Positions 1 through 64,000 of a DNA stretch of 64,000 bases are shown here, piece by piece. The notes below the pieces were generated by a model, which saw only the letters and a list, made by a program, of their open reading frames with translations, had not been told where the DNA came from and did no database searches. The position numbers and the translations under genes are program-made. The stretch comes from an uncultured Planctomycetales bacterium. GTDB taxonomy: Bacteria > Omnitrophota > Gorgyraeia > Gygaellales > Profunditerraquicolaceae. The stretch is from the NCBI GenBank assembly GCA_964603585.1, contig CAZRVK010000001.1, positions 5,327-69,326 of the forward strand. The letters are read 5' to 3'. Within the stretch, counting starts at the first letter, position 1; the number at the start of each line of letters is the position of its first letter.

Positions 1-974
1 AAGGCAATACCCCTTTGATCTATGCCCCGGCATTAAGCCGTATAGCAGGCGGTAATATCGAAGTTTACCTAAAATATGAAGGCCTCAATCCTACCGGTTC
101 CTTTAAGGACCGAGGAATGACCATGGCAATCTCTAAAGCCTGCGAAGAGGGCTCTAAAGCCGTGATCTGCGCTTCAACCGGAAATACTTCAGCTTCGGCC
201 GCGGCATACGCCGCCAAGGCCGGATTGAAATGTGTAGTGCTTATTCCCAATGGCGCAATCGCGTTAGGTAAATTAAGCCAGGCGCTTATACATGGAGCAG
301 TGGTTTTAGCTATCGACGGCAATTTCGATAAAGCCCTTGAGCTGGTCAAAGAAATCTCCAGACAATATCCGATAACCATGGTTAATTCCTTAAACCCTTA
401 CCGGATTGAAGGACAAAAAACCGCCAGTTTTGAGATCTGCGAATCCTTGAATGCTGCCCCAGACTTTCAACTAATGCCGGTTGGCAACGCCGGGAATATT
501 ACCGCATACTGGAAAGGTTATAAGCAGTATAAAGCCCTCGGGAAAATAAATGCCCTGCCCCAAATGCTGGGTTTTCAGGCACAGGGTTCAGCACCTATAG
601 TAAAAGGGTACCCAATCAAACATCCGAAAACAATCGCAACGGCAATTAAGATCGGTAATCCAGCCAGTTGGAAACAAGCCGAAACTGCCCGCGATGAATC
701 AAACGGCTTAATTGAAGCGGTTTCCGATTCCCAAATCCTTAACGCATACAGGATCTTAGCAAAAAAAGAAGGGGTATTCGTTGAGCCAGCATCTGCCGCA
801 TCAATCGCCGGGCTTTTAAAGTTGTCAGCCGCCGGGTATTTCCCGAAAAAAGCCAGGATAGTCTGTATACTTACCGGGCACGGGCTCAAAGACCCTGATC
901 GGGCGATAAAAAGCGTAAAACCGCCAAAACTTCTGAAACCGGAGTTAAAGGCAATCTTGAAAGCAATTCAATAG
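1..974 (+). CDS. thrC: threonine synthase, 5'-truncated by window edge
   Basis: PLP-fold motif [20 protein letters not shown] and overall ThrC-like C-terminal region. The ORF runs off the window start. Confidence 0.85.
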
Positions 975-1019
975 CAATAAACTTAAGATCAATCTTTGGC
1001 TAAACAGATTTAGCAAACG

Positions 1020-1658
1020 ATGAGCAGTTTATATAACAAAAGGATATTGATCACTGCCGGTCCAACCTGGATCGCGATCGACAGCGTACGTGTGATCAGC
1101 AATATCGCAACAGGAGTTACCGGGATACTGCTTGCGCATCTGGCGCATAAAAATGGGGCAAATGTAACCTTATTGTTAGGGGCAGTGCCGTATCCCGAAA
1201 AACTGGACAGGGCCGTTAAAATACAGCGTTTTCAGTATTTCGATGAATTAAAACGCGCATTACTTATTGAGTTGCGCCGCAAAAATTACGATTGGGTAAT
1301 CCATTCTGCGGCGGTATCAGATTACAAGACAGCTGTGCCATCTAAGAACAAGATCAGTTCCCGGCTGAATCGTTTAACCTTAAAACTTGTGCCAACGGAA
1401 AAATTACTGGATCTTATCAAAAAGGCCGATCCCAGAATAAAGGTTGCCGCTTTTAAATTCGAAACCGGCACCGGCAAGCAAGAATTGATCCAAAAGGCAA
1501 GGTCTCTTCTTAGACGCACCCGGTCAGATATCGTAGTTGCCAATACGGCCTGCCGCGGTAAATATACCGCTTATATCCTAGAGGATGATAAGGTTACCAC
1601 ACCTATATTCTCGAAAAATAAAATGGTTTCTGCCTTACTTAAAAGAATAGGAGCCTGA
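1020..1658 (+). CDS. coaB: phosphopantothenate--cysteine ligase (stand-alone CoaB domain)
   Basis: N-terminal ILITAGPTWIAIDSVRVISNIATGVTG matches the CoaB/DFP C-terminal-domain signature. 212 aa with no CoaC flavoprotein part. Confidence 0.7.
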   Translation: MSSLYNKRILITAGPTWIAIDSVRVISNIATGVTGILLAHLAHKNGANVTLLLGAVPYPEKLDRAVKIQRFQYFDELKRALLIELRRKNYDWVIHSAAVSDYKTAVPSKNKISSRLNRLTLKLVPTEKLLDLIKKADPRIKVAAFKFETGTGKQELIQKARSLLRRTRSDIVVANTACRGKYTAYILEDDKVTTPIFSKNKMVSALLKRIGA

Positions 1659-1661
1659 ACC

Positions 1662-2393
1662 ATGGAAATCATGACCTTAAACGAAAAGAACCGGAAATTA
1701 TTAAAAGATTTCCTCACAGGACTTAAGAACACCTACTCCACTGACCTGATCTCAGTGATCATTTACGGCAGTGCTGCAGACGGAGAATTCATTGAATCAT
1801 TTTCAAACCTTGACCTTCTCATAGTGCTTAAGAACACGGATTTGCACAATCTAAGGAAGGCATACCCTCTTTTGCATAAATTGCCATTTAGAAAAATAAA
1901 CCCGATATTTATGACCGAGATAGAAATAAAAAACTCTCTGGATGTGTTCCCCATCGAGTTCCTCGACATGCAGTCAAACCACATCTGTTTGGACGGTAAA
2001 GATGTTTTAGAGGGGCTTGAAATCAACCTGAAAAACCTGCGTTTTCAATGCGAGCAAGAGCTTAAATCGAAATTGATCAATCTCAAACAGCAATATCTGC
2101 GTATCGGACAAGCCGATAAAACCGGATTAAGCACCTTGCTTTTTAAGAATTTCACCTCGGTCATGCATATCTTGCACAACATTATCCGGTTAAAAGGCAA
2201 AAATGTTTCTAACCGGCGGCAGGATATCCTCCGGGATGCGGCATTGGAATTACAGGTAAGTGTTACTACCTTTATCCGATTACTCGACATGAAAAAAGAC
2301 TATGCCACCTTGAACAGGCCCGAGCTGGAGAAACTTTTGTTCGATTATGTTTACGAACTGGAAAAAATAGTTGCGGCAATAGACCGATTATAA
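1662..2393 (+). CDS. nucleotidyltransferase-domain protein (Pol-beta superfamily) with helical C-terminal domain
   Basis: GS-x9-D-x-D type motif IIYGSAADGEF...SNLDLLIV. 243 aa and ATG-coupled to the coaB stop. Confidence 0.55.
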   Translation: MEIMTLNEKNRKLLKDFLTGLKNTYSTDLISVIIYGSAADGEFIESFSNLDLLIVLKNTDLHNLRKAYPLLHKLPFRKINPIFMTEIEIKNSLDVFPIEFLDMQSNHICLDGKDVLEGLEINLKNLRFQCEQELKSKLINLKQQYLRIGQADKTGLSTLLFKNFTSVMHILHNIIRLKGKNVSNRRQDILRDAALELQVSVTTFIRLLDMKKDYATLNRPELEKLLFDYVYELEKIVAAIDRL

Positions 2394-3271
2394 TGCCTAA
2401 ATTGATACTTTTATTGTTTTCATTCATCTGGATGGGATTAGCGCATGCCCAGGGCCTTCCTGCGCCGCAGGGTTGGGTAAATGATTTTGCCGAAGTATTA
2501 GACAATGAACAAAAGGCAAAGATTAGCGCGATAATCAATGAGATCGAAAATAAAACCTCTGCGGAAATAATCGTGGTAACCAGGGAATCCATTGCTCCAT
2601 TCGATGAGATTGAATATGCCCGAAAGCTATTTGACACATGGAAACCGGGGAAAAAAGGCAAGGATAACGGAATATTGTTGCTCCTGGCCGTAAAAGAAAG
2701 ACGCTGGCGTATCGAGACCGGTTATGGGATGGAAGGGATCTTACCCGACGGCCTTTGCGGCGAAATCGGGCGCAAATATATGGTGCCATATTTCAAGAAT
2801 CAGGAATACAGCCAAGGGTTATACTACGGGGTCACAGCTATTGCACAGGTGATCGCAAAAAATGCGAACATAAACTTAACCTATGCCGAAAACATCGGCG
2901 ACCCGGCAAAAAGTTCCGAACCCCCAGTTTTTCTTTATTTGTTTGCTTTCTTTTTCTTTTTCATCTGGAATCTTCCTTGGCCGGTATTCATCGGACTGCC
3001 ATTCACGCTCATATTCGCACTGGCATTCCTGAAAACATCATTATTGGCTTCGGCTCTTACAATGCTTGGATATATATGCTCAATGCTCTTTCGCTATCTT
3101 TATTGGAGCAAACTCCCCATTGAAGAAAGAAAGAGCCTTTGGAATACGCAAACCTACGGTGGATACGGAGGATACCGCGGGAGAGGATTCGGTTCGCAAG
3201 GATTCAGCCGGACTGGGGGAGGTTTTGGCGGTGGCTCTTCAGGTGGCGGCGGTGCCGGAGGCGGGTTTTAA
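2393..3271 (+). CDS. TPM (YgcG-like) domain membrane protein with Gly/Tyr/Arg-rich C-terminal tail
   Basis: Signal peptide, TPM-phosphatase-like core (GWVNDFA...ILLLLAVKERRWRIETGYG), TM segments, and a YGGYGGYRGRGFG...GGGAGGGF tail. Confidence 0.65.
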   Translation: MPKLILLLFSFIWMGLAHAQGLPAPQGWVNDFAEVLDNEQKAKISAIINEIENKTSAEIIVVTRESIAPFDEIEYARKLFDTWKPGKKGKDNGILLLLAVKERRWRIETGYGMEGILPDGLCGEIGRKYMVPYFKNQEYSQGLYYGVTAIAQVIAKNANINLTYAENIGDPAKSSEPPVFLYLFAFFFFFIWNLPWPVFIGLPFTLIFALAFLKTSLLASALTMLGYICSMLFRYLYWSKLPIEERKSLWNTQTYGGYGGYRGRGFGSQGFSRTGGGFGGGSSGGGGAGGGF

Positions 3272-3287
3272 AACAGGAGGCGATGAA

Positions 3288-3854
3288 ATGAAAAGTATTT
3301 TTACGGCAATAGGGATTATTTTATTTCTAATCGTAATTGTTATCGCAGGCGCAATTTCGGTTTACAACAATATCGTTACCCAGCATGAAACAATCACCGC
3401 AAAATGGGCCCAAGTGGAAAACCAGTTGCAAAGGCGAAATGACTTGATCCCAAACCTTGTGAATTCCGTTAAAGGTTACACAGCACATGAAAAAGATGTT
3501 TATGATAAAATAACTGCCGCCAGATCCAGCTGGTCAAAAGCCGGCACTTTGAGTGAAAAGGTAGCGGCTGCTCAAGCAACTGACAGCGCCCTATCCCGAT
3601 TGTTGGCGATAGCCGAAAGCAACCCCGAGCTAAAAGCAAACCAGAATTTTATGAAGTTGCAGGACGAACTAGCCGGAAGCGAAAACAGGATTGCTGTTGA
3701 ACGCATGCGCTATAACGAAGCGGTAAAAAATTATAATATTACGATACGCACCTTCCCGGGCAATATCCTTGCAGGAATGTTTGGATATGCAAGCGTTTCA
3801 GAATACTTCAAATCCCAGGAAGAGGCCAAATCAGTCCCAGAAGTCAAATTCTAA
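3288..3854 (+). CDS. lemA: LemA family protein
   Basis: N-terminal TM helix followed by the conserved LemA region (QVENQLQRRNDLIPNLV...RMRYNEAVKNYN). RBS AGGAGG at 3275-3280. I chose the ATG at 3288 inside the longer track ORF 3066-3854. Confidence 0.8.
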   Translation: MKSIFTAIGIILFLIVIVIAGAISVYNNIVTQHETITAKWAQVENQLQRRNDLIPNLVNSVKGYTAHEKDVYDKITAARSSWSKAGTLSEKVAAAQATDSALSRLLAIAESNPELKANQNFMKLQDELAGSENRIAVERMRYNEAVKNYNITIRTFPGNILAGMFGYASVSEYFKSQEEAKSVPEVKF

Positions 3855-3874
3855 GACATAAGCGGAAAGAGAAT

Positions 3875-5077
3875 ATGAAATACATAGTATTGGTCTGCGA
3901 TGGAATGGCGGATTATCCAGTAAAAGAGCTGGATGGACGTACTCCATTAGAAGCCGCAAAAACCCCTAATTTCGACCTTATTGCCAAATCTGGAGAATTA
4001 GGCAGAGTAAAGACAATCCCGGATAAAATGAGCCCTGCCTCGGATGTCGCCAATATTTCCATCTTAGGCTATGATCCCGCCGTCTATTACAGTGGACGCG
4101 GCCCGCTTGAAGCGGCCAATCTTGGGGTAAAATTAGAGGAGGGAGATGTTGCCTTTCGCTGTAATTTAATAACCGCTGGCCAGGATAAGATCATCGATTA
4201 CAGTGCCGGACATATCAGTTCCAATGAGGCCAAGATGCTGATCGAATCCCTTGATTCCAAAATAGGCAATGACACATTGAAATTTTATCCCGGGGTAAGC
4301 TACCGCCATTTACTGCTTTATAAGAATGGCGTACAAAAAAAACTGGAACAAATCTCCTGCCGGCCCCCGCACGACATTACCGGACAAAGTATATCGGAAA
4401 ACTTACCGAAAGGAGAAAATTCGCAGATTCTAATAGACCTGATGCAAGAATCCCGAAAAATACTCCAGGATCATGAAATAAACCACGTGCGCATAGACTT
4501 AAACGAAAATCCCGCGAACATGATCTGGCTCTGGGGCCAGGGCAAAAGCCCAAGCATGCCTTCATTTCTCGATAAATACGGGCTTAAAGGGAGCGTTATT
4601 TCCGCAGTTGACCTGATAAAGGGGCTGGGCAGGATAATAGGACTTAATGTGATAAACGTTATCGGGGCGACCGGATATTATGATACAAATTATGCCGGAA
4701 AGGCCCAGGCGGCATTGAAATCACTGGAGAAAAATGATTTTGTCTTTATACATGTCGAAGCCCCGGACGAAGCCGGCCACAATGGCGACCTGCGTGAGAA
4801 AATAACCGCTATTGAAAGATGCGATCAAATGATCCTTGAACCGGTATTAAAAGCATTCAAACATAAGCCTAACTTTAGGGTCATGGTATTACCGGATCAT
4901 GCCACTCCGGTTTCCTTAAGAACTCATACTTCCGATACAGTTTGTTTCGGAATATATGGAAAAGGCATTGTCAGCAAGGGGTTTGCCAATTTTAGCGAAA
5001 GAGAAGCCGCAAACTCCCAGCTTTATTTCGACCAAGGCCATAAATTAATGGGGTATTTTATAAATCAGTCAAACTAA
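3875..5077 (+). CDS. ApgM-type (archaeal cofactor-independent phosphoglycerate mutase family) protein, putative non-orthologous homoserine kinase
   Basis: MKYIVLVCDGMADYP N-terminus and metalloenzyme-superfamily layout typical of ApgM. It sits between thrC and lysC, where ApgM homologs have been shown to act as homoserine kinase. Confidence 0.7.
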   Translation: MKYIVLVCDGMADYPVKELDGRTPLEAAKTPNFDLIAKSGELGRVKTIPDKMSPASDVANISILGYDPAVYYSGRGPLEAANLGVKLEEGDVAFRCNLITAGQDKIIDYSAGHISSNEAKMLIESLDSKIGNDTLKFYPGVSYRHLLLYKNGVQKKLEQISCRPPHDITGQSISENLPKGENSQILIDLMQESRKILQDHEINHVRIDLNENPANMIWLWGQGKSPSMPSFLDKYGLKGSVISAVDLIKGLGRIIGLNVINVIGATGYYDTNYAGKAQAALKSLEKNDFVFIHVEAPDEAGHNGDLREKITAIERCDQMILEPVLKAFKHKPNFRVMVLPDHATPVSLRTHTSDTVCFGIYGKGIVSKGFANFSEREAANSQLYFDQGHKLMGYFINQSN

Positions 5078-5121
5078 AACCAGCAATCAATCGCAGTTGA
5101 ACAGACCTTAGGAGTTATTAA

Positions 5122-6342
5122 ATGGAAAAAAAACTGATCGTACAAAAATACGGAGGGTCTTCGGTCGCAAACGTCGAACGCATCCAGAATGTCGCGCATC
5201 GGGTGGCTGAATACAAGAAGAATAATAACCATCTTGTGGTTGTAGTTTCTGCTTTAGGAGACACTACCGACGAATTGATCGAGCTGGCGGCCCAAATAAA
5301 CACCGAGCCTTCCGACCGGGAAATGGACATGCTTCTATCGACCGGAGAGCAAATTTCCGTGGCGCTTTTAGCCATGGCACTGCATAAATTAGGATATGAG
5401 GCAATCTCCTTTACCGGCGCGCAAGTCGGTATTATTACGGATACCCATCATACCAAAGCAAGAATCATCAAAATAAATGCCGATAAGATACGCGATGAGC
5501 TAAAAAAGGGAAAAATCGTCATTGTCGCTGGTTTTCAGGGTGTTACCCTCACCCAGGACATCACCACCTTAGGCCGCGGGGGATCGGATCTTACCGCGGT
5601 AGCACTCGCCAAGGAACTCAAGGCTGACGCATGTGAAATCTATACTGATGTCGAAGGCATTTATACAACCGACCCGCGGATCGAGCCAAAAGCAAAGAAG
5701 ATAAGCGCAATAACTTATGATGAAATGCTGGAGATGGCCTCTTTAGGCGCACAGGTAATGCAGGCGCGTTCAATTGAAGTCGCAAAGAAATTCAATGTTC
5801 CAATACATGTCCGTTCTTCGCTGTCCAAAAATCCAGGAACCATGATCATACAGGAGGTTAAACAAATGGAAGAAGTAGTGGTTAATGCGGTAACCGTAAA
5901 TAAGAATGAATCCAAGATCACCATCTGCAACGTTCCCGATCATCCTGGGGCAGCGGCTGTAATATTTACAGAACTGGCCCGCTCCGGTATCAGTGTCGAT
6001 ATGATCGTACAAAACGTCAGTCATTTGCGCCAAACCGACATTTCATTCACCGTGGCAAAAGCCGATGCGCCAAAGACCATTAAACTCGCTAAAAAAATCG
6101 CCATGGAGATAAAGGCCGGGGATGTCCTGCAAGATGATGACGTTGCGCGCGTTTCAATAGTCGGAGTGGGAATGAAATCACACCCCGGAGTAGCCGCCAC
6201 CATGTTTGAGGCACTGGCAAAACAAAAGATAAATATCGAAATGATCTCTACTTCCGATATTAGCATCTCTTGTATCTTTAAAAAGAAATTTGCCGATGCG
6301 GCCGTCCGTTCGCTGCATGAAAAATTTGCCTTAGGCAAATAA
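5122..6342 (+). CDS. lysC: aspartate kinase
   Basis: KYGGSSVANVERIQNVAHRV N-terminus, the amino-acid kinase fold, and two C-terminal ACT-like regions. Confidence 0.9.
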   Translation: MEKKLIVQKYGGSSVANVERIQNVAHRVAEYKKNNNHLVVVVSALGDTTDELIELAAQINTEPSDREMDMLLSTGEQISVALLAMALHKLGYEAISFTGAQVGIITDTHHTKARIIKINADKIRDELKKGKIVIVAGFQGVTLTQDITTLGRGGSDLTAVALAKELKADACEIYTDVEGIYTTDPRIEPKAKKISAITYDEMLEMASLGAQVMQARSIEVAKKFNVPIHVRSSLSKNPGTMIIQEVKQMEEVVVNAVTVNKNESKITICNVPDHPGAAAVIFTELARSGISVDMIVQNVSHLRQTDISFTVAKADAPKTIKLAKKIAMEIKAGDVLQDDDVARVSIVGVGMKSHPGVAATMFEALAKQKINIEMISTSDISISCIFKKKFADAAVRSLHEKFALGK

Positions 6343-6351
6343 GGAGCATAT

Positions 6352-7920
6352 ATGCCGGAAATCAAATTATACGATACCACCTTACGTGACGGCTCGCAAG
6401 CCGAAGGAATATCTTACTCGGTAACCGATAAAATAAACATCGCCTTAGCCTTGGATAAATTAGGCATCCATTATATCGAAGGGGGCTGGCCGGGATCAAA
6501 CCCAAAGGATATGGAATTCTTTCTTTCCATTTCAAATAAACACCTAAAGAATTCCCAAATTGTTGCCTTTAGTATGACCAGACGACCCAATACCAGCACA
6601 GAACAGGATGCAAGCCTGAAGGCATTGCTTAAATCAAAAGCTCAAATCGCCACGATCGTAGGCAAAACCTGGGACCTGCATATCCGAGATGTCTTAAAAA
6701 CATCACTTGAGGAAAATCTCAAGATGATCGAAGACACTATTTCTTTTTTATCGGCAAAAGGCCTCGATGTTTTTTATGATGCTGAACATTTTTTCGATGC
6801 CTACCAGGAAAATAAGGAATATTCTTTAAAATGCCTGCATAAGGCCGCCGAGTGCGGGGCAAAGTATATTTGCCTTTGCGATACCAACGGAGGGGCACTT
6901 CCTTCACAGATCATAAAAGTAGTTACCGAGCTAAAAAAAACAATAAAAACCCCGCTGGGGATCCACTGCCATAATGATGCTGGGCTTGCTGTTGCAAATT
7001 CCATCTCTGCCGTAGAATATGGCTGCTCCATGGTCCAAGGGACGATAAACGGTTATGGTGAACGCTGCGGTAACGCGGATCTTGTGCCAATAATTGCCAA
7101 TTTATCCCTTAAACTCGGAATAAAATGCATATCTCCAGAGAATCTCAAGGAGCTAACGCATGTTTCTCATTTTATCAGTGAGGTCAGTAATATGCGCCTT
7201 AAGAATGAACAGCCTTATACCGGTGAATCAGCTTTTGCGCACAAAGGGGGAATGCACATAAATGCAGTTATGAAAAACCCGAGGACTTATGAACATATCG
7301 ACCCTGCTTTAGTAGGAAACCACCGCCGGATGTTAATATCAGAACTTGGCGGCAAAACCGGGATACTGCTTAGGGCAAAAAGCCTCGAACTCGATCTAAG
7401 CAAAAATGACCCAAAAACACAAAAGATCCTGGCGCTGGTCCAAAAACTGGAACATGAAGGGTATCACTTTGAAGCCGCTGAAGCATCCTTTGAATTATTG
7501 ATGAAAAAAGCTTTAAAGAAATACAAAAAGTTCTTCGTCCTAGAAGGATTTAAAGTGGTGATCGAAAAACAATCGAATAAAAAGATCACGTCTGAAGCGA
7601 TCATTAAAGTTAACGTTCTTGGATCACGGCAACACACCGCAGCCGAAGGTGACGGCCCGGTAAACGCCCTGGATAACGCACTGCGAAAAGCCCTGCTTGA
7701 GTTCTACCCATTATTGTCAAAAATGCACCTGACCGACTTCAAGGTGCGCGTACTGGATGAAAAAGCCGGCACCGGGGCTAAAGTCCGGGTACTCATCCAG
7801 TCTCAAGATGGAACAGACTCCTGGAACACGATCGGCGTATCCGAAAATATCATTGAGGCCAGCTGGCAGGCTTTAGTCGACAGTGTAGAATATAAGCTCT
7901 TAAAGGATAAAACTGTTTAG
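6352..7920 (+). CDS. cimA: (R)-citramalate synthase / 2-isopropylmalate synthase family
   Basis: N-terminal [14 protein letters not shown] (HMGL-like TIM barrel) and a C-terminal LeuA-dimer regulatory domain. 522 aa fits CimA. Confidence 0.7.
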
Positions 7921-8125
7921 CTCAAATAATAGCAAGAATGGATTTTAAACCGGCATCCCCAAAAAAGCCTAATCCCTATATCGAGATTTACATTGATGAA
8001 GAGGGGACGATATTGTTTACCCCGGTCACCAATTCTACAATCAACGTGCTGAAAACAATAATAGACCAACCAGAAGCCCTGCCGGTAACCTATTGCGGAT
8101 AGGCAAATCTTAAGGAGACAAATCC

Positions 8126-9673
8126 ATGGAAACCCGTTCAGACAAGGAAATTGATCTTTTAGTTAGATCACGCTATCCCTTGATCTATATCGTAAGCTGG
8201 GAAGAATCCCGGGTGCTCGAAAAGATCAAAACCATGTCCGAGCGCCACCAAAAGAAACTTTTAGTCTGGTCTACAACAAGAGGGATATTTACCCCTGAAG
8301 ACGGGCCTGAAAAAATAAACGAGGCGACCCGAGACCCTCTGAATGCGTTGAATCACATAGAGAAGTTCCCGGATCCGGCAATTTTTGTTTTCCTGGACTT
8401 CCATCCGTTTTTAGGCGACCAAACCGTGATCAGAAAACTGCGGGACCTGGTTTCAAACCTCAAGGGAACATATGAAACACTGATGATCCTTTCGCCGGTA
8501 TTAACCGTGCCGGTTGAATTGGAAAAAGACCTGTCGATTATTGATTATGACCTTCCGGATTATACCGAGATAAATGAATTGCTGGAGGCAATCCTACAGG
8601 TCGTCTCCAAGAATGAACAAATACAGATTGAACTGAATCCGCAAGACAGGGAAAAACTGGTAAAGGCATCACTTGGGCTAACCCGTTCAGAAGCAGAAAA
8701 TGCCTTTGCCAGAGTTATTGTAGAAGACAAAAGGTTGACCGTAAATGACGTGGAAAAGGTATTAGAGGAGAAAAAACAGGCGATCCGCAAAAGTAAACTG
8801 CTCGAATATTATGAATCAAAAGAGGAATTTGCTAACGTCGGAGGCCTTGATATCCTAAAGGATTGGCTTTTTACGCGAAGCTCTGCTTTTACCCAGCGCG
8901 CCCAGTCTTTCGGGCTACCCCAGCCAAAAGGGATAATGCTCCTGGGCGTACAGGGCTGCGGTAAAAGCCTGACGGCAAAAGCTGTTGCCAGTCTTTGGAA
9001 ACTACCTTTATTACGCCTGGATATTGGCGCGGTTTTCAGCGGGATCGTAGGCTCTTCCGAAGAAAACATGCGCAAAGCCATAAAAACCGCCGAAAACCTT
9101 GCCCCAATCATCCTCTGGATAGATGAGATCGAAAAAGGTTTATCCGGAGTGCAAAGTTCTTCATTTTCCGATGCCGGAACAGCTTCCAGAGTATTTAGCA
9201 CATTCTTAACCTGGCTTCAGGAAAAAACTGCCCCGGTATTCGTAATTGCTACCGCCAATAATATCCAGCAGCTCCCCCCTGAACTGCTGCGCAAAGGCAG
9301 ATTTGACGAGATTTTCTTTGTTGACCTGCCTTCATTAGAAGAACGCAAGGAAATATTCTCTATTCATATCAAAAAGAAAAAAAGGAGCCCGGAGCAATTC
9401 GACCTGCAAGCTCTGGCGGCGCAAAGCGATGGTTTCAGCGGAGCGGAAATTGAGCAAGCAATCGTCTCTTCACTATACGATGCCTTTATCAATAACCTTG
9501 ACATTACAACTGCCGGCATTCAGAAAAGTCTGAAAGAGGCCGTGCCCTTATCAACAACCATGAAGGAACAAATAGACCAGACCCGCGAATGGGCAAAATA
9601 CCGGGCACGCCCTACAAGCAGTGCAGGCGCAAAGAATATATCATTAAATAGCGGGCTAAAACTGGAATTTTAA
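8126..9673 (+). CDS. AAA+ ATPase, Ycf46-like (N-terminal alpha/beta domain plus classic AAA module)
   Basis: Walker [16 protein letters not shown], Walker [11 protein letters not shown], and second-region-of-homology-like [21 protein letters not shown]. The N-terminal region starting [12 protein letters not shown] is typical of Ycf46. Confidence 0.75.
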
Positions 9674-10374
9674 TGCTGAAGAAGATCCGTAAACGTTTTG
9701 AGAAAATTGAAAGTTCAGCAATCTATTTCAGAAATGATAGCGCAGAGCTGAAAAAATCAAAACGTTTTGAATGCCTGGAGATCGGCACGCGCAAGATAGA
9801 AATTGCCATTACCGATAAGATCTCTGCTATAGAAACCGCGCCGGATGAAATAAATTACTACGTTTTCTGCCCGTACTGTGGGAAAGAGAACCTGGCAATC
9901 TCAAAAACCTGCACCGGATGCAAACACTCTTTGGAAAGCAAATTGGCGGATAAATTCAATCGTACAACATCCCTGTTAAGAAAATGCACAGTTTGCCAGG
10001 CCATGAACACGAAGGGGCGGGAATTTTGTTGGGTTTGCGGGAAGAATTTACTTCACGATGCCCAACTAAATCCAGAAACAAAAAGTGATAATGTCATAAT
10101 CCTGAATCTTGATGGGGCTGAATACAGATCAACCGATACAAACCTGCCACTTGATGTAAAGGAGTTAATGGAGCAAATACGCCACCAAGGATATAAAAAA
10201 GAACTGATCGATGCCTGGATTTCAAATAAAGGCGGCAAAAATGATGATAAACTGGAGGGATTAAAACAGCAAATCGACCGGACGCAAACAGAATTCACAA
10301 GACGGCTTGTCGGGCTGATTATCGGAGGCGCAATCTTATTGATCTATATTATCTTAAGAATAAGCGGTTGTTAA
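9673..10374 (+). CDS. double zinc-ribbon protein with C-terminal TM anchor
   Basis: Two CxxC-x(n)-CxxC clusters (CPYCGKEN...CTGCKH and CTVCQAMN...CWVCGKN) and a hydrophobic C-terminus LVGLIIGGAILLIYIIL. The start overlaps the AAA stop (ATGA). Confidence 0.55.
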   Translation: MLKKIRKRFEKIESSAIYFRNDSAELKKSKRFECLEIGTRKIEIAITDKISAIETAPDEINYYVFCPYCGKENLAISKTCTGCKHSLESKLADKFNRTTSLLRKCTVCQAMNTKGREFCWVCGKNLLHDAQLNPETKSDNVIILNLDGAEYRSTDTNLPLDVKELMEQIRHQGYKKELIDAWISNKGGKNDDKLEGLKQQIDRTQTEFTRRLVGLIIGGAILLIYIILRISGC

Positions 10375-10386
10375 AAAGGAGATGCT

Positions 10387-10776
10387 ATGTCTTCAGGGGC
10401 GCATATAATCACTACCATAATGGAACTGATCGAGTTAAAGAACACACTTAACCAGTTAAAGGCCCAATATGAGGAAGTAAAAACCATGACTACCTGCGAT
10501 GGGATAAAACATAATGTCGAGATTATCATCAAAGACCCGAACGGGCGCAATATCGGCGTACAAAAATCCAAATCCGGCGAATACCAGTTCATCACCGATA
10601 CTACCGGACTAAAACCTAAAGATTTAAAAGCGCAAAATAAATTTGTTAATGCAATAAAACAGAAATATGCATATAATAAAGTGATCGCAGAGTTAAAACG
10701 GCAGGGTTATCAGATCGCGCAAGAGCAAAAAGTTGAGAACGATACTATAAAGCTGGTAGCCAGAAGGTGGAAGTAA
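10387..10776 (+). CDS. DUF1257 (Ycf35-like) protein
   Basis: C-terminal YAYNKVIAELKRQGYQIAQEQKVENDTIKLVARRW matches the DUF1257 consensus as I remember it. RBS AAGGAG lies upstream. Confidence 0.6.
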   Translation: MSSGAHIITTIMELIELKNTLNQLKAQYEEVKTMTTCDGIKHNVEIIIKDPNGRNIGVQKSKSGEYQFITDTTGLKPKDLKAQNKFVNAIKQKYAYNKVIAELKRQGYQIAQEQKVENDTIKLVARRWK

Positions 10777-10788
10777 AGGAGATCGATC

Positions 10789-10995
10789 ATGGCGGATAAG
10801 CAAGAAATAGAACTGTTTATTTCCGAGGAAGGTGAATTAAAACTTCATATTAAAGGTATTCCGGGGCCGGCATGTTTAAAAACATTAGACGATATAGTAC
10901 ATGCCGTAGGCATAGAAAAAGAGCGTAAATTGACCGATGAGTATTATCAAACCAAAATCAAACAAACGAATTTAAACCGGCAAAAAAACAAATAA
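10789..10995 (+). CDS. DUF2997 family small protein
   Basis: IELFISEEGELKLHIKGIPGPACL...TDEYY pattern typical of DUF2997. RBS AAGGAG at 10777-10782. Confidence 0.55.
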   Translation: MADKQEIELFISEEGELKLHIKGIPGPACLKTLDDIVHAVGIEKERKLTDEYYQTKIKQTNLNRQKNK

Positions 10996-10996
10996 A

Positions 10997-13777
10997 ATGA
11001 CCGAACTTACCACAAAATACAATCCTAAGGAAACAGAAGATAAATGGTATAAATTCTGGGAGGAGAACGGTTTATTTTGCGCAAAGGCTGATCCGGAGAA
11101 AAAACCTTTTTGCATCGTGATCCCTCCCCCAAATGTAACCGGTATTTTACATATGGGCCATGCCTTGAATAATACCATTCAAGATATCTTGATCCGCTAT
11201 CACCGAATGAAAAATGACTCTGCACTCTGGATGCCGGGCACTGACCATGCCGGTATTGCAACCCAAAACGTCGTAGAAAAAAAGATCGCTAAGGAAAACC
11301 TAAAACGTCAGGACCTGGGCAGGGATAAATTCATCGAGCAAGTATGGCTCTGGAAAGAGGAATACGGCTCAACCATTATCCGCCAGTTAAAGAAGTTAGG
11401 GGCTTCCTGTGATTGGAACCGGCTGCGTTTTACTATGGATGAGGAGTATTCCAAAGCGGTAGTCGAGGCCTTTGTCCGGCTTTATCAAAAAGGGTTGATT
11501 TATCAGGGGGATTATATCATTAACTGGTGCCCCAGATGCCAGACCGCGCTTTCCGATGAAGAAGCTCCTCATCATGACATTGCCGGAAACCTTTATTATT
11601 TAAGATACCCGGTAAGAATGAATGAGCAAGACAACGCCAGCACTCCAAAAACCGGTAATTCCAGGAAAAAAGCCAAGATCCCGGAATATATCGTAGTGGC
11701 AACTACCCGACCTGAAACCATGTTAGGGGATACCGCCGTTGCCGTAAATCCCAAAGACAAGCGTTACAGCCACCTGGTAGGCCATAACGTGATCGTTCCA
11801 TTAATAAACCGCCAGGTTAAAATCATCGCCGACCATATGGTCGATATGAAATTCGGCACCGGGGCGGTAAAAATAACCCCGGCCCATGACCCAAATGATT
11901 ACTTAAGCGGGAGGCGCCATGGACTGGAGTTCATCAATGTAATGTATCCTGACGGCAAAATGAACCAAAATGCCGCAGATTATAAGGATATGGACAGATT
12001 CGAAGCCCGGGAAGTGATCATACAGGACTTAAAGGAAAAGGGTCTTCTGGAAAAGATCACGCCTCATTCTTTATCCGCAGGACATTGTTACCGCTGCCAC
12101 ACGATCATCGAGCCGTATCTATCCAAGCAATGGTTTGTCAAGACCAAACCACTTGCCGCGCCGGCAATAGAAGCAGTCAAGAAAGGCAAGATCAAATTCC
12201 ACCCTAAACGCTGGACCAAAGTCTATTTGAACTGGATGGAGAACATACAGGACTGGTGTATCTCCCGCCAAATCTGGTGGGGACACCGTTTACCGGTTTA
12301 TTATTGCCAAAATTGCGTGAAATCGGTAAGCGAGTTAACAGTTCACAGTTCACAGTTAACAGAAAGTACCAAGAAGGGAATAATTGTTTCCCGGATAAAA
12401 CCGGAAAAATGCCCGGACTGCGGATCAACACGGATTATTCAGGATGAAGATGTCTTAGACACCTGGTTTTCCAGCTGGCTGTGGCCATTTGCTACTTTTT
12501 ACTGGCCGGACCATGATTTAAAGGATATTCATAAACAGGAGCTAAAATACTTTTATCCGACATCGGTATTGAGCACCGCTCCAGACATAATTTTCTTTTG
12601 GGTAGCACGCATGATCATGTCCGGAATAGAATTCATGAACGATATCCCTTTTAAAGATATATACATTCATGGCACCGTCCGTGACTCTGATGGAAGAAAA
12701 ATGTCGAAATCACTGGGTAACAGCATTGACCCTTTAGAGATAATCAACGAATACGGCACGGATGCCTTGCGCTTCAGTCTCATCTCTATTACCGCACAAG
12801 GACAGGATATCTTTCTATCTAAGGAAAGGTTCGAGTCTGGCAGGAATTTCGCCAATAAGATCTGGAATGCCTCAAGATTCATAATGATGAACCTTGAAGG
12901 CCAAAACCAGCAAAAAGACCTGTGTGCTTTCTTTAAAACTGAACAGTTAAGTCTGACTAACCGCTGGATCTTAAGCCGCTTTTATTCAGTCCTTAAAGAA
13001 ATCAATGCCAACCTTGATAATTTCAAGTTCAATGAATCCGCTAATATCTTATATGCCTTTTTCTGGCATGAGTTCTGCGATTGGTACCTGGAGGCGGTAA
13101 AGCCACAAATTAAGGACCCTGCGAACCAAATAGTAATCTTCAAGATCCTGGAAAAATCCTTAAGGATAATGCATCCTTTTATGCCCTTCATCACGGAAGA
13201 GATCTTCCAAACACTCGAAAGCCGGGCCGATGAAAACAAACGCCCGACAAGCATTATGGTAAGGTCCTGGCCGCACCTGCAGGAAGAGATGATCGATAAG
13301 AAATCCGAAAAACAAATGCAAAGCATCTTCAGCCTGATCGCAACAATAAGGAACATGCGCTCGAATATGGAGATAAAACCGGAACAGAAAGTAAAAATAG
13401 ATATCTTTGCGCATAATGCGGCCAAAGCAAAGCTGATCCTTGCAAATTCCGCATTGATCATAAATCTGGCGAAATTGGAAAACCTGGAAATCCTTGCCAA
13501 AAACAACCGGGCGGCGGCTACGCTTAGCGCCGTTTCCGATGATGCTGATATTTACATGCATCTAAGCGGGATACTGGATATCCCGAATGAGGTGAAAAAA
13601 ACCAAAGACAAGATCTCTAACCTGAAAGTTTCCATTAAATCAAAAGACGGCCGACTCAAAAATAAGGAATTCACCACCAAGGCCCCCCAAGAGATCGTGG
13701 AAAAGGAAATTGAAAGCAAGGCAAAATTGGAAGATGAACTGAAACGACTGGAGAAAATGCTCAATGACCTATCCTGA
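10997..13777 (+). CDS. valS: valine--tRNA ligase
   Basis: HMGH (ILHMGHALNN) and KMSKS motifs, an editing domain, and a C-terminal coiled coil. 926 aa. Confidence 0.95.
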   Translation: MTELTTKYNPKETEDKWYKFWEENGLFCAKADPEKKPFCIVIPPPNVTGILHMGHALNNTIQDILIRYHRMKNDSALWMPGTDHAGIATQNVVEKKIAKENLKRQDLGRDKFIEQVWLWKEEYGSTIIRQLKKLGASCDWNRLRFTMDEEYSKAVVEAFVRLYQKGLIYQGDYIINWCPRCQTALSDEEAPHHDIAGNLYYLRYPVRMNEQDNASTPKTGNSRKKAKIPEYIVVATTRPETMLGDTAVAVNPKDKRYSHLVGHNVIVPLINRQVKIIADHMVDMKFGTGAVKITPAHDPNDYLSGRRHGLEFINVMYPDGKMNQNAADYKDMDRFEAREVIIQDLKEKGLLEKITPHSLSAGHCYRCHTIIEPYLSKQWFVKTKPLAAPAIEAVKKGKIKFHPKRWTKVYLNWMENIQDWCISRQIWWGHRLPVYYCQNCVKSVSELTVHSSQLTESTKKGIIVSRIKPEKCPDCGSTRIIQDEDVLDTWFSSWLWPFATFYWPDHDLKDIHKQELKYFYPTSVLSTAPDIIFFWVARMIMSGIEFMNDIPFKDIYIHGTVRDSDGRKMSKSLGNSIDPLEIINEYGTDALRFSLISITAQGQDIFLSKERFESGRNFANKIWNASRFIMMNLEGQNQQKDLCAFFKTEQLSLTNRWILSRFYSVLKEINANLDNFKFNESANILYAFFWHEFCDWYLEAVKPQIKDPANQIVIFKILEKSLRIMHPFMPFITEEIFQTLESRADENKRPTSIMVRSWPHLQEEMIDKKSEKQMQSIFSLIATIRNMRSNMEIKPEQKVKIDIFAHNAAKAKLILANSALIINLAKLENLEILAKNNRAAATLSAVSDDADIYMHLSGILDIPNEVKKTKDKISNLKVSIKSKDGRLKNKEFTTKAPQEIVEKEIESKAKLEDELKRLEKMLNDLS

Positions 13778-14600
13778 TACCTCTGGAATAAAAAAACTCC
13801 TGATACAGGCATTAAAAGAAGATATCGCAGGCGGGGATATTACCAGTATTAATCTAATCCCAAAGGGGAAAAATATAAAAGCGGTGATTTTAGCTAAACA
13901 GGAATGCATGATCTCTGGCCTTAAGGTCGCCGCGATGGTATTTAAGCTGGTCAACCGGACAATAAAGTTCGATCCCCGTATCCGGGATGGCGACATAGTT
14001 AAAAAAGGGGCACTTATTGCTGATATTTCCGGAAATGCCAGAGGTATATTAGCCGGGGAGCGGGTGGCATTGAATTTCTTGAGCCTCTTAAGCGGGATTT
14101 CCACAAAGACTCTGGCTTATGTAAACGCGGTCAAACCTTTTAAGACCAGGATCCTTGATACCCGTAAAACAATTCCCGGACTAAGGCGTTTAGAAAAATA
14201 TGCGGTCATGACGGCCGGCGGATATAATCACCGGATGAGTTTAGATGAAATGATCATGGTAAAAGACAACCATCTTAAGCTCATCCCAGGGCTGGATAGA
14301 TTGGCTGGATTACCCGCTAAATACAAGGTTGAGATAGAAGTAGAGAATTTAGCGCACTTCCTATTGGCCTTAAAATCGCACCCGGATATAATCATGCTTG
14401 ATAATATGCCTGTTAAGGATATAAGAAAGGCCGTGGAGATAAGAAATCGTTTGCTCCACAGACGTCCTCAACTGGAAGCCTCCGGGGGGATAACCCTGAA
14501 AAATGTAAGAAAAATAGCATCCACTGGCGTTGATGCTATCTCTATCGGAGAACTTACCCATTCAGTCGATTCGGTTGATTTAAGCCTGGAAGTAATTTAA
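13764..14600 (+). CDS. nadC: nicotinate-nucleotide diphosphorylase (carboxylating)
   Basis: QPRTase fold (GERVALNFLSLLSGI, DNHLK...MLDNM). 278 aa; overlaps the valS stop. Confidence 0.85.
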   Translation: MTYPDTSGIKKLLIQALKEDIAGGDITSINLIPKGKNIKAVILAKQECMISGLKVAAMVFKLVNRTIKFDPRIRDGDIVKKGALIADISGNARGILAGERVALNFLSLLSGISTKTLAYVNAVKPFKTRILDTRKTIPGLRRLEKYAVMTAGGYNHRMSLDEMIMVKDNHLKLIPGLDRLAGLPAKYKVEIEVENLAHFLLALKSHPDIIMLDNMPVKDIRKAVEIRNRLLHRRPQLEASGGITLKNVRKIASTGVDAISIGELTHSVDSVDLSLEVI

Positions 14601-14604
14601 GTAA

Positions 14605-16575
14605 ATGGAAAAGTTCAAATTGGTTTCGAGTTATACCCCCTGCGGGGACCAGCCGCAAGCAATCAAACAATTAACCGAATCCATCTTATCCGGCAAGCGT
14701 TATCTCACATTACTGGGAGTTACCGGAAGCGGCAAAACCTTCACCCTGGCAAATGTAATCTCCAAGGTCAATCTTCCTACATTGGTCATCTCGCATAATA
14801 AAACACTGGCCGCGCAGTTATACGCCGAATTCAAGGAGTTTTTTCCGCATAATGCAGTCGAGTATTTCGTGAGCTACTACGATTATTACCAGCCCGAGGC
14901 CTATATACCTTCCACGGATACATATATCGAGAAGGATTCTTCCATAAATGACCGCCTGGACAGATTACGCCTAAGCAGCACAACATCATTAATGAGCCGC
15001 AGGGACGTGATCGTTGTTGCCTCGGTATCCTGCATCTATAACCTCGGTTCACCCCAGGATTATCAGAATATGCTGGTTATGTTGAAAAAGAATGATACAA
15101 TCACCCGTGATGAATTGATCTGGCGTTTCATCCAGATCCAATACGAGCGTAACGATTATGAATTCATCCGGGGTAAGATCCGCGTAAGAGGGGACTGCGT
15201 AGAGATTTTCCCCTCATACCAGGAAAAGGCATTGCGCATAGAATTATCCGCAGATATAATTGAGAGGATCTCGGAAATAAACCCAGTCACCGGGGAAGTC
15301 TTAAGCTGCCTGGAACAAACTGCTGTTTATCCTGCCAAGCATTTTATCGCCTCTGAAGAAAAGGTCTCCATCTCGATACAATTAATCCTGTCGGAATTGG
15401 AAACCCAGCTTAAGCTCCTTCGCAAGCAAAACAAGCTCCTGGAAGCCCAAAGGCTGGAATCCCGGACTAAATACGATATGGAGATGCTCAAGGAATCCGG
15501 ATATTGCCACGGAATCGAGAATTACTCCCGGCATTTATCACAACGACCGGCCGGATCACGCCCATATTCACTGCTCGATTATTTCCCCGGCAGTTTCCTG
15601 ACGATTATCGATGAATCCCATGCAAGCATCCCTCAAATAAGAGGAATGTACGAAGGCGACCGTGCCAGAAAAAAAACTCTGGTCGAATACGGATTCCGGC
15701 TTCCTTCATGCCTGGATAACCGCCCGCTCAAATTCGATGAATTCAATGAACTCACTAAACAGGTGGTTTTTGTCTCTGCTACCCCTGATGATTACGAGCT
15801 CAAGAAAAGCCAGGGGGCAAAGATAGAACAAATAATCCGCCCCACAGGACTGGTTGATCCGGAAGTAATTATTAAAAAAAGCGCCGGACAAATCGAAGAC
15901 CTTGTAAAAGAAATAAAGGAACGTGCTAAAAAGAACGAGCGCGTGCTCGTAACAACCCTGACGAAAAGGATGTCAGAAGAGCTAACAAATTATTTACAAG
16001 AACAGGGATTAAAGGTAAAATACCTGCATTCGGAGATAAAAACCATAGAGCGCACATTAATCATCAAAGAGCTGCGCCAGAAGAAATTTGATTGCCTGGT
16101 AGGAATAAATTTATTGCGTGAAGGCCTTGACCTACCCGAGGTATCGCTGGTTGCTATCTTAGACGCGGATAAGGAAGGGTTTTTACGTTCCGCGACCAGC
16201 CTGATCCAGACATCAGGCAGGGCAGCACGTAATATAAACGGAACAGTGATCATGTATGCCGATAATATCACCGGCTCGATGAAAAAAGCGATCTCCGAAA
16301 GCCTCCGCAGGCGAAAAAGACAGCTAAACTTCAACAAAGCGAATAAAATCACACCCCGTTCCATTGAAAAGGCGATCAAGGAGGGAATAGCTGAACTTAC
16401 CGAGGCCGAAGAATTCCTGCAAACACTGACCGGGCAGAACAAGGAAAAGTATGCCTTGAATCAATTTATATCCGAACTGGAGTATGAAATGGAGCTTGCC
16501 GGACGTAATTTACAATTTGAAAAAGCAGCTCTGATCCGGGATAAGATCAAAGAACTGGGTGGTTTTAAACATTAA
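14605..16575 (+). CDS. uvrB: excinuclease ABC subunit B
   Basis: GVTGSGKTFTLANVI Walker A, helicase motifs, and a C-terminal UVR domain (ELAGRNLQFEKAALIRDKI). Confidence 0.95.
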   Translation: MEKFKLVSSYTPCGDQPQAIKQLTESILSGKRYLTLLGVTGSGKTFTLANVISKVNLPTLVISHNKTLAAQLYAEFKEFFPHNAVEYFVSYYDYYQPEAYIPSTDTYIEKDSSINDRLDRLRLSSTTSLMSRRDVIVVASVSCIYNLGSPQDYQNMLVMLKKNDTITRDELIWRFIQIQYERNDYEFIRGKIRVRGDCVEIFPSYQEKALRIELSADIIERISEINPVTGEVLSCLEQTAVYPAKHFIASEEKVSISIQLILSELETQLKLLRKQNKLLEAQRLESRTKYDMEMLKESGYCHGIENYSRHLSQRPAGSRPYSLLDYFPGSFLTIIDESHASIPQIRGMYEGDRARKKTLVEYGFRLPSCLDNRPLKFDEFNELTKQVVFVSATPDDYELKKSQGAKIEQIIRPTGLVDPEVIIKKSAGQIEDLVKEIKERAKKNERVLVTTLTKRMSEELTNYLQEQGLKVKYLHSEIKTIERTLIIKELRQKKFDCLVGINLLREGLDLPEVSLVAILDADKEGFLRSATSLIQTSGRAARNINGTVIMYADNITGSMKKAISESLRRRKRQLNFNKANKITPRSIEKAIKEGIAELTEAEEFLQTLTGQNKEKYALNQFISELEYEMELAGRNLQFEKAALIRDKIKELGGFKH

Positions 16576-16587
16576 CCGGGAATTCAA

Positions 16588-17352
16588 GTGTCAGTTAACC
16601 TTAAAAACCATATGCGCTTAACCGTTGATATCGGCAACACCAACATTACTACCGCGGTTTTCAAGAACAGACGAATAATAAAAAAATTTGATATTGCCAC
16701 ACGCTCTTATTCACTGGAGAATTTCAAGCGTCATCTTGGGGCCGCCAAGTTCGATGACGCAATAATAGCAGGCGTTGTACCTTCGGTTTTAAGAACTCTG
16801 TCCCGGGATTTAAAACACCTTACCAAAAAGAGCCCCTGGATCGCAGGAAAGAATATCTTTGTCCCGATCAAGAATTGCTATCATAATCCCCAGCAGGCAG
16901 GAATTGACCGCTTATTGAACGCCTATGCCGCGGTAAAGCTTTATGGCGCCCCATCAATTATCATTGATTGCGGCACCGCAATCACCTTTGATATCGTAGC
17001 AAAAGATAAAAGATACCTGGGGGGGATGATAATCCCTGGAATGCAGGCCTCTTTGACTGCCCTGGCTCAAAATACCGCATTATTACCACAGCTTAAATTA
17101 TCCGGACCCAGGCAATTCATCGGCCGAGATACAAAAACCAGCATTTTAAGCGGGATCGTTTACGGTTTCGCCTGCCTTACCGAAGGTTTTATCGGTAAAA
17201 TAAAGAGAAGGACCGGAGAAAATACTTTAGTTATCGGAACTGGAGGCAATATTAAATTAACCGCTAAATATTGCCCAGCGTTTGATATAATCGAACCGGA
17301 ATTAACCTTAAAAGGATTGAATTTACTTTTGCAGGATCAAAAACGTGCCTAA
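16588..17352 (+). CDS. coaX: type III pantothenate kinase
   Basis: LTVDIGNTNITTAVF and the ASKHA fold (IIDCGTAITFD). GTG start. Confidence 0.85.
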   Translation: MSVNLKNHMRLTVDIGNTNITTAVFKNRRIIKKFDIATRSYSLENFKRHLGAAKFDDAIIAGVVPSVLRTLSRDLKHLTKKSPWIAGKNIFVPIKNCYHNPQQAGIDRLLNAYAAVKLYGAPSIIIDCGTAITFDIVAKDKRYLGGMIIPGMQASLTALAQNTALLPQLKLSGPRQFIGRDTKTSILSGIVYGFACLTEGFIGKIKRRTGENTLVIGTGGNIKLTAKYCPAFDIIEPELTLKGLNLLLQDQKRA

Positions 17353-18217
17353 AACAACTACTGTAATTCCTGCTTTGCTTTTGTTCATCATTCTGCCGTT
17401 TACGCCGCTTTTGGGCGGAGTAAATGACGAATTCAGAGAAAAGGCGTTTGATTTAAAGTGGATAGCCTATGCCCCAACTAATTTTAATCCGGAGCAAGAT
17501 ATTTACCCTTCGGAAAAATCGATCAGGGATGACTTGAAAATACTTTATGATTTCGGATTCAGGGGAATAGTCACTTACAGCGCGTATAAAAACCTGGCGT
17601 TAATCCCGCAAATTGCATATGAAACAGGGTTCAGAGGGATAATCATGGGGGTTTGGGATATACAGAATAAGGATGAGATCATGAACGCTGTACTTTCCCG
17701 GGAATATGTCGATGGATATTGCCTTGGCAATGAAGGACTGAATTCCCGTTATGAACTGGATGATTTAAAGGATGTTATTTCCTCCTTGAAAAGCTCAACT
17801 GGAAAACCATGCACTACAACCGAACAGGTATCGGATTATTCCAATCCTTCAGTCAACTCTATTGGGGACTGGATATTCCCTAACATCCATCCATTCCTCT
17901 GTGAGGTAAAAGACCCGCAAAAAGCCGCTTTGTGGATCCAAAAGTATTACCGGATACTTAAAAAACACTGCCCGGATGATAAAATCGTATTCTTCAAGGA
18001 AGTCGGCTACCCTACACGGGGAATGCATAAAGCAACGGAATCGAACCAGAAGAAATTCTTTATTAATATGAAAAAATCACAATTGCCTTTTGTTTATTTC
18101 GAAGCCTTCGACCAGCCATGGAAGAACAGCATTAGCGTAGAGCCTTATTGGGGGCTGTTTAATTCCCGGAGAAAACCTAAGAAATTTATTTCTGAATTCA
18201 AGGATATTGCCGATTAA
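17345..18217 (+). CDS. secreted GH17-like glycoside hydrolase (beta-1,3-glucanase/transglycosylase family)
   Basis: Signal peptide, a LGNE-type motif (YCLGNEGL), and a second catalytic-region motif KEVGYPTRG resembling GH17 E..GWPS.G. Confidence 0.5.
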   Translation: MPKTTTVIPALLLFIILPFTPLLGGVNDEFREKAFDLKWIAYAPTNFNPEQDIYPSEKSIRDDLKILYDFGFRGIVTYSAYKNLALIPQIAYETGFRGIIMGVWDIQNKDEIMNAVLSREYVDGYCLGNEGLNSRYELDDLKDVISSLKSSTGKPCTTTEQVSDYSNPSVNSIGDWIFPNIHPFLCEVKDPQKAALWIQKYYRILKKHCPDDKIVFFKEVGYPTRGMHKATESNQKKFFINMKKSQLPFVYFEAFDQPWKNSISVEPYWGLFNSRRKPKKFISEFKDIAD

Positions 18218-18222
18218 AACAC

Positions 18223-18669
18223 ATGGAAGACCCCATTAAGAAGACTTTACTTAAGCAGATAATGAAATATCCGGCAATCACATTGGATATAGACAGCCAT
18301 TTCAGCAAAGTAGAAGAATTTTTCCGCCTCTACCATATCCGACACCTTCCTATTGTGGATAAGAATAATTGCTTGCTTGGGATCATCACGCAGAGGGATC
18401 TTTACCGCCTTTACAGCCCGCATAAAACCATGGAAGGAGATATGGTTTTCGACAAAAACGAAATGGACCGTTTGATCCTTAAATATGTGATGACCCCAAA
18501 TCCCCTTGCACTCAAAATCGAAGATACGGTTGCCCGGGCAATACAGGTAATGGCCACGCATAAATATGGTTGTATCCCGATAGTGGATAACGCCAATAAA
18601 GTACTGGGTGTAGTAACCCAGATAGACATACTGCGTTTTTTTTACAATCAATATATAGCAACTGATTAA
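18223..18669 (+). CDS. CBS-pair domain protein
   Basis: Two CBS motifs (HIRHLPIVDKNNCLLGIITQRDL and GCIPIVDNANKVLGVVTQIDIL). Confidence 0.7.
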   Translation: MEDPIKKTLLKQIMKYPAITLDIDSHFSKVEEFFRLYHIRHLPIVDKNNCLLGIITQRDLYRLYSPHKTMEGDMVFDKNEMDRLILKYVMTPNPLALKIEDTVARAIQVMATHKYGCIPIVDNANKVLGVVTQIDILRFFYNQYIATD

Positions 18670-18698
18670 ATTCTTCTGACTCTAATGGATAACCGGGC

Positions 18699-18727
18699 AG
18701 GGGGTGAGCGCAACCATCCCCTACAAT
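18699..18727. promoter_or_regulatory. half-palindrome/-10-like motif GGGGGTGAGCGCAACCATCCCCTACAAT, shared with the element at 49782-49811
   Basis: Shares ACCATCCCCTACAAT with the perfect 28-bp palindrome at 49782-49809. It lies just upstream of a secreted-protease gene. Confidence 0.35.
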
Positions 18728-18743
18728 AACATCAATTCTCTAA

Positions 18744-19484
18744 ATGAAAATTTCTGCAGTAATCCTAAATACCTTGTTTTTAGGCTTTTTTATCCCGGTC
18801 TTGCCTGCCCAGGCCGCAGAATCAATTATCGAAACCATCCAAACCATTCGCCCAGCATTAGTAATTATTAAAGCCGAAAATGCCGAGGTCTATAAAGGCC
18901 CGGATACCTATATTAAGGATGGCGCAAGCTTAATGGTAGTCAACCCGGTAAGAGTCGCACAATACTCGCGCCATGGTGGAGGAGTAATCCTTGACCCCAG
19001 CGGGATTATCGTAACCAATTCTCATACAATAAAACAAGCCGGAAGGATAAAAGTATTCCTTCATGATAATACCGAATATACCGCAACGGTAATATCTATC
19101 TCTGAAAATGATGACCTGGCATATTTAAAGATCACCCCAAAAACCGGGCTTATCTCCATGGAACTGGCGCCTGCGGATTCAGCCCGGATTGGCGATTCAA
19201 TTTATACGGTAGGCAGTTCTGAAACCCTAAAAGGAGTAATTAGTGGAGGAAGACTGATCGCTTTCGGCACAAAAAACGATGGCCCGGGAAATAAAACCAT
19301 CCGGGCATTATTAAGGGTAACCTTTGACATATATCAAGGTGACAGCGGAGGCCCGGTAATCGATAGTAAAGGCAAACTGATCGGCTTGATTTCGGCAGGA
19401 ACAACTTCCGGCAACCCCACAAGCCTGGCAATTGCGGCGGAAAAAATACGCCAGCTATACATAAATCTTCCTAAATCACCCTAA
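18744..19484 (+). CDS. secreted trypsin-like serine protease (S1 family)
   Basis: Signal peptide, a His region (IVTNSHTI), and the Ser active site GDSGGPVID. Confidence 0.75.
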   Translation: MKISAVILNTLFLGFFIPVLPAQAAESIIETIQTIRPALVIIKAENAEVYKGPDTYIKDGASLMVVNPVRVAQYSRHGGGVILDPSGIIVTNSHTIKQAGRIKVFLHDNTEYTATVISISENDDLAYLKITPKTGLISMELAPADSARIGDSIYTVGSSETLKGVISGGRLIAFGTKNDGPGNKTIRALLRVTFDIYQGDSGGPVIDSKGKLIGLISAGTTSGNPTSLAIAAEKIRQLYINLPKSP

Positions 19485-19554
19485 ACCCGTATCTCAACCG
19501 CTATCTGCGATGTTTAAACAGCCAAAATCGGGCAAAATTAGCCAATATTTCCCT

Positions 19555-19581
19555 TGACGCAACTGCTTTTAGAGGTATAAT
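19555..19581 (+). promoter_or_regulatory. sigma-70-like promoter (TTGACG ... TATAAT)
   Basis: TTGACG at 19555-19560 and TATAAT at 19576-19581. The spacer is short (15 nt), so confidence is low. Confidence 0.35.
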
Positions 19582-19626
19582 TTCCCAAATAGGAGTTTTT
19601 TTTATTAACCAGGATTTAAGTAATTT

Positions 19627-20178
19627 TTGGAGCAAGAAATGGAAAAGGCAGCAAAAGGAGTGGTAATTTTAGCAATATTGGCAGTGGCAATAATCTTAGG
19701 CGTGGTTTTAGGCAAGGAATATTGGAGCACTAAACAAAAATTCTCCCAATTAGAAGCCATGCTCGAACAAGAGAAAAGAGAAAATGCCGAACTTAAAACC
19801 ATGTTTGATCAGGTGAGCAAGAACCTCGAAGAAAACCGCTCCCAATTGAACATGTTAACCGATAAACTCGGAACAATGGAAAGGCACAATTCGGAACTGA
19901 AGAAATCAAAAGAGAACCTTGAACAGATCGTAGCCTCTCTGGAAAAGGAGAAAATGGCAATTGAAGCCAAATTGCATTCCTTAGATGAACTGCGAAAATC
20001 CATTAAGGCAGTAAAATTAGAATTACGCGAAAAAAGAGTTCAGGAATACCAGGAAAAAAAGAAATTACAGGCAAAACTCGACGCCCAAGCGCTGGAAAAT
20101 GGCAACCGCGGGTTTTTAGTTAAAGAGGGAGTATCTTTCTTCAAATCAAAAGTAAAGATCGAAGTAAACCCCTGGTAA
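19627..20178 (+). CDS. membrane-anchored coiled-coil protein
   Basis: N-terminal TM helix (VVILAILAVAIILGVVL) followed by about 150 aa of heptad-rich Glu/Lys sequence. Confidence 0.4.
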   Translation: MEQEMEKAAKGVVILAILAVAIILGVVLGKEYWSTKQKFSQLEAMLEQEKRENAELKTMFDQVSKNLEENRSQLNMLTDKLGTMERHNSELKKSKENLEQIVASLEKEKMAIEAKLHSLDELRKSIKAVKLELREKRVQEYQEKKKLQAKLDAQALENGNRGFLVKEGVSFFKSKVKIEVNPW

Positions 20179-20232
20179 GAAACAATCCCAAACTTGTAGT
20201 TTCCCTCGTAAGAAAAAAGTGAAAAAAAATTC

Positions 20233-20286
20233 TTGACAAAAAAAGTTTTTTGTTTATAATTAGCACTCTGGAAAGCAGAGTGCTAA
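20233..20286 (+). promoter_or_regulatory. groESL promoter (TTGACA-16-TATAAT) overlapping a perfect CIRCE/HrcA operator TTAGCACTC-N9-GAGTGCTAA
   Basis: TTGACA 20233-20238, TATAAT 20255-20260, and the CIRCE inverted repeat 20260-20286, which matches the consensus exactly. Confidence 0.9.
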
Positions 20287-20317
20287 TCTTTTAAAAACCA
20301 AAAGGGAGGTGTAGCAA

Positions 20318-20605
20318 ATGGAGATCAAACCATTAGGAGACAGGGTCGTAATCCAGCCTTTAGCGGCAGAGAACAAAACCAAGGGCGGAATCCTACTGCC
20401 TGACACAGCGAAAGAAAAACCCCAAGAGGGAAAAGTTGTTGCAGTCGGTAAGGGTAAAATGCTCGACAGCGGAAGCGTCCAGCCCATGGAGGTAAAAGTT
20501 GGAGACAAGGTTTTATACGGCAAGTATTCCGGCAATGAGATCACTAAAGACGGTGAAGAACTCTTGATCATGCGCGAAGAAGATATTTTAGCAATCATCA
20601 AATAA
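20318..20605 (+). CDS. groES: co-chaperonin GroES
   Basis: 95 aa. The mobile loop and the [10 protein letters not shown] signature. Confidence 0.95.
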
Positions 20606-20626
20606 TAAAACAGGAGGAAATACGTT

Positions 20627-22270
20627 ATGGCAAAGCAATTACTATACAGTGATGAGGCGCGCCGAAAGATATTAAGCGGTGTCGAACAGTTAGCCGCCGC
20701 AGTCAAGGTAACCCTGGGCCCAAAAGGGCGCAACGTAGTTATCGACAAGAAATTCGGCTCACCCACCATCACTAAAGACGGTGTAACAGTAGCAAAAGAA
20801 GTTGAACTTGAGGACCCATTTGAAAATATGGGCGCACAGATGGTAAAGGAAGTAGCGGAAAAAACCTCGGATATTGCCGGTGACGGAACCACCACCGCTA
20901 CTGTATTGGCGGAAGCGATCTACCGTGAAGGCTTGAAGAATGTGACCGCCGGAGCCAATCCCATGGCCTTAAAGCGTGGGATCGAAAAGGCCGTAGCCAA
21001 AATAGTCGAGGAATTGGAAAAGTTGTCCACCCCGATAAAGGATAAAAAAGAGATTGCCCAGGTTGCATCGATTGCGGCAAACTCTGACACCACGATCGGA
21101 GAACTGATCGCCGAAGCAATGGATAAAGTCGGCAAGGATGGCGTTATCACCGTTGAAGAAGCAAAATCAACCGCTACCACCTTGGACGTTGTCGAGGGTA
21201 TGCAGTTTGACCAGGGATACCTTTCTCCTTACTTTGTCACGGATGCCGAAAGGATGGAAGTGCTCTTGGAAGATCCTTATATACTGATTTATGAGAAAAA
21301 GATCTCATCGATCAAGGATATTCTGCCGCTTTTGGAGAAAATCGCCCGCGCCAGCAAACCGCTACTCATCATCGCAGAAGAGGTTGAAGGCGAGGCATTA
21401 GCAACATTGGTCGTAAACAAGATCCGCGGGACATTTGTTGCCTGTGCGGTCAAAGCTCCCGGATACGGTGACAGGCGCAAAGCTATGTTAGAGGATATTG
21501 CGATCCTGACTGGCGGCAAGGCCATTACCGAAGATCTCGGGATTAAACTGGAAAATATCGACATCGAGGATCTTGGACGCGCTAAAAAAGTAAAGATCGA
21601 TAAAGAAAATACCACGATCGTAGAAGGCGCTGGAAAATCTGCTGGGATCAATGCGCGTATCGCACAGATCAAAAAGCAGATCGAAGGCACCGACTCTGAT
21701 TATGATAAAGAAAAACTTCAGGAGCGTTTAGCCAAGCTTGCCGGTGGAGTCGCCGTAATTAACGTTGGCGCCGCTACTGAAACCGAAATGAAGGAAAAGA
21801 AAGCCAGGGTCGAAGACGCACTGCATGCAACCCGCGCTGCTTCGCAGGAAGGGATCGTTCCTGGAGGCGGAGTGGCTTTGGTCCGTTCTATTCCTGCACT
21901 CGACAAAGTAAAAGTCGATGGCGATGAAAAGATCGGTGTGGCGATCGTGCGCCGCGCCATTGAAGAGCCTTTAAGGAAGATCGCGGAAAATGCCGGTCTT
22001 GAAGGATCAGTGGTCGTACAAAAGATCAAACAGGAAAAAACCAATATCGGTTATGACGTTTCACAGGATGCCTATGTAGATATGATCGAGGCTGGTGTCA
22101 TCGATCCTACTAAGGTAACCCGTTCAGCTTTACAGAACGCATCCAGTATCGCAGCATTACTGCTGACTACCGAAACAGTCATTGCTGACAAACCCTCTAA
22201 AGAGGAAAAAATGCCGGCAATGCCACCAGGAGGCATGGGTGGAATGGGCGGAATGGGTGGAATGTATTAA
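20627..22270 (+). CDS. groEL: chaperonin GroEL
   Basis: [25 protein letters not shown], and a C-terminal GGM repeat. Confidence 0.97.
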
Positions 22271-22295
22271 ACTGCAGTTGAAATACGTGATAAAA

Positions 22296-22329
22296 AGAGG
22301 CGAAGGCGAAAACCTTCGCCTCTTTTATT
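22296..22329 (+). terminator. rho-independent terminator after groEL
   Basis: 11-bp perfect stem AGAGGCGAAGG/CCTTCGCCTCT with a 6-nt loop, followed by TTTATT. Confidence 0.8.
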
Positions 22330-22357
22330 GAGTATACTACCGATATAATTATTCAGC

Positions 22358-22386
22358 TTGACAAATTTATGATCTTAGTGTATAAT
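22358..22386 (+). promoter_or_regulatory. sigma-70 promoter TTGACA-17-TATAAT upstream of guaB-like/guaA
   Basis: Exact consensus hexamers with a 17-nt spacer. Confidence 0.7.
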
Positions 22387-22473
22387 TTTCTTTTCTAGAG
22401 GCCTTGTTAATTAGCCATAATTTATTGAAAATACAGGATTTACATATAACGCATATCACAAGGAGACCTAAAG

Positions 22474-23634
22474 ATGGCAGAGTGGATAGGTATTGGCAGG
22501 CGCGCACGCAGATGCTACGGATTCGATGAGATCGCACTTGTTCCCGGAGCAGAAACCATAAATCCGAACGAAGTAAATACCAGTTTTGAGATCGGCGGAA
22601 TGAAATTCGATGTCCCGATCATGGCCGCGGCTATGGACGGGGTAGTCGATGTAAAATTCGCCATTGAAATGTCCAAATTAGGGGGGATTGCCGTATTAAA
22701 CCTTGACGGCATCCAGACCCGTTATGAAAAGCCTGACCTGGTTTTAGAGAAAATCGCCCATGCCTCGCCAGAAGAAGCCACCGCTTTAATGCAGTCTCTA
22801 TATACCGCTCCGATCAAAGAAAAACTGATCGCGCAAAGGATACGCGAGATCAAACAGAAAAAAGGCACCGCGGTCGTCAGCTGTATCCCAGCGCATGCGG
22901 AGAAATTCTCCAAGATCGCTCTTGCCGCCAAAGCCGATATGTTCGTCGTCCAATCCACAGTGACCACAACAAAGCATATCGCCAAAGAATATAAAACTCT
23001 GGATCTGGCTAAATTCTGCAAATCCTCAAAGCTCCCGGTCATACTCGGAAACTGCGTCACTTATGAGATAACCCTGGAGCTCATGGAAGCCGGGGCTTCC
23101 GGATTACTAATCGGGGTCGGGCCGGGAGCAGCTTGTACGACCCGCGGGGTATTGGGGATAGGCGTACCTCAAGTTACTGCCACCGTTGATGCTGCAGCCG
23201 CAAGAGATTTTTATTTTAAGCGTTCCGGCAGATATATACCGATTATTACCGATGGCGGGATGAATAGAGGAGGAGATATCTGCAAGGCCTTTGCTTCCGG
23301 GGCAGATGCCGTAATGATCGGATCAAGCTTTGCCCATGCCAAAGAAGCGCCCGGCAGAGGGTATCACTGGGGAATGGCTACTTCACACGTAAATCTGCCT
23401 CGAGGAACTCGAATTTATGTCGGGACAACCGGGACTTTAAAAGAAATACTTTTCGGGCCGGCACGTGTAGATAACGGCTCACAAAATTTAATGGGAGCAC
23501 TGAAGACTTCCATGGGTTCTTTAGGAGCAGCTGACCTTAAGAAAATGCATGATGTCGAGATCATCATTGCGCCTTCCATTCAGACCGAAGGCAAGATCTT
23601 TCAGGTCGGACAACGTGTAGGGATGGGCAAATGA
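22474..23634 (+). CDS. guaB: IMP dehydrogenase family protein lacking the CBS subdomain
   Basis: IMPDH TIM barrel with the catalytic-loop Cys ([11 protein letters not shown]). Only 386 aa with no CBS pair. It sits immediately upstream of guaA. Confidence 0.7.
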
Positions 23635-25172
23635 CCAGACAAACAATTTTTATTTTGGACTTTGGATCACAATACACTCAACTGATCGCGCGCCGTGTAA
23701 GAGAAAACAAGGTTTTTTCCCGCATTATCCCCTACAATACCCCGGCTAAGGAGATCGCCGCGCTTTCTCCCAAAGGATTAATACTTTCCGGAGGACCGGC
23801 TTCCGTGACCGAAAAGAAAAGCCCCTACCCTGATAAAGCAATATTCAAATTAGGTGTGCCTATTTTAGGTATCTGTTACGGCATGCAGGTGATCGCCGAG
23901 ATGTTATCCGGACGGGTAAAACATACCCGGCGACGTGAATTCGGAAAGGTCGAGCTTTTTATAGATGATAACCGCGATCTATTCAGCCATCTTCCAGGTA
24001 ACTTTACCTGCTGGGCAAGCCATGGGGATTTCGTTACAAAAATGCCTGCGGGATTCCATACCAGCGCCCATACCTTAAATACTCCAATCACCGCGATCTC
24101 AAATCATCAGAAAAAGATCTACGGAGTCCAATTCCATCCCGAGGTAACACATACAGAAAAAGGCTCGCAGATCATCAGTAATTTTTTATTCAAGATCTGC
24201 GGGTGCCTAAGCCGCTGGACAATGCAGTCATTTATTAAAGAATGCATCGAAAATACAAAGAAGAATGTCGGCCGCGACAAGGTCGTGCTGGGCTTAAGCG
24301 GAGGAGTGGATTCATCAGTTGCCGCGATCCTGGTACACCGGGCGATCGGCAGAAACTTACGCTGTATCTTTATCGACAATGGATTATTGCGCAATGAAGA
24401 AGCTGCGCAAATAAAGAATGTCTTCCGGGACATGTACCACCTGAACCTTGATTATGTCGACCGTAGTAAACGTTTCTTAACCCGCCTCAAAGGGATCACT
24501 GACCCAGAGGAAAAGAGGAAGATAATCGGAGATGAATTTGTAAAGGTTTTTGAAGAAGAAGCCGATAAAGTCAAAGGAGTGAAGTTTTTGGGACAAGGGA
24601 CTCTTTATCCTGATGTAATCGAGTCTATTTCCCCCACTGGCGCTCCCTCTGCTAAGATAAAAAGCCATCACAATGTGGGCGGACTGCCAGCGCACATGAA
24701 ATTAAAATTGATCGAGCCTTTACGCGACCTTTTTAAGGATGAGGTACGCCTTATCGGTAAAGAGTTGAATTTACCTGACCATATAGTTTTCCGCCAGCCA
24801 TTTCCCGGCCCAGGCCTGGCAATCCGCATCATTGGCGAGGTTACCAAGGAGCGCTTGGATATTTTAAGAGAGGTTGACCAAAAGGTGATTGAAGAAATAA
24901 AAAAGGCCGGCCTTTACGAGCAAATCTGGCAATCATTTGCAATACTGCTTCCCATTAAAAGCGTTGGTGTCATGGGCGATGAACGCACTTATGAAAATAC
25001 GGTAGCTATTCGCTGCGTAACCAGCCTTGACGGAATGACTGCCGATTGGGCAAAAATTCCCTATGAGATCTTAGAAAGAATGTCCAACCGCATTATAAAC
25101 GAAGTAAAAGGCGTAAACCGGGTTGTTTACGATATAAGCTCAAAACCACCCGCAACTATCGAGTGGGAATAA
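23631..25172 (+). CDS. guaA: GMP synthase (glutamine-hydrolysing)
   Basis: GATase1 domain (ILGICYGMQ), ATP-PPase SGGVDSSV P-loop, and a C-terminal dimerisation domain. Confidence 0.95.
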
Positions 25173-25190
25173 GCGGCTTAAAGTAAACAA

Positions 25191-25356
25191 CGGTGGCTCA
25201 TTGCTGATGGCTCATGGTAAAAACAAAATGCTTGTAAACAATCGGCGCTATCGAGTAGAAGAATCAAACTATAAACCATTAGCGAAAGCTATAGAAGAAA
25301 TTGGCTTATAACTTATGTGCTTGCTTTTACCATGAGCTATGAGCCATGAGCCAACG
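25191..25356. repeat. ATGAGCC/GGCTCAT heptamer hairpin repeat element, copy A (long form with about 100 nt central region)
   Basis: Left arm TGGCTCATTGCTGATGGCTCATGGTAAAA and right arm TTTTACCATGAGCTATGAGCCATGAGCCAAC are inverted repeats; the right flank is CAACGACCCAAGGCTATAAAC. Confidence 0.8.
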
Positions 25357-25377
25357 ACCCAAGGCTATAAACTTCCC

Positions 25378-28300
25378 ATGCCCCATTCTGACTTTATCCA
25401 CCTGCATCTGCACACCCAGTATTCACTTTTAGACGGCGCCTGCCGGATCAATGAGCTGTTGGCCCTGGCTAATCAGTACAAAATGGACTCCCTGGCAATC
25501 ACTGATCACGGCAACATGTTTGGCGCAATTGATTTTTATACCTCGGCCCAAAAAGCCGGGATCAAACCGATCATCGGCTGTGAGGTTTATATCGCTCCCA
25601 AAAGCCGCCTGGAAAAGAGTATCCAGGGGGTCGAAGACTCTTCATATCACTTGATCCTTTTAGCCAGGAATGAGGCAGGATACCACAACCTAATGAAATT
25701 GGTTTCTATTTCTTATCTTGAAGGATTTTATTATAAGCCCAGGATCGATAAAGATATACTTGAAGAATACAAAGACGGATTGATCGCCCTTAGCGCCTGT
25801 CTGAAAGGAGAGATTCCTTCTTTATTACGGCAAAAACGTTTCAATGACGCCTTAAAATCTGCCGAAGAATTCCTTCGGATATTCACAAAGGAGAATTTCT
25901 ACCTGGAACTGCAGGAAAATGGTATACCGGAACAAAAAGAAGTGAATCTTGGCCTGGTAAGGATATCGAAAGAACTGCATATCCCGCTGGTAGCCACAAA
26001 TGATGTCCATTACTTGAACCGTAACCATGCCAAAAGCCATGAAGCGCTTTTATGCATACAAACTCAAACCACGCTTAACGATCCTAAGCGAATGAAACTG
26101 CAAACCGATGAATTTTATTTTAAATCCCCGCAGGAAATGAAACAATTGTTTAGCGAGTATCCAGAGGCGATCGCCAACACCCTTGAGATCGCCAGCCGCT
26201 GTAATCTGGAACTGGATTTTTCATCATATCATTTGCCGAAATACCTGCCTCCGGAAGGAAAGACCAAAGAAGAGTTCCTGCGCCAATTATGCGAAACCGG
26301 GATAATACAGCGTTTTGGACAGAAATCTACCGAGATCGCTGAACGCCTGGAGTATGAACTAAAAATGATCAAGAATATGGGATTTACCAGCTATTTCCTG
26401 ATCGTATGGGATTTCATCCATTACGCTAAAAGTCAGGATATCCCGGTAGGCCCGGGAAGAGGAAGCGCAGCAGGAAGCATCGTCAGTTACCTTTTAGGGA
26501 TCACCGATATTAACCCGTTAAAATACGGACTGATCTTTGAAAGGTTCCTTAATCCCGAGCGCTTGAGCATGCCAGATATCGATATCGACTTTTGTTACGA
26601 AAGAAGGCCGGAAGTAATAGATTATGTAACAAAAAAATACGGCAGGGAGAATGTGGCCCAGATCATCACTTTCGGAACAATGCAGGCAAAGCTGGTGGTC
26701 CGTGACGTAGGCAGGGTCATGGGTATTCCTTACGCCGATGTTGACCGGATCGCCAAAATGATCCCTACTGACCCCGGGACCACCTTAAAAAAAGCCCTGG
26801 AAACCGAAATGGAATTAAATACCCTGTATAAAACCGATTCACAGATCACCGAACTCTTAAACATCGCGATGTCATTGGAAGGGCTTAACCGGCACGCCTC
26901 TATGCATGCCGCCGGTGTCGTAATCAGCGATAAGCCTTTGAATAATTACAGCCCGTTGTTTAAAACCCAGGATGACCAGATCTCCACCGGATTTACCATG
27001 GAAGCCCTGGAGAAGATCGGGCTTTTAAAAATGGATTTTTTGGGGTTACGCACCCTGACCGTAATTGACCAAACGATCAAAATAATAGAAAAAACACAGG
27101 GCAAAAGAATAAAAGTCGATGAAATACCGCTCAATGACCAAGAAACTTACGGACTTCTTAGTTCCTCACAAACTATCGGCATATTTCAGGTCGAAAGTTC
27201 CGGGATGCGCGACCTTTTACGAAAGCTTGAACCCGAAACATTCGAAGACCTGATCGCTTTAGTTGCCTTATACCGCCCTGGGCCTATCGGATCCGGGATG
27301 CTCGATGATTTTATCAAGCGCAAACACAAGCTTATCCCGATCAAATATGAACATCCTTTACTTGAACCCATACTTAAGGAAACCTACGGGATCATGGTTT
27401 ACCAGGAACAGATCATGCAGATCGCATCAAGCCTGGCTGGGTTCAGTCTTGCCCAAGCCGATATTTTACGCAAAGCCATGGGCAAAAAGATCCCGGAGGT
27501 AATGGAAAAACAGCGTATAAATTTCATTTCCGGATGCATTAAGAACGGGGTAAAAGAATCCACCGCCGCAAAGATCTTCGATCTGATCGAATATTTTTCC
27601 GGATACGGATTCAACAAGTCGCACAGCGCGGCATATGCACTTATTTCTTATCGTACGGCCTATTTAAAAGCGAATTATCCGGTTGAATTCATGACCGCCC
27701 TGCTTACTTCCGAGCGTAACAACACGGATAAAATCGTAGAATACGTCAACGAGGCAAACCGCATGGGTTTAAAAATATTGCCGCCGGATATCAATCAAAG
27801 CGATGCCTTTTTTAAAGTGATCGATCACGAAACCATCCGGTTTGCCCTCTTAGCAATAAAAAACGTGGGGTCCGGCGCTGCAGAATCCATCGTAGCCGCC
27901 CGTGCTAAAGGAGAATTCACCTCCTTAGATAAGTTTTGCCAGCGTATAGATCTTCGATTAGCAAACAAGAAAGTCTTAGAGAGCCTGATCAAATGCGGAG
28001 CCATGGATTGTTTTAACCTGCCGCGTGCACAAATGACAGCATCCTTAGATAAAATAATCGAGGCGGCCGCCAGAAGCCAAAAAGAGATATCCACCGGACA
28101 ACTTTCTTTCTTTGATTCCCCGGTTTCCGGACAAAAAGGATTCAAAGAAAATACTGCCAATATCCCATATGTCAAGGAGTGGCCGGAACCGCAGATACTG
28201 GCTTTCGAAAAAGAAATGCTGGGCTTCTACATCAGCGGGCATCCGCTGGCGCGTTATGCCAGACAATTAAAAAGATTTGCGTCCACCTCAATTGCCAATT

Positions 28301-28818
28301 TAGGAAATCATAAACATGATGATGAAATAAAGATAGTATGCCTTTTAGCCAAAATAAAACAGACCGTAACCAGGGCAAAACAGGAAAAAATGGCGATCTT
28401 AAAGCTGGAAGATCTCGAAGGAGTTGCCGAAGCTTTGGTTTTTCCGCAATCTTTCCAGAAAATATCCCGTTATTTATTGCCGAATACCGTGGTATTGATC
28501 AAAGGACGTTTAAGCATAGTAGAGGATGAAGCTCCTAAAATACTGGTCAATGAACTCCTCCCGATGGATGCGGTATATAAATTGATCAGCTCGATCAATA
28601 TAAATCTTTCCGGTTTACAGGAAAACCTGTTTATATCCCTTAAAACACTGCTTGCCAGCCACAATGGCTCAACACCAGTATTTTTGCATATAGATACCCC
28701 TGCCAAATCCGTAGTCCAGCTTGTAGTCGGAGAAAACCTATATGTCTCTCCCAATGAGAAATTAATACAAGAGATAATCGACCTTATAGGAGAAGATAAA
28801 TTATCCCTTGTTTTATAA
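25378..28818 (+). CDS. dnaE: DNA polymerase III subunit alpha
   Basis: PHP domain (HLHLHTQYSLLDGA), polymerase core, OB fold. I chose the ATG at 25378 rather than the track start 25339, which lies inside the repeat element. Confidence 0.9.
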   Translation: MPHSDFIHLHLHTQYSLLDGACRINELLALANQYKMDSLAITDHGNMFGAIDFYTSAQKAGIKPIIGCEVYIAPKSRLEKSIQGVEDSSYHLILLARNEAGYHNLMKLVSISYLEGFYYKPRIDKDILEEYKDGLIALSACLKGEIPSLLRQKRFNDALKSAEEFLRIFTKENFYLELQENGIPEQKEVNLGLVRISKELHIPLVATNDVHYLNRNHAKSHEALLCIQTQTTLNDPKRMKLQTDEFYFKSPQEMKQLFSEYPEAIANTLEIASRCNLELDFSSYHLPKYLPPEGKTKEEFLRQLCETGIIQRFGQKSTEIAERLEYELKMIKNMGFTSYFLIVWDFIHYAKSQDIPVGPGRGSAAGSIVSYLLGITDINPLKYGLIFERFLNPERLSMPDIDIDFCYERRPEVIDYVTKKYGRENVAQIITFGTMQAKLVVRDVGRVMGIPYADVDRIAKMIPTDPGTTLKKALETEMELNTLYKTDSQITELLNIAMSLEGLNRHASMHAAGVVISDKPLNNYSPLFKTQDDQISTGFTMEALEKIGLLKMDFLGLRTLTVIDQTIKIIEKTQGKRIKVDEIPLNDQETYGLLSSSQTIGIFQVESSGMRDLLRKLEPETFEDLIALVALYRPGPIGSGMLDDFIKRKHKLIPIKYEHPLLEPILKETYGIMVYQEQIMQIASSLAGFSLAQADILRKAMGKKIPEVMEKQRINFISGCIKNGVKESTAAKIFDLIEYFSGYGFNKSHSAAYALISYRTAYLKANYPVEFMTALLTSERNNTDKIVEYVNEANRMGLKILPPDINQSDAFFKVIDHETIRFALLAIKNVGSGAAESIVAARAKGEFTSLDKFCQRIDLRLANKKVLESLIKCGAMDCFNLPRAQMTASLDKIIEAAARSQKEISTGQLSFFDSPVSGQKGFKENTANIPYVKEWPEPQILAFEKEMLGFYISGHPLARYARQLKRFASTSIANLGNHKHDDEIKIVCLLAKIKQTVTRAKQEKMAILKLEDLEGVAEALVFPQSFQKISRYLLPNTVVLIKGRLSIVEDEAPKILVNELLPMDAVYKLISSININLSGLQENLFISLKTLLASHNGSTPVFLHIDTPAKSVVQLVVGENLYVSPNEKLIQEIIDLIGEDKLSLVL

Positions 28819-28871
28819 GCGTTTATTTTATACTTCAATTATCGGTTTATAGCGAGTTAGCAAAAAAACTG

Positions 28872-28900
28872 TTGACATCGTAAGCTTTTGTTTGTATTAT
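28872..28900 (+). promoter_or_regulatory. sigma-70 promoter TTGACA-17-TATTAT upstream of the HU gene
   Basis: Hexamers at 28872-28877 and 28895-28900. Confidence 0.65.
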
Positions 28901-28937
28901 ACTTACGAATAATAAGATATTTAAAAAGGGGGCAAAA

Positions 28938-29210
28938 ATGACCAAAAAAGATATTATCCTGAAAGTTTCCGATGAAACAAAATTAAAGCAAATAGATGTA
29001 AAACAGGTAGTACAAAAAACCTTTGACTGCATAACTGAGGCACTGGTAAGAGGAGAAAAGATCGAGTTGCGCAATTTCGGGGTTTTCAAAGTAAAACAGC
29101 GGAAAAGCCGCACCGGAAGGAATCCACGCACCGGTCAAGTAGTCCCAGTCCCCCCCAGAAAAGTGGTTATCTTTAAGCCCGGCTTAGAGATGAAGCATGA
29201 AATAAAATAA
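28938..29210 (+). CDS. HU/IHF family DNA-binding protein
   Basis: 90 aa, with the arm motif GVFKVKQRKSRTGRNPRTGQVVPVPPRKVVIFKPG. RBS AAAGGGGG lies upstream. Confidence 0.85.
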   Translation: MTKKDIILKVSDETKLKQIDVKQVVQKTFDCITEALVRGEKIELRNFGVFKVKQRKSRTGRNPRTGQVVPVPPRKVVIFKPGLEMKHEIK

Positions 29211-29238
29211 CTCTATAACCTCACCTTTATAAAAAACG

Positions 29239-30504
29239 ATGTTTAACCGAATTCCCGGAACAAAAGATATCCTTCCGGATGAAATATATTTATGGCAGAC
29301 AATAGAAAATATCTCCCGGGATATTTTCGCGCTTTATGATTTTAAGGAGATCCGTCCGCCGGTAATCGAGGATGCCTCTTTATTCAACCGTTCTTTGGGG
29401 GAATTTACCGAGATCGTCCAAAAACAGATGTTTTTGATAGCTCATCAGGACGACCTTTATGCACTGCGACCGGAAGGGACAGCCTCGGTTGTGCGCGCAT
29501 ATATCGAAAATCACCTTGATAAAACATTGGGGGCCGCCAAATTATATTATATCGGGCCGATGTTCCGTTTAGAACGGCCGCAAAAAGGAAGACTGCGGCA
29601 ATTTCATCATATTGGGGCCGAAGTCATCGGTTCATCATCTTGCGATGTTGACATTGAGATCATTTCACTGGCAAACCGCCTTTTAAGGGAATATAAAATC
29701 GATGACTATGAGATACTCATCAACAGCCTCGGATGTCATAAGGATAAACAGGGGTTTATCGGAATACTCCGTGAAAAATTAAAAGATAAACTCAATGATC
29801 TATGTCCTGACTGCAATGACCGCTTTCACCGTAATGTGTTGCGCATTTTGGACTGTAAAAATGAATCCTGCAAAGCAGTCGTTAATAATATGCACCTGGA
29901 TAACCAACATCTTTGCCAGGATTGCCGTGAACATTTTTCAAAAGTAGAATCCGGCTTAAAAACTTTAGGCATCAGGTTCACGGTTTCCCCGCTGCTTGTC
30001 CGTGGCCTCGACTATTATACCCGTACGGTTTTTGAAATAAAACATGCCGGTTTAGGCGCCCAGGATGCGATTGGAGCAGGAGGGCGCTATGACAACCTGG
30101 TAAAAGATTTAGGCGGCCCGGATCTATGCGCAGTAGGTTTTGCCTTTGGGGTCGAAAGAGTATTGCTGGCCGCCAAAGATATTCCTAAAGAACAAAAACA
30201 GAAAAAACTGGCTTTTGTTTTTCCTTTGGGAGATAAGGCACAATCCAGTATTCTTGAACTTGCGGATAACTTAAGGCTTGCAGGTATCCCAACCGCACAA
30301 TGTTTTTCTTTTGAGGAAAAATCCCTAAAAGGCGCTATGCGGCAGGCTAACAACATCAAGGCAAGCCACTTTTTGATCATTGGCGATAATGAGTTGAAAA
30401 ATGGCGTGGTCTCCTGTAAAGATATGTCTACCGGAGAGCAAAAGGAATATAAAAAAGACGAAATTATTAACAAACTCAAAGATAATAAACCAAGGATAGA
30501 CTAA
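29239..30504 (+). CDS. hisS: histidine--tRNA ligase
   Basis: Class II motifs and HisRS-specific regions (RPEGTASVVRAY, GGRYDNL). Confidence 0.9.
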   Translation: MFNRIPGTKDILPDEIYLWQTIENISRDIFALYDFKEIRPPVIEDASLFNRSLGEFTEIVQKQMFLIAHQDDLYALRPEGTASVVRAYIENHLDKTLGAAKLYYIGPMFRLERPQKGRLRQFHHIGAEVIGSSSCDVDIEIISLANRLLREYKIDDYEILINSLGCHKDKQGFIGILREKLKDKLNDLCPDCNDRFHRNVLRILDCKNESCKAVVNNMHLDNQHLCQDCREHFSKVESGLKTLGIRFTVSPLLVRGLDYYTRTVFEIKHAGLGAQDAIGAGGRYDNLVKDLGGPDLCAVGFAFGVERVLLAAKDIPKEQKQKKLAFVFPLGDKAQSSILELADNLRLAGIPTAQCFSFEEKSLKGAMRQANNIKASHFLIIGDNELKNGVVSCKDMSTGEQKEYKKDEIINKLKDNKPRID

Positions 30505-30505
30505 C

Positions 30506-31888
30506 ATGTTACGGACACACACCTGTGGAGGCTTAAATGCCAAGGATGCACAAAAAACCGTTAATCTTTGCGGATGGGTCGCAACACGCCGGGATCACGG
30601 TAAATTAATTTTTATTGATATCCGCGACCGCTACGGGATCACTCAAGTCACCTTTATCCCTAAAGAAGCCGGGGATTCCTATAAAATAGCCCAGGAACTA
30701 AGAGCAGAGTATGTCATCCGTGTAACCGGGGTGGTCAACTTAAGGCCGGCAAACAACATTAATCCGAACTTGCCTACAGGTGAGATCGAGATTCTGGCAA
30801 AGAACGTGGAAATCCTCAATCCCAGTTTAACCCCGCCGTTCGAGATCCTAGATACGCTTGAAGTTGCCGAAGATATACGGCTTAAATACCGCTATCTGGA
30901 TCTGCGCCGTAAAAAGGCTTTCGATAATTTCGCCTTACGGCATATAGTCTATCAAACCACCCGGGCATTCCTGAATCAACAGGGGTTCATCGAGGCAGAA
31001 ACCCCTATACTTACAAAATCCACTCCGGAAGGGGCACGAGATTATTTAGTCCCTTCCCGCATATCCGAAGGGGAATTCTTTGCTCTGCCCCAATCACCAC
31101 AGCTGTTTAAACAGCTGTTGATGGTGGCTGGGATAGATAAATATTATCAGATCGCTAAATGTTTCCGTGATGAAGACCTGCGTGCAGACCGCCAGCCTGA
31201 ATTTACACAACTGGATATGGAAATATCATTTCCTTCGGAAGAAGAGATATTCTCCATCATTGAACAACTGATGCAATTGATCTTTAAAACGGCTAAAAAC
31301 ATCCAGATCGAGATCCCTTTCCCGAGGATGACCTACCAGGAAGCGCAAAGCAAATACGGCTGTGATAAACCTGATATCAGAAAGGAAACAAAACTGGATT
31401 TCGCTTTTATCTGGGTCACCGATTTTCCCTTATTCAAATTCAACCAGGAAGAAAAACGCTGGGAAAGCGAGCACCATCCATTTACCAGCCCAAATGACCA
31501 GGACCTGGATATATTGGAAAGCACCCCCGATAAAGTAAAATCACGAGCGTATGACCTGGTCTTAAACGGCATGGAGATAGGTTCCGGCTCAATCAGGATA
31601 CACAACCCCAAGCTGCAGGAAAGGATATTTAAGATCATCGGCATCGATGATGAACAGGCAAGAAAAAGGTTTGGGTTCCTGCTGGAGGCATTTCAATATG
31701 GTGCGCCTCCGCATGGGGGATTTGCCTTTGGTATGGACAGATTGTTAGCTACTTTGGCGAATGAGGATAGTATCAGAGAAATGATCGCATTCCCAAAGAC
31801 CGCTAAAGGATTCTGCCCTTTGACCAATGCCCCGTCTGAAGTAGAGGAAAAGCAGTTAAAAGAACTACATTTAAGCATCAGGAAGTAA
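30506..31888 (+). CDS. aspS: aspartate--tRNA ligase, short bacterial-type form lacking the GAD insertion domain
   Basis: N-terminal OB fold, FRDEDLRADRQPEFTQLDME, YGCDKPDIR followed directly by FIWVTDFPLF, HHPFTSP, GGFAFGMDRL. 460 aa. Confidence 0.85.
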   Translation: MLRTHTCGGLNAKDAQKTVNLCGWVATRRDHGKLIFIDIRDRYGITQVTFIPKEAGDSYKIAQELRAEYVIRVTGVVNLRPANNINPNLPTGEIEILAKNVEILNPSLTPPFEILDTLEVAEDIRLKYRYLDLRRKKAFDNFALRHIVYQTTRAFLNQQGFIEAETPILTKSTPEGARDYLVPSRISEGEFFALPQSPQLFKQLLMVAGIDKYYQIAKCFRDEDLRADRQPEFTQLDMEISFPSEEEIFSIIEQLMQLIFKTAKNIQIEIPFPRMTYQEAQSKYGCDKPDIRKETKLDFAFIWVTDFPLFKFNQEEKRWESEHHPFTSPNDQDLDILESTPDKVKSRAYDLVLNGMEIGSGSIRIHNPKLQERIFKIIGIDDEQARKRFGFLLEAFQYGAPPHGGFAFGMDRLLATLANEDSIREMIAFPKTAKGFCPLTNAPSEVEEKQLKELHLSIRK

Positions 31889-31936
31889 CACGGTAGAAGA
31901 TAAATCTTAAAAGTGCAAACAAAAAGGGGGGAACAG

Positions 31937-32488
31937 ATGCAAATGGAAAGCAGATTAAAGATACTATTACTGGCCACAGTTTTCTTATTGTCGGGTTGTG
32001 TCGTAAGGACTTATCAATCGACGCGTGACAGGGTCGATCAGGACCTGGCCGGTAACCGCGGATATTTAAAAGGCCAAATACCCGCTGGCAGCGAGTTAAA
32101 AGAAAGGCCGACTACCAGGTCAACCCAGGTAGTAGAAATCGAACTCCACCCGCTGATCAAATTCGAAAAGAAAAATAAACCCAAAGTGTCTGACCCCGTT
32201 ATCGAACCACCGGTTACCCAGGAACAAAATAAAGGGATAATTTATGAAAATATCCCGGCTATGGATGATGCTAAAGCGGCAATGAACTTTGAAAAATATA
32301 CCGTCCAAAAAGGGGATACCCTTCAGAAGATCTCCGATAAATTTTACGGCACGACTAAAAAATGGCCGAAGATATTTGATGCAAATAAGGATATAGTCAA
32401 AGGACCGAATAAGCTCTACCCCGGGCAGGTGATCAATATCCCGCAAGAAGTAAATGCCTTGCAGGAACCGGCAGAAAACCTTAAGTAA
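31937..32488 (+). CDS. LysM-domain lipoprotein
   Basis: Signal peptide with lipobox LLSGC and a C-terminal LysM (YTVQKGDTLQKISDKFYG). RBS AAAAGGGGGG precedes the ATG at 31937. Confidence 0.6.
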   Translation: MQMESRLKILLLATVFLLSGCVVRTYQSTRDRVDQDLAGNRGYLKGQIPAGSELKERPTTRSTQVVEIELHPLIKFEKKNKPKVSDPVIEPPVTQEQNKGIIYENIPAMDDAKAAMNFEKYTVQKGDTLQKISDKFYGTTKKWPKIFDANKDIVKGPNKLYPGQVINIPQEVNALQEPAENLK

Positions 32489-32510
32489 CCTTTCAAAAAG
32501 GCACCTGGTT

Positions 32511-33467
32511 ATGAACAGCTTGATAAGTATTGAATCCCGGCAGGAAGTACAAGATCTTTTTGGAGCCCAAGATGAGAATCTGAAATTGATCGAAAAAGAG
32601 CTCCGTGTCAAGATCACCCTGCGAAACGAAGAAATAAAGATAAGCGGAACTGCCACCAACATCAAAAAAGCCACCCGGCTGTTAGAATACCTGTTGGCCG
32701 GTATCCGAACAAATTCCGCGACTGTAGAGATAAATGACCTGAACTATTTGATCAAGAACCTTATCCAGAACAAACCGCTCGTAACAGTTCCAAAAAATCT
32801 TTCATCAGGCGTAAAATCATCCAAGGAAAAAACCATTAAACCCAGGTCATTCGGCCAAAACGAATACAGCCTGGCAATAAGTAAATACGACATAGTCTTC
32901 GGTATCGGCCCGGCTGGCACCGGAAAAACCTACCTTGCCATGGCCGCAGCTGTAGAGGCGCTGAATAAAAAAGAGGTGCGCCGGATCATCCTGACCCGCC
33001 CGGCGATCGAGGCAGGGGAATCGCTCGGATTTTTACCGGGGGATATGTATGAAAAAATATCCCCTTACTTACGCCCGCTCTATGACGCCCTTTATGATAT
33101 GATGGATGCCGACCGGATCGAAAAATACCTGGAAACCGGCATAGTCGAGGTTGCGCCGCTGGCATATATGCGGGGCAGGACATTAAATGACGCCTTTATC
33201 ATCCTGGATGAAGCCCAAAATTGTACCGCCGAACAAATGAAAATGTTCCTAACCAGGCTTGGGTTTGATTCTAAGGCAGTGATAACCGGGGACATGACCC
33301 AGAGTGACCTGCCTAACGGCAAGCCTATCGGGCTTTTTCAGGCCAAAGACCTGTTAAGCGGTATCGAAGGCATAAAGTTCATCGAATTGACCGGCGCCGA
33401 TATAGTCAGACATGCTTTGGTACAAAAAATCATTGAGGCATATGATAACGCAAATTCTAAAAAATAA
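32511..33467 (+). CDS. ybeZ: PhoH-like ATPase (PhoH/YbeZ) with N-terminal KH-like region
   Basis: Walker A GPAGTGKTYLA, Walker B IILDEAQN, and a PhoH C-terminal region. Confidence 0.85.
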   Translation: MNSLISIESRQEVQDLFGAQDENLKLIEKELRVKITLRNEEIKISGTATNIKKATRLLEYLLAGIRTNSATVEINDLNYLIKNLIQNKPLVTVPKNLSSGVKSSKEKTIKPRSFGQNEYSLAISKYDIVFGIGPAGTGKTYLAMAAAVEALNKKEVRRIILTRPAIEAGESLGFLPGDMYEKISPYLRPLYDALYDMMDADRIEKYLETGIVEVAPLAYMRGRTLNDAFIILDEAQNCTAEQMKMFLTRLGFDSKAVITGDMTQSDLPNGKPIGLFQAKDLLSGIEGIKFIELTGADIVRHALVQKIIEAYDNANSKK

Positions 33468-34767
33468 AGTAAAACTGATCTTCGGCGCAATACTGCTCTT
33501 TGGCATAAGCTATATCCTTGCGCTTAACCCGATAATACCGCTGTTTTTACTATTGATCAGCATCTATATCCTGGTAACTTATCCGAATCTAAAATCCCAG
33601 CCGTATAATTTCCTTAATTTAACCTTACTGTTTGTGATCTCGTTTACCTTAAGCTACTTTATCCTTAAGCAGGGCTGGCCCTTATTTTACCTGCCTTTTG
33701 GATTGATCCCCATGCTTTCAATCATACTTTTCGATATGCCGGTTATCTCATTATTAATCACCCTTGCATCATCGATCAGCATTGCAGCAATAAACGGAAG
33801 CATCTCCATAGGCATGTTATTCCTGGTCAGCGGGATAGTATCGATCCTTGTCAGCCGTGACTCCCGAAGAAGAGCAGTAATAATAAAGGCCGGGTGTATA
33901 ATCGGATTAATGCAAATGCTGGCGCTTTTATCGATCAACCATTTTAAATTCCAAAACACAAGCAATTATTTGATGTTCCTCGCTAACGGGATAATTTACA
34001 GCATTATTGTCGTCGGGATACTGCCCGTATTCGAATACCTGTTCAAAACTATCACCAATGTCAGCCTTCTGGAGCTTGCGGATTTCAATATCCCTTTGAT
34101 GCAGCGGATGACTATGGAAGCCCCCGGGACCTATCACCACAGCCTGATCGTAGGCAATTTATCCGACGCCGCATGTAAAGCGATCGGGGCGCATGCACTA
34201 TTAGCAAGGATAGGGGCGTATTATCACGACATCGGCAAACTCGCTAAACCGGATTATTTCAGTGAGAACCAGGGGATGGATATAAGTAAACACTCTACCC
34301 TGACGCCGGCAATGAGCAAAATGGTGATCATGAACCATGTAAAGGAAGGGCTGGACCTTGCAAAAAAATATAAACTCAACCCCCGTTTAATTGATTTCAT
34401 ACAACAGCATCATGGCTCAAGCCTGGTTTACTATTTTTACCGACGGGCATTGGAAACACAGGAAAACAACCAGGAAGTAGCCGAAGAAGGCTTCCGCTAC
34501 CCTGGCCCAAAACCCAATACAAAGGAAACTGCCGTAGTCCTTCTGGCGGATTCAGTTGAGGCCGCGGCCCGCACATTAAAAGAGCCTTCACCGGCAAAGA
34601 TAGAAGAATTAGTGCATAAAATAATCAATAATAAATTCATCGACGGACAGCTTGATGAATGTGACCTTACCCTCAAGGACTTAGAGAGAATCGCAGAAGT
34701 ATTCATCCGAATACTTACCGGGATCTACCATGGACGCATCAGTTATCCTGAAACCGAACAACATTAA
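33442..34767 (+). CDS. 7TM receptor with intracellular HD hydrolase domain (YqfF-like, HDIG)
   Basis: Seven predicted TM helices then an HD domain (HSLIVGNL...YYHDIGK). Typical phoH-yqfF-ybeY gene order. The start may instead be 33412. Confidence 0.7.
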   Translation: MITQILKNKVKLIFGAILLFGISYILALNPIIPLFLLLISIYILVTYPNLKSQPYNFLNLTLLFVISFTLSYFILKQGWPLFYLPFGLIPMLSIILFDMPVISLLITLASSISIAAINGSISIGMLFLVSGIVSILVSRDSRRRAVIIKAGCIIGLMQMLALLSINHFKFQNTSNYLMFLANGIIYSIIVVGILPVFEYLFKTITNVSLLELADFNIPLMQRMTMEAPGTYHHSLIVGNLSDAACKAIGAHALLARIGAYYHDIGKLAKPDYFSENQGMDISKHSTLTPAMSKMVIMNHVKEGLDLAKKYKLNPRLIDFIQQHHGSSLVYYFYRRALETQENNQEVAEEGFRYPGPKPNTKETAVVLLADSVEAAARTLKEPSPAKIEELVHKIINNKFIDGQLDECDLTLKDLERIAEVFIRILTGIYHGRISYPETEQH

Positions 34768-35207
34768 TGAAGGTTCTTATTCAAAACCTGCAAAAAAAAT
34801 TTCGATTGACCCCGGTTTTTAAGGTATTGCTTGAGAAAACAGCAATTTCTGCCTTAACTGGAAAAAAAAAGGATCCGCGCAGCCAGATAACGATCTTAAT
34901 TACAAATGACGCTCAAATAAAAGAATTTAATCTGTTATATCATGCAAACCCTGAAGCAACCGATGTACTTACATTCGATCTTTCAGAAAACAAAAGAATG
35001 CTTTCCGCCGATATTATTATCTCTGCCGAGACTGCAAAAAATAATGCCAAGGCATATAAAACTACCACGGATTTTGAAATAATGCTTTATGCCGCGCATG
35101 GTATTTTACACCTTTTAGGACATAATGACGATACAGCCAGGAAACGCCAAAGGATGAACCAGGAAGCAGAGGAGATAGTACAGAAAATACTTTTAGCTCA
35201 TAGCTGA
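34767..35207 (+). CDS. ybeY: rRNA maturation RNase YbeY
   Basis: Zinc-binding motif HGILHLLGHND. The final four codons and the stop lie inside repeat copy B. Confidence 0.85.
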   Translation: MKVLIQNLQKKFRLTPVFKVLLEKTAISALTGKKKDPRSQITILITNDAQIKEFNLLYHANPEATDVLTFDLSENKRMLSADIIISAETAKNNAKAYKTTTDFEIMLYAAHGILHLLGHNDDTARKRQRMNQEAEEIVQKILLAHS

Positions 35208-35277
35208 TAGCTCATGGTAAAAACTACGAACAATATCCAATGAGCCATGAGCAATGAGCCAAGAGCCATGAGCCAAC
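35194..35277. repeat. ATGAGCC/GGCTCAT heptamer hairpin repeat element, copy B (short form)
   Basis: TAGCTCATAGCTGATAGCTCATGGTAAAAAC ... ATGAGCCATGAGCAATGAGCCAAGAGCCATGAGCCAAC. It abuts the recO start codon. Confidence 0.8.
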
Positions 35278-36051
35278 ATGCCTATACATAAAACTGAAGC
35301 CATCGTATTAAATAAGCGCGATTTCCGTGAAACATCATTGATCGTAAATTTCTACACCCGGGATTTCGGTAAACTGACCGGGTTGCTAAAAGGAATCCGC
35401 AAGGACCCCAGGAAATTCGCCAGCACCCTGGAGCCATTTTCACATAACGAAATAGTTTTCTATCAAAGCCGGCATTCCACACTGCACCTTGTTTCACAAT
35501 GCGATATAAAGAATAATTTCAATAATGCCCGCGCAGAAATTTCTAAAGTAGGCGCCGGAAGCCTCGTTGCGGAACTGCTGCATTCACTTATGCCGGCAGA
35601 GGACAAAAATGAGGAAATCTTCAATCTAGCCCTTACGGCACTAAAGGAACTGGAAATAAATTATAACCCGGACAAAATAACGACGATTTTTAAGATTAAA
35701 ATGCTGGCACTTTCCGGATTCAAGCCTAATTTTGATTCCTGTGTATCCTGCGGATCACGGCTTTTAGGGCAATCTAAATTCTCCCTTTCCCTGGGAGGCC
35801 TGCTTTGTTCCGCCTGCCATGAGAAAGATTTTAAGGCCCGGGCGATCTTTCGCGGGACAACCGCGTCGATCTTACATATTCAAAAAAATGATTTTAAGAA
35901 TACCCTGAATTTGGGGATGAACCCGGTAATCAAAAGGGAAATGGAGCTGTTACTGAACGCTTTTCTTAACTTTCATATGGAAAGAGAATTAAAGTCGCAA
36001 AAGGTGATCAATAAACTTAATGCTGCCTTCGTAACAGAAGGGAGGGGGTAA
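35278..36051 (+). CDS. recO: DNA repair protein RecO
   Basis: N-terminal OB fold (AIVLNKRDFRETSLIVNFYT) and a C-terminal zinc-finger C..C...C..C. Confidence 0.8.
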   Translation: MPIHKTEAIVLNKRDFRETSLIVNFYTRDFGKLTGLLKGIRKDPRKFASTLEPFSHNEIVFYQSRHSTLHLVSQCDIKNNFNNARAEISKVGAGSLVAELLHSLMPAEDKNEEIFNLALTALKELEINYNPDKITTIFKIKMLALSGFKPNFDSCVSCGSRLLGQSKFSLSLGGLLCSACHEKDFKARAIFRGTTASILHIQKNDFKNTLNLGMNPVIKREMELLLNAFLNFHMERELKSQKVINKLNAAFVTEGRG

Positions 36052-37011
36052 ATGAAAATAGTGATCGTCGGGCCCGGAGCAATGGGATGCCTGCTTGGTG
36101 CGGCTATTTCCAGGTCCCTGACTCCTGGAAAACAGGATAAGGATGAAGTTTGGCTTTTAGATAAGAACAAACCCCGTGCAGAAAAGATAACCCGTAACGG
36201 GATCAGTGTTGAAACCGGATCCGGCAAATGGCTTGCAAAGGTTAATGCCACAACCGCGCCAAAAGAGATCGGACAAGCCGATCTGCTGATAATTACAACT
36301 AAATCATATGATACAAAATCCGCTATTTCGCTGGCTAATCCGGTGATTACCGATGAAACTTATGTGTTAACCCTGCAAAATGGCATCGGCAACATCGAGA
36401 TTATCTCCGAGGTCACCGGAAATGACAGGGTGATCGCAGGCACTACCAGTATCGGCGTTACCCTCTTAGATACCGCCTGCATCAGGTATGCCGGACAAGG
36501 AGAGACGATAATCGGGAAATTAGACGGGACAACCCCGGTAATCTTGCGTTCGATCCGCGAGATATTCAACCGGGCAAAACTGGAAACAAAGATCTCCCGC
36601 GATATCAAAAGTATTTTGTGGAGCAAACTGATCATCAATTGCGGAATCAACGCACTTTCTGCTGTCACAAGGCTAAAAAACGGGCATTTGATCGAATTCG
36701 AAGGCACACGCCGGCTTTTACGCCAGGCAGTCACCGAAGCTATCAAGGTCGCGAAAAGAAAAAGGATAAAATTGATCTATGACGACCCTTTAGCTAAAGT
36801 AGAATCGGTATGCGAAGCTACCGCATCCAATGTATCCTCGATGCTCCAGGATACCCTGCGTAAAAAACGCACGGAAATAGATTTCATTAACGGCGTGATC
36901 CTGCGCCACGGTCAGGAGCTGGGGATACCCGTTTTGGTAAACAGTATGCTGGTGGACCTGGTAAAAACCATTGAAGCCAGCTATGATTTAACGGCACAAA
37001 CGATAAATTAA
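36052..37011 (+). CDS. panE: 2-dehydropantoate 2-reductase
   Basis: Rossmann motif IVIVGPGAMG and an ApbA C-terminal domain. Confidence 0.75.
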   Translation: MKIVIVGPGAMGCLLGAAISRSLTPGKQDKDEVWLLDKNKPRAEKITRNGISVETGSGKWLAKVNATTAPKEIGQADLLIITTKSYDTKSAISLANPVITDETYVLTLQNGIGNIEIISEVTGNDRVIAGTTSIGVTLLDTACIRYAGQGETIIGKLDGTTPVILRSIREIFNRAKLETKISRDIKSILWSKLIINCGINALSAVTRLKNGHLIEFEGTRRLLRQAVTEAIKVAKRKRIKLIYDDPLAKVESVCEATASNVSSMLQDTLRKKRTEIDFINGVILRHGQELGIPVLVNSMLVDLVKTIEASYDLTAQTIN

Positions 37012-37880
37012 TGCTGTCCACCAGATCAAAACAAATCATATCCCTGATTTGTATTACCGCAGGAATAACCGCCTTGACCGCTTTTTTTGTACCTGCGCAA
37101 TATAACCCTTTTAGATTCTTCCTGCAAAATCCTGTGGCAAAAGCCATATTCCACCATAGGGCAAGCCAGCAAAATACTGCCGATGGAATAAATGAAGCGT
37201 TTATGCAACTGAAAAAACGTAAAGACAATGACGCGTTAAAGATATTCGAACGGATCCTCTCCAAACATCCGGATAACCTTGATGCCCTCTGGGGCAAAGC
37301 AGAGGTCTTAAGGAGAAATTACGATTTAGAAGGAGCGAAATCCGTCCTTGAGAATATCCTGAAAAATAATCCCGGGCATATTCCTTCCCGGATATCATTA
37401 AGCTACTTAGTCTATAATGACAATGACCTGGAGCTTGCACAAAGGATAATCGACGCGGTACTGAAAGAAAAAGATATCGACCGACAAAACCAGGCCTTGG
37501 CTTATATCATGCTGGGTATGATCAGCAGTAAACGCGCATCTGGAAGGTGGCTGCTGGAAAAGATCAAGTCCGGGATACAAATAAGGAATTATTTCTTAAT
37601 GGCCAACGACCTTGCCCCGGACCTGCCGGAGGCACACCTGGGACTCGGGACATTCTATTTATTAGCCCCTCCAGTCTTGGGAGGAAACAATAAAAAAGCC
37701 ATCGAAGAACTGGAATTAACCGTAACCCTTGCCCCGGAATTCGCCAGCGCCAATATCCGCTTGGCTCAAGCATACAAAAAATCAGGGGCGAATGAAAAAT
37801 ATAATTTCTATATTGCCCGGGCACGGGAAATAGATCCAAATAACGAGTTCCTGAAAGACCTGGGAAATATCAAATATTGA
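37011..37880 (+). CDS. TPR-repeat protein with N-terminal signal/TM
   Basis: Several TPR-like 34-aa repeats (ALKIFERILSKHPDNLDALWGKAEVL etc.). Confidence 0.6.
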   Translation: MLSTRSKQIISLICITAGITALTAFFVPAQYNPFRFFLQNPVAKAIFHHRASQQNTADGINEAFMQLKKRKDNDALKIFERILSKHPDNLDALWGKAEVLRRNYDLEGAKSVLENILKNNPGHIPSRISLSYLVYNDNDLELAQRIIDAVLKEKDIDRQNQALAYIMLGMISSKRASGRWLLEKIKSGIQIRNYFLMANDLAPDLPEAHLGLGTFYLLAPPVLGGNNKKAIEELELTVTLAPEFASANIRLAQAYKKSGANEKYNFYIARAREIDPNNEFLKDLGNIKY

Positions 37881-37920
37881 GATCTATCCTGTTTTTTAAG
37901 CAAAAACTAAACCTCGCCGA

Positions 37921-38907
37921 ATGTATAAAATCTTAGCTATTACCTCTAAATTGTTTATCCTCTGCCTGCTCTTGGCAGGATGCCACAACAACCGCCTCTA
38001 CCGGGACACCCAACTACTGATGGGTACTTTTGTCGAAGTGATCTCCCCCGAAGAGGCTGCCAGTCAAATCGTATTCTTTGAAATGAAACGGATAGAGCAG
38101 ATCCTAAGCAAATATATCCCGGATAGCGAAATATCACGATTAAATCAAACAGGAAAGCTTCAGGTAAGTGCGGACACATATTATATTATCAAAAAAGCTA
38201 AGGAGTTTTCAGCCGCCAGTTTTGGGGCATTCGACATTACAGTTGCGCCTTTAGTGGACCTTTGGGGTTTTACCAAAAAAGAGTATTCCCTGCCCGCCGC
38301 AAACCTTATCAATAAAGCAAAGATGCTGGTAGGTTATGATAAAATTGTTTTGAATGACAACAATAATATGGTAGAATTTATAATTCCAGGAATGCATTTG
38401 GATCTGGGCGCAATCGCTAAAGGTTATGCCATTGATCTGGCGATAAGAAAGCTTCAGGAATCGGGAATAAAAAATTGTCTGATAAACGCCGGAGGGCAAA
38501 TCTATTCCCTGGGTGATAAATTCGGCAAACCATGGGAAATAGCGCTTCGCAACCCGCGCGACAAAAAAATATTCCGCCATCTAAGGCTTAAAAACCAATC
38601 GGCCTCTACAAGCGGTGATTATGAGCAGTATTTTACCGCCGGAAATAAACGCTATTCTCATATTATCGATCCCAGAACCGGCCGTCCGGCGCACTCCGGC
38701 ATTATTTCTGTGACGGTAATTGCCCAGGAAGGTTTGACCGCGGATGCGCTTTCAACTGCGATATTCGTATTGGGAAAGGATGAGGGAAAACGCCTCCTAA
38801 AACAGTTCCCGGGGACACGTGCAATTATAATTGAAGAGGATAAAATAAACCCTGAAAAACCGTTATTGATCGAGTATATAACTGAAAGGCCTTTCCAGGC
38901 CGAATAA
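37921..38907 (+). CDS. apbE: FAD:protein FMN transferase (ApbE family lipoprotein)
   Basis: Lipobox LLAGC and ApbE motifs (GAFDITVAPL, DLGAIAKGYA, SGDYEQ). Confidence 0.8.
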   Translation: MYKILAITSKLFILCLLLAGCHNNRLYRDTQLLMGTFVEVISPEEAASQIVFFEMKRIEQILSKYIPDSEISRLNQTGKLQVSADTYYIIKKAKEFSAASFGAFDITVAPLVDLWGFTKKEYSLPAANLINKAKMLVGYDKIVLNDNNNMVEFIIPGMHLDLGAIAKGYAIDLAIRKLQESGIKNCLINAGGQIYSLGDKFGKPWEIALRNPRDKKIFRHLRLKNQSASTSGDYEQYFTAGNKRYSHIIDPRTGRPAHSGIISVTVIAQEGLTADALSTAIFVLGKDEGKRLLKQFPGTRAIIIEEDKINPEKPLLIEYITERPFQAE

Positions 38908-38912
38908 CACCA

Positions 38913-40235
38913 ATGGTTACCTTAAATAAAACTACCCCGATATTCATTTATTTTTCTCAACTCATGGATAAACCGGTCGTTGACAAAAATAATTCCCTCC
39001 TGGGAGAGGTTTATGATATTATCGTTAGGCCTGGCGAAGTCTATCCCAGGTCTTCGCATCTGATCCTCCGCAAAGGTTTTATAAACCGCAAATATGCGAT
39101 GATCCCATGGAAGGATATTGCCGAGATCGAGGAAAAAGAGATCCAGTTAAACCTCGATAAACAATCCCTTAACTTCGAGCAGAAACATGATAAGAAGGAA
39201 GAGCTTACCTTAAGGCGCGATATCTTAGACCAGCAGGTAGTAGATATCCAGGACCATAAAGTGATCCGGATAAATGATATTCATCTGCTTTTCGTAGACA
39301 ATGCGCTGATGATCGCCCATGTCGATATCAGTTCCCGGGGGCTTCTGCGCCGGTTAGGTTTCGAGGATGCGGTCCTTTGGGCGATCAGGCTGGTGAATAA
39401 AAACACGCGTTACCTGAAAAAAGAACACCTGATCAGCTGGAAGCACATCCAGCCGCTTTCAATAAATCCTGCCAGCATGACGATAAAAATAGATGTCCCG
39501 CAGAAGCAGCTAACTAACATACCTGCCGCTGACCTGGGGGAGATATTCCTTGACCTGGATATCCAGCATAAAATAGCCTTATTCAAATCGCTTGACCTTG
39601 TATCAAAAGCCAGGATATTCGTTAACATAGATTTCAAGAGCCAAAAATCGTTGATCGAAGAACTGCATTCAAAGGACATTTCCGATATTTTAAGCGCTAT
39701 CCCTCCGGATGAAGCAACCGACTTCCTGGAAAAGCTTCCTAAGGATATGATCCATAAACTCTTGAGCCTTATTGAGAACAAAAAATCGAAGAAATTGTCC
39801 CAGCTACTCGGATACGCCAGTGATACCGCAGGAGGACTGATGACCACAGAATTCCTTTCTTTTACAAAAGACACCTCGGTTGAATCGGCTCTATCCCAAA
39901 TAAAAGAGAGGGCCTTTAAGGTTGAACCCGTACAATTGGTATACCTGGTAGATGAGACTAACCATCTTGTCGGCGCAACCAGCTTCCGCATGCTTTTGAT
40001 CGCTAACCCGGCAGAACCAATCCAAAAAGCAGCGTTGCCAAAAACCTATTTTGTTCATTTAAACAGTTCAGTAAAGGAAGTTGCCTATTTAATGGAAAAA
40101 TACAAATATTACGCCATTCCGGTAGTAGATGATAACCATATCCTGCAAGGGATCATTACTGTGGACGATATCCTTAGTCAGGTGATCGCTATTGCCTGGC
40201 GACGCCTTACAAAAATCAAAGTACAGCCTAAATAA
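38913..40235 (+). CDS. soluble PRC-barrel / MgtE N-terminal domain / CBS-pair protein (no transmembrane region)
   Basis: Two PRC-barrel-like segments, a MgtE_N-like helical region (DISDILSAIPPDEATDFLEKLPKDMIHKLLSL), then two CBS motifs. Confidence 0.6.
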   Translation: MVTLNKTTPIFIYFSQLMDKPVVDKNNSLLGEVYDIIVRPGEVYPRSSHLILRKGFINRKYAMIPWKDIAEIEEKEIQLNLDKQSLNFEQKHDKKEELTLRRDILDQQVVDIQDHKVIRINDIHLLFVDNALMIAHVDISSRGLLRRLGFEDAVLWAIRLVNKNTRYLKKEHLISWKHIQPLSINPASMTIKIDVPQKQLTNIPAADLGEIFLDLDIQHKIALFKSLDLVSKARIFVNIDFKSQKSLIEELHSKDISDILSAIPPDEATDFLEKLPKDMIHKLLSLIENKKSKKLSQLLGYASDTAGGLMTTEFLSFTKDTSVESALSQIKERAFKVEPVQLVYLVDETNHLVGATSFRMLLIANPAEPIQKAALPKTYFVHLNSSVKEVAYLMEKYKYYAIPVVDDNHILQGIITVDDILSQVIAIAWRRLTKIKVQPK

Positions 40236-40238
40236 AAA

Positions 40239-41474
40239 ATGAGACTTAAGAATTTCTGGACAAAGATCATTATTTTCCTTTCCATCATGGGGCCGGGGAT
40301 CATTACAGCTAATGTTGATAACGATGCCGGAGGGATTACCACCTATTCGGTCGCCGGGGCACACTTCGGATACTCATTGATCTGGACCTTTATCCCGATC
40401 ATCATCGCCCTGGTGATCATTCAGGAAATGTGCAGTCGCATGGCTGTCGTCACCGGCAAAGGCCTGGCGGACCTGATAAGAGAGGAGTTCGGGGTAAAGG
40501 TTACCTTTTATGCCATGGTAACTCTGGTGTTCTCGAATATATTTAATACCATTTCTGAATTTGCCGGGATTGCCGCCAGCGCAGAATTGTTCGGAATAAG
40601 CAAATACATTTTAGTCCCGGTATGCGCTTTTTTTGTCTGGTGGCTTATTGTTAAAGGTACGTATAAATCGGTAGAGAAAATCTTTATGTTTGCCTGCCTT
40701 TTTTATGTTTCCTATATTATTTCCGGATTTATTTCAAAGCCGGACTGGGAGGAAGTCGCCTCAAGCTCAATCAATCCGACGTTTCACTTGGATAAAACAT
40801 ATATTTTCATGTTAATCGGCGTGATCGGGACAACCATTGCTCCCTGGATGCAATTTTACCAGCAATCCTCCGTGGTAGAAAAAGGCATAAAACTACGGGA
40901 TTATAAATACAGCCGCCTGGATGTGATAATCGGAGCGTTTGTGGTAAACATTGTAGCTATCTTTATTATAATCGTATGCGCAAACACCTTGTTTAAGAAC
41001 GGGATAAGGATAGAATCCGCCAAAGACGCGGCCCTGGCGCTAAAACCTCTGGCCGGCCAGAATTGCTTTTATCTTTTTGCCTTCGGGCTCTTGAATGCCT
41101 CGGTATTTTCTGCCTGCATCCTGCCGCTATCAACCGCATATTCGGTTTGTGAAGGAATGGGGTGGGAAGTCGGAGTAAACCGCAGGTTCCGGGAAGCACC
41201 CCAGTTTTATTCGCTCTATACGGCAATCATCGTGATCGGCGCGGCAATAATACTCCTGCCGAACGTACAATTGGTTCCGATCATGCTGGTTTCCCAGGCC
41301 ACAAACGGTATTTTATTGCCCTTCGTGCTTATTTTTATGCTCTTGTTGGTAAATAACAAACGCCTGATGGGAGAACACACAAATTCAAGGTTTTATAATA
41401 TCATTACTATACTGATAGTAGCAATAATGATCGTGCTTTCAATCACCCTGATATTCACCACTTTTATGACATAG
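40239..41474 (+). CDS. mntH: NRAMP family divalent metal cation transporter
   Basis: GPGIITANVDNDAGGITTYSVAGAHFGYSLIW and about 11 TM helices. Confidence 0.8.
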   Translation: MRLKNFWTKIIIFLSIMGPGIITANVDNDAGGITTYSVAGAHFGYSLIWTFIPIIIALVIIQEMCSRMAVVTGKGLADLIREEFGVKVTFYAMVTLVFSNIFNTISEFAGIAASAELFGISKYILVPVCAFFVWWLIVKGTYKSVEKIFMFACLFYVSYIISGFISKPDWEEVASSSINPTFHLDKTYIFMLIGVIGTTIAPWMQFYQQSSVVEKGIKLRDYKYSRLDVIIGAFVVNIVAIFIIIVCANTLFKNGIRIESAKDAALALKPLAGQNCFYLFAFGLLNASVFSACILPLSTAYSVCEGMGWEVGVNRRFREAPQFYSLYTAIIVIGAAIILLPNVQLVPIMLVSQATNGILLPFVLIFMLLLVNNKRLMGEHTNSRFYNIITILIVAIMIVLSITLIFTTFMT

Positions 41475-42329
41475 ATGGAAAATACACGATTGACAGTCTC
41501 TGAAATCATAACGCTCAAGCACGCGCGTAAACTTACCATGCTTACTGCCTATGATTACCCGCTCGCAAAACTGATAGACAATGCAGGGATTGATATCATT
41601 TTAATCGGGGATTCCCTGGCGAATGTGGTTTTAGGTCTGGAATCGACCAAAGATGTCGGAATGAGCGAAATGATCCATCATGCCAAAGCAGTCGCTCGAG
41701 CAGTCAAACATGCCCTGCTGATAGCCGATATGCCTTATAATGCTTATCAAACCAACCCCCATGAGGCTCTGAATAATGCCCAGCGTTTTATAAAGGAAGC
41801 GGATTGTAACGCGGTAAAATTAGAGTGGTTTGACCAATGCATAGAGGTCAGCCGGCAGATTATCAGTGCCGGGATCCCGGTGATGGGGCATATCGGGCTT
41901 ACTCCGCAAACCGCGGATAAAATCGGCGGGTTCAAAGTACAGGGCAAAAGCGCAAAGGATGCAAAACGCCTGATCGAACAGGCAAGATCCCTTGAGCAGA
42001 TAGGATGTTTTTCTATTTTGCTGGAGTGTGTTCCAGACAAGATCGCCGAAATGATCACCCTGCAATCAAAAATACCTGTTATCGGCATAGGCGCGGGCAG
42101 TTACTGCAACGGGCAAGTTTTAGTGATCCATGACGTACTGGGCCTTTTTGACCGCTATAAACCAAAGTTTGTAAAACAATATATCAATCTTTCGGAAATA
42201 ATACACAATGCCGTTTGCCAATATAAGCACGAGGTTATTTCCGGGACATTCCCGGATAAAGAGCACAGTTTTACAATAAAGGATGAGGAACTGGATAAAT
42301 TACGAAATGAAGAAAAAGGCGATCATTAA
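41475..42329 (+). CDS. panB: 3-methyl-2-oxobutanoate hydroxymethyltransferase
   Basis: KLTMLTAYDYPLAKL, GDSLANVVLG, KLEWF..., GHIGLTPQ. Confidence 0.9.
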   Translation: MENTRLTVSEIITLKHARKLTMLTAYDYPLAKLIDNAGIDIILIGDSLANVVLGLESTKDVGMSEMIHHAKAVARAVKHALLIADMPYNAYQTNPHEALNNAQRFIKEADCNAVKLEWFDQCIEVSRQIISAGIPVMGHIGLTPQTADKIGGFKVQGKSAKDAKRLIEQARSLEQIGCFSILLECVPDKIAEMITLQSKIPVIGIGAGSYCNGQVLVIHDVLGLFDRYKPKFVKQYINLSEIIHNAVCQYKHEVISGTFPDKEHSFTIKDEELDKLRNEEKGDH

Positions 42330-43080
42330 ATTCCTTCTTAGTTCATTAGTATTCCTTGCGGCCGTAGCCTATGTAATAAAATTCGGCACTCCTCAACTGT
42401 TAAGAATGTATGTAGAAACAGGTATGGGCAACTGCCAAAACCAGCCGATTTTCTGCACCATCCCGCAAGGTGAGATTAATAATCCAGATATTGACGCCGA
42501 CTATATCAAAGGCTTAACACGTTATATGCTCCCGGAGATCGAAATCGATGTCCCAAAAAATTTTACCGTGGTCAAGCAATCTATTACCAAGGTTTATTAT
42601 AAGAAACGCCGCCAGCTTGATAAAAAGCCGACAATATACCTGCTTTATCAAAAACCGGGGTTTTTCATCAATTTATTCCCGCAGCTGCAAAGGCAGGGGG
42701 TAGAAGATGACTACACGTTCATGCAAATGACCTTAAACGCCAAGACCAAAGATATCAAGAATATTACCGATGCATTCTTCTCCATTACCAAATCGATCTT
42801 TACCCCTAATTTAGGAGATCAGAAAAACTTAAAGATCGTCCGGTTCGTAGTGAAAAATAAACGCGGGTTCATTACTTACAACCTTATGCCGAAAGAAAAC
42901 TATTTCGACTGTAATTTATTCGATACCGATAAGAATTATTTCAAGCTGTATATCAAGGATATCGGCGCAACTTTAGACCTTGAGAAAGTCATCGCCATCA
43001 TTTCAACAATAAAAAAAGGCGATATCCCCGCAATAAGCGATAAATTGCCAGGATTGGAACAATCTGTCAAGATAAAATAA
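42307..43080 (+). CDS. hypothetical membrane-anchored protein
   Basis: N-terminal signal anchor (AIIKFLLSSLVFLAAVAYVI). No recognisable domain. The start is uncertain (the track ORF starts at 42283). Confidence 0.4.
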   Translation: MKKKAIIKFLLSSLVFLAAVAYVIKFGTPQLLRMYVETGMGNCQNQPIFCTIPQGEINNPDIDADYIKGLTRYMLPEIEIDVPKNFTVVKQSITKVYYKKRRQLDKKPTIYLLYQKPGFFINLFPQLQRQGVEDDYTFMQMTLNAKTKDIKNITDAFFSITKSIFTPNLGDQKNLKIVRFVVKNKRGFITYNLMPKENYFDCNLFDTDKNYFKLYIKDIGATLDLEKVIAIISTIKKGDIPAISDKLPGLEQSVKIK

Positions 43081-43167
43081 AGTTTGCCTTGACTTTTAGC
43101 TGGTTTTGAGCTAAAAATAAAGGGTTGTTAATCAATAGAAAGGTTTCAGGCCGTGAATCTCGAATCA

Positions 43168-44460
43168 ATGGATAAAATAGTCTCGCTTTGCAAACGCAGA
43201 GGGTTTATTTTCCAATCCTCGGATATTTACGGCGGCCTTTCCAATACCTGGGACTACGGGCCTTACGGAGTAGAACTTAAAAATAACGTCAAACGCGCCT
43301 GGTGGAAAACAGTAGTTTACCAGCGTAACGATATATTCGGTATGGATGCGGCGATTTTAATGCACCCCAAAGTCTGGGAGGCTTCCGGGCATGTGGAAAA
43401 CTTCTATGACCTGAAAAGCGACTGCAAATCATGCAAAAAACGCTTTAAAACCGCTGACCTTAAAGACCCGAAGAAGTGCCCGGAATGTTCCGGAGAATTG
43501 ACCGAAGGCAGGCCATTTAACCTTATGTTCAAAACACATCAAGGACCGGTAGCAGATGATGCCAGCCTTATTTATATGCGCCCGGAAACCGCACAGGGAA
43601 TGTTCGTAAATTTCCTGAATATCATGGATTCAAAACACCCGAAACTGCCTTTTGGCATGGCACAGATCGGCAAGGCATTCCGCAATGAGATCACTCCCGG
43701 GAATTTTATTTTCCGCACCAGGGAATTCGAGCAGATGGAGATCGAATATTTTGTCCGGCCGGCAGAGGCCGATAACGCCTTCGATTATTGGGTCAATGAA
43801 AGATTCAACTGGTATCTGGGGCTGGGAATAAAAAAAGAGAAACTGCGACAGCGCCGGCATGAACAGGATGAACTGGCGCATTATGCCCGCGCCTGTACCG
43901 ATGTAGAGTATAATTTCCCGATCGGATGGAGCGAACTGGAAGGGGTGGCAAACCGCACTGACTTCGACCTGCGCATGCATGCCGAAAAAAGCGGCCGGGA
44001 TTTCAACTACTTCGATGATGCCTCAAAAGAAAAGTTCATCCCTTTTATTATAGAGCCTTCGGGCGGGGTAGACCGCAGTATACTGGCATTCTTAACCGAT
44101 GCCTATCATGAAGAAAAGGTTAAAGACGATATACGCGTGGTCCTAAAGCTTCACAAAGATCTTTCTCCGGTAAAAGTCGCCGTCCTGCCCCTTTTAAAGA
44201 ACCGGCCTCAAATTACGGAACTGGCAAAAAGAATTGCTCAAGACCTAAAGAAAAGCATCCCTGCAGTCTATGATGACACAGCGGCTATCGGTAAACTTTA
44301 CCGGCGGCAGGATGAAGTCGGAACGCTTTATTGCGTAACCATAGATGTGCAGTCTTTAGAAGACAATCAAGTCACCGTTCGCGATCGAGATACTATGTTA
44401 CAGGAAAGAATCGCTATTGACAGGTTAAAAAGTTATATTTTAGATAAACTTAACAATTAG
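43168..44460 (+). CDS. glyQS: glycine--tRNA ligase (alpha2 dimeric type)
   Basis: SLCKRRGFIFQSSDIYGGLSNTWDYGPYGVELKNNVKRAWW and class II motifs. The ORF could start at the GTG at 43153. Confidence 0.85.
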   Translation: MDKIVSLCKRRGFIFQSSDIYGGLSNTWDYGPYGVELKNNVKRAWWKTVVYQRNDIFGMDAAILMHPKVWEASGHVENFYDLKSDCKSCKKRFKTADLKDPKKCPECSGELTEGRPFNLMFKTHQGPVADDASLIYMRPETAQGMFVNFLNIMDSKHPKLPFGMAQIGKAFRNEITPGNFIFRTREFEQMEIEYFVRPAEADNAFDYWVNERFNWYLGLGIKKEKLRQRRHEQDELAHYARACTDVEYNFPIGWSELEGVANRTDFDLRMHAEKSGRDFNYFDDASKEKFIPFIIEPSGGVDRSILAFLTDAYHEEKVKDDIRVVLKLHKDLSPVKVAVLPLLKNRPQITELAKRIAQDLKKSIPAVYDDTAAIGKLYRRQDEVGTLYCVTIDVQSLEDNQVTVRDRDTMLQERIAIDRLKSYILDKLNN

Positions 44461-44464
44461 CACG

Positions 44465-44561
44465 TAGTCCATTGAGTTTTGGTTCTTGGCTCTTGGCCTA
44501 TGGCTCATCTGTTTTACTATGAGCCATGAGCTATAAGCCAAAAGCCACATGCTATGGACTA
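44465..44561. repeat. ATGAGCC/GGCTCAT heptamer hairpin repeat element, copy C (with outer 8-bp IR TAGTCCAT/ATGGACTA)
   Basis: TTGGCTCTTGGCCTATGGCTCAT-loop-ATGAGCCATGAGCTATAAGCCAAAAGCCA; the right terminus is GCTATGGACTAAA. Confidence 0.8.
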
Positions 44562-44582
44562 AAAAGGAGGGTTTTAAAAGCA

Positions 44583-47321
44583 ATGGCAAAGAAATATGTT
44601 TATTCGTTTGGCGGTGGAAAGGCTGATGGCAATGAAAGCATGAAAAATCTTCTGGGTGGCAAAGGCGCTAACCTGGCGGAAATGGCCGGACATAAAAACC
44701 TAAAACTTCCGGTACCTCCGGGATTTACCCTAACCACGGAAGTTTGTACTTACTATTATGACCATAAAAAATCTTATCCCAAGGGATTAAGAGAAGATGT
44801 TGATAAGGCGATGGCAAAGATCGAATCCTTAATGGACAGGGGTTTCGGCGATGCCGATAATCCGTTATTAGTTTCCGTTCGCTCCGGCGCGCGTAAATCC
44901 ATGCCCGGGATGATGGAGACTGTTTTAAATGTAGGATTGACCGAAAAAACTATCCCCGGCCTCGTCAAACAATCTAACGGCAATGCCCGTTTCGTTTATG
45001 ATGCTTACCGCAGGCTGATCATGATGTATTCCGATGTAGTCATGGAAAAGGCCGCCGGTATCGAACCAAAAGATGAAGAAGGCATCCGCAAACAGTTAGA
45101 ACGCATCATGGCCCAAATGAAGAAGGAAAAAGGCTACACCAGCGATACCGACCTTACCGTAGAAGACTTGAAGAAACTGACGGCTATGTTCAAAGAAAAG
45201 GTAAAAGAAGTCTTAGGCAAAGATTTCCCCGATGATCCCAAACAACAGTTATGGGGAGGGATTGGCGCAGTATTCTCATCATGGAACGGTAAACGTGCTA
45301 TCAGCTACCGCCGTATCGAGAATATCCCTGATGAATGGGGTACTGCCGTAAACGTGCAAACAATGGTATTCGGAAATATGGGCAATGATTCCGCAACAGG
45401 AGTAGCCTTTAGCCGTAATCCCGGAAATGGAGAAAACGGTTTTTACGGAGAATACCTGATCAACGCACAGGGTGAAGATGTCGTGGCCGGGATACGTACA
45501 CCGGCACCGATCAACGAATACTCAAAATCCGACCATAATAAGGATTTATTGACATTGGAAAAAGCAATGCCCGCGATCTATAAAGAGCTGTCCGGTTTCC
45601 GCGCACGCCTGGAAAAACATTACCGTGATATGCAGGATATCGAGTTTACCATCGAAAAGGGCAGGCTTTTCATGCTTCAGTGCCGCGTAGGAAAGCGTAA
45701 TGGTCCGGCTGCGGTGCGTATCGCAGTTGACATGCTTAAGGAAAAGGCAATCAAAAAAGAAGAAGCCGTAATGCGTGTCAGCCCAGCACAACTTGATGAA
45801 TTGCTTCATCCGATCATCAATCCAAAAGATGAACTCGCAAATAAGCCTCTGGCCAAAGGCCTTCCGGCAGGCCCGGGTGGCGCTTCGGGACAGATAGTTT
45901 TCAGCGCCGCTGATGCAGTGGAGTGGAAAAAACAGGGTAAAAAATTGATCCTTGTCCGGGAAGAAACCAATCCCGAGGATGTTGACGGAATGCGTGCGGC
46001 CGAAGCAATCCTTACCGCCCGCGGAGGAATGACCTCACATGCTGCATTAGTCGCCCGCGGCTGGGGCAAATGCTGTATTGTCGGCTGTTCCGACTTGCAC
46101 ATCGATTATGCTAAAAAAGAACTGCATGTGGCTGGAAAGATATTAAAGGAAGGGGAGTGGCTGACGTTAAACGGGACCAAAGGAACGGTTTATGCCGGAA
46201 AACTTCCCATGATGGATGCGACCGAAGAAAATGTTCTTTTGACCCAGTTCCTTAACCTGTGCGGCTCGATCAAGAAATTAGGGATCCGCACCAACGCGGA
46301 AACCCCGGAAGACGCAGCAAAGGCAAGGCAGTTCGGCGCTGAAGGAATTGGTTTATTCAGGACCGAGCATATGTTTTACGGTAAAGGTTCTGATGAACCT
46401 CTTTTTATCTTACGTAAAATGATCGTTTCTAAAACAGAAGCAGAAAGGCAAAAAGCGGCAGATGAACTTTTCCCATATGTCAAAAAAGACATGAAAGCAA
46501 CTCTTGAAGCAATGAACGGATTCCCGGTCGTTATCCGCCTACTGGACCCGCCGCTGCATGAATTTGTGCCCAGAGAAACGGAAAAATTACAGGAATTAGC
46601 CAAAGAGTTGAATATCTCAATGGAAGAGCTCACGAAGCGCGCCGAAGGCCTGCATGAATCAAATCCGATGATGGGCCACCGCGGAGTGCGTTTAGGAGTG
46701 ACTTATCCGGAGATCAGCGCTATGCAAATCAAGGCTATCTTCGAAGCCGCGGCCGAGTTGCTTAAAGAAGGCAAAAAACCGTACCCGGAGATCATGATCC
46801 CGGTAGTTTGCGACGTAAAAGAACTGGATGACCAGCTTGTGATCGCCAAAAATATATATAAGGAAGTGCTTAAGAAATACGGGTTAAAAACCATAAAGCA
46901 TATGTTTGGCACAATGATCGAGATCCCTCGCGCAGCGCTTGTGGCCGGTGAACTGGCAACTGTCGCGCAGTTCTTCTCCTACGGAACAAACGACATGACC
47001 CAGATGGGATTCGGATTTTCCCGTGACGATATCGGAGGGTTCCTGCCGGAATATGTCAAAAAGGGCATTTTACCGGAAGACCCCTTCCAGACCATTGACC
47101 AGAAAGGGATCGGAGAACTGATTAAGATCGGTATTGAACGCGGCCGTAAAACCCGTCGTGACCTGGAAGTCGGTATTTGCGGGGAACACGGAGGAGACCC
47201 GCGCACAGTTGAATTCTGCCATAAGGTCGGCATGAATTATGTAAGCTGTTCGCCTTTCCGCGTGCCGATCGCAAAGCTGTCAGCAGCACAGGCGGTGTTA
47301 AAAGAGAAGTCAAAGAAATAA
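44583..47321 (+). CDS. ppdK: pyruvate, phosphate dikinase
   Basis: PEP-utilising enzyme domains, a phosphohistidine region (GGMTSHAALVARGWG), and a C-terminal TIM barrel. RBS AAAAGGAGGG precedes the ATG at 44583. The track start 44526 is inside the repeat. Confidence 0.9.
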   Translation: MAKKYVYSFGGGKADGNESMKNLLGGKGANLAEMAGHKNLKLPVPPGFTLTTEVCTYYYDHKKSYPKGLREDVDKAMAKIESLMDRGFGDADNPLLVSVRSGARKSMPGMMETVLNVGLTEKTIPGLVKQSNGNARFVYDAYRRLIMMYSDVVMEKAAGIEPKDEEGIRKQLERIMAQMKKEKGYTSDTDLTVEDLKKLTAMFKEKVKEVLGKDFPDDPKQQLWGGIGAVFSSWNGKRAISYRRIENIPDEWGTAVNVQTMVFGNMGNDSATGVAFSRNPGNGENGFYGEYLINAQGEDVVAGIRTPAPINEYSKSDHNKDLLTLEKAMPAIYKELSGFRARLEKHYRDMQDIEFTIEKGRLFMLQCRVGKRNGPAAVRIAVDMLKEKAIKKEEAVMRVSPAQLDELLHPIINPKDELANKPLAKGLPAGPGGASGQIVFSAADAVEWKKQGKKLILVREETNPEDVDGMRAAEAILTARGGMTSHAALVARGWGKCCIVGCSDLHIDYAKKELHVAGKILKEGEWLTLNGTKGTVYAGKLPMMDATEENVLLTQFLNLCGSIKKLGIRTNAETPEDAAKARQFGAEGIGLFRTEHMFYGKGSDEPLFILRKMIVSKTEAERQKAADELFPYVKKDMKATLEAMNGFPVVIRLLDPPLHEFVPRETEKLQELAKELNISMEELTKRAEGLHESNPMMGHRGVRLGVTYPEISAMQIKAIFEAAAELLKEGKKPYPEIMIPVVCDVKELDDQLVIAKNIYKEVLKKYGLKTIKHMFGTMIEIPRAALVAGELATVAQFFSYGTNDMTQMGFGFSRDDIGGFLPEYVKKGILPEDPFQTIDQKGIGELIKIGIERGRKTRRDLEVGICGEHGGDPRTVEFCHKVGMNYVSCSPFRVPIAKLSAAQAVLKEKSKK

Positions 47322-47405
47322 GGTAGCTCATGGCTCATAGCTCATGGCTCATTATAAAAAATGAGCTCTGAGCTATGAGCCAACTACCCAACGCTATGGA
47401 CTAAA
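47322..47405. repeat. ATGAGCC/GGCTCAT heptamer hairpin repeat element, copy D
   Basis: TAGCTCATGGCTCATAGCTCATGGCTCAT-TATAAAAA-ATGAGCTCTGAGCTATGAGCCAACTACCCAACGCTATGGACTAAA. Confidence 0.8.
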
Positions 47406-47407
47406 CT

Positions 47408-48223
47408 ATGGAAGCCCTAAAAACATACCTCAAAGAAATACGCACCATTGCCTTATTAAAACCGGAAGAAGAGATATCCTTAAGTACCAAGGTACAAAAA
47501 GGGGATGAACATGCCAGGAAGGCAATGATCCGCGCAAATCTTAGGCTTGTAATCAACATCGCCAAGAAATACATGTATCTGGGAATTCCACTCCTGGATC
47601 TGATTGAAGAGGGGAATTTAGGCCTGATGCGGGCGGTAGATAAGTTCGATCCGAAACGAGGATTCCGTTTCTCAACCTATGCGGCCTGGTGGATCAAACA
47701 AAGCATATCCCGATCCATTGTCGAGCATGGGAAAATGATCCGTATCCCGGTTTACATGAACGAACTGATCACTAAATGGAAAAAAACCAAAGAACAGCTG
47801 GCGCATAAACTAAACCAGCTGCCGACAGATGAGGAAATAGCAAAAAAACTTAAACTGTCCGTGGATAAAGTAGAACAAATAAATTTCTGGCTTTCAACCA
47901 GTACCTCTTCATTAGAGGCCCCGATCGGAGAAGAAGGGGAAAGCCATATTTCGGACCTGGTAGAGGATAAAACTTCAATTTCTCCTGACGCAGAGATCGA
48001 GCATATGATGGATAAAGAACGCGTCGCCAACCTTTTAGCCGGGATGCTGGACCGGGAAAGAAAAGTGCTGGATATGCGCTTTGGCCTAGCGGACGGCAAA
48101 GCCCATACCTTAGCGGAAGTTTCTAAGAAACTTGGGGTTTCCCGTGAAAGGGTAAGGCAAATCGAAGAAGAGGCCTTGCGCAAAATACGTAAAGTTGTAG
48201 ATCAACAAGATGGAGAATTATAA
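47408..48223 (+). CDS. RNA polymerase sigma factor, sigma-70 family (regions 1.2/2/3/4, no region 1.1)
   Basis: Region 2 DLIEEGNLGLMRAVDKFDPKRGFRFSTYAAWWIKQSI and region 4.2 TLAEVSKKLGVSRERVRQIEEEALRKIR. 271 aa. Confidence 0.8.
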   Translation: MEALKTYLKEIRTIALLKPEEEISLSTKVQKGDEHARKAMIRANLRLVINIAKKYMYLGIPLLDLIEEGNLGLMRAVDKFDPKRGFRFSTYAAWWIKQSISRSIVEHGKMIRIPVYMNELITKWKKTKEQLAHKLNQLPTDEEIAKKLKLSVDKVEQINFWLSTSTSSLEAPIGEEGESHISDLVEDKTSISPDAEIEHMMDKERVANLLAGMLDRERKVLDMRFGLADGKAHTLAEVSKKLGVSRERVRQIEEEALRKIRKVVDQQDGEL

Positions 48224-48247
48224 GCCTGTTAAAAAGGAGCCGTAGAG

Positions 48248-48772
48248 ATGAAGGCAAAGATTGATTTAAAAGAGCATATCCGGAATATACCGGATTTCCC
48301 CAAAAAAGGGATATTGTTCCGGGATATTACCACCCTTTTAAAAGATAAACAGGCATTTAAAAGCGCTATAGATACTATAGTAAAAAAATATAAAAGCAAG
48401 AAAATCGATAAAGTAGTCGCGGTTGAGGCACGCGGGTTCATTCTGGGTGGGGCGATCGCGCATTGTTTGGGGGCAGGATTTGTACCGGTGCGTAAAAAAG
48501 GCAAACTGCCATGGAAAACCAATAGTATCACCTATGACTTGGAATATGGCACCGACACTCTGGATATGCATGATGATGCCATCAAACCCAATAACCGCGT
48601 ATTAATAATTGATGACCTCTTAGCTACCGGAGGGACGATCAAGGCAGTTATTGACCTGGTCAAACAATCCCAGGGCAAGATCATCGGTATCGGTTTTTTA
48701 ATCGAGCTCACCGGCTTAAAAGGCGCACAAAAGCTAAAAGACTATCCGCTGTATTCGGTGATAAAATATTAA
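48248..48772 (+). CDS. apt: adenine phosphoribosyltransferase
   Basis: IRNIPDFPKKGILFRDITTLL and the PRPP motif VLIIDDLLATGGT. Confidence 0.9.
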   Translation: MKAKIDLKEHIRNIPDFPKKGILFRDITTLLKDKQAFKSAIDTIVKKYKSKKIDKVVAVEARGFILGGAIAHCLGAGFVPVRKKGKLPWKTNSITYDLEYGTDTLDMHDDAIKPNNRVLIIDDLLATGGTIKAVIDLVKQSQGKIIGIGFLIELTGLKGAQKLKDYPLYSVIKY

Positions 48773-48781
48773 AGTCGCCAT

Positions 48782-48866
48782 GGGTCACAAGGTCACAAAG
48801 TAATGTTTGAATCCTTAGTATATAGCAACAAAAAAGCTTTTACTTGTGACGTTGTGACATTGTAAC
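48782..48866. repeat. imperfect inverted repeat built from GTCACAA units between apt and tRNA-Arg
   Basis: GTCACAAGGTCACAAAGT ... about 36 nt ... ACTTGTGACGTTGTGAC, with 2 mismatches in 18. Confidence 0.5.
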
Positions 48867-48895
48867 TTTGAAACCCATAGCTATCGACTTAAATA

Positions 48896-48969
48896 GCCCC
48901 TGTAGCTCATAAGGATAGAGCAGCAGTTTCCTAAACTGCGTGCGGCAGGTTCGATTCCTGCCAGGGGCA
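48896..48969 (+). tRNA. tRNA-Arg (anticodon CCT)
   Basis: Cloverleaf folded by hand: acceptor GCCCCTG/CAGGGGC, D arm GCTC-ATAAGGATA-GAGC, anticodon stem GCAGT/ACTGC with loop TTCCTAA, T arm GCAGG-TTCGATT-CCTGC, discriminator A. Confidence 0.85.
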
Positions 48970-48984
48970 TTTTACTAAATAGCT

Positions 48985-49062
48985 TTGGGTAGATGGCTCA
49001 TAGATCATGGTTCATAGCTTATATATGTAATATGAGCCATCAGCCATGAGCTATGAACAAAA
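48985..49062. repeat. ATGAGCC/GGCTCAT heptamer hairpin repeat element, copy E
   Basis: GATGGCTCATAGATCATGGTTCATAGCTTATAT ... ATATGAGCCATCAGCCATGAGCTATGAACA. Confidence 0.75.
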
Positions 49063-49082
49063 TTCCTATTTTCGTATAAAGT

Positions 49083-49727
49083 ATGTATAACCTACACTGC
49101 CACTCCTTACTAAGTGATGGAGTTTTGCTTCCCGCAGAAGTTGCTGTGCGATACATGGAGGCCGGATACAAGGCGCTTGCCATTACTGACCATGTCGATT
49201 ACAGCAATATCGAATCAGTAGTAAAATCTATTTTAAAGTTCACCCGCACCTGGCCTAAAAACTCACCAATCAGAATTCTTAGCGGGATCGAATTAACCCA
49301 TCTGCCGCTAAACCAATTCAAGCCTTTAGTTAAATATGCCCGGAAATCCGGGATACAGGTGATCGTTGGCCACGGAGAAAGCCCGGTAGAACCGGTGATC
49401 GCTGGCACAAATCGCGCGGCATTAGAAGCAGGCGTCGATATCCTTGCGCATCCGGGACTGATCAACGATGAGGAGATAAAGCTGGCAGTTAAAAAAGGTG
49501 TGTTCCTGGAAATTACCGCGCGATCCGGGCACAACCGTACTAACCAGCATGTGGCAAAACAAGCGCTGAAATCCGGGGCAAAGTTCGTCATCGACACCGA
49601 CGGGCATACTCCCGAGGATATCATCAGCCCGGAAAAATTGAAAAAAGTCGGGATCGACGCCGGAATAGCGCCTGAAGCAATCGATAAAATGTACCTGCAA
49701 ATAAGGGATTTTGTCCGGCGAATATAA
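49083..49727 (+). CDS. PHP (polymerase/histidinol-phosphatase) domain metal-dependent phosphoesterase
   Basis: HCHSLLSDG...ITDHVD...VGHGESP...DTDGH metal-ligand pattern. Confidence 0.7.
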   Translation: MYNLHCHSLLSDGVLLPAEVAVRYMEAGYKALAITDHVDYSNIESVVKSILKFTRTWPKNSPIRILSGIELTHLPLNQFKPLVKYARKSGIQVIVGHGESPVEPVIAGTNRAALEAGVDILAHPGLINDEEIKLAVKKGVFLEITARSGHNRTNQHVAKQALKSGAKFVIDTDGHTPEDIISPEKLKKVGIDAGIAPEAIDKMYLQIRDFVRRI

Positions 49728-49731
49728 TCCT

Positions 49732-49809
49732 TAATTCAACCACGTAGGGGATACGACGGATATAGTCCATAATTCAACCATGTAGGGGATGGTCGCGACC
49801 ATCCCCTAC
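49732..49809. repeat. tandem 21-mer (TAATTCAACCAYGTAGGGGAT x2) ending in a perfect 28-bp palindrome GTAGGGGATGGTCGCGACCATCCCCTAC
   Basis: Direct repeats at 49732-49752 and 49770-49790; palindrome at 49782-49809, followed by TACAAT. Confidence 0.8.
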
Positions 49810-49876
49810 AATGAAAATAAATAATTATAACGGCAAAAACAATATGATCCTCCTCCGATGCAAGAGGGATCAGGAG

Positions 49877-50347
49877 ATGTCAAAGATGAAGTTAAAGTTT
49901 TCATTTATATTAATAACATTCTTTTTTATGTGCTTAGCCTGCGGATGCGCCTCAACCGGCAGTAAAGGCCCCGATATAAACACCCCGGGGCCAATACAAC
50001 CCCAGGCCATCTTGAAGTTTGGCGATATCCCCATGCCCAGCGGGTTTAAGGAAATACCCGGAGAATCATACTCATTCCAAAGCTCCGGGATACGCGTAGG
50101 GCTTTTGAAATATCAGGGCAAAGCCGATATCGAACAGATCATCAGCTTTTATAAAGAGCAGATGCCGATGTACAACTGGAACCTCTTAAATGTCGTAGAA
50201 TACGGCCAACGCATGCTCAATTTTGACCGCCAGGAAGAAACCTGCATCATCAGCCTTACCCCTAAAGGCAAGAACGTAATTATGATTATTTCCGTAGGCC
50301 CAAAATCGACTGGAGCCAAGAAAATTCCAGCCAAACCACTGAAATAG
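49877..50347 (+). CDS. hypothetical lipoprotein
   Basis: Signal peptide with lipobox CLACGCAS. RBS GGAG before the ATG at 49877. The track ORF starts at 49811. Confidence 0.5.
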   Translation: MSKMKLKFSFILITFFFMCLACGCASTGSKGPDINTPGPIQPQAILKFGDIPMPSGFKEIPGESYSFQSSGIRVGLLKYQGKADIEQIISFYKEQMPMYNWNLLNVVEYGQRMLNFDRQEETCIISLTPKGKNVIMIISVGPKSTGAKKIPAKPLK

Positions 50348-50389
50348 TTTAATTTTATTAAAAAAATCCCCTATTCGAGTAAAAAATGC

Positions 50390-50419
50390 TTGACAATCAA
50401 CGGGTTATATGATAAAAAT
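50390..50419 (+). promoter_or_regulatory. candidate promoter (TTGACA-18-TAAAAT) giving about 190 nt 5' UTR for the OMP gene
   Basis: TTGACA at 50390-50395; an AT-rich -10 region follows. Confidence 0.35.
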
Positions 50420-50611
50420 ACAATGAACTTGATTATACCACTGGAAATGGCTTAAATGTACGACGTAAAGGAGGTGGTTAAATTAAACTGTCTAAAGCCA
50501 TGACAAAACCAGTGATATAAAAATAGATGGTAACTCTCTAGGAGTAAATATAAAAACCTAGTTAATATAATATTCATAATCCAATAAGTATCTTACAGGA
50601 GGTTTTAAAAA

Positions 50612-52153
50612 ATGAGTAAACGCTTAATATTATCGCTGGCAATTGCCATGCTGCTGGTAACTTCAGCCGCATACGCAGAAGTCCAGAATGTAAAAGTTAG
50701 CGGAGATATCACCATTGGTGGCGTCTTCCGTAACAACTTTGATTTAGCAAAAAGCCCCAGCAACAGCGAACCCACAACGATCAATAGCCTTACATATCGC
50801 GATGAAGAAAAAGATATGTTCTCGATCACCAGGGTACGCGTGGATGCTGATCTTACCGATAATGTCGCCGTAGCAGTCCGTTTATTGAACGAAAGAAACT
50901 GGAATGGCGAATCAGCTGAAGGCACTGGCGAAAACAATAGAAACATCGGCTTAAATGCAGCAAATGCTGTTGATGAGCAGGATGTGGATATTGATTTAGC
51001 CTATGTAACGTTAAAGGAATTCTTATATTCACCTTTAACTTTAACTGTTGGCCGTCAGGAACTGCATTTCGGTAATGATTGGATCATCGGAGATCCGGAC
51101 ACCAATGGTTTTGCATTAAGGTCAGCTTTAGCCGAAGGCGATTTAAGCTCACGCAAAGCCTTTGATGCTGTACGCGCCACATTTGATTATAATCCTTTAG
51201 TTTTGGATATAATCTATGCAAAATTGGGTGAGAACAACACCGTATTCAATGATGACACAACTTTGTACGGTCTTAATGCTGCATATGAACTGAACAAAAA
51301 CAACACAATCGAAGGTTTCTTCTTCTCCAAGATAAAAGGCACAAACGCTGCAGCTGCCACGAATATCGATGGAGCAACCTTAACAACGTTAGGTGAAGTA
51401 GTCAAAGATAAGGGCGATATCGTCCACACTGTCGGTGCCCGCGTTGTCAATAAGTCAGTAAAGAACCTTACTATTGACGCACAAGGTGCATTCCAGTTTG
51501 GTACATACAACCCGAAATTCGATCCTAATGCAAGATATGATAACGCCGGTGTAGAAACTGATTTAACTACTGCAAAAGTCGGTAATCGTCGCGCATGGGG
51601 ATTAGAAGTACTCGCAGCATATGACCTCAAGGATGTCTCAAAGATCGCTAAATATAACCCGATGGTCAGCGCCGGTTATATTTATCTTTCTGGCGAAAAC
51701 AGAGACAGGGTCGGTGGTGGAACTTACCATGGCTGGGATCCAATGTTCGAGAATCAAACATTCGGACACATCATCAATGCCATCTTTGGTTTCTCTAATG
51801 TAACCGGTTATATTTTAACCGCACAGGCGAAACCCATGAATGACATCTCGATGAAGCTTGATTATGTCCGTCTGTGGTTCAACAAACAGTATCCTGCAGT
51901 TACAAACGCTGTCTTATCAGGAGTTTCCACTGCAAGACAGTTCACCATGGGTAAAACCAACTACTTAGGGCAGGAGTTTGATTTAACTACAACCTACGAT
52001 TATACCGAAGATGTTCAGTTCTCGCTTTTAGGCGGTATATTCCTTCCTGGAAAGTCAATCAACAAGACTTCCACTCAAGGTTTAGTAGCTAATGAGAACC
52101 CAATGAGAGCCGTTGCCACTGAAGTTGTCGGTTCTATGAAAGTAACATTCTAA
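50612..52153 (+). CDS. outer-membrane beta-barrel protein (porin-like)
   Basis: Signal peptide MSKRLILSLAIAMLLVTSAAYA, alternating amphipathic beta-strand pattern, C-terminal Phe (MKVTF). Strong RBS AGGAGG. Confidence 0.6.
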   Translation: MSKRLILSLAIAMLLVTSAAYAEVQNVKVSGDITIGGVFRNNFDLAKSPSNSEPTTINSLTYRDEEKDMFSITRVRVDADLTDNVAVAVRLLNERNWNGESAEGTGENNRNIGLNAANAVDEQDVDIDLAYVTLKEFLYSPLTLTVGRQELHFGNDWIIGDPDTNGFALRSALAEGDLSSRKAFDAVRATFDYNPLVLDIIYAKLGENNTVFNDDTTLYGLNAAYELNKNNTIEGFFFSKIKGTNAAAATNIDGATLTTLGEVVKDKGDIVHTVGARVVNKSVKNLTIDAQGAFQFGTYNPKFDPNARYDNAGVETDLTTAKVGNRRAWGLEVLAAYDLKDVSKIAKYNPMVSAGYIYLSGENRDRVGGGTYHGWDPMFENQTFGHIINAIFGFSNVTGYILTAQAKPMNDISMKLDYVRLWFNKQYPAVTNAVLSGVSTARQFTMGKTNYLGQEFDLTTTYDYTEDVQFSLLGGIFLPGKSINKTSTQGLVANENPMRAVATEVVGSMKVTF

Positions 52154-52177
52154 TAGTACGTATGTATTCACCAAAAG

Positions 52178-52213
52178 CCCTCGAGGGAGCAATCCCTCGG
52201 GGGTTTTTGTTTT
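52178..52213 (+). terminator. rho-independent terminator after the OMP gene
   Basis: CCCTCGAGGGA-GCAA-TCCCTCGGGGG stem-loop followed by TTTTTGTTTT. Confidence 0.8.
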
Positions 52214-52245
52214 AGGTGGTAGGTGTTAGGTAATAGGTGTTAGGG
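52214..52245. repeat. left inverted repeat (GGTGTTAGG units) flanking the four-helix-bundle gene
   Basis: AGGTGGTAGGTGTTAGGTAATAGGTGTTAGGG is the reverse complement of the CACCTAACACC run at 52613-52651. Confidence 0.7.
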
Positions 52246-52248
52246 AAA

Positions 52249-52623
52249 ATGCAAGATAAAATAAATAGCTTTGAAGATTTAAAGGTATATCAGAAATTAT
52301 GTAAGTTGCATATTGAAATACACTATTTAACCCTAACCTCCCCTGATATCGAAAAGTTTGAATTAGCTTCCCAATTAAGACGATCAACAAATTCTGCCCC
52401 AGCAAACCTCGCAGAAGGCTGGAATAACAAAAACTTAAATATATATTTAGAAGGGATTAACCGCAGCCAAGGAGAAATCAGAGAAACAAAACATCATTTA
52501 TCTATGGCATATCATAAAAAATATATTGCTGAAAATAAATTTAAATATTTTACACAGGAATATGATGATTGTGGTAAAATGTTAACCGGCCTAAGAAATT
52601 CATTGGAAAAACACAACACCTAA
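52249..52623 (+). CDS. four-helix-bundle protein (23S rRNA intervening-sequence protein family)
   Basis: FEDLKVYQKLCKLHIEIHYLT...ELASQLRRSTNSAPANLAEGW...RSQGEIRETKHHL matches the family. About 125 aa. The stop codon lies inside the right-hand IR. Confidence 0.7.
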   Translation: MQDKINSFEDLKVYQKLCKLHIEIHYLTLTSPDIEKFELASQLRRSTNSAPANLAEGWNNKNLNIYLEGINRSQGEIRETKHHLSMAYHKKYIAENKFKYFTQEYDDCGKMLTGLRNSLEKHNT

Positions 52624-52651
52624 CACCAGACACCTAACACCAAACACCTAA
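52613..52651. repeat. right inverted repeat (CACCTAACACC units) flanking the four-helix-bundle gene
   Basis: ACAACACCTAACACCAGACACCTAACACCAAACACCTAAG. Confidence 0.7.
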
Positions 52652-52654
52652 GCT

Positions 52655-54202
52655 ATGCTAAACCTCGCCTTTATTTTCCACATGCACCAGCCGTATTACA
52701 AGAACCTGCTCACTAACGAGACTGAACTCCCCTGGGTACGCCTGCACGGGGTCAAGGATTACATCGATATGGCTTTAGTGCTGAACAAATTCCCGGATAT
52801 CCATCAGACGTTCAATTTCGTGCCATCGCTTCTGGAACAGGCCGAAGATTATACTGACCGCTCGGTCAAGGATAAATTCCTTGAGCTTTCCTATAAACAT
52901 GCCGATGAATTGACAGCTCATGAAAAAGAGTTCATTATTAATAATTTCTTTATGATTGACCGCGACCATGTAATCGCCATGCATCCGCGTTATTATGAAC
53001 TCTATTATAAAAAAGAGGAGAACCGCCATTTCAGCCTGCAGGATATCCTTGACCTCCAGGTATGGTTCAATCTTGCCTGGATAGACCCTTATTTCAGGGA
53101 AACTATTCCCGAATTAAAGAAAATAACGGCTAAAGCCAGGTTTTTCACGGAAGAAGAGAAACATATTGTCTTAGATAAGCAAATATTCATTATAGAAGAC
53201 CTCTTTGAAACCTATAAAGACTTTATCGCAAAAAAACAGGTAGAGGTAAGTATAACCCCATATTACCATCCCATTCTGCCCCTTTTATGCAATACGAACA
53301 TTGCCAAAGAAGCAAATTTAAAAACCATTCTACCGAAGATCGGTTTTTCTTACCCAGAAGACGCCAAACAACAGATTAATGATGCGGTAAGTTACTTTAA
53401 AGCGAAATTCGGCAGTGCGCCGCTTGGCATGTGGCCATCAGAAGAGGGGGTAAGCGAACATATCCTGCCGTTTATAATAGATTCGGGTATAAAATGGATA
53501 GTAGCCGATGAAGCCATCCTCTTTAAATCAATGAAATCAAAGAAAAGGGACACTAAACTCCTGTATCAGCCGCATCTTTTAAGCCGGGCCAACGGAGACT
53601 TGAATATCGTTTTCCGTGACCGTAACCTGTCGGATCTTATTGGCTTTAATTATCACAAGTGGGAAACTAAAGCCGCCGTAGATGACTTTATGCACCATTT
53701 AAAGAACACTGCCGATGCCTTCGGCGGCAAAGACATACTCCTTACCATCGCTATGGATGGAGAAAATGCCTGGGAATACTACCATAATGACGGGCATGAT
53801 TTCCTGGAATTGTTATATACAAAACTATCCGAAGCTAAATTCGTAAAGACCACGACTGTAAGCGAATATTTAAAGCGTCACCCCGCTACTCATAAGATCA
53901 AGCACTTGTCCGCCGGATCATGGATTTACGGTGAGTTCGGTAAATGGATCGGCAATCCCCATAAGGTCCGGGCTTGGGAGATATTGGCGATGGCACGCAA
54001 CGAACTTCAGGATATGATAGATAAAAAAGAGCATATTCCACCGCTGGCTTGGAAACAAATGCATATCTGTGAAGGAAGCGATTGGTTTTGGTGGTATGGC
54101 GAGGGACATACCGAATTCGACAAACTTTTCCGGCTGCATCTAAGTAATTTCTACACTATGCTTGGCAAGGAGATACCTCAACACCTTAAGAATCCCATAT
54201 AG
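52655..54202 (+). CDS. GH57 family alpha-glucan-active enzyme (branching enzyme / amylase-type)
   Basis: N-terminal LAFIFHMHQPYY, WIVADEAIL, AMDGENAWEY, and a C-terminal helical domain. 515 aa. Confidence 0.85.
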   Translation: MLNLAFIFHMHQPYYKNLLTNETELPWVRLHGVKDYIDMALVLNKFPDIHQTFNFVPSLLEQAEDYTDRSVKDKFLELSYKHADELTAHEKEFIINNFFMIDRDHVIAMHPRYYELYYKKEENRHFSLQDILDLQVWFNLAWIDPYFRETIPELKKITAKARFFTEEEKHIVLDKQIFIIEDLFETYKDFIAKKQVEVSITPYYHPILPLLCNTNIAKEANLKTILPKIGFSYPEDAKQQINDAVSYFKAKFGSAPLGMWPSEEGVSEHILPFIIDSGIKWIVADEAILFKSMKSKKRDTKLLYQPHLLSRANGDLNIVFRDRNLSDLIGFNYHKWETKAAVDDFMHHLKNTADAFGGKDILLTIAMDGENAWEYYHNDGHDFLELLYTKLSEAKFVKTTTVSEYLKRHPATHKIKHLSAGSWIYGEFGKWIGNPHKVRAWEILAMARNELQDMIDKKEHIPPLAWKQMHICEGSDWFWWYGEGHTEFDKLFRLHLSNFYTMLGKEIPQHLKNPI

Positions 54203-54267
54203 AAGTAAATAATCACCTGTCCGGCAACCCGATAAAGAAAATGGTTTTTATCGACTGAAACAAAAGG

Positions 54268-54296
54268 TTGACAGACAATCTATTTTATGTTATAAA
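54268..54296 (+). promoter_or_regulatory. sigma-70 promoter TTGACA-17-TATAAA
   Basis: Hexamers at 54268-54273 and 54291-54296, upstream of the 54308 gene. Confidence 0.6.
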
Positions 54297-54307
54297 ATAT
54301 CATTAAT

Positions 54308-54874
54308 TTGCAAATGGACAAAAAAGATATTTACGAACATCTTGCCAAAATATACCTTGACGCCTCTGATAAAAAGAATAAAAAAGGAAAACGGATACCA
54401 AACCGTAAGAATATTTTTGTCTTTGGTATCATCCTGGTGGCAGGAGTCAGCGTATTCCTATTTTCTGCTCTTAATAAAAATCGCCCGGCCGGCAGTGAAA
54501 CTGCTTTATACCTGGTGCCGGATATTGCTAAGATCAATTTTAATTTTGACCCGGCCAAACAGGAAAGCTATTCCCTTGACCTGAAGAAACTCGACCTGGG
54601 CCGGTATAAGACTCTTAGTTTTTCCGTAAAAAAGAGCAGCCAGTCGGATACAATCGCTTTAAAGCTTGAATTTACAAGCTCCTTTAAGGAGCATGCTTCG
54701 ATTTATCTTAAGGATATTCCGGTAAATTGGCGAGAATATAAAATATCCTTAAGCGATTTTAAGAATATAACCGACTGGTCGAACATGTCAAAGGTTTCAT
54801 TCATTATCGAGGAATGGAACACCAGAGTTAACAACGGGATCGTCTATCTTGAAAATATAAGATTTTTACGATAA
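54308..54874 (+). CDS. hypothetical single-pass membrane protein with beta-rich extracytoplasmic domain
   Basis: Basic N-terminus, a TM helix (IFVFGIILVAGVSVFLFSAL), and about 130 aa of unassigned domain. Confidence 0.45.
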   Translation: MQMDKKDIYEHLAKIYLDASDKKNKKGKRIPNRKNIFVFGIILVAGVSVFLFSALNKNRPAGSETALYLVPDIAKINFNFDPAKQESYSLDLKKLDLGRYKTLSFSVKKSSQSDTIALKLEFTSSFKEHASIYLKDIPVNWREYKISLSDFKNITDWSNMSKVSFIIEEWNTRVNNGIVYLENIRFLR

Positions 54875-54887
54875 GGAGGGGGCACGA

Positions 54888-55994
54888 ATGCGCATAATTG
54901 CGATCACTAACCAAAAAGGCGGATGCGGCAAGACCACAACCTCAATCAATCTTTCAGCTACCTTAGCCGCAAACGGCCGGCGCGTGCTGCTTATCGATTT
55001 AGATCCCCAGGCTCATGCTACTTTAGGCTTAAACCTGGCACCAGAATTCAGTATTTATAACGTACTTTCCAAACTTACTAACAAAAAAGTCCGCCTGGCG
55101 GATATCATACTCAACGTTTCCGGCAATTTCGATATTGCGCCCTCCAGTATTGTCTTAAGCACCCTGGAACAGGAGTTAGCCGGAGAGATCAGCCGGGAAT
55201 CCCGCCTTTGGGAGATATTAACCAATTTTGAGGGTAAATATGACTATATCCTTATCGATTGCCCTCCTAACCTGGGTATTTTGACCATTAACGCCATCCG
55301 GGCAGCAGGGGAGATCATCATCCCGGTCGAAGCCAGCCGTTTTTCACTCGAAGGATTATCACAGCTGATCGATATCATAACCCTGATCCAGGACCGCCTC
55401 AAACATATGGTCAATTACCGTGTTTTAGTTACTAACTTTGATTCTCGGTTAAGGCATTCCTTCAAAATACTTGATTATATTAAAGCCACGTTCAAAAACA
55501 GCTTATTCAGCAACATCATCCATGTAAATGTCAAGTTAAAAGAAGCCCAGAGCCAGGGGACCCACGTGCTTAATTACGATAAATACTGCCGTGGAGCAAA
55601 GGATTACTTCAGCTTAGCCAGAGAGATCATAACCCAGGAGAACAGCTTAACGCCCGCTAAAGAAGAAAAAGATAAAGCTATTTCCCTTTCTGATAAAATG
55701 AAAAAAGCGATCAAAGAAAACCTGCCAAAATTAAACGAGCTTGTATTTTCCATAACTGCTCCGGAAGCAAAAGAAGTTCACCTCGTAGGAGACTTTAATA
55801 ACTGGCAATTGGGTGAAGAAAGCAACATGTCCCGAGATAACGGTGCTTGGACAAAAAGATTGCCGCTTAATCCCGGAAAATACCACTACCGTTTTGTCGT
55901 AGATGGCACCTGGATCGAAGACCCGGCTAATCCAAGAACCGCTAAAAACCCTTTTGGCCAGATGAATTCCTTGATCGAAATTGAGAATAAATAG
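54888..55994 (+). CDS. ParA/MinD-family ATPase fused to a C-terminal CBM48/AMPK-beta-like glycogen-binding domain
   Basis: Deviant Walker A ITNQKGGCGKTTTSINL and the ParA core to about residue 255. The C-terminal 85 aa VFSITAPEAKEVHLVGDFNNWQ...GKYHYRFVVDGTWIEDPANP is the CBM48/E-set glycogen-binding signature. RBS AAGGAGGG. Confidence 0.8.
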   Translation: MRIIAITNQKGGCGKTTTSINLSATLAANGRRVLLIDLDPQAHATLGLNLAPEFSIYNVLSKLTNKKVRLADIILNVSGNFDIAPSSIVLSTLEQELAGEISRESRLWEILTNFEGKYDYILIDCPPNLGILTINAIRAAGEIIIPVEASRFSLEGLSQLIDIITLIQDRLKHMVNYRVLVTNFDSRLRHSFKILDYIKATFKNSLFSNIIHVNVKLKEAQSQGTHVLNYDKYCRGAKDYFSLAREIITQENSLTPAKEEKDKAISLSDKMKKAIKENLPKLNELVFSITAPEAKEVHLVGDFNNWQLGEESNMSRDNGAWTKRLPLNPGKYHYRFVVDGTWIEDPANPRTAKNPFGQMNSLIEIENK

Positions 55995-56013
55995 TGATTT
56001 AAGTGTGCCAAAG

Positions 56014-56361
56014 ATGACCGATAACACCACACCTAAAACCGCATTACCAGAGGCAAAAGAGATCCATGAAGGAAAATTCTTAGCTTCTGTGGCATATTGG
56101 ATGATCTTATGCATCCTGCCGCTGTTACTGATGAAACACAACAAATTTGCCGTCTATCATGGAAAACAGGGTCTGGTCTTATTTATTATCTTTATCGTAG
56201 CCTTTATTTTAGGAACGATCCCTTTTTTAGGCTGGATCATTTTCCGCATCGTGTGCCTGACCTATATTTTATTGGCCCTTTGGGGCACATTCCAGGCTTT
56301 ATCCGGCAAATATAGCCGTATACCGTTTATCTCCAGGATCGCGGACAAAATAATACTTTAA
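56014..56361 (+). CDS. DUF4870-family small membrane protein
   Basis: FLASVAYWMILCILPLLL...FAVYHGKQGLVLFII...IPFLGWI pattern with 3 TM helices. Confidence 0.55.
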   Translation: MTDNTTPKTALPEAKEIHEGKFLASVAYWMILCILPLLLMKHNKFAVYHGKQGLVLFIIFIVAFILGTIPFLGWIIFRIVCLTYILLALWGTFQALSGKYSRIPFISRIADKIIL

Positions 56362-56373
56362 CAAAGGTTACCG

Positions 56374-56739
56374 ATGTCTGTTAAGAAGATGAAGAAAAAA
56401 ACAAAAAAATCCCAACTAAAGAAAAACAAACGTAAGTCCACTCTAAAGAAAACACCCGCCAAAAGGAAAAAACCGGTATCCAAAATAAAAAAACCGGCAG
56501 TTGTAGGGATAATTACGCATTACTTTCCCAAGGTAAGGGCTGCGGTAATAAAATTAAAGATCCCTCTAAAGATAAATGACAGAATAAAAATTAAAGGGCA
56601 TACCACCGATTTTTGCCAGAATGTCACTTCAATGCAGGTAGATAAGCAAATACTCACACAGGCTAGAAAAGGCCAAATCATCGGGCTTTTAGTAGATTCC
56701 CGGGTACGCCATCATGATATCATCTATAAGGAATCGTAA
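56374..56739 (+). CDS. lysine-rich (histone H1-like tail) protein with C-terminal EF-Tu-domain-2-like beta-barrel
   Basis: The first 45 aa are more than 50% Lys/Arg (KKMKKKTKKSQLKKNKRKSTLKKTPAKRKKPVSKIKKP). The C-terminus VVGIITHYFPKVRAAVIKLK...GQIIGLLV resembles the EFTu_D2 barrel. Confidence 0.5.
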   Translation: MSVKKMKKKTKKSQLKKNKRKSTLKKTPAKRKKPVSKIKKPAVVGIITHYFPKVRAAVIKLKIPLKINDRIKIKGHTTDFCQNVTSMQVDKQILTQARKGQIIGLLVDSRVRHHDIIYKES

Positions 56740-57462
56740 ATGACCTTAGCCATCAGCATCATCACTAAAAATGGAATCGCCTTTGCCGCAGACAGCCGGG
56801 TCACAAGCGGCGACCCCAGAGGCCCGACTACGGTAAACGATACCGTTAAAAAGATATTCGAGCTTGGAAACTCCTGCGGGCTGACAATCGCCGGGGACGG
56901 CGGATTGGGAGCAAGTATTATAGACCTTATATATTATGAGCTGCACAAAAATCCCGAATACCTGTATTTAAGCGTCGATGAAATGCTTGCGGTCTGCCGG
57001 GAAAGCGCGATAAAAAGATACAATGAGTGGTTTGGCGGGGTAAATTTCGAAGATCGACCTACATTACATATCATATTAAGCGGTTATCGTAAGGATATCT
57101 CGACGGCACGATTCATCGATGCCCCAGAAATATTTACCTTGCACAGCGAACGCAATTTTGCTCCGCACCGCTGGACATTATTGGGATTCATGGCAATCGG
57201 GATTACGCCACTGGCGACATATCTGTTAAACACTCTTTATTCAAGAGAAATCAGCTTAAAACACGGGCTGGAGCTTGCGGCATTGGCGATCCTTGAGACC
57301 GCATCCCAGGATGGTAAAGTCGGCAAGGATATTCAACTGGCTTCATGCTCATTGGAACAAAAATTCAATATCTATTCCCAAGATGAAACCTATGAATATA
57401 TCTATCAAGCGCAACGTCATAAGGAAAACCTGAAAAAAGCGTTCTATAACAAAGAAAACTAA
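56740..57462 (+). CDS. proteasome beta-subunit homolog (Ntn hydrolase, Anbu/BPH-like), orphan
   Basis: Thr immediately after the initiator Met (MTLAISIITKNGIAFAADSRVTSG), a conserved Lys about 35 residues later (TVKKIFEL), and GLTIAGDGGLGASII. 240 aa. Start ATG overlaps the upstream stop (TAAATG). Confidence 0.65.
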   Translation: MTLAISIITKNGIAFAADSRVTSGDPRGPTTVNDTVKKIFELGNSCGLTIAGDGGLGASIIDLIYYELHKNPEYLYLSVDEMLAVCRESAIKRYNEWFGGVNFEDRPTLHIILSGYRKDISTARFIDAPEIFTLHSERNFAPHRWTLLGFMAIGITPLATYLLNTLYSREISLKHGLELAALAILETASQDGKVGKDIQLASCSLEQKFNIYSQDETYEYIYQAQRHKENLKKAFYNKEN

Positions 57463-57474
57463 AAAGGAGAAGAA

Positions 57475-57657
57475 ATGAGACTTTCAGAAGTCGAGAAAAA
57501 AGCACGTGACCTGGGGATCAAGAATACCTGGAAGTATTCAAAAAAAGACCTCATAAAAACCATTCAAGCTAAAGAAGGCAATATCGCCTGTTTTGCCACG
57601 GCAAAAGGATCCTGCACGCAAACACTTTGCTGTTGGAAAGAAGATTGCCTGCATTAA
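57475..57657 (+). CDS. small protein with Rho_N-like N-terminus and C-terminal Cys cluster
   Basis: Good RBS AAGGAGAAG. EVEKKARDLGIKNTWKYSKKDLIKTIQ resembles the Rho_N/SAP-like motif; then CFATAKGSCTQTLCCWKEDC. Confidence 0.35.
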   Translation: MRLSEVEKKARDLGIKNTWKYSKKDLIKTIQAKEGNIACFATAKGSCTQTLCCWKEDCLH

Positions 57658-57710
57658 TAACAATATAAGCCCAGCATTACGAACAATCACAAACAAAAGG
57701 ACAACCAACA

Positions 57711-57896
57711 ATGAAATATCGCTGCCAGATTTGTGACCGGGATATCGACGATTTCGCCAGTTTAACCCATATCAAAAGCGAAGAATACCTCCTAAAACTG
57801 ATCCAGAAGGACCACCCGGAGTGGACAGACGAAGAAAAAACCTGCCATCAGTGTATAGAGTATTACCGCAAGATGGTAAAAAGCGCTGAAATTTAA
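57711..57896 (+). CDS. small zinc-ribbon protein
   Basis: CQICDR ... CHQC (CxxC x2). 61 aa. Confidence 0.35.
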   Translation: MKYRCQICDRDIDDFASLTHIKSEEYLLKLIQKDHPEWTDEEKTCHQCIEYYRKMVKSAEI

Positions 57897-57952
57897 TAAA
57901 AACCCGATTCCCGGAGATTGATCATCGACGAGAGTATTTTCTTCAAATCCAA

Positions 57953-57978
57953 TTATTATGAGTACTTACTCATAATAA
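57953..57978. promoter_or_regulatory. perfect 12-bp inverted repeat TTATTATGAGTA-CT-TACTCATAATAA, candidate operator
   Basis: Seen directly in the sequence, about 70 bp upstream of the DUF134 gene start. Confidence 0.5.
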
Positions 57979-58045
57979 CCCGGGCGTTAAAAACAAGTAA
58001 GAATAAGTAAACCTGCGTATTTGCAGAATAAAATACAGGTAAATA

Positions 58046-58390
58046 ATGGAACCTCGCGGCAGGCCGAAAAAATACCGGATTGTCAGGCTGGACCCTAAAA
58101 TCAGCCAATTCAGCCCCAGAGGCCGTGCAGGCAGGCCGGATGAAACCGACCTGAACATGGATGAATTCGAAGCTATCAGGCTGGCAGATTTCCTGGGAGT
58201 AAAGCAAAAAGAAGCCGCAGAATCAATGCACATATCCCAACAAACCTTTAGCCGCATACTTAAAAAAGCCCACCGCAGAATTGCCGATTGCCTGGTTAAC
58301 GGCAAGATCATCAAGATCCAGGGCGGTTATTATGTAATCAGCTCAAAGATAGAGCACACTAGCCAGTCAAACACCCACAATAATTACTAA
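58046..58390 (+). CDS. DUF134 (UPF0251) family putative DNA-binding regulator
   Basis: RGRPKKYRIV...PRGR...EFEAIRLADFLGVKQKEAAESMHISQQTFSRILKKAHRRIADCLVNGKIIKI is the sigma-70 region-4-like HTH typical of DUF134. Confidence 0.65.
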   Translation: MEPRGRPKKYRIVRLDPKISQFSPRGRAGRPDETDLNMDEFEAIRLADFLGVKQKEAAESMHISQQTFSRILKKAHRRIADCLVNGKIIKIQGGYYVISSKIEHTSQSNTHNNY

Positions 58391-58610
58391 TCAGTAACCA
58401 TTAAAAGGAACTGCAAGCAAAGCGAAGCAGTGGCAAAACAATCTATTCAGGTATCAAATACCATTAATTAACCCCTCATCGGATGCCCTGACAACTTCCT
58501 ATAATATATCTTATGTTAACTACACATAAGCAGAATTCCTTTCTTAAGGTGTTGTGCTAAGGTGTGTTAGTAATAGGCGGGGTTTTGGCTTAAGAAACGG
58601 AATTAGTGGA

Positions 58611-59084
58611 CTATTTAGATTTAATGCTTCCGGCGGCTTCAGGAACCCCCATAACATCACTTACTTCAGTGTCAGGGCTTTGCAGAACATACTCCGGGCT
58701 CATTAGAGGCTTATCATAAGGAGGAAAAGGAAATGTCACCATATCATACAAACCGGTAGCTAAACGAAAGAGCGAAACCACTACTCCCTGGCCCATACCA
58801 ACTGTTGCCCCTGCCGCGATATCCTTATCTTTACTAACCCTTAAGAATGACGCAGGAACTTCCATAAAGAATAACGGCACATTGATCAGTCCGCGGCCAA
58901 GTTTATTCAGGGGGCTTTTAGGGGTTTGGATTTTGCTGGATTCAAGCGCCGGAGTTGTTTTATATTTTTCCATTTGGAGGTCATAATCGCTCTTTAATTC
59001 GAAAGCCACGGCCGACATTGGAATGGATACCGCCAAAATAATGAAAAATAAAATTTCTTTTTTCACTTTTTTCTCCTCCAGCAT
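58611..59084 (-). CDS. hypothetical secreted protein
   Basis: Signal peptide ILFFIILAVSIPMSAVA. No known domain. Confidence 0.45.
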   Translation of the reverse strand: MLEEKKVKKEILFFIILAVSIPMSAVAFELKSDYDLQMEKYKTTPALESSKIQTPKSPLNKLGRGLINVPLFFMEVPASFLRVSKDKDIAAGATVGMGQGVVVSLFRLATGLYDMVTFPFPPYDKPLMSPEYVLQSPDTEVSDVMGVPEAAGSIKSK

Positions 59085-59170
59085 ATTAGCGTTTGATTGA
59101 TTGTTTGTTATACTGAATATATCTTATTACATATTACGAAGAAATACAATATCTTTTTTGTATTACTCTT

Positions 59171-59668
59171 TTAGATTACCCTGGTTTTTCTCCAACGCCG
59201 GTATAATAATAAAATAATTAAAGCACCTGCATAAGTAATCAGCGCAAGGAAAAAAGCGATAAAAAGATACCCCAAAACAACCGGAAGGATAACCTTATAT
59301 GCCGATAATTGGAACAAGGAGTAAAAACTAAAATCCTTTAAAAGTGACTTCCAGGCCAGGTGCAGATCAACCCAATCCAACCCCAGTAATTTAGCCCCTG
59401 TCTTAACTGAAAAAACGGCAATTAAAATACTAAACCATGTGTTCGTAAGCAGGCTTCCCAATAAGGCACTGGCGCGATTCGCGCGTAGCGCCATTGCCAG
59501 GAATAACGCCGCAATCGGCCCGGTACCGGGCATAATCCCGGAGAAAACACCTAATCCTAAACCAAAAGCTACCCTTTGAGGAGAATCATTAATGCGAAAG
59601 AGCTTAAGATAAACCCAGCGCATCAGGCGTTTAAAACCGAGTAATTTGGGCTTTAGAAGATTAGGCAT
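59171..59668 (-). CDS. DUF2062 family membrane protein
   Basis: QRVAFGLGLGVFSGIMPGTGPIAALFLAMAL, typical of DUF2062. Confidence 0.55.
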   Translation of the reverse strand: MPNLLKPKLLGFKRLMRWVYLKLFRINDSPQRVAFGLGLGVFSGIMPGTGPIAALFLAMALRANRASALLGSLLTNTWFSILIAVFSVKTGAKLLGLDWVDLHLAWKSLLKDFSFYSLFQLSAYKVILPVVLGYLFIAFFLALITYAGALIILLLYRRWRKTRVI

Positions 59669-59683
59669 AGGCTTATCGAATAC

Positions 59684-60640
59684 TTAGATGTTTGGTTTGA
59701 TATTACTCCCGGCAAATTTTTCCAGCCCATGCGAATCCTGGATCCATCCGTTAAATAACCCAAATCCGTACATCGTTTTCTCCGCTAAGGCATACTCTTC
59801 CAGGCTTATACGCCGAGACAAAGCTTTTATCTTAAGCGCCTTATAACATGGCAGGTACTGGCTCATCAAACTAACATATGTACCAGTCGATACCTCTTCG
59901 GCAATAAACTGCATGATCGATCCGGTACCGGATATCCCCTCCGGCAAAACAAGATGCCTGATGATCAATCCCTTTTGGATCAATCCTTCAGAATCGAACT
60001 GCCCCCCCCCTGCCTGCGAGTGCATCTGTTTTACCGCGGCCCGGTTATATTCCGGATAATCACCCGCGGCGGAATACTTTAATGCCTCTTCTTTACCCGC
60101 ATAACGCATATCTGCAAGATATACATCGATTATCCCGTCTAAGAGACAGATCATTTCCGGCAGCTCATAACCTCCGGTATTATAAATTAAAGGTATCCTA
60201 AGCCCTTTGGGAACAGCCAGGCAAAGCGCCTTTAATATCTGCGGCATGACATGCGTTGGGCTGACAAGATTAATATTGTGGCAGCCGGCAGCTTGCAATT
60301 GCAGCATAAAGCCTGCTAATTCTTCAAAACTTACTTCGCGGCCATTGCCCAGCTGGCTAAACTCATAATTCTGGCAATAAACACAACTCATGTTGCAATG
60401 AGAGAAAAATATCGTCCCCGAGCCATGACTTCCGGAAACCGGAGGTTCTTCCCCATGATGAGGGAACTGGCTATAGACTACCGGTAAAAGCGCTGTTTTA
60501 CAAAACCCCCTATCCCCTTTCAGGCGGTTAACCCGGCACTTACGCGGGCAAATCGCACACGACTCCAGCATTTTTAAGGCAATATCTGCCGTCCTGGCTA
60601 ATGACCCGTTTTCATAACTCCTTAAATACGAAGGGTTCAT
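59684..60640 (-). CDS. radical SAM protein, PflX-like (pyruvate formate-lyase activase-related, COG1313-type)
   Basis: N-terminal Cys cluster CAICPRKCRVNRLKGDRGFC, then GEEPPVSGSHGSGTIFFSHCNMSCVYCQN (CxxxCxxC). Confidence 0.7.
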   Translation of the reverse strand: MNPSYLRSYENGSLARTADIALKMLESCAICPRKCRVNRLKGDRGFCKTALLPVVYSQFPHHGEEPPVSGSHGSGTIFFSHCNMSCVYCQNYEFSQLGNGREVSFEELAGFMLQLQAAGCHNINLVSPTHVMPQILKALCLAVPKGLRIPLIYNTGGYELPEMICLLDGIIDVYLADMRYAGKEEALKYSAAGDYPEYNRAAVKQMHSQAGGGQFDSEGLIQKGLIIRHLVLPEGISGTGSIMQFIAEEVSTGTYVSLMSQYLPCYKALKIKALSRRISLEEYALAEKTMYGFGLFNGWIQDSHGLEKFAGSNIKPNI

Positions 60641-60642
60641 TT

Positions 60643-61398
60643 TTAATGATAGTTCCGGATTTCTTTTTCTACGTTCTTTATGCGTTCATCTATCGCCGGA
60701 TGAGAACTCAAAAAAACAAGTGGCGCCTGGCGCCCGCTTCTGTCGGCATCCTTCTTTAGTTTCTGAAAGAAGGTCACCATCCCATACGGGCTGAACCCGC
60801 TCCTGCGGGCATAACGCACAGCTAATTTATCCGCAAGTTCCTCATCCTTACGGCCGTAGCCTAAACTGGCTAAATTAAAAACTATATCGACCGCCTGAAG
60901 CATTGATTGTTGAGTATTGACGCCAGAGGCGATCCCCATCAAAATACTGTATCCCATCGCGGTTTGCATTTTCTTCACCGTATGCCTGGCAGCCACATGC
61001 CCGATTTCATGAGCCAGAACACAGGCCAGTTCATCGTCATTTGCACGCTCCATTAAGCCGCTATTAACATAAATAAAACCCCCGGGAGTCGTAAAGGCGT
61101 TCAACTCCTTATTCTCAATCACCTTAAAATGATACTCCAGATCCTGGCGGTCAGAGGCTGCCGCGACTTTCTCACCTATCCTCTGCAGCCTTTCATCCAT
61201 AAACAGGTCATTTGAGAATTTCATCTGCCTTTTAAGCTCTATATCCATATCCCTGCCAATACTCACCTCGCTTTTTGTATCGATCAATAACGATTCATGG
61301 CGACCGGTTGCCGGATTATATACCGTGACACATCCTCCTAAGAATAATACCAGCACAACCGCAATTATTAGGTTAAATATCCTGGATTTGCCTTGCAT
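60643..61398 (-). CDS. M48 family zinc metalloprotease lipoprotein (LoiP/YcaL-like)
   Basis: Lipobox LGGC and HEIGHVAARH (HExxH). 251 aa. Confidence 0.8.
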   Translation of the reverse strand: MQGKSRIFNLIIAVVLVLFLGGCVTVYNPATGRHESLLIDTKSEVSIGRDMDIELKRQMKFSNDLFMDERLQRIGEKVAAASDRQDLEYHFKVIENKELNAFTTPGGFIYVNSGLMERANDDELACVLAHEIGHVAARHTVKKMQTAMGYSILMGIASGVNTQQSMLQAVDIVFNLASLGYGRKDEELADKLAVRYARRSGFSPYGMVTFFQKLKKDADRSGRQAPLVFLSSHPAIDERIKNVEKEIRNYH

Positions 61399-61900
61399 AA
61401 ATACTCCTTATTTCTTTAAAAATAGCATTATATTCAGATGTACGGTAATCCCGATAAGTCCACTCCAAAGGCCGGAATTCCCCTTTTTGAAAGCACAAAG
61501 TCAGCTCGGCGAAAATCCCTTTATTCAAATAAATACGATGGTAATAATCTTTGGTGGATGCAAGCACCAGGCGTGCAAGATTAAGGTATCCCGGATCGAT
61601 ATTAATTGTCCGTGCCCCGGAACAAGAAAGCTTATCTTCCAGCTTATTAGTAATGATTTTCGCCTTGTAAAGCCCGGACGGATCGATTAAACGTTTTGCA
61701 CTGCAAAACTTTTTCTTAAGCCCAAAACCAAGCTCTTTTTGATAATAATCCGTATAGGAAAAATCCAGGATTTGGCTTTGGAAATCCATTTTGCCAAAAC
61801 TCCGTTCAAGAGAAGGCAACGCCTTATTAAAGGCGGATTCTTCTTTAAAGATAAAGCCAAAAATTAGTTTAACTGGCAGGGCCTTATGACTTACGCCCAT
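61373..61900 (-). CDS. DUF4416-like hypothetical protein
   Basis: 175 aa. Overlaps the start of the M48 gene by 26 nt, so it appears to be in an operon. Confidence 0.45.
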   Translation of the reverse strand: MGVSHKALPVKLIFGFIFKEESAFNKALPSLERSFGKMDFQSQILDFSYTDYYQKELGFGLKKKFCSAKRLIDPSGLYKAKIITNKLEDKLSCSGARTINIDPGYLNLARLVLASTKDYYHRIYLNKGIFAELTLCFQKGEFRPLEWTYRDYRTSEYNAIFKEIRSIYARQIQDI

Positions 61901-62286
61901 TATAAGCTTTGTACGAGCGAGGATTTAGACTGTTTTGGGATAAATTGCGCGACGTACTTGGAGATTATCTTGCGTTGATTATCCTTAATGCGGTTAAAGA
62001 ATATAGCGATATTAAATCCTTTTTGTGTATCATCCTGGGAACGCACTACAACACCGTTACATTCGACACTGTAATCCTTTCTTCCGGAGCGTGTAGCAAC
62101 AGGCAGGTCCAGACGGATGGCAACCCGGGTAAAAGGAGGTATATATTTCTCAATATGGCAAAATGCCCCCAGACAGCTGATATTCTGCGTGGTTGTGGAA
62201 AAATCATAGCCATTTGCCGCAATCCTTACCGGCAAAGACTGATTAAGCCTCGGATGAAGCCTTCTTTCACTTAAGCGCTTAGCCAT
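61900..62286 (-). CDS. PilZ domain protein
   Basis: RLHPR...(RxxxR) and NISCLGAF (D/NxSxGG). 128 aa. Confidence 0.6.
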   Translation of the reverse strand: MAKRLSERRLHPRLNQSLPVRIAANGYDFSTTTQNISCLGAFCHIEKYIPPFTRVAIRLDLPVATRSGRKDYSVECNGVVVRSQDDTQKGFNIAIFFNRIKDNQRKIISKYVAQFIPKQSKSSLVQSL

Positions 62287-62468
62287 TACTTCTTCTCTTC
62301 CTCTTTAGGCTTTAATGACTTCTTCCAACATCGTTTAGTGCAATAAAATTTCCCGTTACGATAAAATCTGGTCAATCTCTTGATCGGTTTATTACAAACT
62401 ATGCAATTAGTTTGTTTTTCTGCTTCCGGTTTAGCTGCCTCCGGTGAATTTACTGCATCTGGAGCCAT
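62286..62468 (-). CDS. small zinc-ribbon protein
   Basis: CIVCNK...CTKRC. Its stop overlaps the start of the downstream PilZ gene. Confidence 0.4.
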   Translation of the reverse strand: MAPDAVNSPEAAKPEAEKQTNCIVCNKPIKRLTRFYRNGKFYCTKRCWKKSLKPKEEEKK

Positions 62469-62516
62469 ATCTTATTCCTTTCTTGAATACGTGATATATT
62501 CTAAGTTATAATTGAT

Positions 62517-62861
62517 TTACAACCTTCCGCTTTGCATATCGATATAATCGCTTAAATACTTTTTATCTTCGCTGTCCATTTCTAAGAACTCCACGCCATA
62601 TTTATACCTGTCGGTATGCGCAACAGAATTAGCCCATCGCACCTTGGCTACAGGCTTGAGCACCCGGGATAAAACATTCACCTCCAGCATGAGCAGTGTA
62701 TCGGGAGCCAAAAAACGGCCATTCGAGAAAGACATGCCGCCACAACTTATATTATCGGAAATGGTGTGGCTATAAACAGGCTTCCCCCGGATCTGGTAGC
62801 GCACCTCATCTTGAAGCTTAACACGCGGAGTCTGCCGGTATTCCTCTATCCTGTTGATCAT
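62517..62861 (-). CDS. PilZ domain protein
   Basis: RQTPRVKL (RxxxR) and NISCGGMSF (NxSxGG). 114 aa. Confidence 0.6.
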   Translation of the reverse strand: MINRIEEYRQTPRVKLQDEVRYQIRGKPVYSHTISDNISCGGMSFSNGRFLAPDTLLMLEVNVLSRVLKPVAKVRWANSVAHTDRYKYGVEFLEMDSEDKKYLSDYIDMQSGRL

Positions 62862-62976
62862 TTCTTCCCTTATTTTAGAAAAAACCTTTTCCAGGATTGC
62901 CTGTTTAATTTTATGATAAAGACTATAGCATAAATCTTCTTCAGTGTCAACTACGCTTTTCTAAGGCAGAATAGGA

Positions 62977-63861
62977 TTATTTTACCCCTTGTAGGATACT
63001 ATCAACCTCGTGGTCGACATAACGGTGTAATCCGTTTTTCTGTATGTATAAAAGATCATCCAGTTTTTTCTCCGCTGCGGCAACTTTTTGCTGCGCATTT
63101 TCCAAAGCATTCTTCTGGGTCAAGTTACCCATACTAATGATCCGTGCTGATTCATTAGCGTTTTTTAATTCCGTCTCGGCAATAACAAGAGATTCATCCA
63201 GTAATTCCTTTGAATAGTGTTCGGCATAAAACGGCTGAAGGATCTTATATAAGGCATCTTTAGCTGCCTGGCGGGAAATACGGCCCTGGGTCAACTCACG
63301 GATGATCTTGTTCTTTTCCAACTGCATTTGTTCCGTCCGGCCAAGCCAGCCTGCTATACCAGGCTTACTGTCCTTAAGCCCTTTTGCCCTGTCCATCCTT
63401 ATTTTATTAAAATCAAGTACCTTCCAATAATGCTCCTCATTATTTTTTTTAAGCCTGGCCATTTCGGCTGTAGAACCAGGAGAATCTTTCTCCATAAAAC
63501 CAAGGATCTCGGTTTCCTGGACGGCTAAGGCAGGTTTTTGATTGTTCAAATCACCCCCGCTTCCCGAAGAGACATTTTCCCCTGCCTTTTGATCATCAGG
63601 CATATTTTCAAATTGAGACTTAAGAGAATAAATGTTCTCCCAATAACTCGCAGGATTGGTAGACTTTAGTTTTTGTAACGCCTCATACATTGGCACAGAC
63701 TTGTTCTTGAGTAAAGTAAGGACCTCTTTTTCATCACTATAAGAAATCAAATTCTTTTCCTGGGCATAAACGGACAAGGACAAAGATACGGTGATACCTA
63801 AAAGCAGGCACGCTCCTTGAAAATAACGGGAGGGAAAAACTCGTTTAAGCTTAATCATCAT
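62977..63861 (-). CDS. hypothetical secreted coiled-coil protein
   Basis: Signal peptide LLLGITVSLSLSVYA and long helical Gln/Lys/Glu-rich regions. Confidence 0.45.
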   Translation of the reverse strand: MMIKLKRVFPSRYFQGACLLLGITVSLSLSVYAQEKNLISYSDEKEVLTLLKNKSVPMYEALQKLKSTNPASYWENIYSLKSQFENMPDDQKAGENVSSGSGGDLNNQKPALAVQETEILGFMEKDSPGSTAEMARLKKNNEEHYWKVLDFNKIRMDRAKGLKDSKPGIAGWLGRTEQMQLEKNKIIRELTQGRISRQAAKDALYKILQPFYAEHYSKELLDESLVIAETELKNANESARIISMGNLTQKNALENAQQKVAAAEKKLDDLLYIQKNGLHRYVDHEVDSILQGVK

Positions 63862-64000
63862 GCAGGATTAATCTAATAATTGGATCTTTAGACTTAGCGT
63901 CTTGGAGGCAAAGAAAAAGAAATACTTACAGCCGTCTCTTTTTCTAAAGAGCCCTGGATAGATATCTGGCATACGATATTATCAGCTTTATTCTTTGCTT

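Follow-up and report, generated by a model that had tools for sequence, protein, structure and literature searches.

The window analysed here, a stretch of 64,000 nucleotides, carries at positions 7938-10995 a block of five closely packed genes that all lie on the + strand in the ORF list and are spaced by only -1 to 23 nt. In order, these encode ORF54, a small conserved protein of 54 aa (7938..8102, +); a Ycf46-type AAA+ ATPase of 515 aa (8126-9673, +); ZnR-TM, a double zinc-ribbon protein of 233 aa with a predicted C-terminal membrane anchor, matching Pfam DZR and Zn_Ribbon_1 (9673..10374, +); a DUF1257 (Ycf35-family) protein of 129 aa (PF06868; 10387..10776, +); and a DUF2997 protein of 68 aa (PF11211; 10789..10995, +). 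A gene cluster had been described here in a first-pass annotation, and every ORF that it listed is present, with matching Pfam families. AGGAG Shine-Dalgarno sequences precede the ATPase (ATG at 8126), DUF1257 and DUF2997, and no clear Shine-Dalgarno was found for ORF54. The junction between the ATPase and ZnR-TM, which had been given as an ATGA overlap, in fact reads TAATG, so that stop and start share 1 nt; since the ZnR-TM start overlaps the ATPase stop and has no Shine-Dalgarno of its own, translational coupling is indicated. The DUF2997 stop lies 1 nt before the valS ATG, and no terminator-like sites were seen on the + strand between 6000 and 12273. The five genes form one operon.

The closest named relatives of the ATPase are found in Candidatus Omnitrophota MAGs, and the host is a non-photosynthetic Candidatus Omnitrophota bacterium. 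The surrounding housekeeping genes are arranged as aspK-cimA, the operon, then valS-nadC, a synteny that is conserved in Omnitrophota, where the operon holds a fixed position between cimA and valS in genomes that are only 57-75% identical; this is the pattern of a core genome and not of an island. The genome is compact, and across 57 kb nearly every gene has the same orientation.

The ATPase matches Pfam AAA (PF00004) with 101 bits against a cut-off of 21.2, and also AAA_lid_3; here and below, Pfam matches were judged against the curated gathering cut-offs, and all of them pass. It had been proposed that the protein joins a Ycf46-type N-terminal domain to a classical AAA module, and both parts are present and highly conserved, with a family-specific N-terminal domain of about 230 aa (RYPLIY..SWEE type) preceding a single active AAA module. 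That module spans residues 233-515 (8822..9673, +) and has Walker A GVQGCGKS at 274-281, Walker B DE at 333-334, a conserved but non-aromatic pore loop GIVG at 306-309 and a second region of homology with R389/R392. Across 65 homologues there is no variation in the Walker A, Walker B, sensor and arginine-finger residues, among them N378 and R389/R392; all motifs of a classical AAA ATPase are there and, as read from them, the module is intact. Among proteins of solved structure, it is closest in sequence to the D2 domains of Cdc48/p97 (E ~5e-51). Over its full length the ATPase matches phrog_8638 with 513 bits, as well as proteins from cyanobacterial plasmids at 40-46% identity; for plasmid copies clustered with DUF1257 and DUF2997, identity is ~46% over 94-96% of the length. 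On sequence grounds the protein can thus be classed as Ycf46-type, the cyanobacterial comparison having been made with plasmid copies, and it appears to share with Ycf46 (Slr0374, Synpcc7942_0417) the same two-part architecture. Close homologues in JGI carry only the label 'SpoVK/Ycf46/Vps4 family'.

The N-terminal half (residues 1-232; 8126..8821, +) has no Walker A, the P-loop position being occupied by SWEE, and its invariant residues are R16, Y17, E26, E27, R29, D91 and R103. In the AF2 model of the ATPase (pLDDT 80 overall), this half is predicted at 85-95 and models as a degenerate D1-like AAA domain that lacks a nucleotide site. Aligned at full length, the model matches the D1-D2 of p97/Cdc48, AFG2, SPATA5 and Rix7 in both AAA tiers across 540-580 columns (TM-score ~0.6), and the p97/Cdc48/VAT, AFG2/SPATA5 and Rix7 proteins are among the closest known systems in predicted layout. 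A sequence search for solved structures of the N-terminal half found none, and the internal repeat test between the two halves was not significant at the sequence level (E 0.14), so that the D1-like assignment rests on the predicted structure. Each subunit of the ATPase is therefore predicted to resemble a p97/Cdc48-type tandem ATPase without the N domain. It differs from p97 in that the first tier, lacking Walker A, is unable to bind nucleotide in the canonical manner, the double-psi-barrel N domain is absent and pore loop 1 is GIVG and not aromatic; the two nucleotide-binding tiers and N-terminal domain of a p97/Cdc48-type tandem AAA protein are thus not found here. The DUF1257, DUF2997 and ZnR-TM proteins are also unrelated to the p97 cofactors UBX, PUB and Npl4.

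ZnR-TM only just exceeds the cut-off for PF12773 DZR (27.9 bits vs 27.3), and its four CxxC pairs form two ribbons at residues 66-83 (C66/C69/C80/C83) and 105-122 (C105/C108/C119/C122). The N-terminus carries two RF-x-x-[IL]-E motifs (R8F9 and R31F32), the ribbons are followed at ~145-182 by a module with the conserved pattern DG-x-x-Y-R-S-x-D-x-N-L-P...RIRxxGY, and a hydrophobic, probably transmembrane segment is predicted at residues 212-228. The zinc-ribbon protein had been regarded as an insertion in the cluster; it is instead a recurrent partner: in 34 of 79 loci its gene lies immediately 3' of the ATPase, and homologues occur in Omnitrophota, Elusimicrobiota and Myxococcota. The Omnitrophota and Myxococcota proteins are homologous by hhalign (probability 95%, E 3e-8), the first zinc ribbon being missing from the latter. 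The family comprises 94 cluster representatives at E<=1e-3. In a reverse test, in which metagenome members were located by a hand-made degenerate DNA pattern, 12 of the 13 ZnR-TM genes with any upstream sequence directly follow an ATPase gene, the exception lying on a short contig with 430 nt upstream and no ATPase there. From these genomic data, ZnR-TM appears to be a lineage-spanning, translationally coupled partner of the ATPase. FtsH and Msp1/ATAD1 likewise place a classical-clade AAA module at the membrane surface, and Msp1 handles tail-anchored proteins. The ATPase described here has no transmembrane segment or protease domain of its own; its link to the membrane would be made in trans through ZnR-TM. 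Matches to the NCBIfam FtsH models are confined to the AAA module (98.7 bits vs a cut-off of 600).

The identities proposed earlier for the 129-aa and 68-aa proteins hold in HMM searches, since both exceed the Pfam cut-offs over complete profiles: DUF1257 with 73.6 bits against 22.2 (PF06868, positions 1-103 of 103) and DUF2997 with 30.7 bits against 24.1 (PF11211, positions 1-47 of 47). They also match phrog_20456 and phrog_23133, respectively. DUF1257, which has been equated with ycf35 (PMC4284462; bioRxiv 10.1101/2025.10.13.678797), is modelled by AF2 as a beta-sheet with one long helix (pLDDT 86). A Foldseek search of this model against the PDB gave no significant match (best E 0.11), and the viral library gave a single unnamed one, so the fold offers no functional clue; a scan of viral contigs with DUF1257 found one locus. 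DUF2997 shows the conserved pattern E-x-E-x-x-I-x3-G...G-x-x-G-x-x-C. Sequence searches for solved structures of DUF1257 and DUF2997 found none. An apparent N-terminal transmembrane segment in DUF1257 proteins of the PVC type (Planctomycetota/Verrucomicrobiota) was discarded as a membrane anchor, as this segment, which falls in the first ~30 residues, corresponds in the alignment to the ordinary strand and helix with which the fold begins.

A survey of the neighbourhoods of 79 related ATPase loci from seven phyla has shown how far this arrangement extends. Iterated profiles at E 1e-3 drifted to spurious long ORFs in high-GC genomes, and the profiles were rebuilt from clean sets. DUF1257 and DUF2997 follow the ATPase in 24 of the 79 loci, from five phyla (Omnitrophota, Elusimicrobiota, Myxococcota, Planctomycetota and Verrucomicrobiota), which bears out the expectation that gene order is kept in relatives; the two were found together wherever a contig was long enough for both. 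The association also occurs in Paenibacillus, Paenarthrobacter and cyanobacterial plasmids. A further 36 of the 79 loci, including all 21 from Armatimonadota, have no partner. The linkage outside phototrophs that had been claimed is thus conserved across phyla, but it is modular and not universal. Transketolase, a XerD-like recombinase, a TPR protein, a PilT-like ATPase and an ECF sigma factor were considered as further partners and set aside as lineage-specific synteny that does not cross phyla.

The end of the ATPase co-varies with these neighbours. Residues 501-515 have a pLDDT below 50, consistent with disorder, and after this disordered linker the homologues share the consensus [RK][RK][LIMV]E[LFV]-COOH, of which the K-L-E-F at 9659..9670 (+) is the local form; the tail reads R-K-L-E-F/L, but RFG in Myxococcota. 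The tail and an adjacent DUF1257/DUF2997 pair are both present in 22 loci and both absent from 46, with one locus having only the tail and one only the pair (Fisher p 6e-16, a value that overstates independence because the loci are phylogenetically clustered and amount to about three or four independent contrasts). The pattern persists within clades, with counts for both, tail only, pair only and neither of 6/0/0/18 in Myxococcota and 6/1/0/7 in the PVC group. This co-occurrence in the sequences points to docking of the DUF pair on the tail; a pair that serves the ATPase as substrate or inhibitor could give the same correlation. The C-terminal tail of p97 binds cofactors, and the flexible tail with a short conserved motif seen here is similar in kind. 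It is scarcely credible that these genes are adjacent by chance and functionally unlinked, an explanation that draws on nothing beyond general genome compactness and the one-strand bias over 57 kb, and against which stand the conservation of order across phyla, the translational coupling of ZnR-TM to the ATPase, the covariation of the tail motif with the DUF pair and the recovery of the same operon by the test anchored on ZnR-TM.

In cyanobacteria, a three-gene stress operon around ycf46 has been described, which responds to many kinds of stress and to the arrest of growth (PMC7496141; PMC7283877; bioRxiv 10.1101/2025.07.21.665879), in line with the stress-responsive operon of the first-pass annotation; the Synechocystis slr0373 and slr0376 products are putatively DUF2997 and DUF1257. 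A DUF2997-ycf35-fed7 cluster stands apart from this operon in Synechocystis (PMC4284462). On cyanobacterial plasmids, the ATPase family clusters with both DUF1257 and DUF2997. The small-protein partners of the cyanobacterial Ycf46/Ycf35 (DUF1257) system appear to be kept in the Omnitrophota operon, which differs in belonging to a non-phototroph, in having five genes and in adding ZnR-TM and ORF54. Its order is ATPase-ZnR-DUF1257-DUF2997, whereas on the Pseudanabaena plasmid pPg_01 DUF2997 is directly upstream of the ATPase and DUF1257 lies ~1.9 kb further upstream.

The reading preferred here, which is judged to have about an even chance of being correct, is that the operon encodes a membrane-tethered protein-remodelling machine built around the Ycf46-family AAA+ ATPase, with a two-protein cofactor bound to its tail; this predicted function is in line with the earlier proposal of an unfoldase at the membrane assisted by small adaptors. 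In this model, the ATPase would form a hexamer and client proteins would be threaded or pulled via the GIVG pore loops. ZnR-TM would tether the hexamer to the cytoplasmic face of the membrane, probably by its two N-terminal RF-x-x-L-E motifs, so that recruitment to the membrane, in a p97-like manner, would be by a separate anchored adaptor. The DUF1257-DUF2997 pair would dock as a cofactor on the flexible R-K-L-E-F/L tail and may choose or regulate substrates, and ORF54 may serve as one more small subunit or as a regulator. The cyanobacterial ycf46 operon suggests, by analogy, that the system would act in stress adaptation. The tails of p97 and of proteasomal ATPases recruit partners. Threading is not assured, because pore loop 1 does not have the usual aromatic residue, and the 36 of 79 family members that work without any partner count against a partner-based model.

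The same co-occurrence data also fit a reading, considered rather unlikely, in which the DUF1257-DUF2997 pair, perhaps together with ZnR-TM and ORF54, would serve the ATPase not as adaptors but as its clients or effectors. In one version, a latent growth-arrest or regulatory pair would be activated, disassembled or extracted from the membrane by the ATPase; ZnR-TM would then behave as a tail-anchored, anti-sigma-like regulator that the ATPase removes. Such roles would suit the zinc-ribbon and transmembrane architecture of ZnR-TM, which is like that of membrane-bound regulators, the Verrucomicrobia-type loci, which have same-strand upstream genes for an ECF sigma factor, a small protein and a rhomboid protease, and the coincidence of cyanobacterial operon induction with growth arrest and ribosomal-gene repression (bioRxiv 10.1101/2025.07.21.665879). 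However, translational coupling that ties the amount of ZnR-TM stoichiometrically to that of the ATPase would rather be expected for a stable subunit, enzymes classically use a docking tail to recruit cofactors, and neither Pfam nor NCBIfam detected DNA-binding or sigma-binding domains in any of the small proteins.

The preferred remodelling model has also to accommodate the mobile distribution of the family, since the presence of the trio on plasmids and phage-like elements suits a housekeeping stress role less well. Mycobacteriophages, a Streptococcus satellite phage and many plasmids encode full-length members of the ATPase family, PHROG families exist for the ATPase, DUF1257 and DUF2997, and the plasmid and phage-like neighbourhoods include zeta toxin, RloB with an ATP-binding protein, MT-A70, VapE and ParA. 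These observations would fit a conflict system, active in anti-phage or anti-plasmid defence or in mobile-element maintenance, of which the Omnitrophota copy is a domesticated or resident form, and the AAA module does partly match that of IetA, the ATPase of the IetAS anti-phage system (PADLOC, 92 bits; NCBIfam IteA, 79.9 bits vs a cut-off of 510). However, this match is limited to residues 256-476 of the generic AAA module, the N-terminal half and small partners are unrelated to IetAS, and no IetS-like protease was found in the operon, which is not of the IetAS type. PADLOC models match none of the three small proteins, and the fixed cimA/valS position in Omnitrophota is that of a core-genome locus. 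Cyanobacteria and plastids retain ycf46 and ycf35 as core genes. A role in conflict is considered improbable.

In several lineages, a gene for an NrdG-like protein of the Fer4_12/radical-SAM type (190-240 aa) adjoins the ATPase or the DUF pair: in Elusimicrobiota, five Myxococcota loci and one Verrucomicrobia-type contig, and on plasmids of Treponema, Bacillus, Paenibacillus and Paenarthrobacter. These proteins score 93-119 bits against NrdG TIGR02491, just below its cut-off of 126. Together with the Synechocystis DUF2997-ycf35-fed7 cluster (PMC4284462), this neighbour has suggested that the ATPase and DUF pair serve a radical-SAM activase, either by presenting or recycling a radical-carrying or radical-receiving protein or by cooperating with an Fe-S partner, for example Fed7, with the window holding only part of the system. 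This is regarded as quite doubtful. A profile built from five such proteins detected no ORF at E<=1e-3 in the 64-kb window, which therefore does not hold the adjacent NrdG-like gene of an extended ATPase/DUF/radical-SAM module, and the family was absent within +-5 kb of every Omnitrophota locus; moreover, the majority of ATPase/DUF loci have no radical-SAM gene, and a glycyl-radical-type substrate motif was not identified.

Beyond what the first-pass annotation contained, the analysis adds the predicted D1-like N-terminal half, the DUF-linked tail and the radical-SAM neighbour of other lineages and plasmids. A more far-reaching and only tentative form of the remodelling model is that the family is an ancient, modular prokaryotic counterpart of p97 and its cofactors, with a pseudo-two-tier hexamer, a tail-recruited DUF pair, a tether in several phyla provided by ZnR-TM as a previously unrecognised family of tail-anchored zinc-ribbon proteins, and coupling to a radical-SAM protein elsewhere; if true, this would imply a radical- or Fe-S-linked protein-remodelling pathway common to cells, plastids, plasmids and phages. 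Ycf46 and Ycf35 are conserved cyanobacterial and plastid reading frames, and the ycf46 operon is among the most strongly stress-induced transcription units of model cyanobacteria. The module is widespread in non-phototrophs, and hence is not a photosynthesis-specific device. A modular partner set has now been defined, consisting of the DUF1257-DUF2997 pair, the tail-anchored zinc-ribbon protein (ZnR-TM) and the NrdG-like radical-SAM protein, and the ATPase tail motif predicts whether the DUF pair is present. Cultured non-phototrophic hosts, such as the myxobacterial isolates Archangium and Citreicoccus, are thereby opened for study.

The first gene of the operon, ORF54, had been listed as a possible ORF 5' of the ATPase and is a real gene, as its homologues hold the same position in relatives, directly 5' of the ATPase in five loci and in six metagenome contigs. 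The N-terminus of the protein is basic, the core (YIEIYIDEEGTILF) resembles a beta-hairpin and the C-terminus carries an invariant YCG, and the homologues share the core Y-[IL]-E-I-x-I-x-E-x-G and the ending YCG/FCG. A weak hhalign match to the DUF2997 hairpin (probability 66% over 15 columns) is only suggestive of ORF54 being a divergent DUF2997. The post-ribbon module of ZnR-TM (DGxxYRSxDxNLP...) was considered as a hairpin-helix of the DUF2997/ORF54 kind and rejected (hhalign probability <1%). In Verrucomicrobia-type loci, a 61-aa protein encoded at the same position as ORF54 looks similar to it by eye.

The gene cluster at window positions 7938-10995 is a form of the Ycf46/Ycf35/DUF2997 module, which is already known but uncharacterised, and which is present here in a five-gene, membrane-anchored version in a non-phototroph. 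Our analysis adds to this module a zinc-ribbon/TM partner family and the co-variation of the ATPase tail with the DUF pair (DUF1257 and DUF2997), together with a D1-like N-domain in the predicted structure of the ATPase and a radical-SAM association that is seen elsewhere. In agreement with the first-pass annotation, the cluster is made up of five + strand ORFs: a 54-aa ORF (ORF54, 7938-8102, an ORF call), the 515-aa Ycf46-type ATPase (8126-9673; Pfam AAA, 101 bits), a 233-aa protein with a double zinc ribbon and a C-terminal TM anchor (ZnR-TM, 9673-10374; Pfam double zinc ribbon, 27.9 bits against a cut-off of 27.3), a 129-aa Ycf35-family protein (10387-10776; Pfam DUF1257, 73.6 bits) and a 68-aa protein (10789-10995; Pfam DUF2997, 30.7 bits). 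Curated Pfam cut-offs were passed by every match, which bears out the identities proposed for the two small proteins. An identical copy of the ATPase is encoded on a 512-kb contig, its nearest named relatives are in Candidatus Omnitrophota MAGs (57-76% identity), and the earlier description of a non-photosynthetic context is therefore correct.

Within the block the intergenic spacing is -1 to 23 nt, and a Shine-Dalgarno AGGAG is found ahead of the ATPase, DUF1257 and DUF2997 genes; the ZnR-TM gene lacks one, and its start codon runs into the stop of the ATPase gene in the sequence TAATG, which corrects the ATGA first described. The operon shows translational coupling. No terminator-like sites were found on the + strand between 6000 and 12273, promoter-like matches occur at chance frequency, and the simplest reading of the five genes is a single transcription unit inside a longer housekeeping string, with aspartokinase and citramalate/isopropylmalate-synthase-like genes on the 5' side and valS and nadC on the 3' side. 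From the single base that separates the DUF2997 stop TAA from the valS ATG (10993-10999), and from the missing Shine-Dalgarno of valS, this essential valyl-tRNA synthetase gene appears to be both co-transcribed and translationally coupled with the operon. The order aspK-cimA-[operon]-valS-nadC is found again in Omnitrophota contigs, where the position of the operon is a core-genome location.

Conservation of the linkage was surveyed with an alignment of ATPase N-terminal domains from nine homologues, scanned against one genome per GTDB species. This gave at least 535 ATPase relatives, of which the best 80 loci (L numbers here label these and also the other contigs, plasmids and phages compared), from Omnitrophota, Elusimicrobiota, Myxococcota, Planctomycetota, Verrucomicrobiota, Armatimonadota and Methylomirabilota, were kept and searched with clean local profiles, counts being taken over the 79 having the ATPase. 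Among these best loci, DUF1257/DUF2997 lie 3' of the ATPase in 24/79, always together on contigs long enough to show both, and a zinc-ribbon protein with a C-terminal TM lies directly 3' in 34/79 (8/10 in Omnitrophota and close relatives, 1/3 in Elusimicrobiota, 25/30 in Myxococcota); 15/79 have both, and 36/79, including all 21 Armatimonadota, have neither. In the reverse test, where ZnR-TM served as anchor in a degenerate DNA pattern search of metagenome contigs, 14 of 18 matches were true family members, with the ATPase directly 5' in 12 of the 13 that had any upstream sequence (all but the 1.3-kb contig L102, whose mere 430 nt of upstream sequence show no ATPase) and DUF1257 plus DUF2997 3' in 13/14. 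The 54-aa ORF, originally offered as a possibility, has homologues directly 5' of the ATPase in L003-L006, L008 and six metagenome contigs, each ending in YCG or FCG. Three partner families are linked with the ATPase across phyla, upholding the proposed conservation outside phototrophs, and adjacency by chance is ruled out by these data.

The ZnR-TM proteins of Omnitrophota and Myxococcota are homologous (hhalign probability 95%, E 3e-8), with N-terminal RF-x-x-L-E motifs and the second ribbon in common, and the first ribbon is a gain of the Omnitrophota form. Given this homology and the clade counts, ZnR-TM is a recurrent partner rather than the insertion suggested in the first-pass annotation, whose interpretation is otherwise supported, the overlap sequence being another point corrected. 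The C-terminal TM anchor is carried by a translationally coupled partner. A single-sequence search gave 94 cluster representatives (50% identity) of the family among 1.84 billion, and it has no dedicated Pfam model. Two paralogues occur in some loci (L008, 1918-2463 and 3077-3529; L064, 6528-7187 and 7209-7976), and in an Elusimicrobiota member (L034, 4044-4766) the post-ribbon DGxxYxSxDxNLP module is duplicated and no TM segment was detected.

The AAA motor of the ATPase is intact: across 65 homologues there is no variation in Walker A, Walker B, sensor-1 or the arginine-finger region, and G-I-V-G is conserved as pore loop 1. Among solved structures, the nearest in sequence are the D2 domains of Cdc48/p97, and residues 1-200 have no PDB sequence match. 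An AlphaFold2 model (mean pLDDT 80; N-terminal half 85-95) places a Rossmann-like alpha/beta domain and a helical lid before a canonical AAA module, and as a whole aligns over 540-580 columns to D1-D2 of p97/Cdc48, AFG2/Drg1, SPATA5 and Rix7 (query TM-score ~0.6). The Ycf46-specific N-domain, which holds S-W-E-E at the P-loop position, is on the strength of this alignment read as a predicted degenerate D1-like AAA tier lacking a P-loop. Profile comparison of the N- and C-terminal halves was not significant, though the 'LP..EE' and 'G.T..EAEN' lid elements did line up.

The C-terminus of the ATPase, beyond a disordered linker, carries a brief conserved motif. Its form is [RK][RK][LIMV]E[LFV] in Omnitrophota (with KLEF in the window), in Elusimicrobiota and in PVC (Planctomycetota/Verrucomicrobiota), whereas Myxococcota have [STA]RFG. 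In loci with a complete ATPase and sufficient downstream sequence, this tail co-varies with the DUF1257-DUF2997 pair: 22 have both, one the tail only (L082), one the pair only (L011) and 46 neither (Fisher p 6e-16, a value that overstates independence, given the phylogenetic clustering of the loci). The relation is nevertheless seen in several contrasts that are independent, and with motifs of two types; it also holds within clades, with counts (both/tail only/pair only/neither) of 6/0/0/18 in Myxococcota, 6/1/0/7 in PVC and 2/0/0/1 in Elusimicrobiota. L011 (4998-6575), alone among the DUF-linked loci in lacking the motif at the terminus, has ERKLEF internally with 19 extra residues after it, which may be a true extension of the protein or the result of a mutation in the stop codon. 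On these sequence patterns, the simplest reading of the tail is a putative docking site for the pair; the small proteins could also be clients or effectors of the ATPase, and not adaptors. The DUF1257 model (pLDDT 86) packs a beta-sheet against one long helix; no PDB structure is significantly similar to it, and its one neighbour among viral models is unnamed. DUF2997 conserves just one cysteine, that of G-x-x-G-x-x-C, and neither protein has a solved relative by sequence.

In the mechanism we propose, the ATPase would act as a hexameric, pseudo-two-tier unfoldase or segregase, tethered to the membrane by ZnR-TM through its RF motifs, and a tail-docked DUF1257-DUF2997 cofactor would pick or regulate clients. 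In cyanobacteria, many stresses, low inorganic carbon, blue light and growth arrest induce the ycf46 operon, which ranks with the units that respond most strongly, and its function is explicitly called unknown (PMC7496141, PMC7283877, bioRxiv 10.1101/2025.07.21.665879). The physiological role expected here is extrapolated from that operon; in the literature searched, no paper dealt with the mechanism of Ycf46, DUF1257 or DUF2997.

Mobile versions of the module have also been found, and it could accordingly serve a conflict or mobile-element function. Full-length ATPase family members occur in 76 phage records, chiefly cluster-O-like mycobacteriophages and a Streptococcus satellite phage, and plasmids account for 76 records spanning at least 80% of the query; PHROG families cover the ATPase (513 bits, full length), DUF1257 and DUF2997, and the plasmid and phage copies have similar basic-hydrophobic-acidic-hydrophobic tails. 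Of six look-ups anchored on DUF1257, DUF2997 was adjacent in 6/6 and the ATPase within 3 kb in 5/6, with mobile-element-like surroundings in several. Against this reading, the core-genome position is fixed, defence models give no match to the small proteins, and similarity to IetA is confined to the AAA. The annotated order is ATPase-DUF1257-DUF2997 on a Paenibacillus plasmid and ATPase-hypothetical protein-DUF2997 on one from Paenarthrobacter; in Bacillus cereus DUF2997 follows the ATPase, with a DUF1257-like ORF upstream, and in Geminocystis and Planktothrix the clusters are looser. On Pseudanabaena galeata plasmid pPg_01 (L085, 1-5518) the trio and a second chaperone system lie together, all in the same direction, in the order GrpE-Hsp70-DUF1257-ATP-binding protein-hypothetical-DUF2997-ATPase. 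Full-length Ycf46-type ATPases of phages (Mycobacterium phage TelAviv gene 93, L086; 33 other mycobacteriophage records; Streptococcus satellite phage Javan368) show 33-35% identity at 96-98% coverage, and neither DUF1257 nor DUF2997 can be recognised close to them; the TelAviv protein nevertheless has a tail-like C-terminal motif, VRVLDL.

In several lineages a Fer4_12/radical-SAM protein of 190-240 aa adjoins the ATPase or DUF pair, namely at two Elusimicrobiota loci, five Myxococcota loci and one Verrucomicrobia-type contig, and on Firmicute, actinobacterial and spirochaete plasmids (Treponema, Bacillus, Paenibacillus, Paenarthrobacter). Examples are L002 5381-5956, L026 4393-4998, L025 7523-8554 (- strand), L089 6278-6859, L084 2059-2700, L083 3369-3977, L090 7122-7748 and, on the Verrucomicrobia-type contig, L091 2203-2925. 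Five sequences tested share 28-42% identity and score 93-119 bits with the NrdG equivalog model, slightly under its cut-off of 126, and these small NrdG-like proteins form a distinct family. The system could be the part of a radical-SAM or Fe-S pathway that handles proteins, against which stands the missing radical-SAM gene in the window, where a profile of the five sequences had no match. A helix-hairpin-helix protein (HHH_3, ComEA-like) accompanies the ATPase/DUF2997/radical-SAM set on two plasmids, of Bacillus cereus and Paenarthrobacter (L084 3166-3906, L090 6241-7125), and hints at a DNA-related role for mobile-element versions. L091 (606-5678) reads ECF sigma factor-75 aa-rhomboid protease-radical SAM-61 aa-ATPase-108 aa two-TM protein-DUF1257-DUF2997; its 61-aa protein looks like ORF54 by eye (GEILILADGKIL vs YIEIYIDEEGTIL), and the 108-aa membrane protein, non-homologous to ZnR-TM, holds the ZnR-TM position.

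Elsewhere in the window, a 318-aa radical-SAM-type ORF with a CNMSCVYCQN motif (59684-60640, - strand) lies ~49 kb from the operon and, with no match at E<=1e-3, falls outside the NrdG-like family that accompanies the ATPase elsewhere. The sole tRNA gene, tRNA-Arg(CCT), is at 48896-48969 and is the only Rfam match in the window. ORFs of at least 200 aa are nearly all on the + strand in the first 57 kb and on the - strand from ~59.7 kb, and GC skew is negative past ~58 kb.

Follow-up and report, generated by a model that had tools for sequence, protein, structure and literature searches.

Heptamer hairpins in the intercistronic spacers of a Candidatus Omnitrophota genome look like gene-less copies of an S23p cassette

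S23p is a protein originally identified in the intervening sequences (IVS) of 23S rRNA. Such elements, as known from Leptospira and Coxiella burnetii, consist of a long terminal-inverted-repeat stem around an ORF of about 120 aa (PF05635); they are sporadic among relatives, and their ORF is dispensable and decays. The presence of S23p genes within the stems of rRNA IVS elements has been described (PMC4990558), and in the Coxiella IVS three to four GACAGAT heptamers lie in the stem just 5' of the S23p ORF, at the RNase III cut site, in a number that varies among strains (PMC4990558). Cleavage of rRNA IVS stems by RNase III has been demonstrated experimentally.

The cyanobacterial STRR heptamers are a case related to a second group of sequences, the TAACTGA-type repeats. 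Heptanucleotide arrays of this kind beside start codons have been described, without explanation, in Beggiatoaceae, Cyanobacteria and Bacteroidetes (MacGregor 2015, PMC4679880). Their 7-nt units occur in two to many copies, are intergenic, vary by indels in 7-nt steps, and end a few nucleotides from the starts of unrelated housekeeping genes; they are scattered over phyla with no known transfer mechanism. They have been described as direct repeats (with one inverted case, in the BOGUAY genome) and with no associated gene (PMC4679880). A third group, the MITEs and REPINs, comprises short, non-coding, hairpin-forming, multi-copy elements in genome-specific families that are polymorphic between relatives and related to a longer gene-bearing form.

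We have analyzed a 64-kb window (the whole stretch of DNA under study) of a Candidatus Omnitrophota genome, in which an initial annotation had noted five hairpins built of GGCTCAT and ATGAGCC heptamers; all five are present at the positions given for them (Table 1). We consider it rather probable that they are gene-less, MITE-like derivatives of an IVS-type S23p cassette, inserted in intercistronic spacers. Heptamer arrays (PMC4679880) and S23p stems (PMC4990558) are both known, so the description of the elements as previously unrecognised holds only in part; we found no account in the searchable literature, however, of a connection between S23p genes and heptamer arms, or of the gene-less form.

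Table 1. Positions and properties of the hairpin elements and the S23p cassette in the 64-kb window; distances run from the hairpin end to the true start codon.
Feature	Position	Strand	Sequence features	Neighbours	Arms and fold
Copy A	25191..25356	+	left arm GGCTCAT-type; right arm ATGAGCT/ATGAGCC ×3, plus outer terminus CCAACGACCCAAGGCTAT	guaA (stop 25172); dnaE (ATG 25378, 21 nt)	36-nt arms, 86% complementary; -57.9 kcal/mol, z -6.5
Copy B	35194..35277	+	AGCTCAT ×3 arm; ATGAGCC-type ×5 arm	recO (ATG 35278, 0 nt)	-28.5 kcal/mol, z -4.7
Copy C	44465..44563	+	outer inverted repeat TAGTCCAT/ATGGACTA; GGCTCTT/GGCTCAT-type arms; short loop	class II tRNA synthetase gene (stop 44460); ppdK Shine-Dalgarno and ATG (44583, ~20 nt)	-47.1 kcal/mol, z -7.9
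Copy D	47322..47405	+	(A/G)GCTCAT ×4 arm; ATGAGCT-type ×3 arm, then outer terminus CCAACTACCCAACGCTATGGACTA	ppdK (stop 47321) upstream; sigma-70 gene (ATG 47408, 2 nt) downstream	23-nt arms, 91% complementary; -42.6 kcal/mol, z -8.5
Copy E	48976..49062	+	degenerate heptamer arms; left-side reverse-complement outer terminus ATAGCTTTGGGTAG	just 3' of tRNA-Arg(CCT); PHP gene (start 49083, 20 nt)	-33 kcal/mol, z -5.0
Related hairpin	48776..48893	+	inner repeats GGTCACAA/TTGTGAC; arrays 48783-48798 and 48844-48863; outer ends GTCGCCATGGGT ... ACCCATAGCTATCGACTTAAA, similar to the family terminus; contains GCTATCGACTTAA (2 mismatches)	just 5' of tRNA-Arg
tRNA-Arg(CCT)	48896..48969	+		hairpin elements on either side
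S23p cassette	52205..52651	+	TTAGGTG-type ×5 left arm (52205-52244); CACCTAA-type ×5 right arm (52618-52651); S23p ORF 52249-52623	alginate-export-family gene terminator upstream; GH57 gene (ATG 52655) downstream	33-nt arms, 82% complementary, 374 nt apart

The motif ATGAGCYATGAGC, allowing two mismatches or fewer, has 24 matches in the window, all confined to the five copies, against an expectation of 2.15 +/- 1.35, and none of 100 shuffled sequences reached this number. In each copy Tandem Repeats Finder detects arrays of period 7, and all five are intergenic runs of head-to-tail 7-nt units. The inverted arms are 23–36 nt long and 76–91% complementary, and the copies fold stably as RNA, at -28.5 to -57.9 kcal/mol (z -4.7 to -8.5), with none of 200 shuffles folding equally well; arms and folds together thus provide the long terminal-inverted-repeat stem that characterizes an IVS-type cassette. 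In size and number they resemble MITEs, with five to six copies of 80–170 nt within 24 kb and an outer terminus in common, and it is this terminus, extending about 20 nt beyond the heptamers in four of the five copies, that together with the polymorphism described below bears out the proposal of a dispersed MITE-like family. Some finer points of the initial description need amendment. Copy A has an interior of 94 nt. The loop motif GGTAAAAAC, said to be frequent, is confined to copies A and B. Similarly, the conserved right terminus is complete only in copy D, where its last bases (AAC before the ATG) are native and also occur in relatives without the element; it is partial in copies A and C and absent from B, while copy E has its reverse complement, at the left end of the element. 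Rfam covariance models searched across the 64-kb window at gathering score match tRNA-Arg alone and none of the hairpins.

Every element either has protein-coding genes on both sides or adjoins tRNA-Arg, and none is in an rRNA gene. Adjacency to start codons had been emphasized, and the copies do end within 0–21 nt of them, but the upstream stop codons are abutted just as closely; the adjacency follows from insertion into stop-to-start spacers no longer than 25 nt. Gene calling is affected as had been suspected, with the mechanical ORFs for dnaE (25339) and ppdK (44526) beginning at ATGs within ATGAGCC units, and the left arm of copy B supplying the last four codons and stop of ybeY (...L-A-H-S-stop). 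No U-tract terminator is called on the + strand at any of the five copies, and the same scan does call a true terminator at 52172-52209; nor is there a promoter between hairpin and start codon at any of the five.

The initial annotation missed two further elements, the related hairpin 5' of the tRNA gene and a complete S23p cassette. The 124-aa product of the cassette ORF is an S23p four-helix-bundle protein ("23S rRNA intervening-sequence protein"), matching PF05635 (E 4e-24) and TIGR02436 (82.5 bits), with structural homologues in PDB entries 2gsc and 2rld, each of five chains. The association of this gene with heptamer arms was examined in 64 non-redundant metagenomic S23p loci, gathered by similarity to a single Omnitrophota protein. 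The upstream and downstream flanks are complementary in 41 of these (above the 95th percentile of permuted pairs), and the self-identity of the flanking arms is 65% at period 7 versus 17–29% at other periods between 3 and 12; period-7 runs are found in 52% of S23p flanks and in 4% of control windows from the same loci. Arms of the (A/T)GCTCAT type surround S23p genes at L130, L131, L139 and L142, and in other phyla at L116 and L026. Median distances are 15.5 nt from a same-strand stop codon to the beginning of the left arm and 18 nt from the end of the right arm to a same-strand start codon, and the downstream ORF is co-directional in 36 of 37 loci; the cassettes lie in very short operon stop-to-start spacers and also beside tRNA genes. 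None of 20 loci checked is in an rRNA gene, and two are beside tRNA or SRP RNA genes. Solo arrays near S23p cassettes often have the same heptamer as the cassette; only two of 118 ATGAGC-array loci have an adjacent S23p gene, such that most arrays occur without it.

How a gene-less form could arise is suggested by one relative, L126, in which the hairpin interior encodes HFEKLE-TGKMLSRLISSLKTTTN, the S23p N-terminal motif joined to the extreme C-terminus (E 2e-6; 33.3 bits, compared with a maximum of 24.8 in 200 shuffles), showing that gene-less hairpins can result from internal deletion. In the five window copies we find no significant match to an S23p remnant, the best being a weak likeness of the copy A interior to the C-terminal third of the protein (E 0.29), and we therefore class them as derivatives rather than as full members of the cassette family. 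No parental S23p copy with GGCTCAT arms is seen in the window, where the sole intact S23p gene has TTAGGTG heptamers.

Comparison with syntenic relatives, whose proteins are about 84–87% identical, had been proposed as a check for presence/absence polymorphism, and this is what is observed: the same junctions are empty or occupied by other, genome-specific heptamers. Across six junctions common to the genomes occupancy is polymorphic, with elements in the window, L126 and L209, and empty junctions in L122, L210, L212 and L215. In L215 the copy B site is empty and ybeY overlaps recO; the copy C site is empty in L122, L210 and L212 and holds hairpins of other heptamers in L126 and L209; and the copy D site is empty in L122 and L210, where ppdK overlaps or abuts the sigma gene. 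In the closest pair (87% identity) one genome has the element, and in the other the stop and start codons overlap at a pristine junction. At several of these common junctions each genome has a dominant heptamer family of its own, and the elements are therefore turned over or homogenised quickly. Where two genomes have S23p proteins at one and the same site, these are only 30% identical, compared with about 85% for their neighbours. Some relatives have direct-only arrays at the same junctions (CCTAAAN ×4 in L214, CTCAATA ×9 in L216). No target-site duplication is visible between filled and empty junctions, although at about 85% protein identity the genomes are too diverged for base-exact junctions. 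With neither a duplication nor a transposase evident, it is from the polymorphism that we infer mobility.

Simpler origins need to be weighed against this. The arrays could be simple-sequence repeats generated in place by slippage and local inverted duplication, with nothing mobile and S23p genes merely landing beside them; among long simple-sequence repeats, heptanucleotides are more abundant than any other class in many prokaryotes, which has been ascribed to slippage (Mrazek 2007, summarised in PMC4679880), and the direct-only arrays of L214 and L216, the lack of a visible target-site duplication, and the sharing of occupied junctions among genomes, as expected of drifting ancestral arrays, all accord with such an origin. 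We nonetheless think it unlikely, since the copies in the window have in common not only a unit but also an outer terminus of about 20 nt that is not periodic, and since the unit at several unlinked junctions is particular to each genome. The filled and pristine junctions of the closest pair and the divergence of same-site S23p proteins also count against it, and the association of S23p flanks with period-7 arms is too strong for coincidence. About equally doubtful is a role as co-opted regulatory arrays, in which the heptamers would bind an S23p pentamer or a CspA/S1-like protein, or occlude the ribosome-binding region, and so control translation of dnaE, recO, ppdK, the sigma factor and the PHP gene. 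The right arms do end close to starts, the downstream genes are, as in PMC4679880, housekeeping genes with no relation to one another, and MacGregor made a proposal of this kind for the TAACTGA repeats, with the heptamer-binding protein itself possibly a mobile element (PMC4679880). However, relatives express the same genes with empty or unrelated-heptamer junctions and no site is conserved, stop codons are abutted as closely as starts, insertion into short spacers accounts for the start adjacency, and a strand-specific pairing signal is absent. The initial suggestion of a reiterated regulatory hairpin is accordingly not supported, given that the sequence is not conserved across relatives and that there is neither a U-tract terminator nor a promoter before the start codon.

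Mobilization as for a MITE or REP/REPIN, by an IS transposase or RAYT (Y1 transposase) that is encoded elsewhere in the genome and acts in trans on ends matching TAGTCCATAGCGTTGGGT, would suit small, multi-copy, intergenic elements with terminal inverted repeats, and one relative (L125) has a Y1_Tnp gene beside its PHP gene. We regard this as very improbable: a stringent period-7 scan finds no heptamer arrays in that locus, empty junctions give no evidence of target-site duplication, the arms are tandem heptamers with no unique transposase-binding end, and S23p is the only gene inside full-length members. A Pfam scan of a minority of the window ORFs gave no transposase. There is least to recommend the idea that the hairpins are conserved leaders, terminators or attenuators of the flanking genes, which we give almost no credence; they are indeed stable hairpins between co-directional genes, but they have no Rfam match and no + strand U-tract follows the stems, and the empty orthologous junctions in L122, L210, L212 and L215 refute it.

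An S23p cassette and its gene-less derivatives remain the reading that we prefer, and the window elements share with 23S rRNA IVS the stem around an ORF, its decay, the tandem heptamers known from the Coxiella stem and the sporadic occurrence set out above. They differ in lying in intercistronic spacers or beside a tRNA gene, outside rRNA helices, in five of seven having fully lost the ORF, and in having arms that are long arrays of genome-specific units. The likeness to TAACTGA-type repeats extends to unit length, copy number, indels and placement, and to the direct-only arrays of the relatives, whereas the paired inverted arms, common outer termini and statistical link to S23p set the window arrays apart. 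MITEs and REPINs are similar in all the general properties listed for them, but the window elements have period-7 arms and no evident target-site duplication, transposase or RAYT, and the full-length form carries a four-helix-bundle protein for which no catalytic activity is known. S23p is also in the same superfamily as Avd, the accessory protein of diversity-generating retroelements; it scores only 28.5 bits against NF033474, however, under the model cut-off of 80, and a non-systematic look around the cassettes brought up neither a reverse transcriptase nor a template/variable repeat pair.

A full cassette would comprise two inverted arrays of 7-nt repeats and an outer terminal inverted repeat of about 20 nt around a promoter-less S23p gene, and internal deletion of the gene would leave the stem alone. 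Because the elements lack a promoter and a terminator, they would be transcribed by read-through, and their RNA stems could act as RNase III substrates, the stem lengths of 23–45 bp being compatible with this enzyme. By analogy with rRNA IVS stems, the hairpins probably share a transcript with their neighbours and are cleaved by RNase III. Where an element lies between cistrons or next to a tRNA, cleavage without religation should be harmless, and this would account for the sites at which the elements are tolerated. Arm mismatches of G-U type and A-C type are equally common (15 versus 14, and 29 versus 23) and mismatches are mostly transversions, so there is no positive evidence of selection for RNA pairing, and the complementarity of the arms may merely reflect how they were generated. 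The elements are best seen as selfish or neutral passengers, with side effects that include spurious start codons, altered C-terminal tails of upstream genes and possibly the uncoupling of cistrons. The hairpins look like gene-less copies of a selfish S23p cassette found in many bacterial phyla, a reading that ties together three old unexplained observations.

The five gene-less GGCTCAT/ATGAGCC hairpins of the window (copies A-E) are present where the initial annotation placed them, as direct reading of the sequence confirms. With up to two mismatches allowed, the 13-mer ATGAGCYATGAGC occurs 24 times, every one within these copies, whereas shuffled sequence is expected to give 2.15 ± 1.35 and not one of 100 shuffles has as many. 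All five copies contain period-7 arrays according to Tandem Repeats Finder, an inverted-repeat search pairs their arms over 23-36 nt at 76-91% complementarity, and each copy folds stably as RNA (-28.5 to -57.9 kcal/mol, z-scores -4.7 to -8.5), in agreement with their description as hairpins. Because Pfam confirms the neighbouring genes and fixes their true start codons, the right ends can be placed 0-21 nt before those starts, which bears out the claimed proximity to start codons; the left ends are equally near upstream stop codons or the tRNA gene end. The dnaE and ppdK gene calls are indeed misled, with longest-ORF starts at ATGs within ATGAGCC units, and copy B does supply the final four codons (L-A-H-S) and the stop of ybeY.

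An alignment of the ten half-elements reveals an outer non-periodic terminus, CTACCCAAnGCTAT(GGAC)TA, common to copies A, D, E and partly C, although in copy E it lies on the left side as the reverse complement; the element ends of the GGCTCAT family are written TAGTCCATAGCGTTGGGT. Because this non-periodic terminus is shared, the copies constitute one family and not merely similar simple repeats, and the proposal of a dispersed family therefore holds. A search of more than 200 fetched loci for the terminus CCAACTACCCAACGCTATGGACTA, with up to five substitutions, recovered only copy D of the source genome and no parent element. Rfam finds nothing beyond the tRNA in the entire window, and a terminator and promoter scan of the + strand makes no call at any hairpin.

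Coordinates of repeat elements and associated features, in the window unless a fetched locus (L-number) is named
Feature	Coordinates	Units	Context
Copy A	25191-25356	GGCTCAT/ATGAGCC	dnaE true start 25378; longest-ORF start 25339
Copy B	35194-35277	GGCTCAT/ATGAGCC	recO true start 35278
Copy C	44465-44563	GGCTCAT/ATGAGCC	ppdK true start 44583; longest-ORF start 44526
Copy D	47322-47405	GGCTCAT/ATGAGCC	sigma-70 true start 47408
Copy E	48976-49062	GGCTCAT/ATGAGCC	PHP gene true start 49083
Related hairpin	directly before tRNA-Arg (48896-48969)	GGTCACAA/TTGTGAC repeats	outer ends resemble family terminus
S23p cassette	52205-52651	five TTAGGTG-type and five CACCTAA-type	around 124-aa ORF (52249-52623)
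valS array	12332-12362	AGTTAAC/AGTTCAC x4	in frame
Different repeat	49728-49810	TAATTCAACCAYGTAGGGGAT x2 in tandem	second copy continues into perfect palindrome GTAGGGGATGGTCGCGACCATCCCCTAC
Hairpin similar to the preceding repeat	18700-18735	...CCATCCCCTAC	downstream of gene ending 18669
ybeY	34767-35207; L214 9510-9986; L215 9583-10014; L216 9529-9999		
Y1_Tnp (PF01797) gene	L125 3668-4630		320 aa; directly after PHP gene
Palindrome	L212 ~6400-6440; L214 ~12180, 10780-10830; L215 ~10790-10815; L216 14940-14975	CCTGCCTGCCGGCAGGCAGG	
S23p cassette	L164 873-2179		between tRNA gene and SRP RNA gene
S23p cassette	L146 146-714		immediately after tRNA gene
S23p cassette arms	L208 41-91, 604-654	TAGTCCA/ATGGACT-type	metagenome locus
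S23p locus, variant order	L116 4950-5750, reverse strand	ATGAGCA x3, S23p gene, ATGAGCA/ACGAGCA x13, loop, TGCTCAT x3	

The related hairpin before tRNA-Arg and the cassette at 52205-52651 were both missing from the initial annotation. The cassette consists of arms of 33 nt, 82% complementary and 374 nt apart, enclosing a gene for S23p, the "23S rRNA intervening-sequence protein"; it shares the architecture of the five hairpins, with the addition of a gene in the loop. The product matches PF05635 (E 4e-24) and TIGR02436 "four helix bundle protein" (82.5 bits), and has a weak, below-threshold similarity to Avd, the accessory protein of diversity-generating retroelements. Its solved homologues, 2gsc and 2rld, each have five chains in the deposition, and PADLOC matched it to no defence family.

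Other repeats are also seen in the window. The valS array, whose unit differs by a single base from the published TAACTGA unit read in reverse complement, encodes ...SELTVHSSQLTES..., falls between the zinc-knuckle motifs CxxC and CPDCG, and looks like a heptamer array tolerated inside an essential gene. The repeat at 49728-49810 also carries TAGTCCAT, the outer inverted-repeat 8-mer of copy C. The arm sequence of the L208 cassette is that of the outer inverted repeat TAGTCCAT/ATGGACTA of copies C and D; judged by sequence, the 'outer terminus' of the family may be a relic of another heptamer type.

Exact-protein look-ups recovered contigs in synteny with the window from five or more related genomes; the sigma-factor gene has a ~82% match named Candidatus Omnitrophota, and concatenated PPDK and sigma-factor sequences are 79-87% identical and give a tree that is nearly a star.

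Orthologous junctions in the window and in Omnitrophota relatives
Junction	Window	L126/L215 genome	L209/L214 genome	Other relatives
guaA > dnaE	GGCTCAT hairpin	AGTTCAT hairpin	AAAGGTC hairpin	
ybeY > recO	GGCTCAT hairpin	empty, genes overlap	direct CCTAAAN x4	L216 direct CTCAATA x9
synthetase > ppdK	GGCTCAT hairpin	TTCTCGT hairpin	AAATGAC hairpin	L122, L210, L212 empty (23-24 nt spacer)
ppdK > sigma	GGCTCAT hairpin	AGTTCAT hairpin	TGTCACA hairpin	L122, L210 genes overlap/abut
tRNA-Arg > PHP	GGCTCAT hairpin	GGTACC-type complex	direct GTCAAAG array	L212 AGCTCTT hairpin; L210 empty
alginate-export-family gene > GH57	S23p cassette, TTAGGTG arms	S23p cassette, AGTTCAT arms	empty	L212 empty

The comparison of relatives for presence and absence, proposed in the initial annotation, finds orthologous junctions empty in some genomes and occupied by other heptamers in others, and these empty or differently repeated junctions exclude the alternative that the hairpins are conserved leaders. 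Their presence does not follow phylogeny, since the closest pair splits, with the L209 junctions filled and those of L210 pristine. The dominant heptamer is genome-specific and recurs at several shared junctions, so that either permissive junctions have been targeted repeatedly or ancestral hairpins have been homogenised within each genome. The two S23p proteins at the junction between the alginate-export-family gene and GH57 are only 30% identical.

Several features of these junctions deserve mention. YbeY is 143 aa long where the ybeY/recO junction is empty and 146-158 aa where it holds heptamer arrays, the extra residues being C-terminal tails translated from the arrays; among RecO homologues in the protein database, lengths run from 248 to 275 aa. 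The region after the PHP gene, which bears a Y1_Tnp gene in L125, holds hairpins in the window. The palindrome CCTGCCTGCCGGCAGGCAGG lies in intergenic spacers of several Omnitrophota relatives, and in L216 it falls within the loop of a TATTGAG/CTCAATA heptamer hairpin, a position that suggests that small elements nest within one another. Elhai et al. in 2008 reportedly described small mobile repeats sitting inside heptamer arrays of cyanobacteria.

The link between S23p and heptamer arms appears to be general. Among 80 metagenome loci with S23p homologues, gathered by similarity to a single Omnitrophota protein and comprising 64 non-redundant loci, period-7 runs are found in 52% of the 160-nt S23p flanks versus 4% of control windows taken within those loci, with periods 6 and 8 at 8-10% versus 2-3%. 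Complementarity between upstream and downstream flanks exceeds the 95th percentile of permuted pairs at 41 of the 64 non-redundant loci, and the arms of these 41 have a self-identity of 65% at a 7-nt shift compared with 17-29% at other shifts from 3 to 12. The heptamers vary (AGCTCTT, GTAGTTC, GCGCATA, GGTGTTG, ATCGCAT and others), several loci have (A/T)GCTCAT arms, the unit of the window hairpins, and solo arrays elsewhere in these loci often match the unit of the resident cassette. The cassettes are co-directional and sit in tight junctions, the left arm lying a median of 15.5 nt beyond the preceding stop codon and the right arm a median of 18 nt short of the following start, and the downstream ORF is on the same strand in 36 of 37 loci. 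None of 20 loci checked lies in an rRNA gene, and two of the 20 adjoin tRNA or SRP RNA genes. The cassettes of L164 and L146, beside non-coding RNA genes, mirror the hairpins flanking tRNA-Arg in the window, and the variant L116 locus has direct arrays on both sides of its S23p gene, with an inverted partner downstream only. Scanning for ATGAGCN x3 in one genome per species gave at least 118 array loci among the matches listed, many of them inverted pairs, in Nitrospirota, Chlorobiota, Cyanobacteria, Bacteroidota, Acidobacteriota, Planctomycetota, Chloroflexota, Gemmatimonadota and other phyla; an S23p gene abuts the arrays at two of these listed loci, in a Maribacter genome and one other.

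A hairpin in L126 illustrates how a gene-less element could arise from a cassette. Located before tRNA-Arg, it has TCGTTAT/ATAACGA arms and an 80-nt interior reading HFEKLE-TGKMLSRLISSLKTTTN, of which the first part matches the N-terminal FEDLE motif of S23p and the second the final 16-18 residues of a number of S23p proteins, reaching their C-termini (E 2e-6; 33.3 bits versus a maximum of 24.8 in 200 shuffles). By its sequence this interior is an S23p gene with an internal deletion. The 94-nt interior of copy A has a weak HMM match, in the correct orientation, to the C-terminal third of the S23p profile (E 0.29), a resemblance that is suggestive only; blastn, tblastn and phmmer comparisons with all fetched loci gave nothing significant. 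The best reading of the five copies is that they are elements of the type of the 23S rRNA intervening sequences (IVS), without the gene and sited in mRNA spacers.

Such elements are probably transcribed by read-through from their neighbours, given the lack of a promoter or terminator of their own and their strictly co-directional orientation. RNase III excises the stems of rRNA IVS elements, and in Coxiella the cut falls in the heptamer-repeat part of the stem (PMC4990558). By analogy, the stems of 23-45 bp would be canonical RNase III substrates and the hairpins may be cleaved. A cut without religation would be tolerated only where RNA continuity is dispensable, as at rRNA helix tips, in intercistronic spacers and in tRNA flanks, and these are the places where such elements occur. 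Selection at the RNA level for arm pairing was considered and dropped, because G-U-type and A-C-type mismatches are equally common (15 versus 14 in the Omnitrophota hairpins, 29 versus 23 in the S23p arms); the majority of arm mismatches are transversions, and the complementarity looks like a by-product of arm generation followed by decay, not of compensatory maintenance. As a side observation only, three 7-nt units can give stops in all frames, which is expected when a unit that contains a stop recurs at an interval not divisible by three. TAG is the top trinucleotide in left arms and 30% of arms have stops in all three frames versus 8% of shuffles, but the property is not universal, and shared descent of the units may account for it.

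IVS elements that combine an S23p ORF with an inverted-repeat stem date in the literature from 1993; where they come from and what the ORF does are still described as unclear, and one hypothesis holds that a component of mobility is encoded by the ORF (PMC4990558). Heptanucleotide repeats are the most abundant class of long simple-sequence repeats in many prokaryotes (PMC4679880). The TAACTGA arrays of Beggiatoaceae, Cyanobacteria and Bacteroidetes, which end a few nucleotides short of start codons, were left unexplained, the author suggesting that a heptamer-binding protein could itself be the mobile entity (PMC4679880). In the literature outside most subscription journals we found no paper uniting the IVS/S23p and heptamer threads, the Coxiella paper being the only one retrieved that pairs IVS, S23p or four-helix-bundle proteins with heptamers (PMC4990558); neither intercistronic S23p cassettes with heptamer arms nor gene-less derivatives were found in that literature, and an earlier description is possible.

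The finding is real and of wider interest than a local repeat family. Because seven is not a multiple of three, a heptamer array brings ATG and stop codons into every reading frame; in MAG annotation this leads to wrong start-codon calls and to added or substituted C-terminal tails, as with dnaE, ppdK and ybeY in the window and the length variation of YbeY in relatives. The window locus and its relatives also suggest that three puzzles kept separate for decades are facets of one element type: the nature of rRNA intervening sequences and their conserved ORF (1990-93), the role of the very large "four helix bundle protein" family (TIGR02436/PF05635) outside diversity-generating retroelements, and the over-representation of 7-nt tandem repeats, clustered at start codons, in scattered phyla. 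A bolder reading, which we consider rather unlikely, is that S23p and its heptamer arms make up an autonomous element, mobile or self-maintaining, which does without a transposase. Arrays would be recognised in a 7-nt register by the pentameric four-helix-bundle protein, which would help hairpins to be copied or converted into other junctions that bear a hairpin, possibly by way of an RNA intermediate, by analogy with its relative Avd, which works with a reverse transcriptase. If this were true, one mechanism would lie behind rRNA intervening sequences, the large orphan TIGR02436 family and the heptanucleotide repeat excess, including the STRR and TAACTGA excess in Cyanobacteria, Bacteroidota, Beggiatoaceae, Omnitrophota and other phyla, and S23p would be the 'mobile heptamer-binding protein' hypothesised by MacGregor.

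Follow-up and report, generated by a model that had tools for sequence, protein, structure and literature searches.

A lysine-tailed, free-standing EF-Tu-domain-2-like barrel across the Omnitrophota is a candidate RNA-binding protein next to a lineage-specific proteasome-like peptidase

Introduction

Domain 2 of the translational GTPases is a small beta-barrel that also occurs outside these enzymes, and Pbp11 of Pyrococcus abyssi (Q9UZY3; PDB 7ANU) is the only characterised protein in which such a barrel is combined with a tail. In Pbp11 an EF-Tu-domain-2-like barrel carries an N-terminal tail of about 20 residues that is disordered and poorly conserved, and the protein binds the PAN-20S proteasome (PMC9540759). 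Total tRNA was shifted by Pbp11 only when the tail was present, and short single- or double-stranded DNA or RNA was not shifted (PMC9540759). In EF-Tu itself, residue E259 contacts the 3' end of tRNA (PMC9540759). Two members of the U32 family, TrhP and RlhA, act as whole proteins on tRNA and 23S rRNA (PMC6599085, PMC5727448).

Neither Pfam nor NCBIfam contains a model for the free-standing barrel family, and literature searches for a prokaryotic "translation elongation factor-like protein" family returned eukaryotic papers only, while searches for lysine-rich Omnitrophota proteins returned none. We know of no cultured representatives of the Omnitrophota. Here, we analysed a 121-residue protein of this kind, P0001, encoded in a 64,000-nucleotide stretch of an Omnitrophota genome (hereafter the window), where its gene directly precedes a gene for a proteasome-like peptidase. 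A sequence-only reading of the window had likened the N-terminal part of P0001 to histone H1 and chlamydial Hc1, its C-terminal part to domain 2 of translation factors, and had proposed a functional tie to the neighbouring proteasome homologue.

Results

The P0001 gene and its operon setting

The features of the locus are as follows, all positions being those of the window.

56363..56367, plus strand: AAAGG, putative Shine-Dalgarno-like motif read from the sequence, 6 nt 5' of the P0001 ATG
56374..56739, plus strand: P0001 gene, 121 aa, stop codon included (open reading frame list, translation and 762 homologues)
56374..56499, plus strand: residues 1-42, disordered polybasic tail (composition; pLDDT 45-65, no secondary structure)
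56500..56736, plus strand: residues 43-121, EF-Tu-domain-2 / U32-C-type beta-barrel (pLDDT >90; fold matches)
56728..56732, plus strand: AAGGA, Shine-Dalgarno-like motif for the peptidase gene, within the last codons of the barrel gene (sequence)
56740..57462, plus strand: P0002, proteasome-beta-like Ntn-hydrolase gene (Pfam Proteasome, E 8e-11)

The open reading frame is a real gene. Its intactness in relatives had been named as a test by the sequence-only reading, and no internal stops were found in the orthologues of the 244 out of 301 phylum genomes that carry it. The encoded protein has a pI of 10.9, and the tail-bearing copy is the only member of the P0001 family in this genome.

The upstream DUF4870 gene ends at 56361. 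At the downstream end, the TAA of P0001 (56737-56739) is followed directly by the peptidase ATG at 56740 (TAAATG, gap of 0 nt), so that the two codons abut, whereas an overlap had been read earlier; the AAGGA motif lies 7 nt 5' of this ATG. Junctions in the two other genomes with the peptidase (G119 and G242) read TAA-T-ATG and, with an overlap, TAATG. The genes between 54308 and 57896 are encoded on the plus strand, with spacings that range from a 14-nt overlap to a 53-nt gap. A promoter and terminator scan gave nothing beyond shuffle expectation, and no plus-strand terminator was seen in this interval, which would fit a single operon without proving it. Co-transcription of the genes for the ParA-CBM48 ATPase, the DUF4870 protein, the barrel, the peptidase and two small Cys-rich proteins is likely. 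The ParA-CBM48 ATPase gene occupies 54888-55994 of the window; sequences like its CBM48 tail occur in 260 of the 301 phylum genomes, the full fusion, in open frames of ~360-400 aa, is frequent within the class to which the window belongs, and many genomes have a separate CBM48-like open reading frame of ~100 aa.

The N-terminal tail is disordered and strongly basic

The composition of residues 1-42 includes 19 K, 2 R, 4 S, 3 T and 3 P, and D and E are absent. Among the 6065 open reading frames of at least 60 aa in this 2.17-Mb genome, the tail holds the most basic 35-aa window (net +19), which indicates that its composition is not a habit of the genome. In the AlphaFold2 model, built with 24 homologues, residues 1-42 are coil with a pLDDT of 45-65. 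The resemblance to H1 and Hc1 noted from the sequence thus stands for composition and fails for homology, as no such family was matched in Pfam or NCBIfam.

Alignment of the orthologues showed tails that vary in length and sequence and are basic throughout. An N-terminal extension was present in 20/20 loci taken from different families, with a length of ~25 to ~250 aa; most extensions are Lys-rich, those of two loci of one family (L041, L051) are Arg-rich, and one is R/G/Q/P-rich. Two A7 runs, which are prone to slippage, lie in the tail-coding region at 56392-56410 of the window, and slippage in them may contribute to the length variation of the tail among orthologues. In many orthologues (among them L038, L039, L042, L037, L047, L041, L051 and L050) the tail is preceded by a hydrophobic-basic start (M-x-F-G-L-F-R-K-K or MGLFKKL...), which may be an amphipathic or membrane-targeting element; P0001 itself lacks this motif.

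The C-terminal part is a predicted EF-Tu-domain-2-like barrel

Residues 43-120 were modelled as eight beta-strands with a pLDDT >90, which, together with the coil of residues 1-42, bears out the two-part architecture that had been proposed. The barrel carries a net charge of +8. Motifs that do not vary within the family are THYF, GHTTDF, S-x-Q and SRVR-x-x-D, and the invariant columns of the alignment are T48, H49, Y50, F51, G75, H76, T77, T78, D79, Q82, S86, Q88, G100, G104, S109, R110, R112 and D115.

Foldseek ranked a Geobacillus U32 "peptidase" first, matched through its C-terminal domain (4HE6 and 4HE5; TM 0.84-0.89, rmsd 1.1-1.2), followed by dozens of EF-Tu, IF2, eIF5B and SelB chains that matched through domain 2, with a probability of 1.00 for many EF-Tu, IF2 and SelB chains. 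VIA, an independent all-against-all structural search, also placed 4he6 best (Z 15.9) and gave Z 10-12 for the domain 2 of translational GTPases (EF-Tu, SelB, IF2, eIF5B; rmsd 1.8-2.6 over ~80 residues). It further returned two free-standing archaeal proteins, Pbp11 (7anu_B; Z 11.5, rmsd 1.8, 76/86 residues) and PF0907 (4pgo; Z 10.6). By superposition, the P0001 model belongs to the EF-Tu-domain-2 / translation-protein beta-barrel superfamily.

Sequence comparisons were fainter. P0001 scored 12 bits (E 0.3) against Pfam GTP_EFTU_D2 (PF03144), whose gathering cut-off is 30.3; this cut-off was passed by the homologues P0123, P0137 and P0124, and P0225 scored exactly 30.3 bits. A profile built from 21 barrels matched domain 2 of aEF1alpha at E 3e-4 and that of eEFSec and mitochondrial EF-Tu at ~2e-3 (range to 4e-3). 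Judged by sequence, membership of P0001 in GTP_EFTU_D2 would therefore be transitive and not direct; with these profile matches and the two structural searches, the earlier recognition of a barrel of the EF-Tu-domain-2 type is upheld. PF16325 (Peptidase_U32_C) had no match in P0001 or elsewhere in the genome, and its threshold was passed by the relatives P0123 (43.9 bits) and P0229 (31.3 bits). The two U32-domain open reading frames of this genome lie elsewhere, and P0001 has no U32 catalytic domain attached. Against PDB sequences, phmmer found nothing for P0001 except MIF matches at chance level, and neither phmmer nor hmmsearch returned 7ANU, 4PGO or 1XE1 at E <= 10.

When the barrel was aligned to the EF-Tu of this genome with hhalign, the invariant Gln88 paired with the Glu of G-I-E-M-F, which we take to be E259 of E. 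coli EF-Tu. This alignment spans barrel residues 18-67 only and does not fix the register of the first strand, so that a placement of THYF on the EDVF pocket strand of EF-Tu was not adopted.

P0001 represents a phylum-wide family with tail-less relatives elsewhere

A word-indexed search returned 762 homologues, nearly all from Omnitrophota metagenome bins. Several of them are named "putative protease" by JGI, a name that derives from the likeness to the U32 C-terminal domain. The gene was found, mostly as a single copy and nearly always with a basic tail, in 244/301 sampled Omnitrophota genomes (~80%) and in 208/248 high-quality genomes; three families of the 301-genome sample (f14, f16, f18) lack it altogether.

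An exhaustive search of 1.84 billion representatives gave 3278 clusters at E <= 1e-3. Among the best 150 of these, 142 had a tail that reaches or exceeds 15 aa (median 71 aa, 40% K+R), and the others were tail-less proteins of 80-91 aa or two tandem double barrels. The 142 include ten other tandem-barrel proteins (the TIR-barrel-barrel proteins among them) in which the region before the first barrel is non-basic. The word index had yielded no longer, fused forms of the barrel; the tandem-barrel and TIR-barrel fusions came from the exhaustive search. A TIR domain followed by two tandem barrel copies was seen in P0125, P0172, P0229 and P0124, which suggests that TIR-type proteins, possibly with a role in defence, can use the barrel for sensing or for binding a ligand.

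Tail-less relatives of ~85 aa are annotated as "translation elongation factor-like protein" or "hypothetical". They are spread over Actinomycetota, Planctomycetota, Zixibacteria, WOR-3, Aminicenantes, Clostridia, Thermotogae, Deltaproteobacteria, Nitrospirota and DPANN archaea, and in Omnitrophota as a paralogue. They start with M-(A/E/P)-E-(E/K), and the barrel follows directly. One of them, P0234 (86 aa), is 43% identical to P0001 over the whole barrel (E 6e-22), and both forms share the motifs (T/S)HYF, GHT(T/S)D, S-x-Q and R-x-HD(-x-VYK). By its ~80-aa barrel, these motifs and pairwise similarity, P0001 belongs to the free-standing "translation elongation factor-like protein" family, whose Atlas clusters bear matching names. 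The net charge of the barrel is -9 to +3, mostly negative, in the tail-less proteins, whereas the median in the tail-bearing ones is +6.

In a tree of 79 columns, which has low resolution, the tail-less proteins formed a group (SH-aLRT 93) apart from the tail-bearing Omnitrophota proteins. Two proteins with a basic tail (L037 and L125, the latter from an archaeal MAG) fell inside the tail-less group, which suggests that the combination of tail and barrel was gained repeatedly. The L125 gene (L125:3776-4237), from a MAG labelled "archaeon", encodes a barrel with a K/V/P-rich tail of ~75 aa and represents either an independent gain of the tail or a binning artefact.

The neighbourhoods of 80 tail-less genes revealed no conserved partner: no gene was common to more than seven loci, and those that recurred were unrelated metabolic genes. 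In Planctomycetota, the open frame of tail-less genes extends upstream into a CPRCG...C-x-CG zinc-ribbon segment (L060, L072, L083, L110, L113, L122, L123, L133). This may be a real fusion of zinc ribbon and barrel, and P0365, P0375 and P0402 are called so.

The gene neighbourhood differs between Omnitrophota classes

In 27 related loci that lack the peptidase, the gene order is ParA-CBM48 - (DUF4870) - barrel - Rho_N-like small protein - zinc ribbon - DUF134. A different setting was found in another Omnitrophota class, where 22-23 of 23 loci from four families have the string RNase E/G ... barrel - Cys4 protein - CCA-adding/PcnB gene (L043, L045, L046, L048, L134-L152), with the barrel gene within 3.5 kb downstream of RNase E/G. 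The conserved Cys4 protein (CxxC...CxxC, ~105 aa) falls into no Pfam family, and the genome of the window contains no homologue of it. A conserved, uncharacterised protein of ~85-91 aa adjoins the barrel gene in seven loci (L033, L034, L038, L039, L040, L042, L045); its motif is LLGLG(F/L)D.KDGH.R.TKG.NF...GGS..TH, and Pfam gave no match for it.

The proteasome-like peptidase is a lineage-specific neighbour of the barrel gene

P0002 is the sole PF00227 match in the genome and is distantly of the proteasome-beta type. The peptidase was found in 3/301 phylum genomes (G000, G119 and G242, all of one family), compared to 244/301 for the barrel, so that the constant co-occurrence proposed as a check was not observed. 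The three genomes have exactly the gene order of the 27 loci described above, to which the peptidase gene is added after the barrel stop codon and before the ribosome-binding site of the gene that follows. Gene order thus shows that the peptidase gene was inserted alone into otherwise conserved synteny and is not part of the conserved unit.

A metagenome scan added 28 further loci with a peptidase of 74-91% identity and usable upstream sequence, and the barrel lay directly upstream in 28/28. All loci in which peptidase and barrel are adjacent come from one close lineage (74-100% identity) and therefore count as a single event. In ~30 loci with a more distant peptidase (34-55% identity), the barrel was absent within 2.5 kb in all, and a GIY-YIG gene of ~123 aa was found immediately upstream in ~30/~30, with a gap or overlap of 0-4 nt (for example L201:2128-3214 and L198:2131-3211; ~28 further loci in L191-L224). 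The peptidase family appears normally as a two-gene cassette of GIY-YIG and Ntn-peptidase, which looks undescribed. No GIY-YIG homologue is left in the genome of the window, which has lost or never received this gene. PADLOC gave a weak PDC-S14 match for the GIY-YIG protein of the cassette and no match for P0001 and P0002.

Barrels with and without an adjacent peptidase have the same consensus and show zero fixed substitutions, and we therefore rejected a co-adaptation of the barrel to the peptidase.

Discussion

We consider it somewhat better than an even bet that P0001 is an RNA- or tRNA-binding protein, a reading that we reach by analogy. An RNA ligand is favoured because of the EF-Tu-domain-2 fold, the precedent of Pbp11, the basic charge and the RNA-processing gene context in the other class. 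The pairing of Gln88 with the EF-Tu Glu, the action of the U32 proteins TrhP and RlhA on tRNA and rRNA, the probably repeated gain of basic tails and the presence of HU as a conventional nucleoid protein fit this ligand as well. P0001 represents a subfamily of the free-standing "translation elongation factor-like" barrels that is found throughout the Omnitrophota, in which the barrel acquired a long, disordered, histone-like polybasic N-terminal tail and its own surface turned basic. The ligand would be a structured RNA, most plausibly tRNA (at its acceptor end) or a ribosomal or precursor RNA. The tail may provide non-specific electrostatic affinity and the barrel the specific contact, as in archaeal Pbp11. 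Both the RNA ligand and this division of labour are inferred. The peptidase gene was inserted once behind the barrel gene in this lineage and probably rides on its transcription and translation. Several points speak against this reading. The similarity to Pbp11 and 4HE6 is one of fold without a sequence link, and the Pbp11 match (Z 11.5) is no better than that of any other domain 2. A lysine-rich tail binds any polyanion, such as DNA, polyphosphate or acidic proteins. The RNA-processing neighbours belong to a class other than that of the window and could reflect synteny inherited within one clade, while the neighbours in the window's own family (ParA-CBM48 ATPase, DUF4870 membrane protein, small Cys-rich proteins, DUF134) give no pointer to RNA. 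Finally, no conserved neighbours from which a function could be read surround the tail-less genes of other phyla.

An alternative explanation is that P0001 is a nucleoid-associated, histone-H1/Hc1-like DNA binder, in which the tail condenses or coats DNA and the barrel dimerises or contacts proteins. We regard this as unlikely, although the tail (rich in K, P, A, S and T, free of acidic residues and the strongest basic segment of the genome) has the composition of H1 and Hc1, the gene is phylum-wide and mostly single-copy, and, in the window's order, it probably shares an operon with a ParA-type ATPase, a class that uses the nucleoid as a matrix. Against it stand the lack of homology in Pfam and NCBIfam to Hc1, H1, HU or any other nucleoid-associated family, the presence of the conventional nucleoid protein HU in the same genome, and the three families without the gene. 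The known ligands of the barrel superfamily are tRNA ends and the ribosome, the analogue Pbp11 gave no shift of short single- or double-stranded DNA, and the RNA-processing context in the other class points away from DNA as well. The ParA-type ATPase also raises the idea that P0001 is an ATPase-stimulating, ParB- or McdB-like partner of ParA-CBM48 acting through its basic N-terminal tail, since basic N-terminal peptides are typical of the partners of ParA-like ATPases. The ParA-CBM48 gene is found upstream within one gene string in 27/30 loci from the window's family or its close relatives, as well as in certain other families (L032, L041, L049, L051). However, presence and absence of the two are decoupled at the family level (f12, f15, f17 and f23 have the barrel without a CBM48-type match, and f14, f16 and f18 show the reverse), in many genomes the two genes lie on separate contigs or tens of kb apart, a DUF4870 gene often stands between them, and the barrel sits among RNA-processing genes in the other class. 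We rejected this partnership on the family-level decoupling and consider it extremely improbable.

The tie to the proteasome homologue, in which P0001 would be an adaptor, regulator or substrate of the peptidase and might, for example, guide it to tRNA- or ribosome-bound complexes in the way suggested for Pbp11 and PAN-20S, is in our view quite unlikely. The tight junctions in 3/3 genomes (a 0-nt gap, a 1-nt gap and the TAATG overlap) and the barrel directly upstream in all close-relative metagenome loci would fit such a partnership, as would the binding of Pbp11 to PAN-20S (PMC9540759). A swap of partners is also conceivable, since the distant peptidases are coupled to a nucleic-acid-related GIY-YIG gene of similar position and no such gene is left in this genome. 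However, adjacency after an insertion is expected even without a functional link, the adjacent loci amount to one event in one lineage, the barrel shows no fixed differences with or without the peptidase, the peptidase is confined to three of the genomes and the barrel is not, and the contact of Pbp11 is the PAN ATPase. From the distribution of the two genes, the insertion into existing synteny and the GIY-YIG pairing elsewhere, we infer that the core function of the barrel is independent of the peptidase. As a general role, the link that made the locus attractive was thus mostly mistaken; a lineage-specific link may nevertheless exist, given the Pbp11 precedent and the consistent position of the barrel upstream of close peptidase relatives. 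A combination of both ideas, which we rate as distinctly improbable, would make the tail-barrel protein an Omnitrophota-specific, abundant part of the translation apparatus that, in the lineage of the window, additionally recruits the orphan peptidase to tRNA- or ribosome-bound substrates. P0001 would in that case be a ribosome-associated or tRNA-3'-end binder made from a liberated EF-Tu domain 2 and a histone-like tail. Its link to the peptidase would then parallel, in bacteria, that between Pbp11 and the proteasome and might serve the quality control of nascent chains.

Returning to RNA or tRNA as the preferred ligand, the analysis yields a concrete hypothesis, namely binding of tRNA or another RNA that depends on the tail. 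The presence of the gene in ~80% of the searched phylum genomes makes it likely that the tail-bearing barrel is an important RNA-handling protein of the Omnitrophota. Free-standing EF-Tu-domain-2 barrels form more than 3000 sequence clusters from many bacterial and archaeal phyla, and one distant structural analogue, Pbp11, has been studied. As a by-product, the usual two-gene GIY-YIG cassette of the proteasome-like peptidase family was revealed.

Comparison with known systems

Pbp11 (7ANU) and PF0907 (4PGO/1XE1) resemble P0001 as small monomeric proteins with a disordered tail and an EF-Tu-domain-2-like barrel of six to eight strands. The likeness to Pbp11 is one of fold and architecture alone, sequence similarity being undetectable, and the tails differ in length (~20 aa in Pbp11, 42 aa in P0001 and up to ~250 aa in its relatives). 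Pbp11 is confined to Thermococcales and binds the PAN ATPase, whereas the neighbour of P0001 is an orphan beta-type subunit in one lineage only. The best structural match, the U32 C-terminal domain (PF16325; 4HE6/4HE5 of Geobacillus thermoleovorans), is fused to a catalytic domain in the U32 proteins, while P0001 is free-standing and has no PF16325 match. Domain 2 of the translational GTPases (EF-Tu, aEF1alpha, SelB, IF2/eIF5B) has the same fold and weak profile homology; P0001 has neither a GTPase domain nor a domain 3, and the aminoacyl pocket of EF-Tu is made jointly with domain 1, which is absent in P0001.

Histone H1 tails and chlamydial Hc1 and Hc2 share with the P0001 tail a lysine-rich, acidic-free segment of low complexity, but they show no sequence homology to it (Pfam, NCBIfam, E <= 1) and their folded domain differs. 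The tail-less "translation elongation factor-like" proteins have the same barrel and motifs as P0001, but no tail, a mostly acidic charge and a separate group in the tree. Compared to all of these, P0001 stands for a phylum-wide, uncharacterised subfamily of the free-standing EF-Tu-domain-2 barrels that combines a long polybasic tail with a basic barrel.
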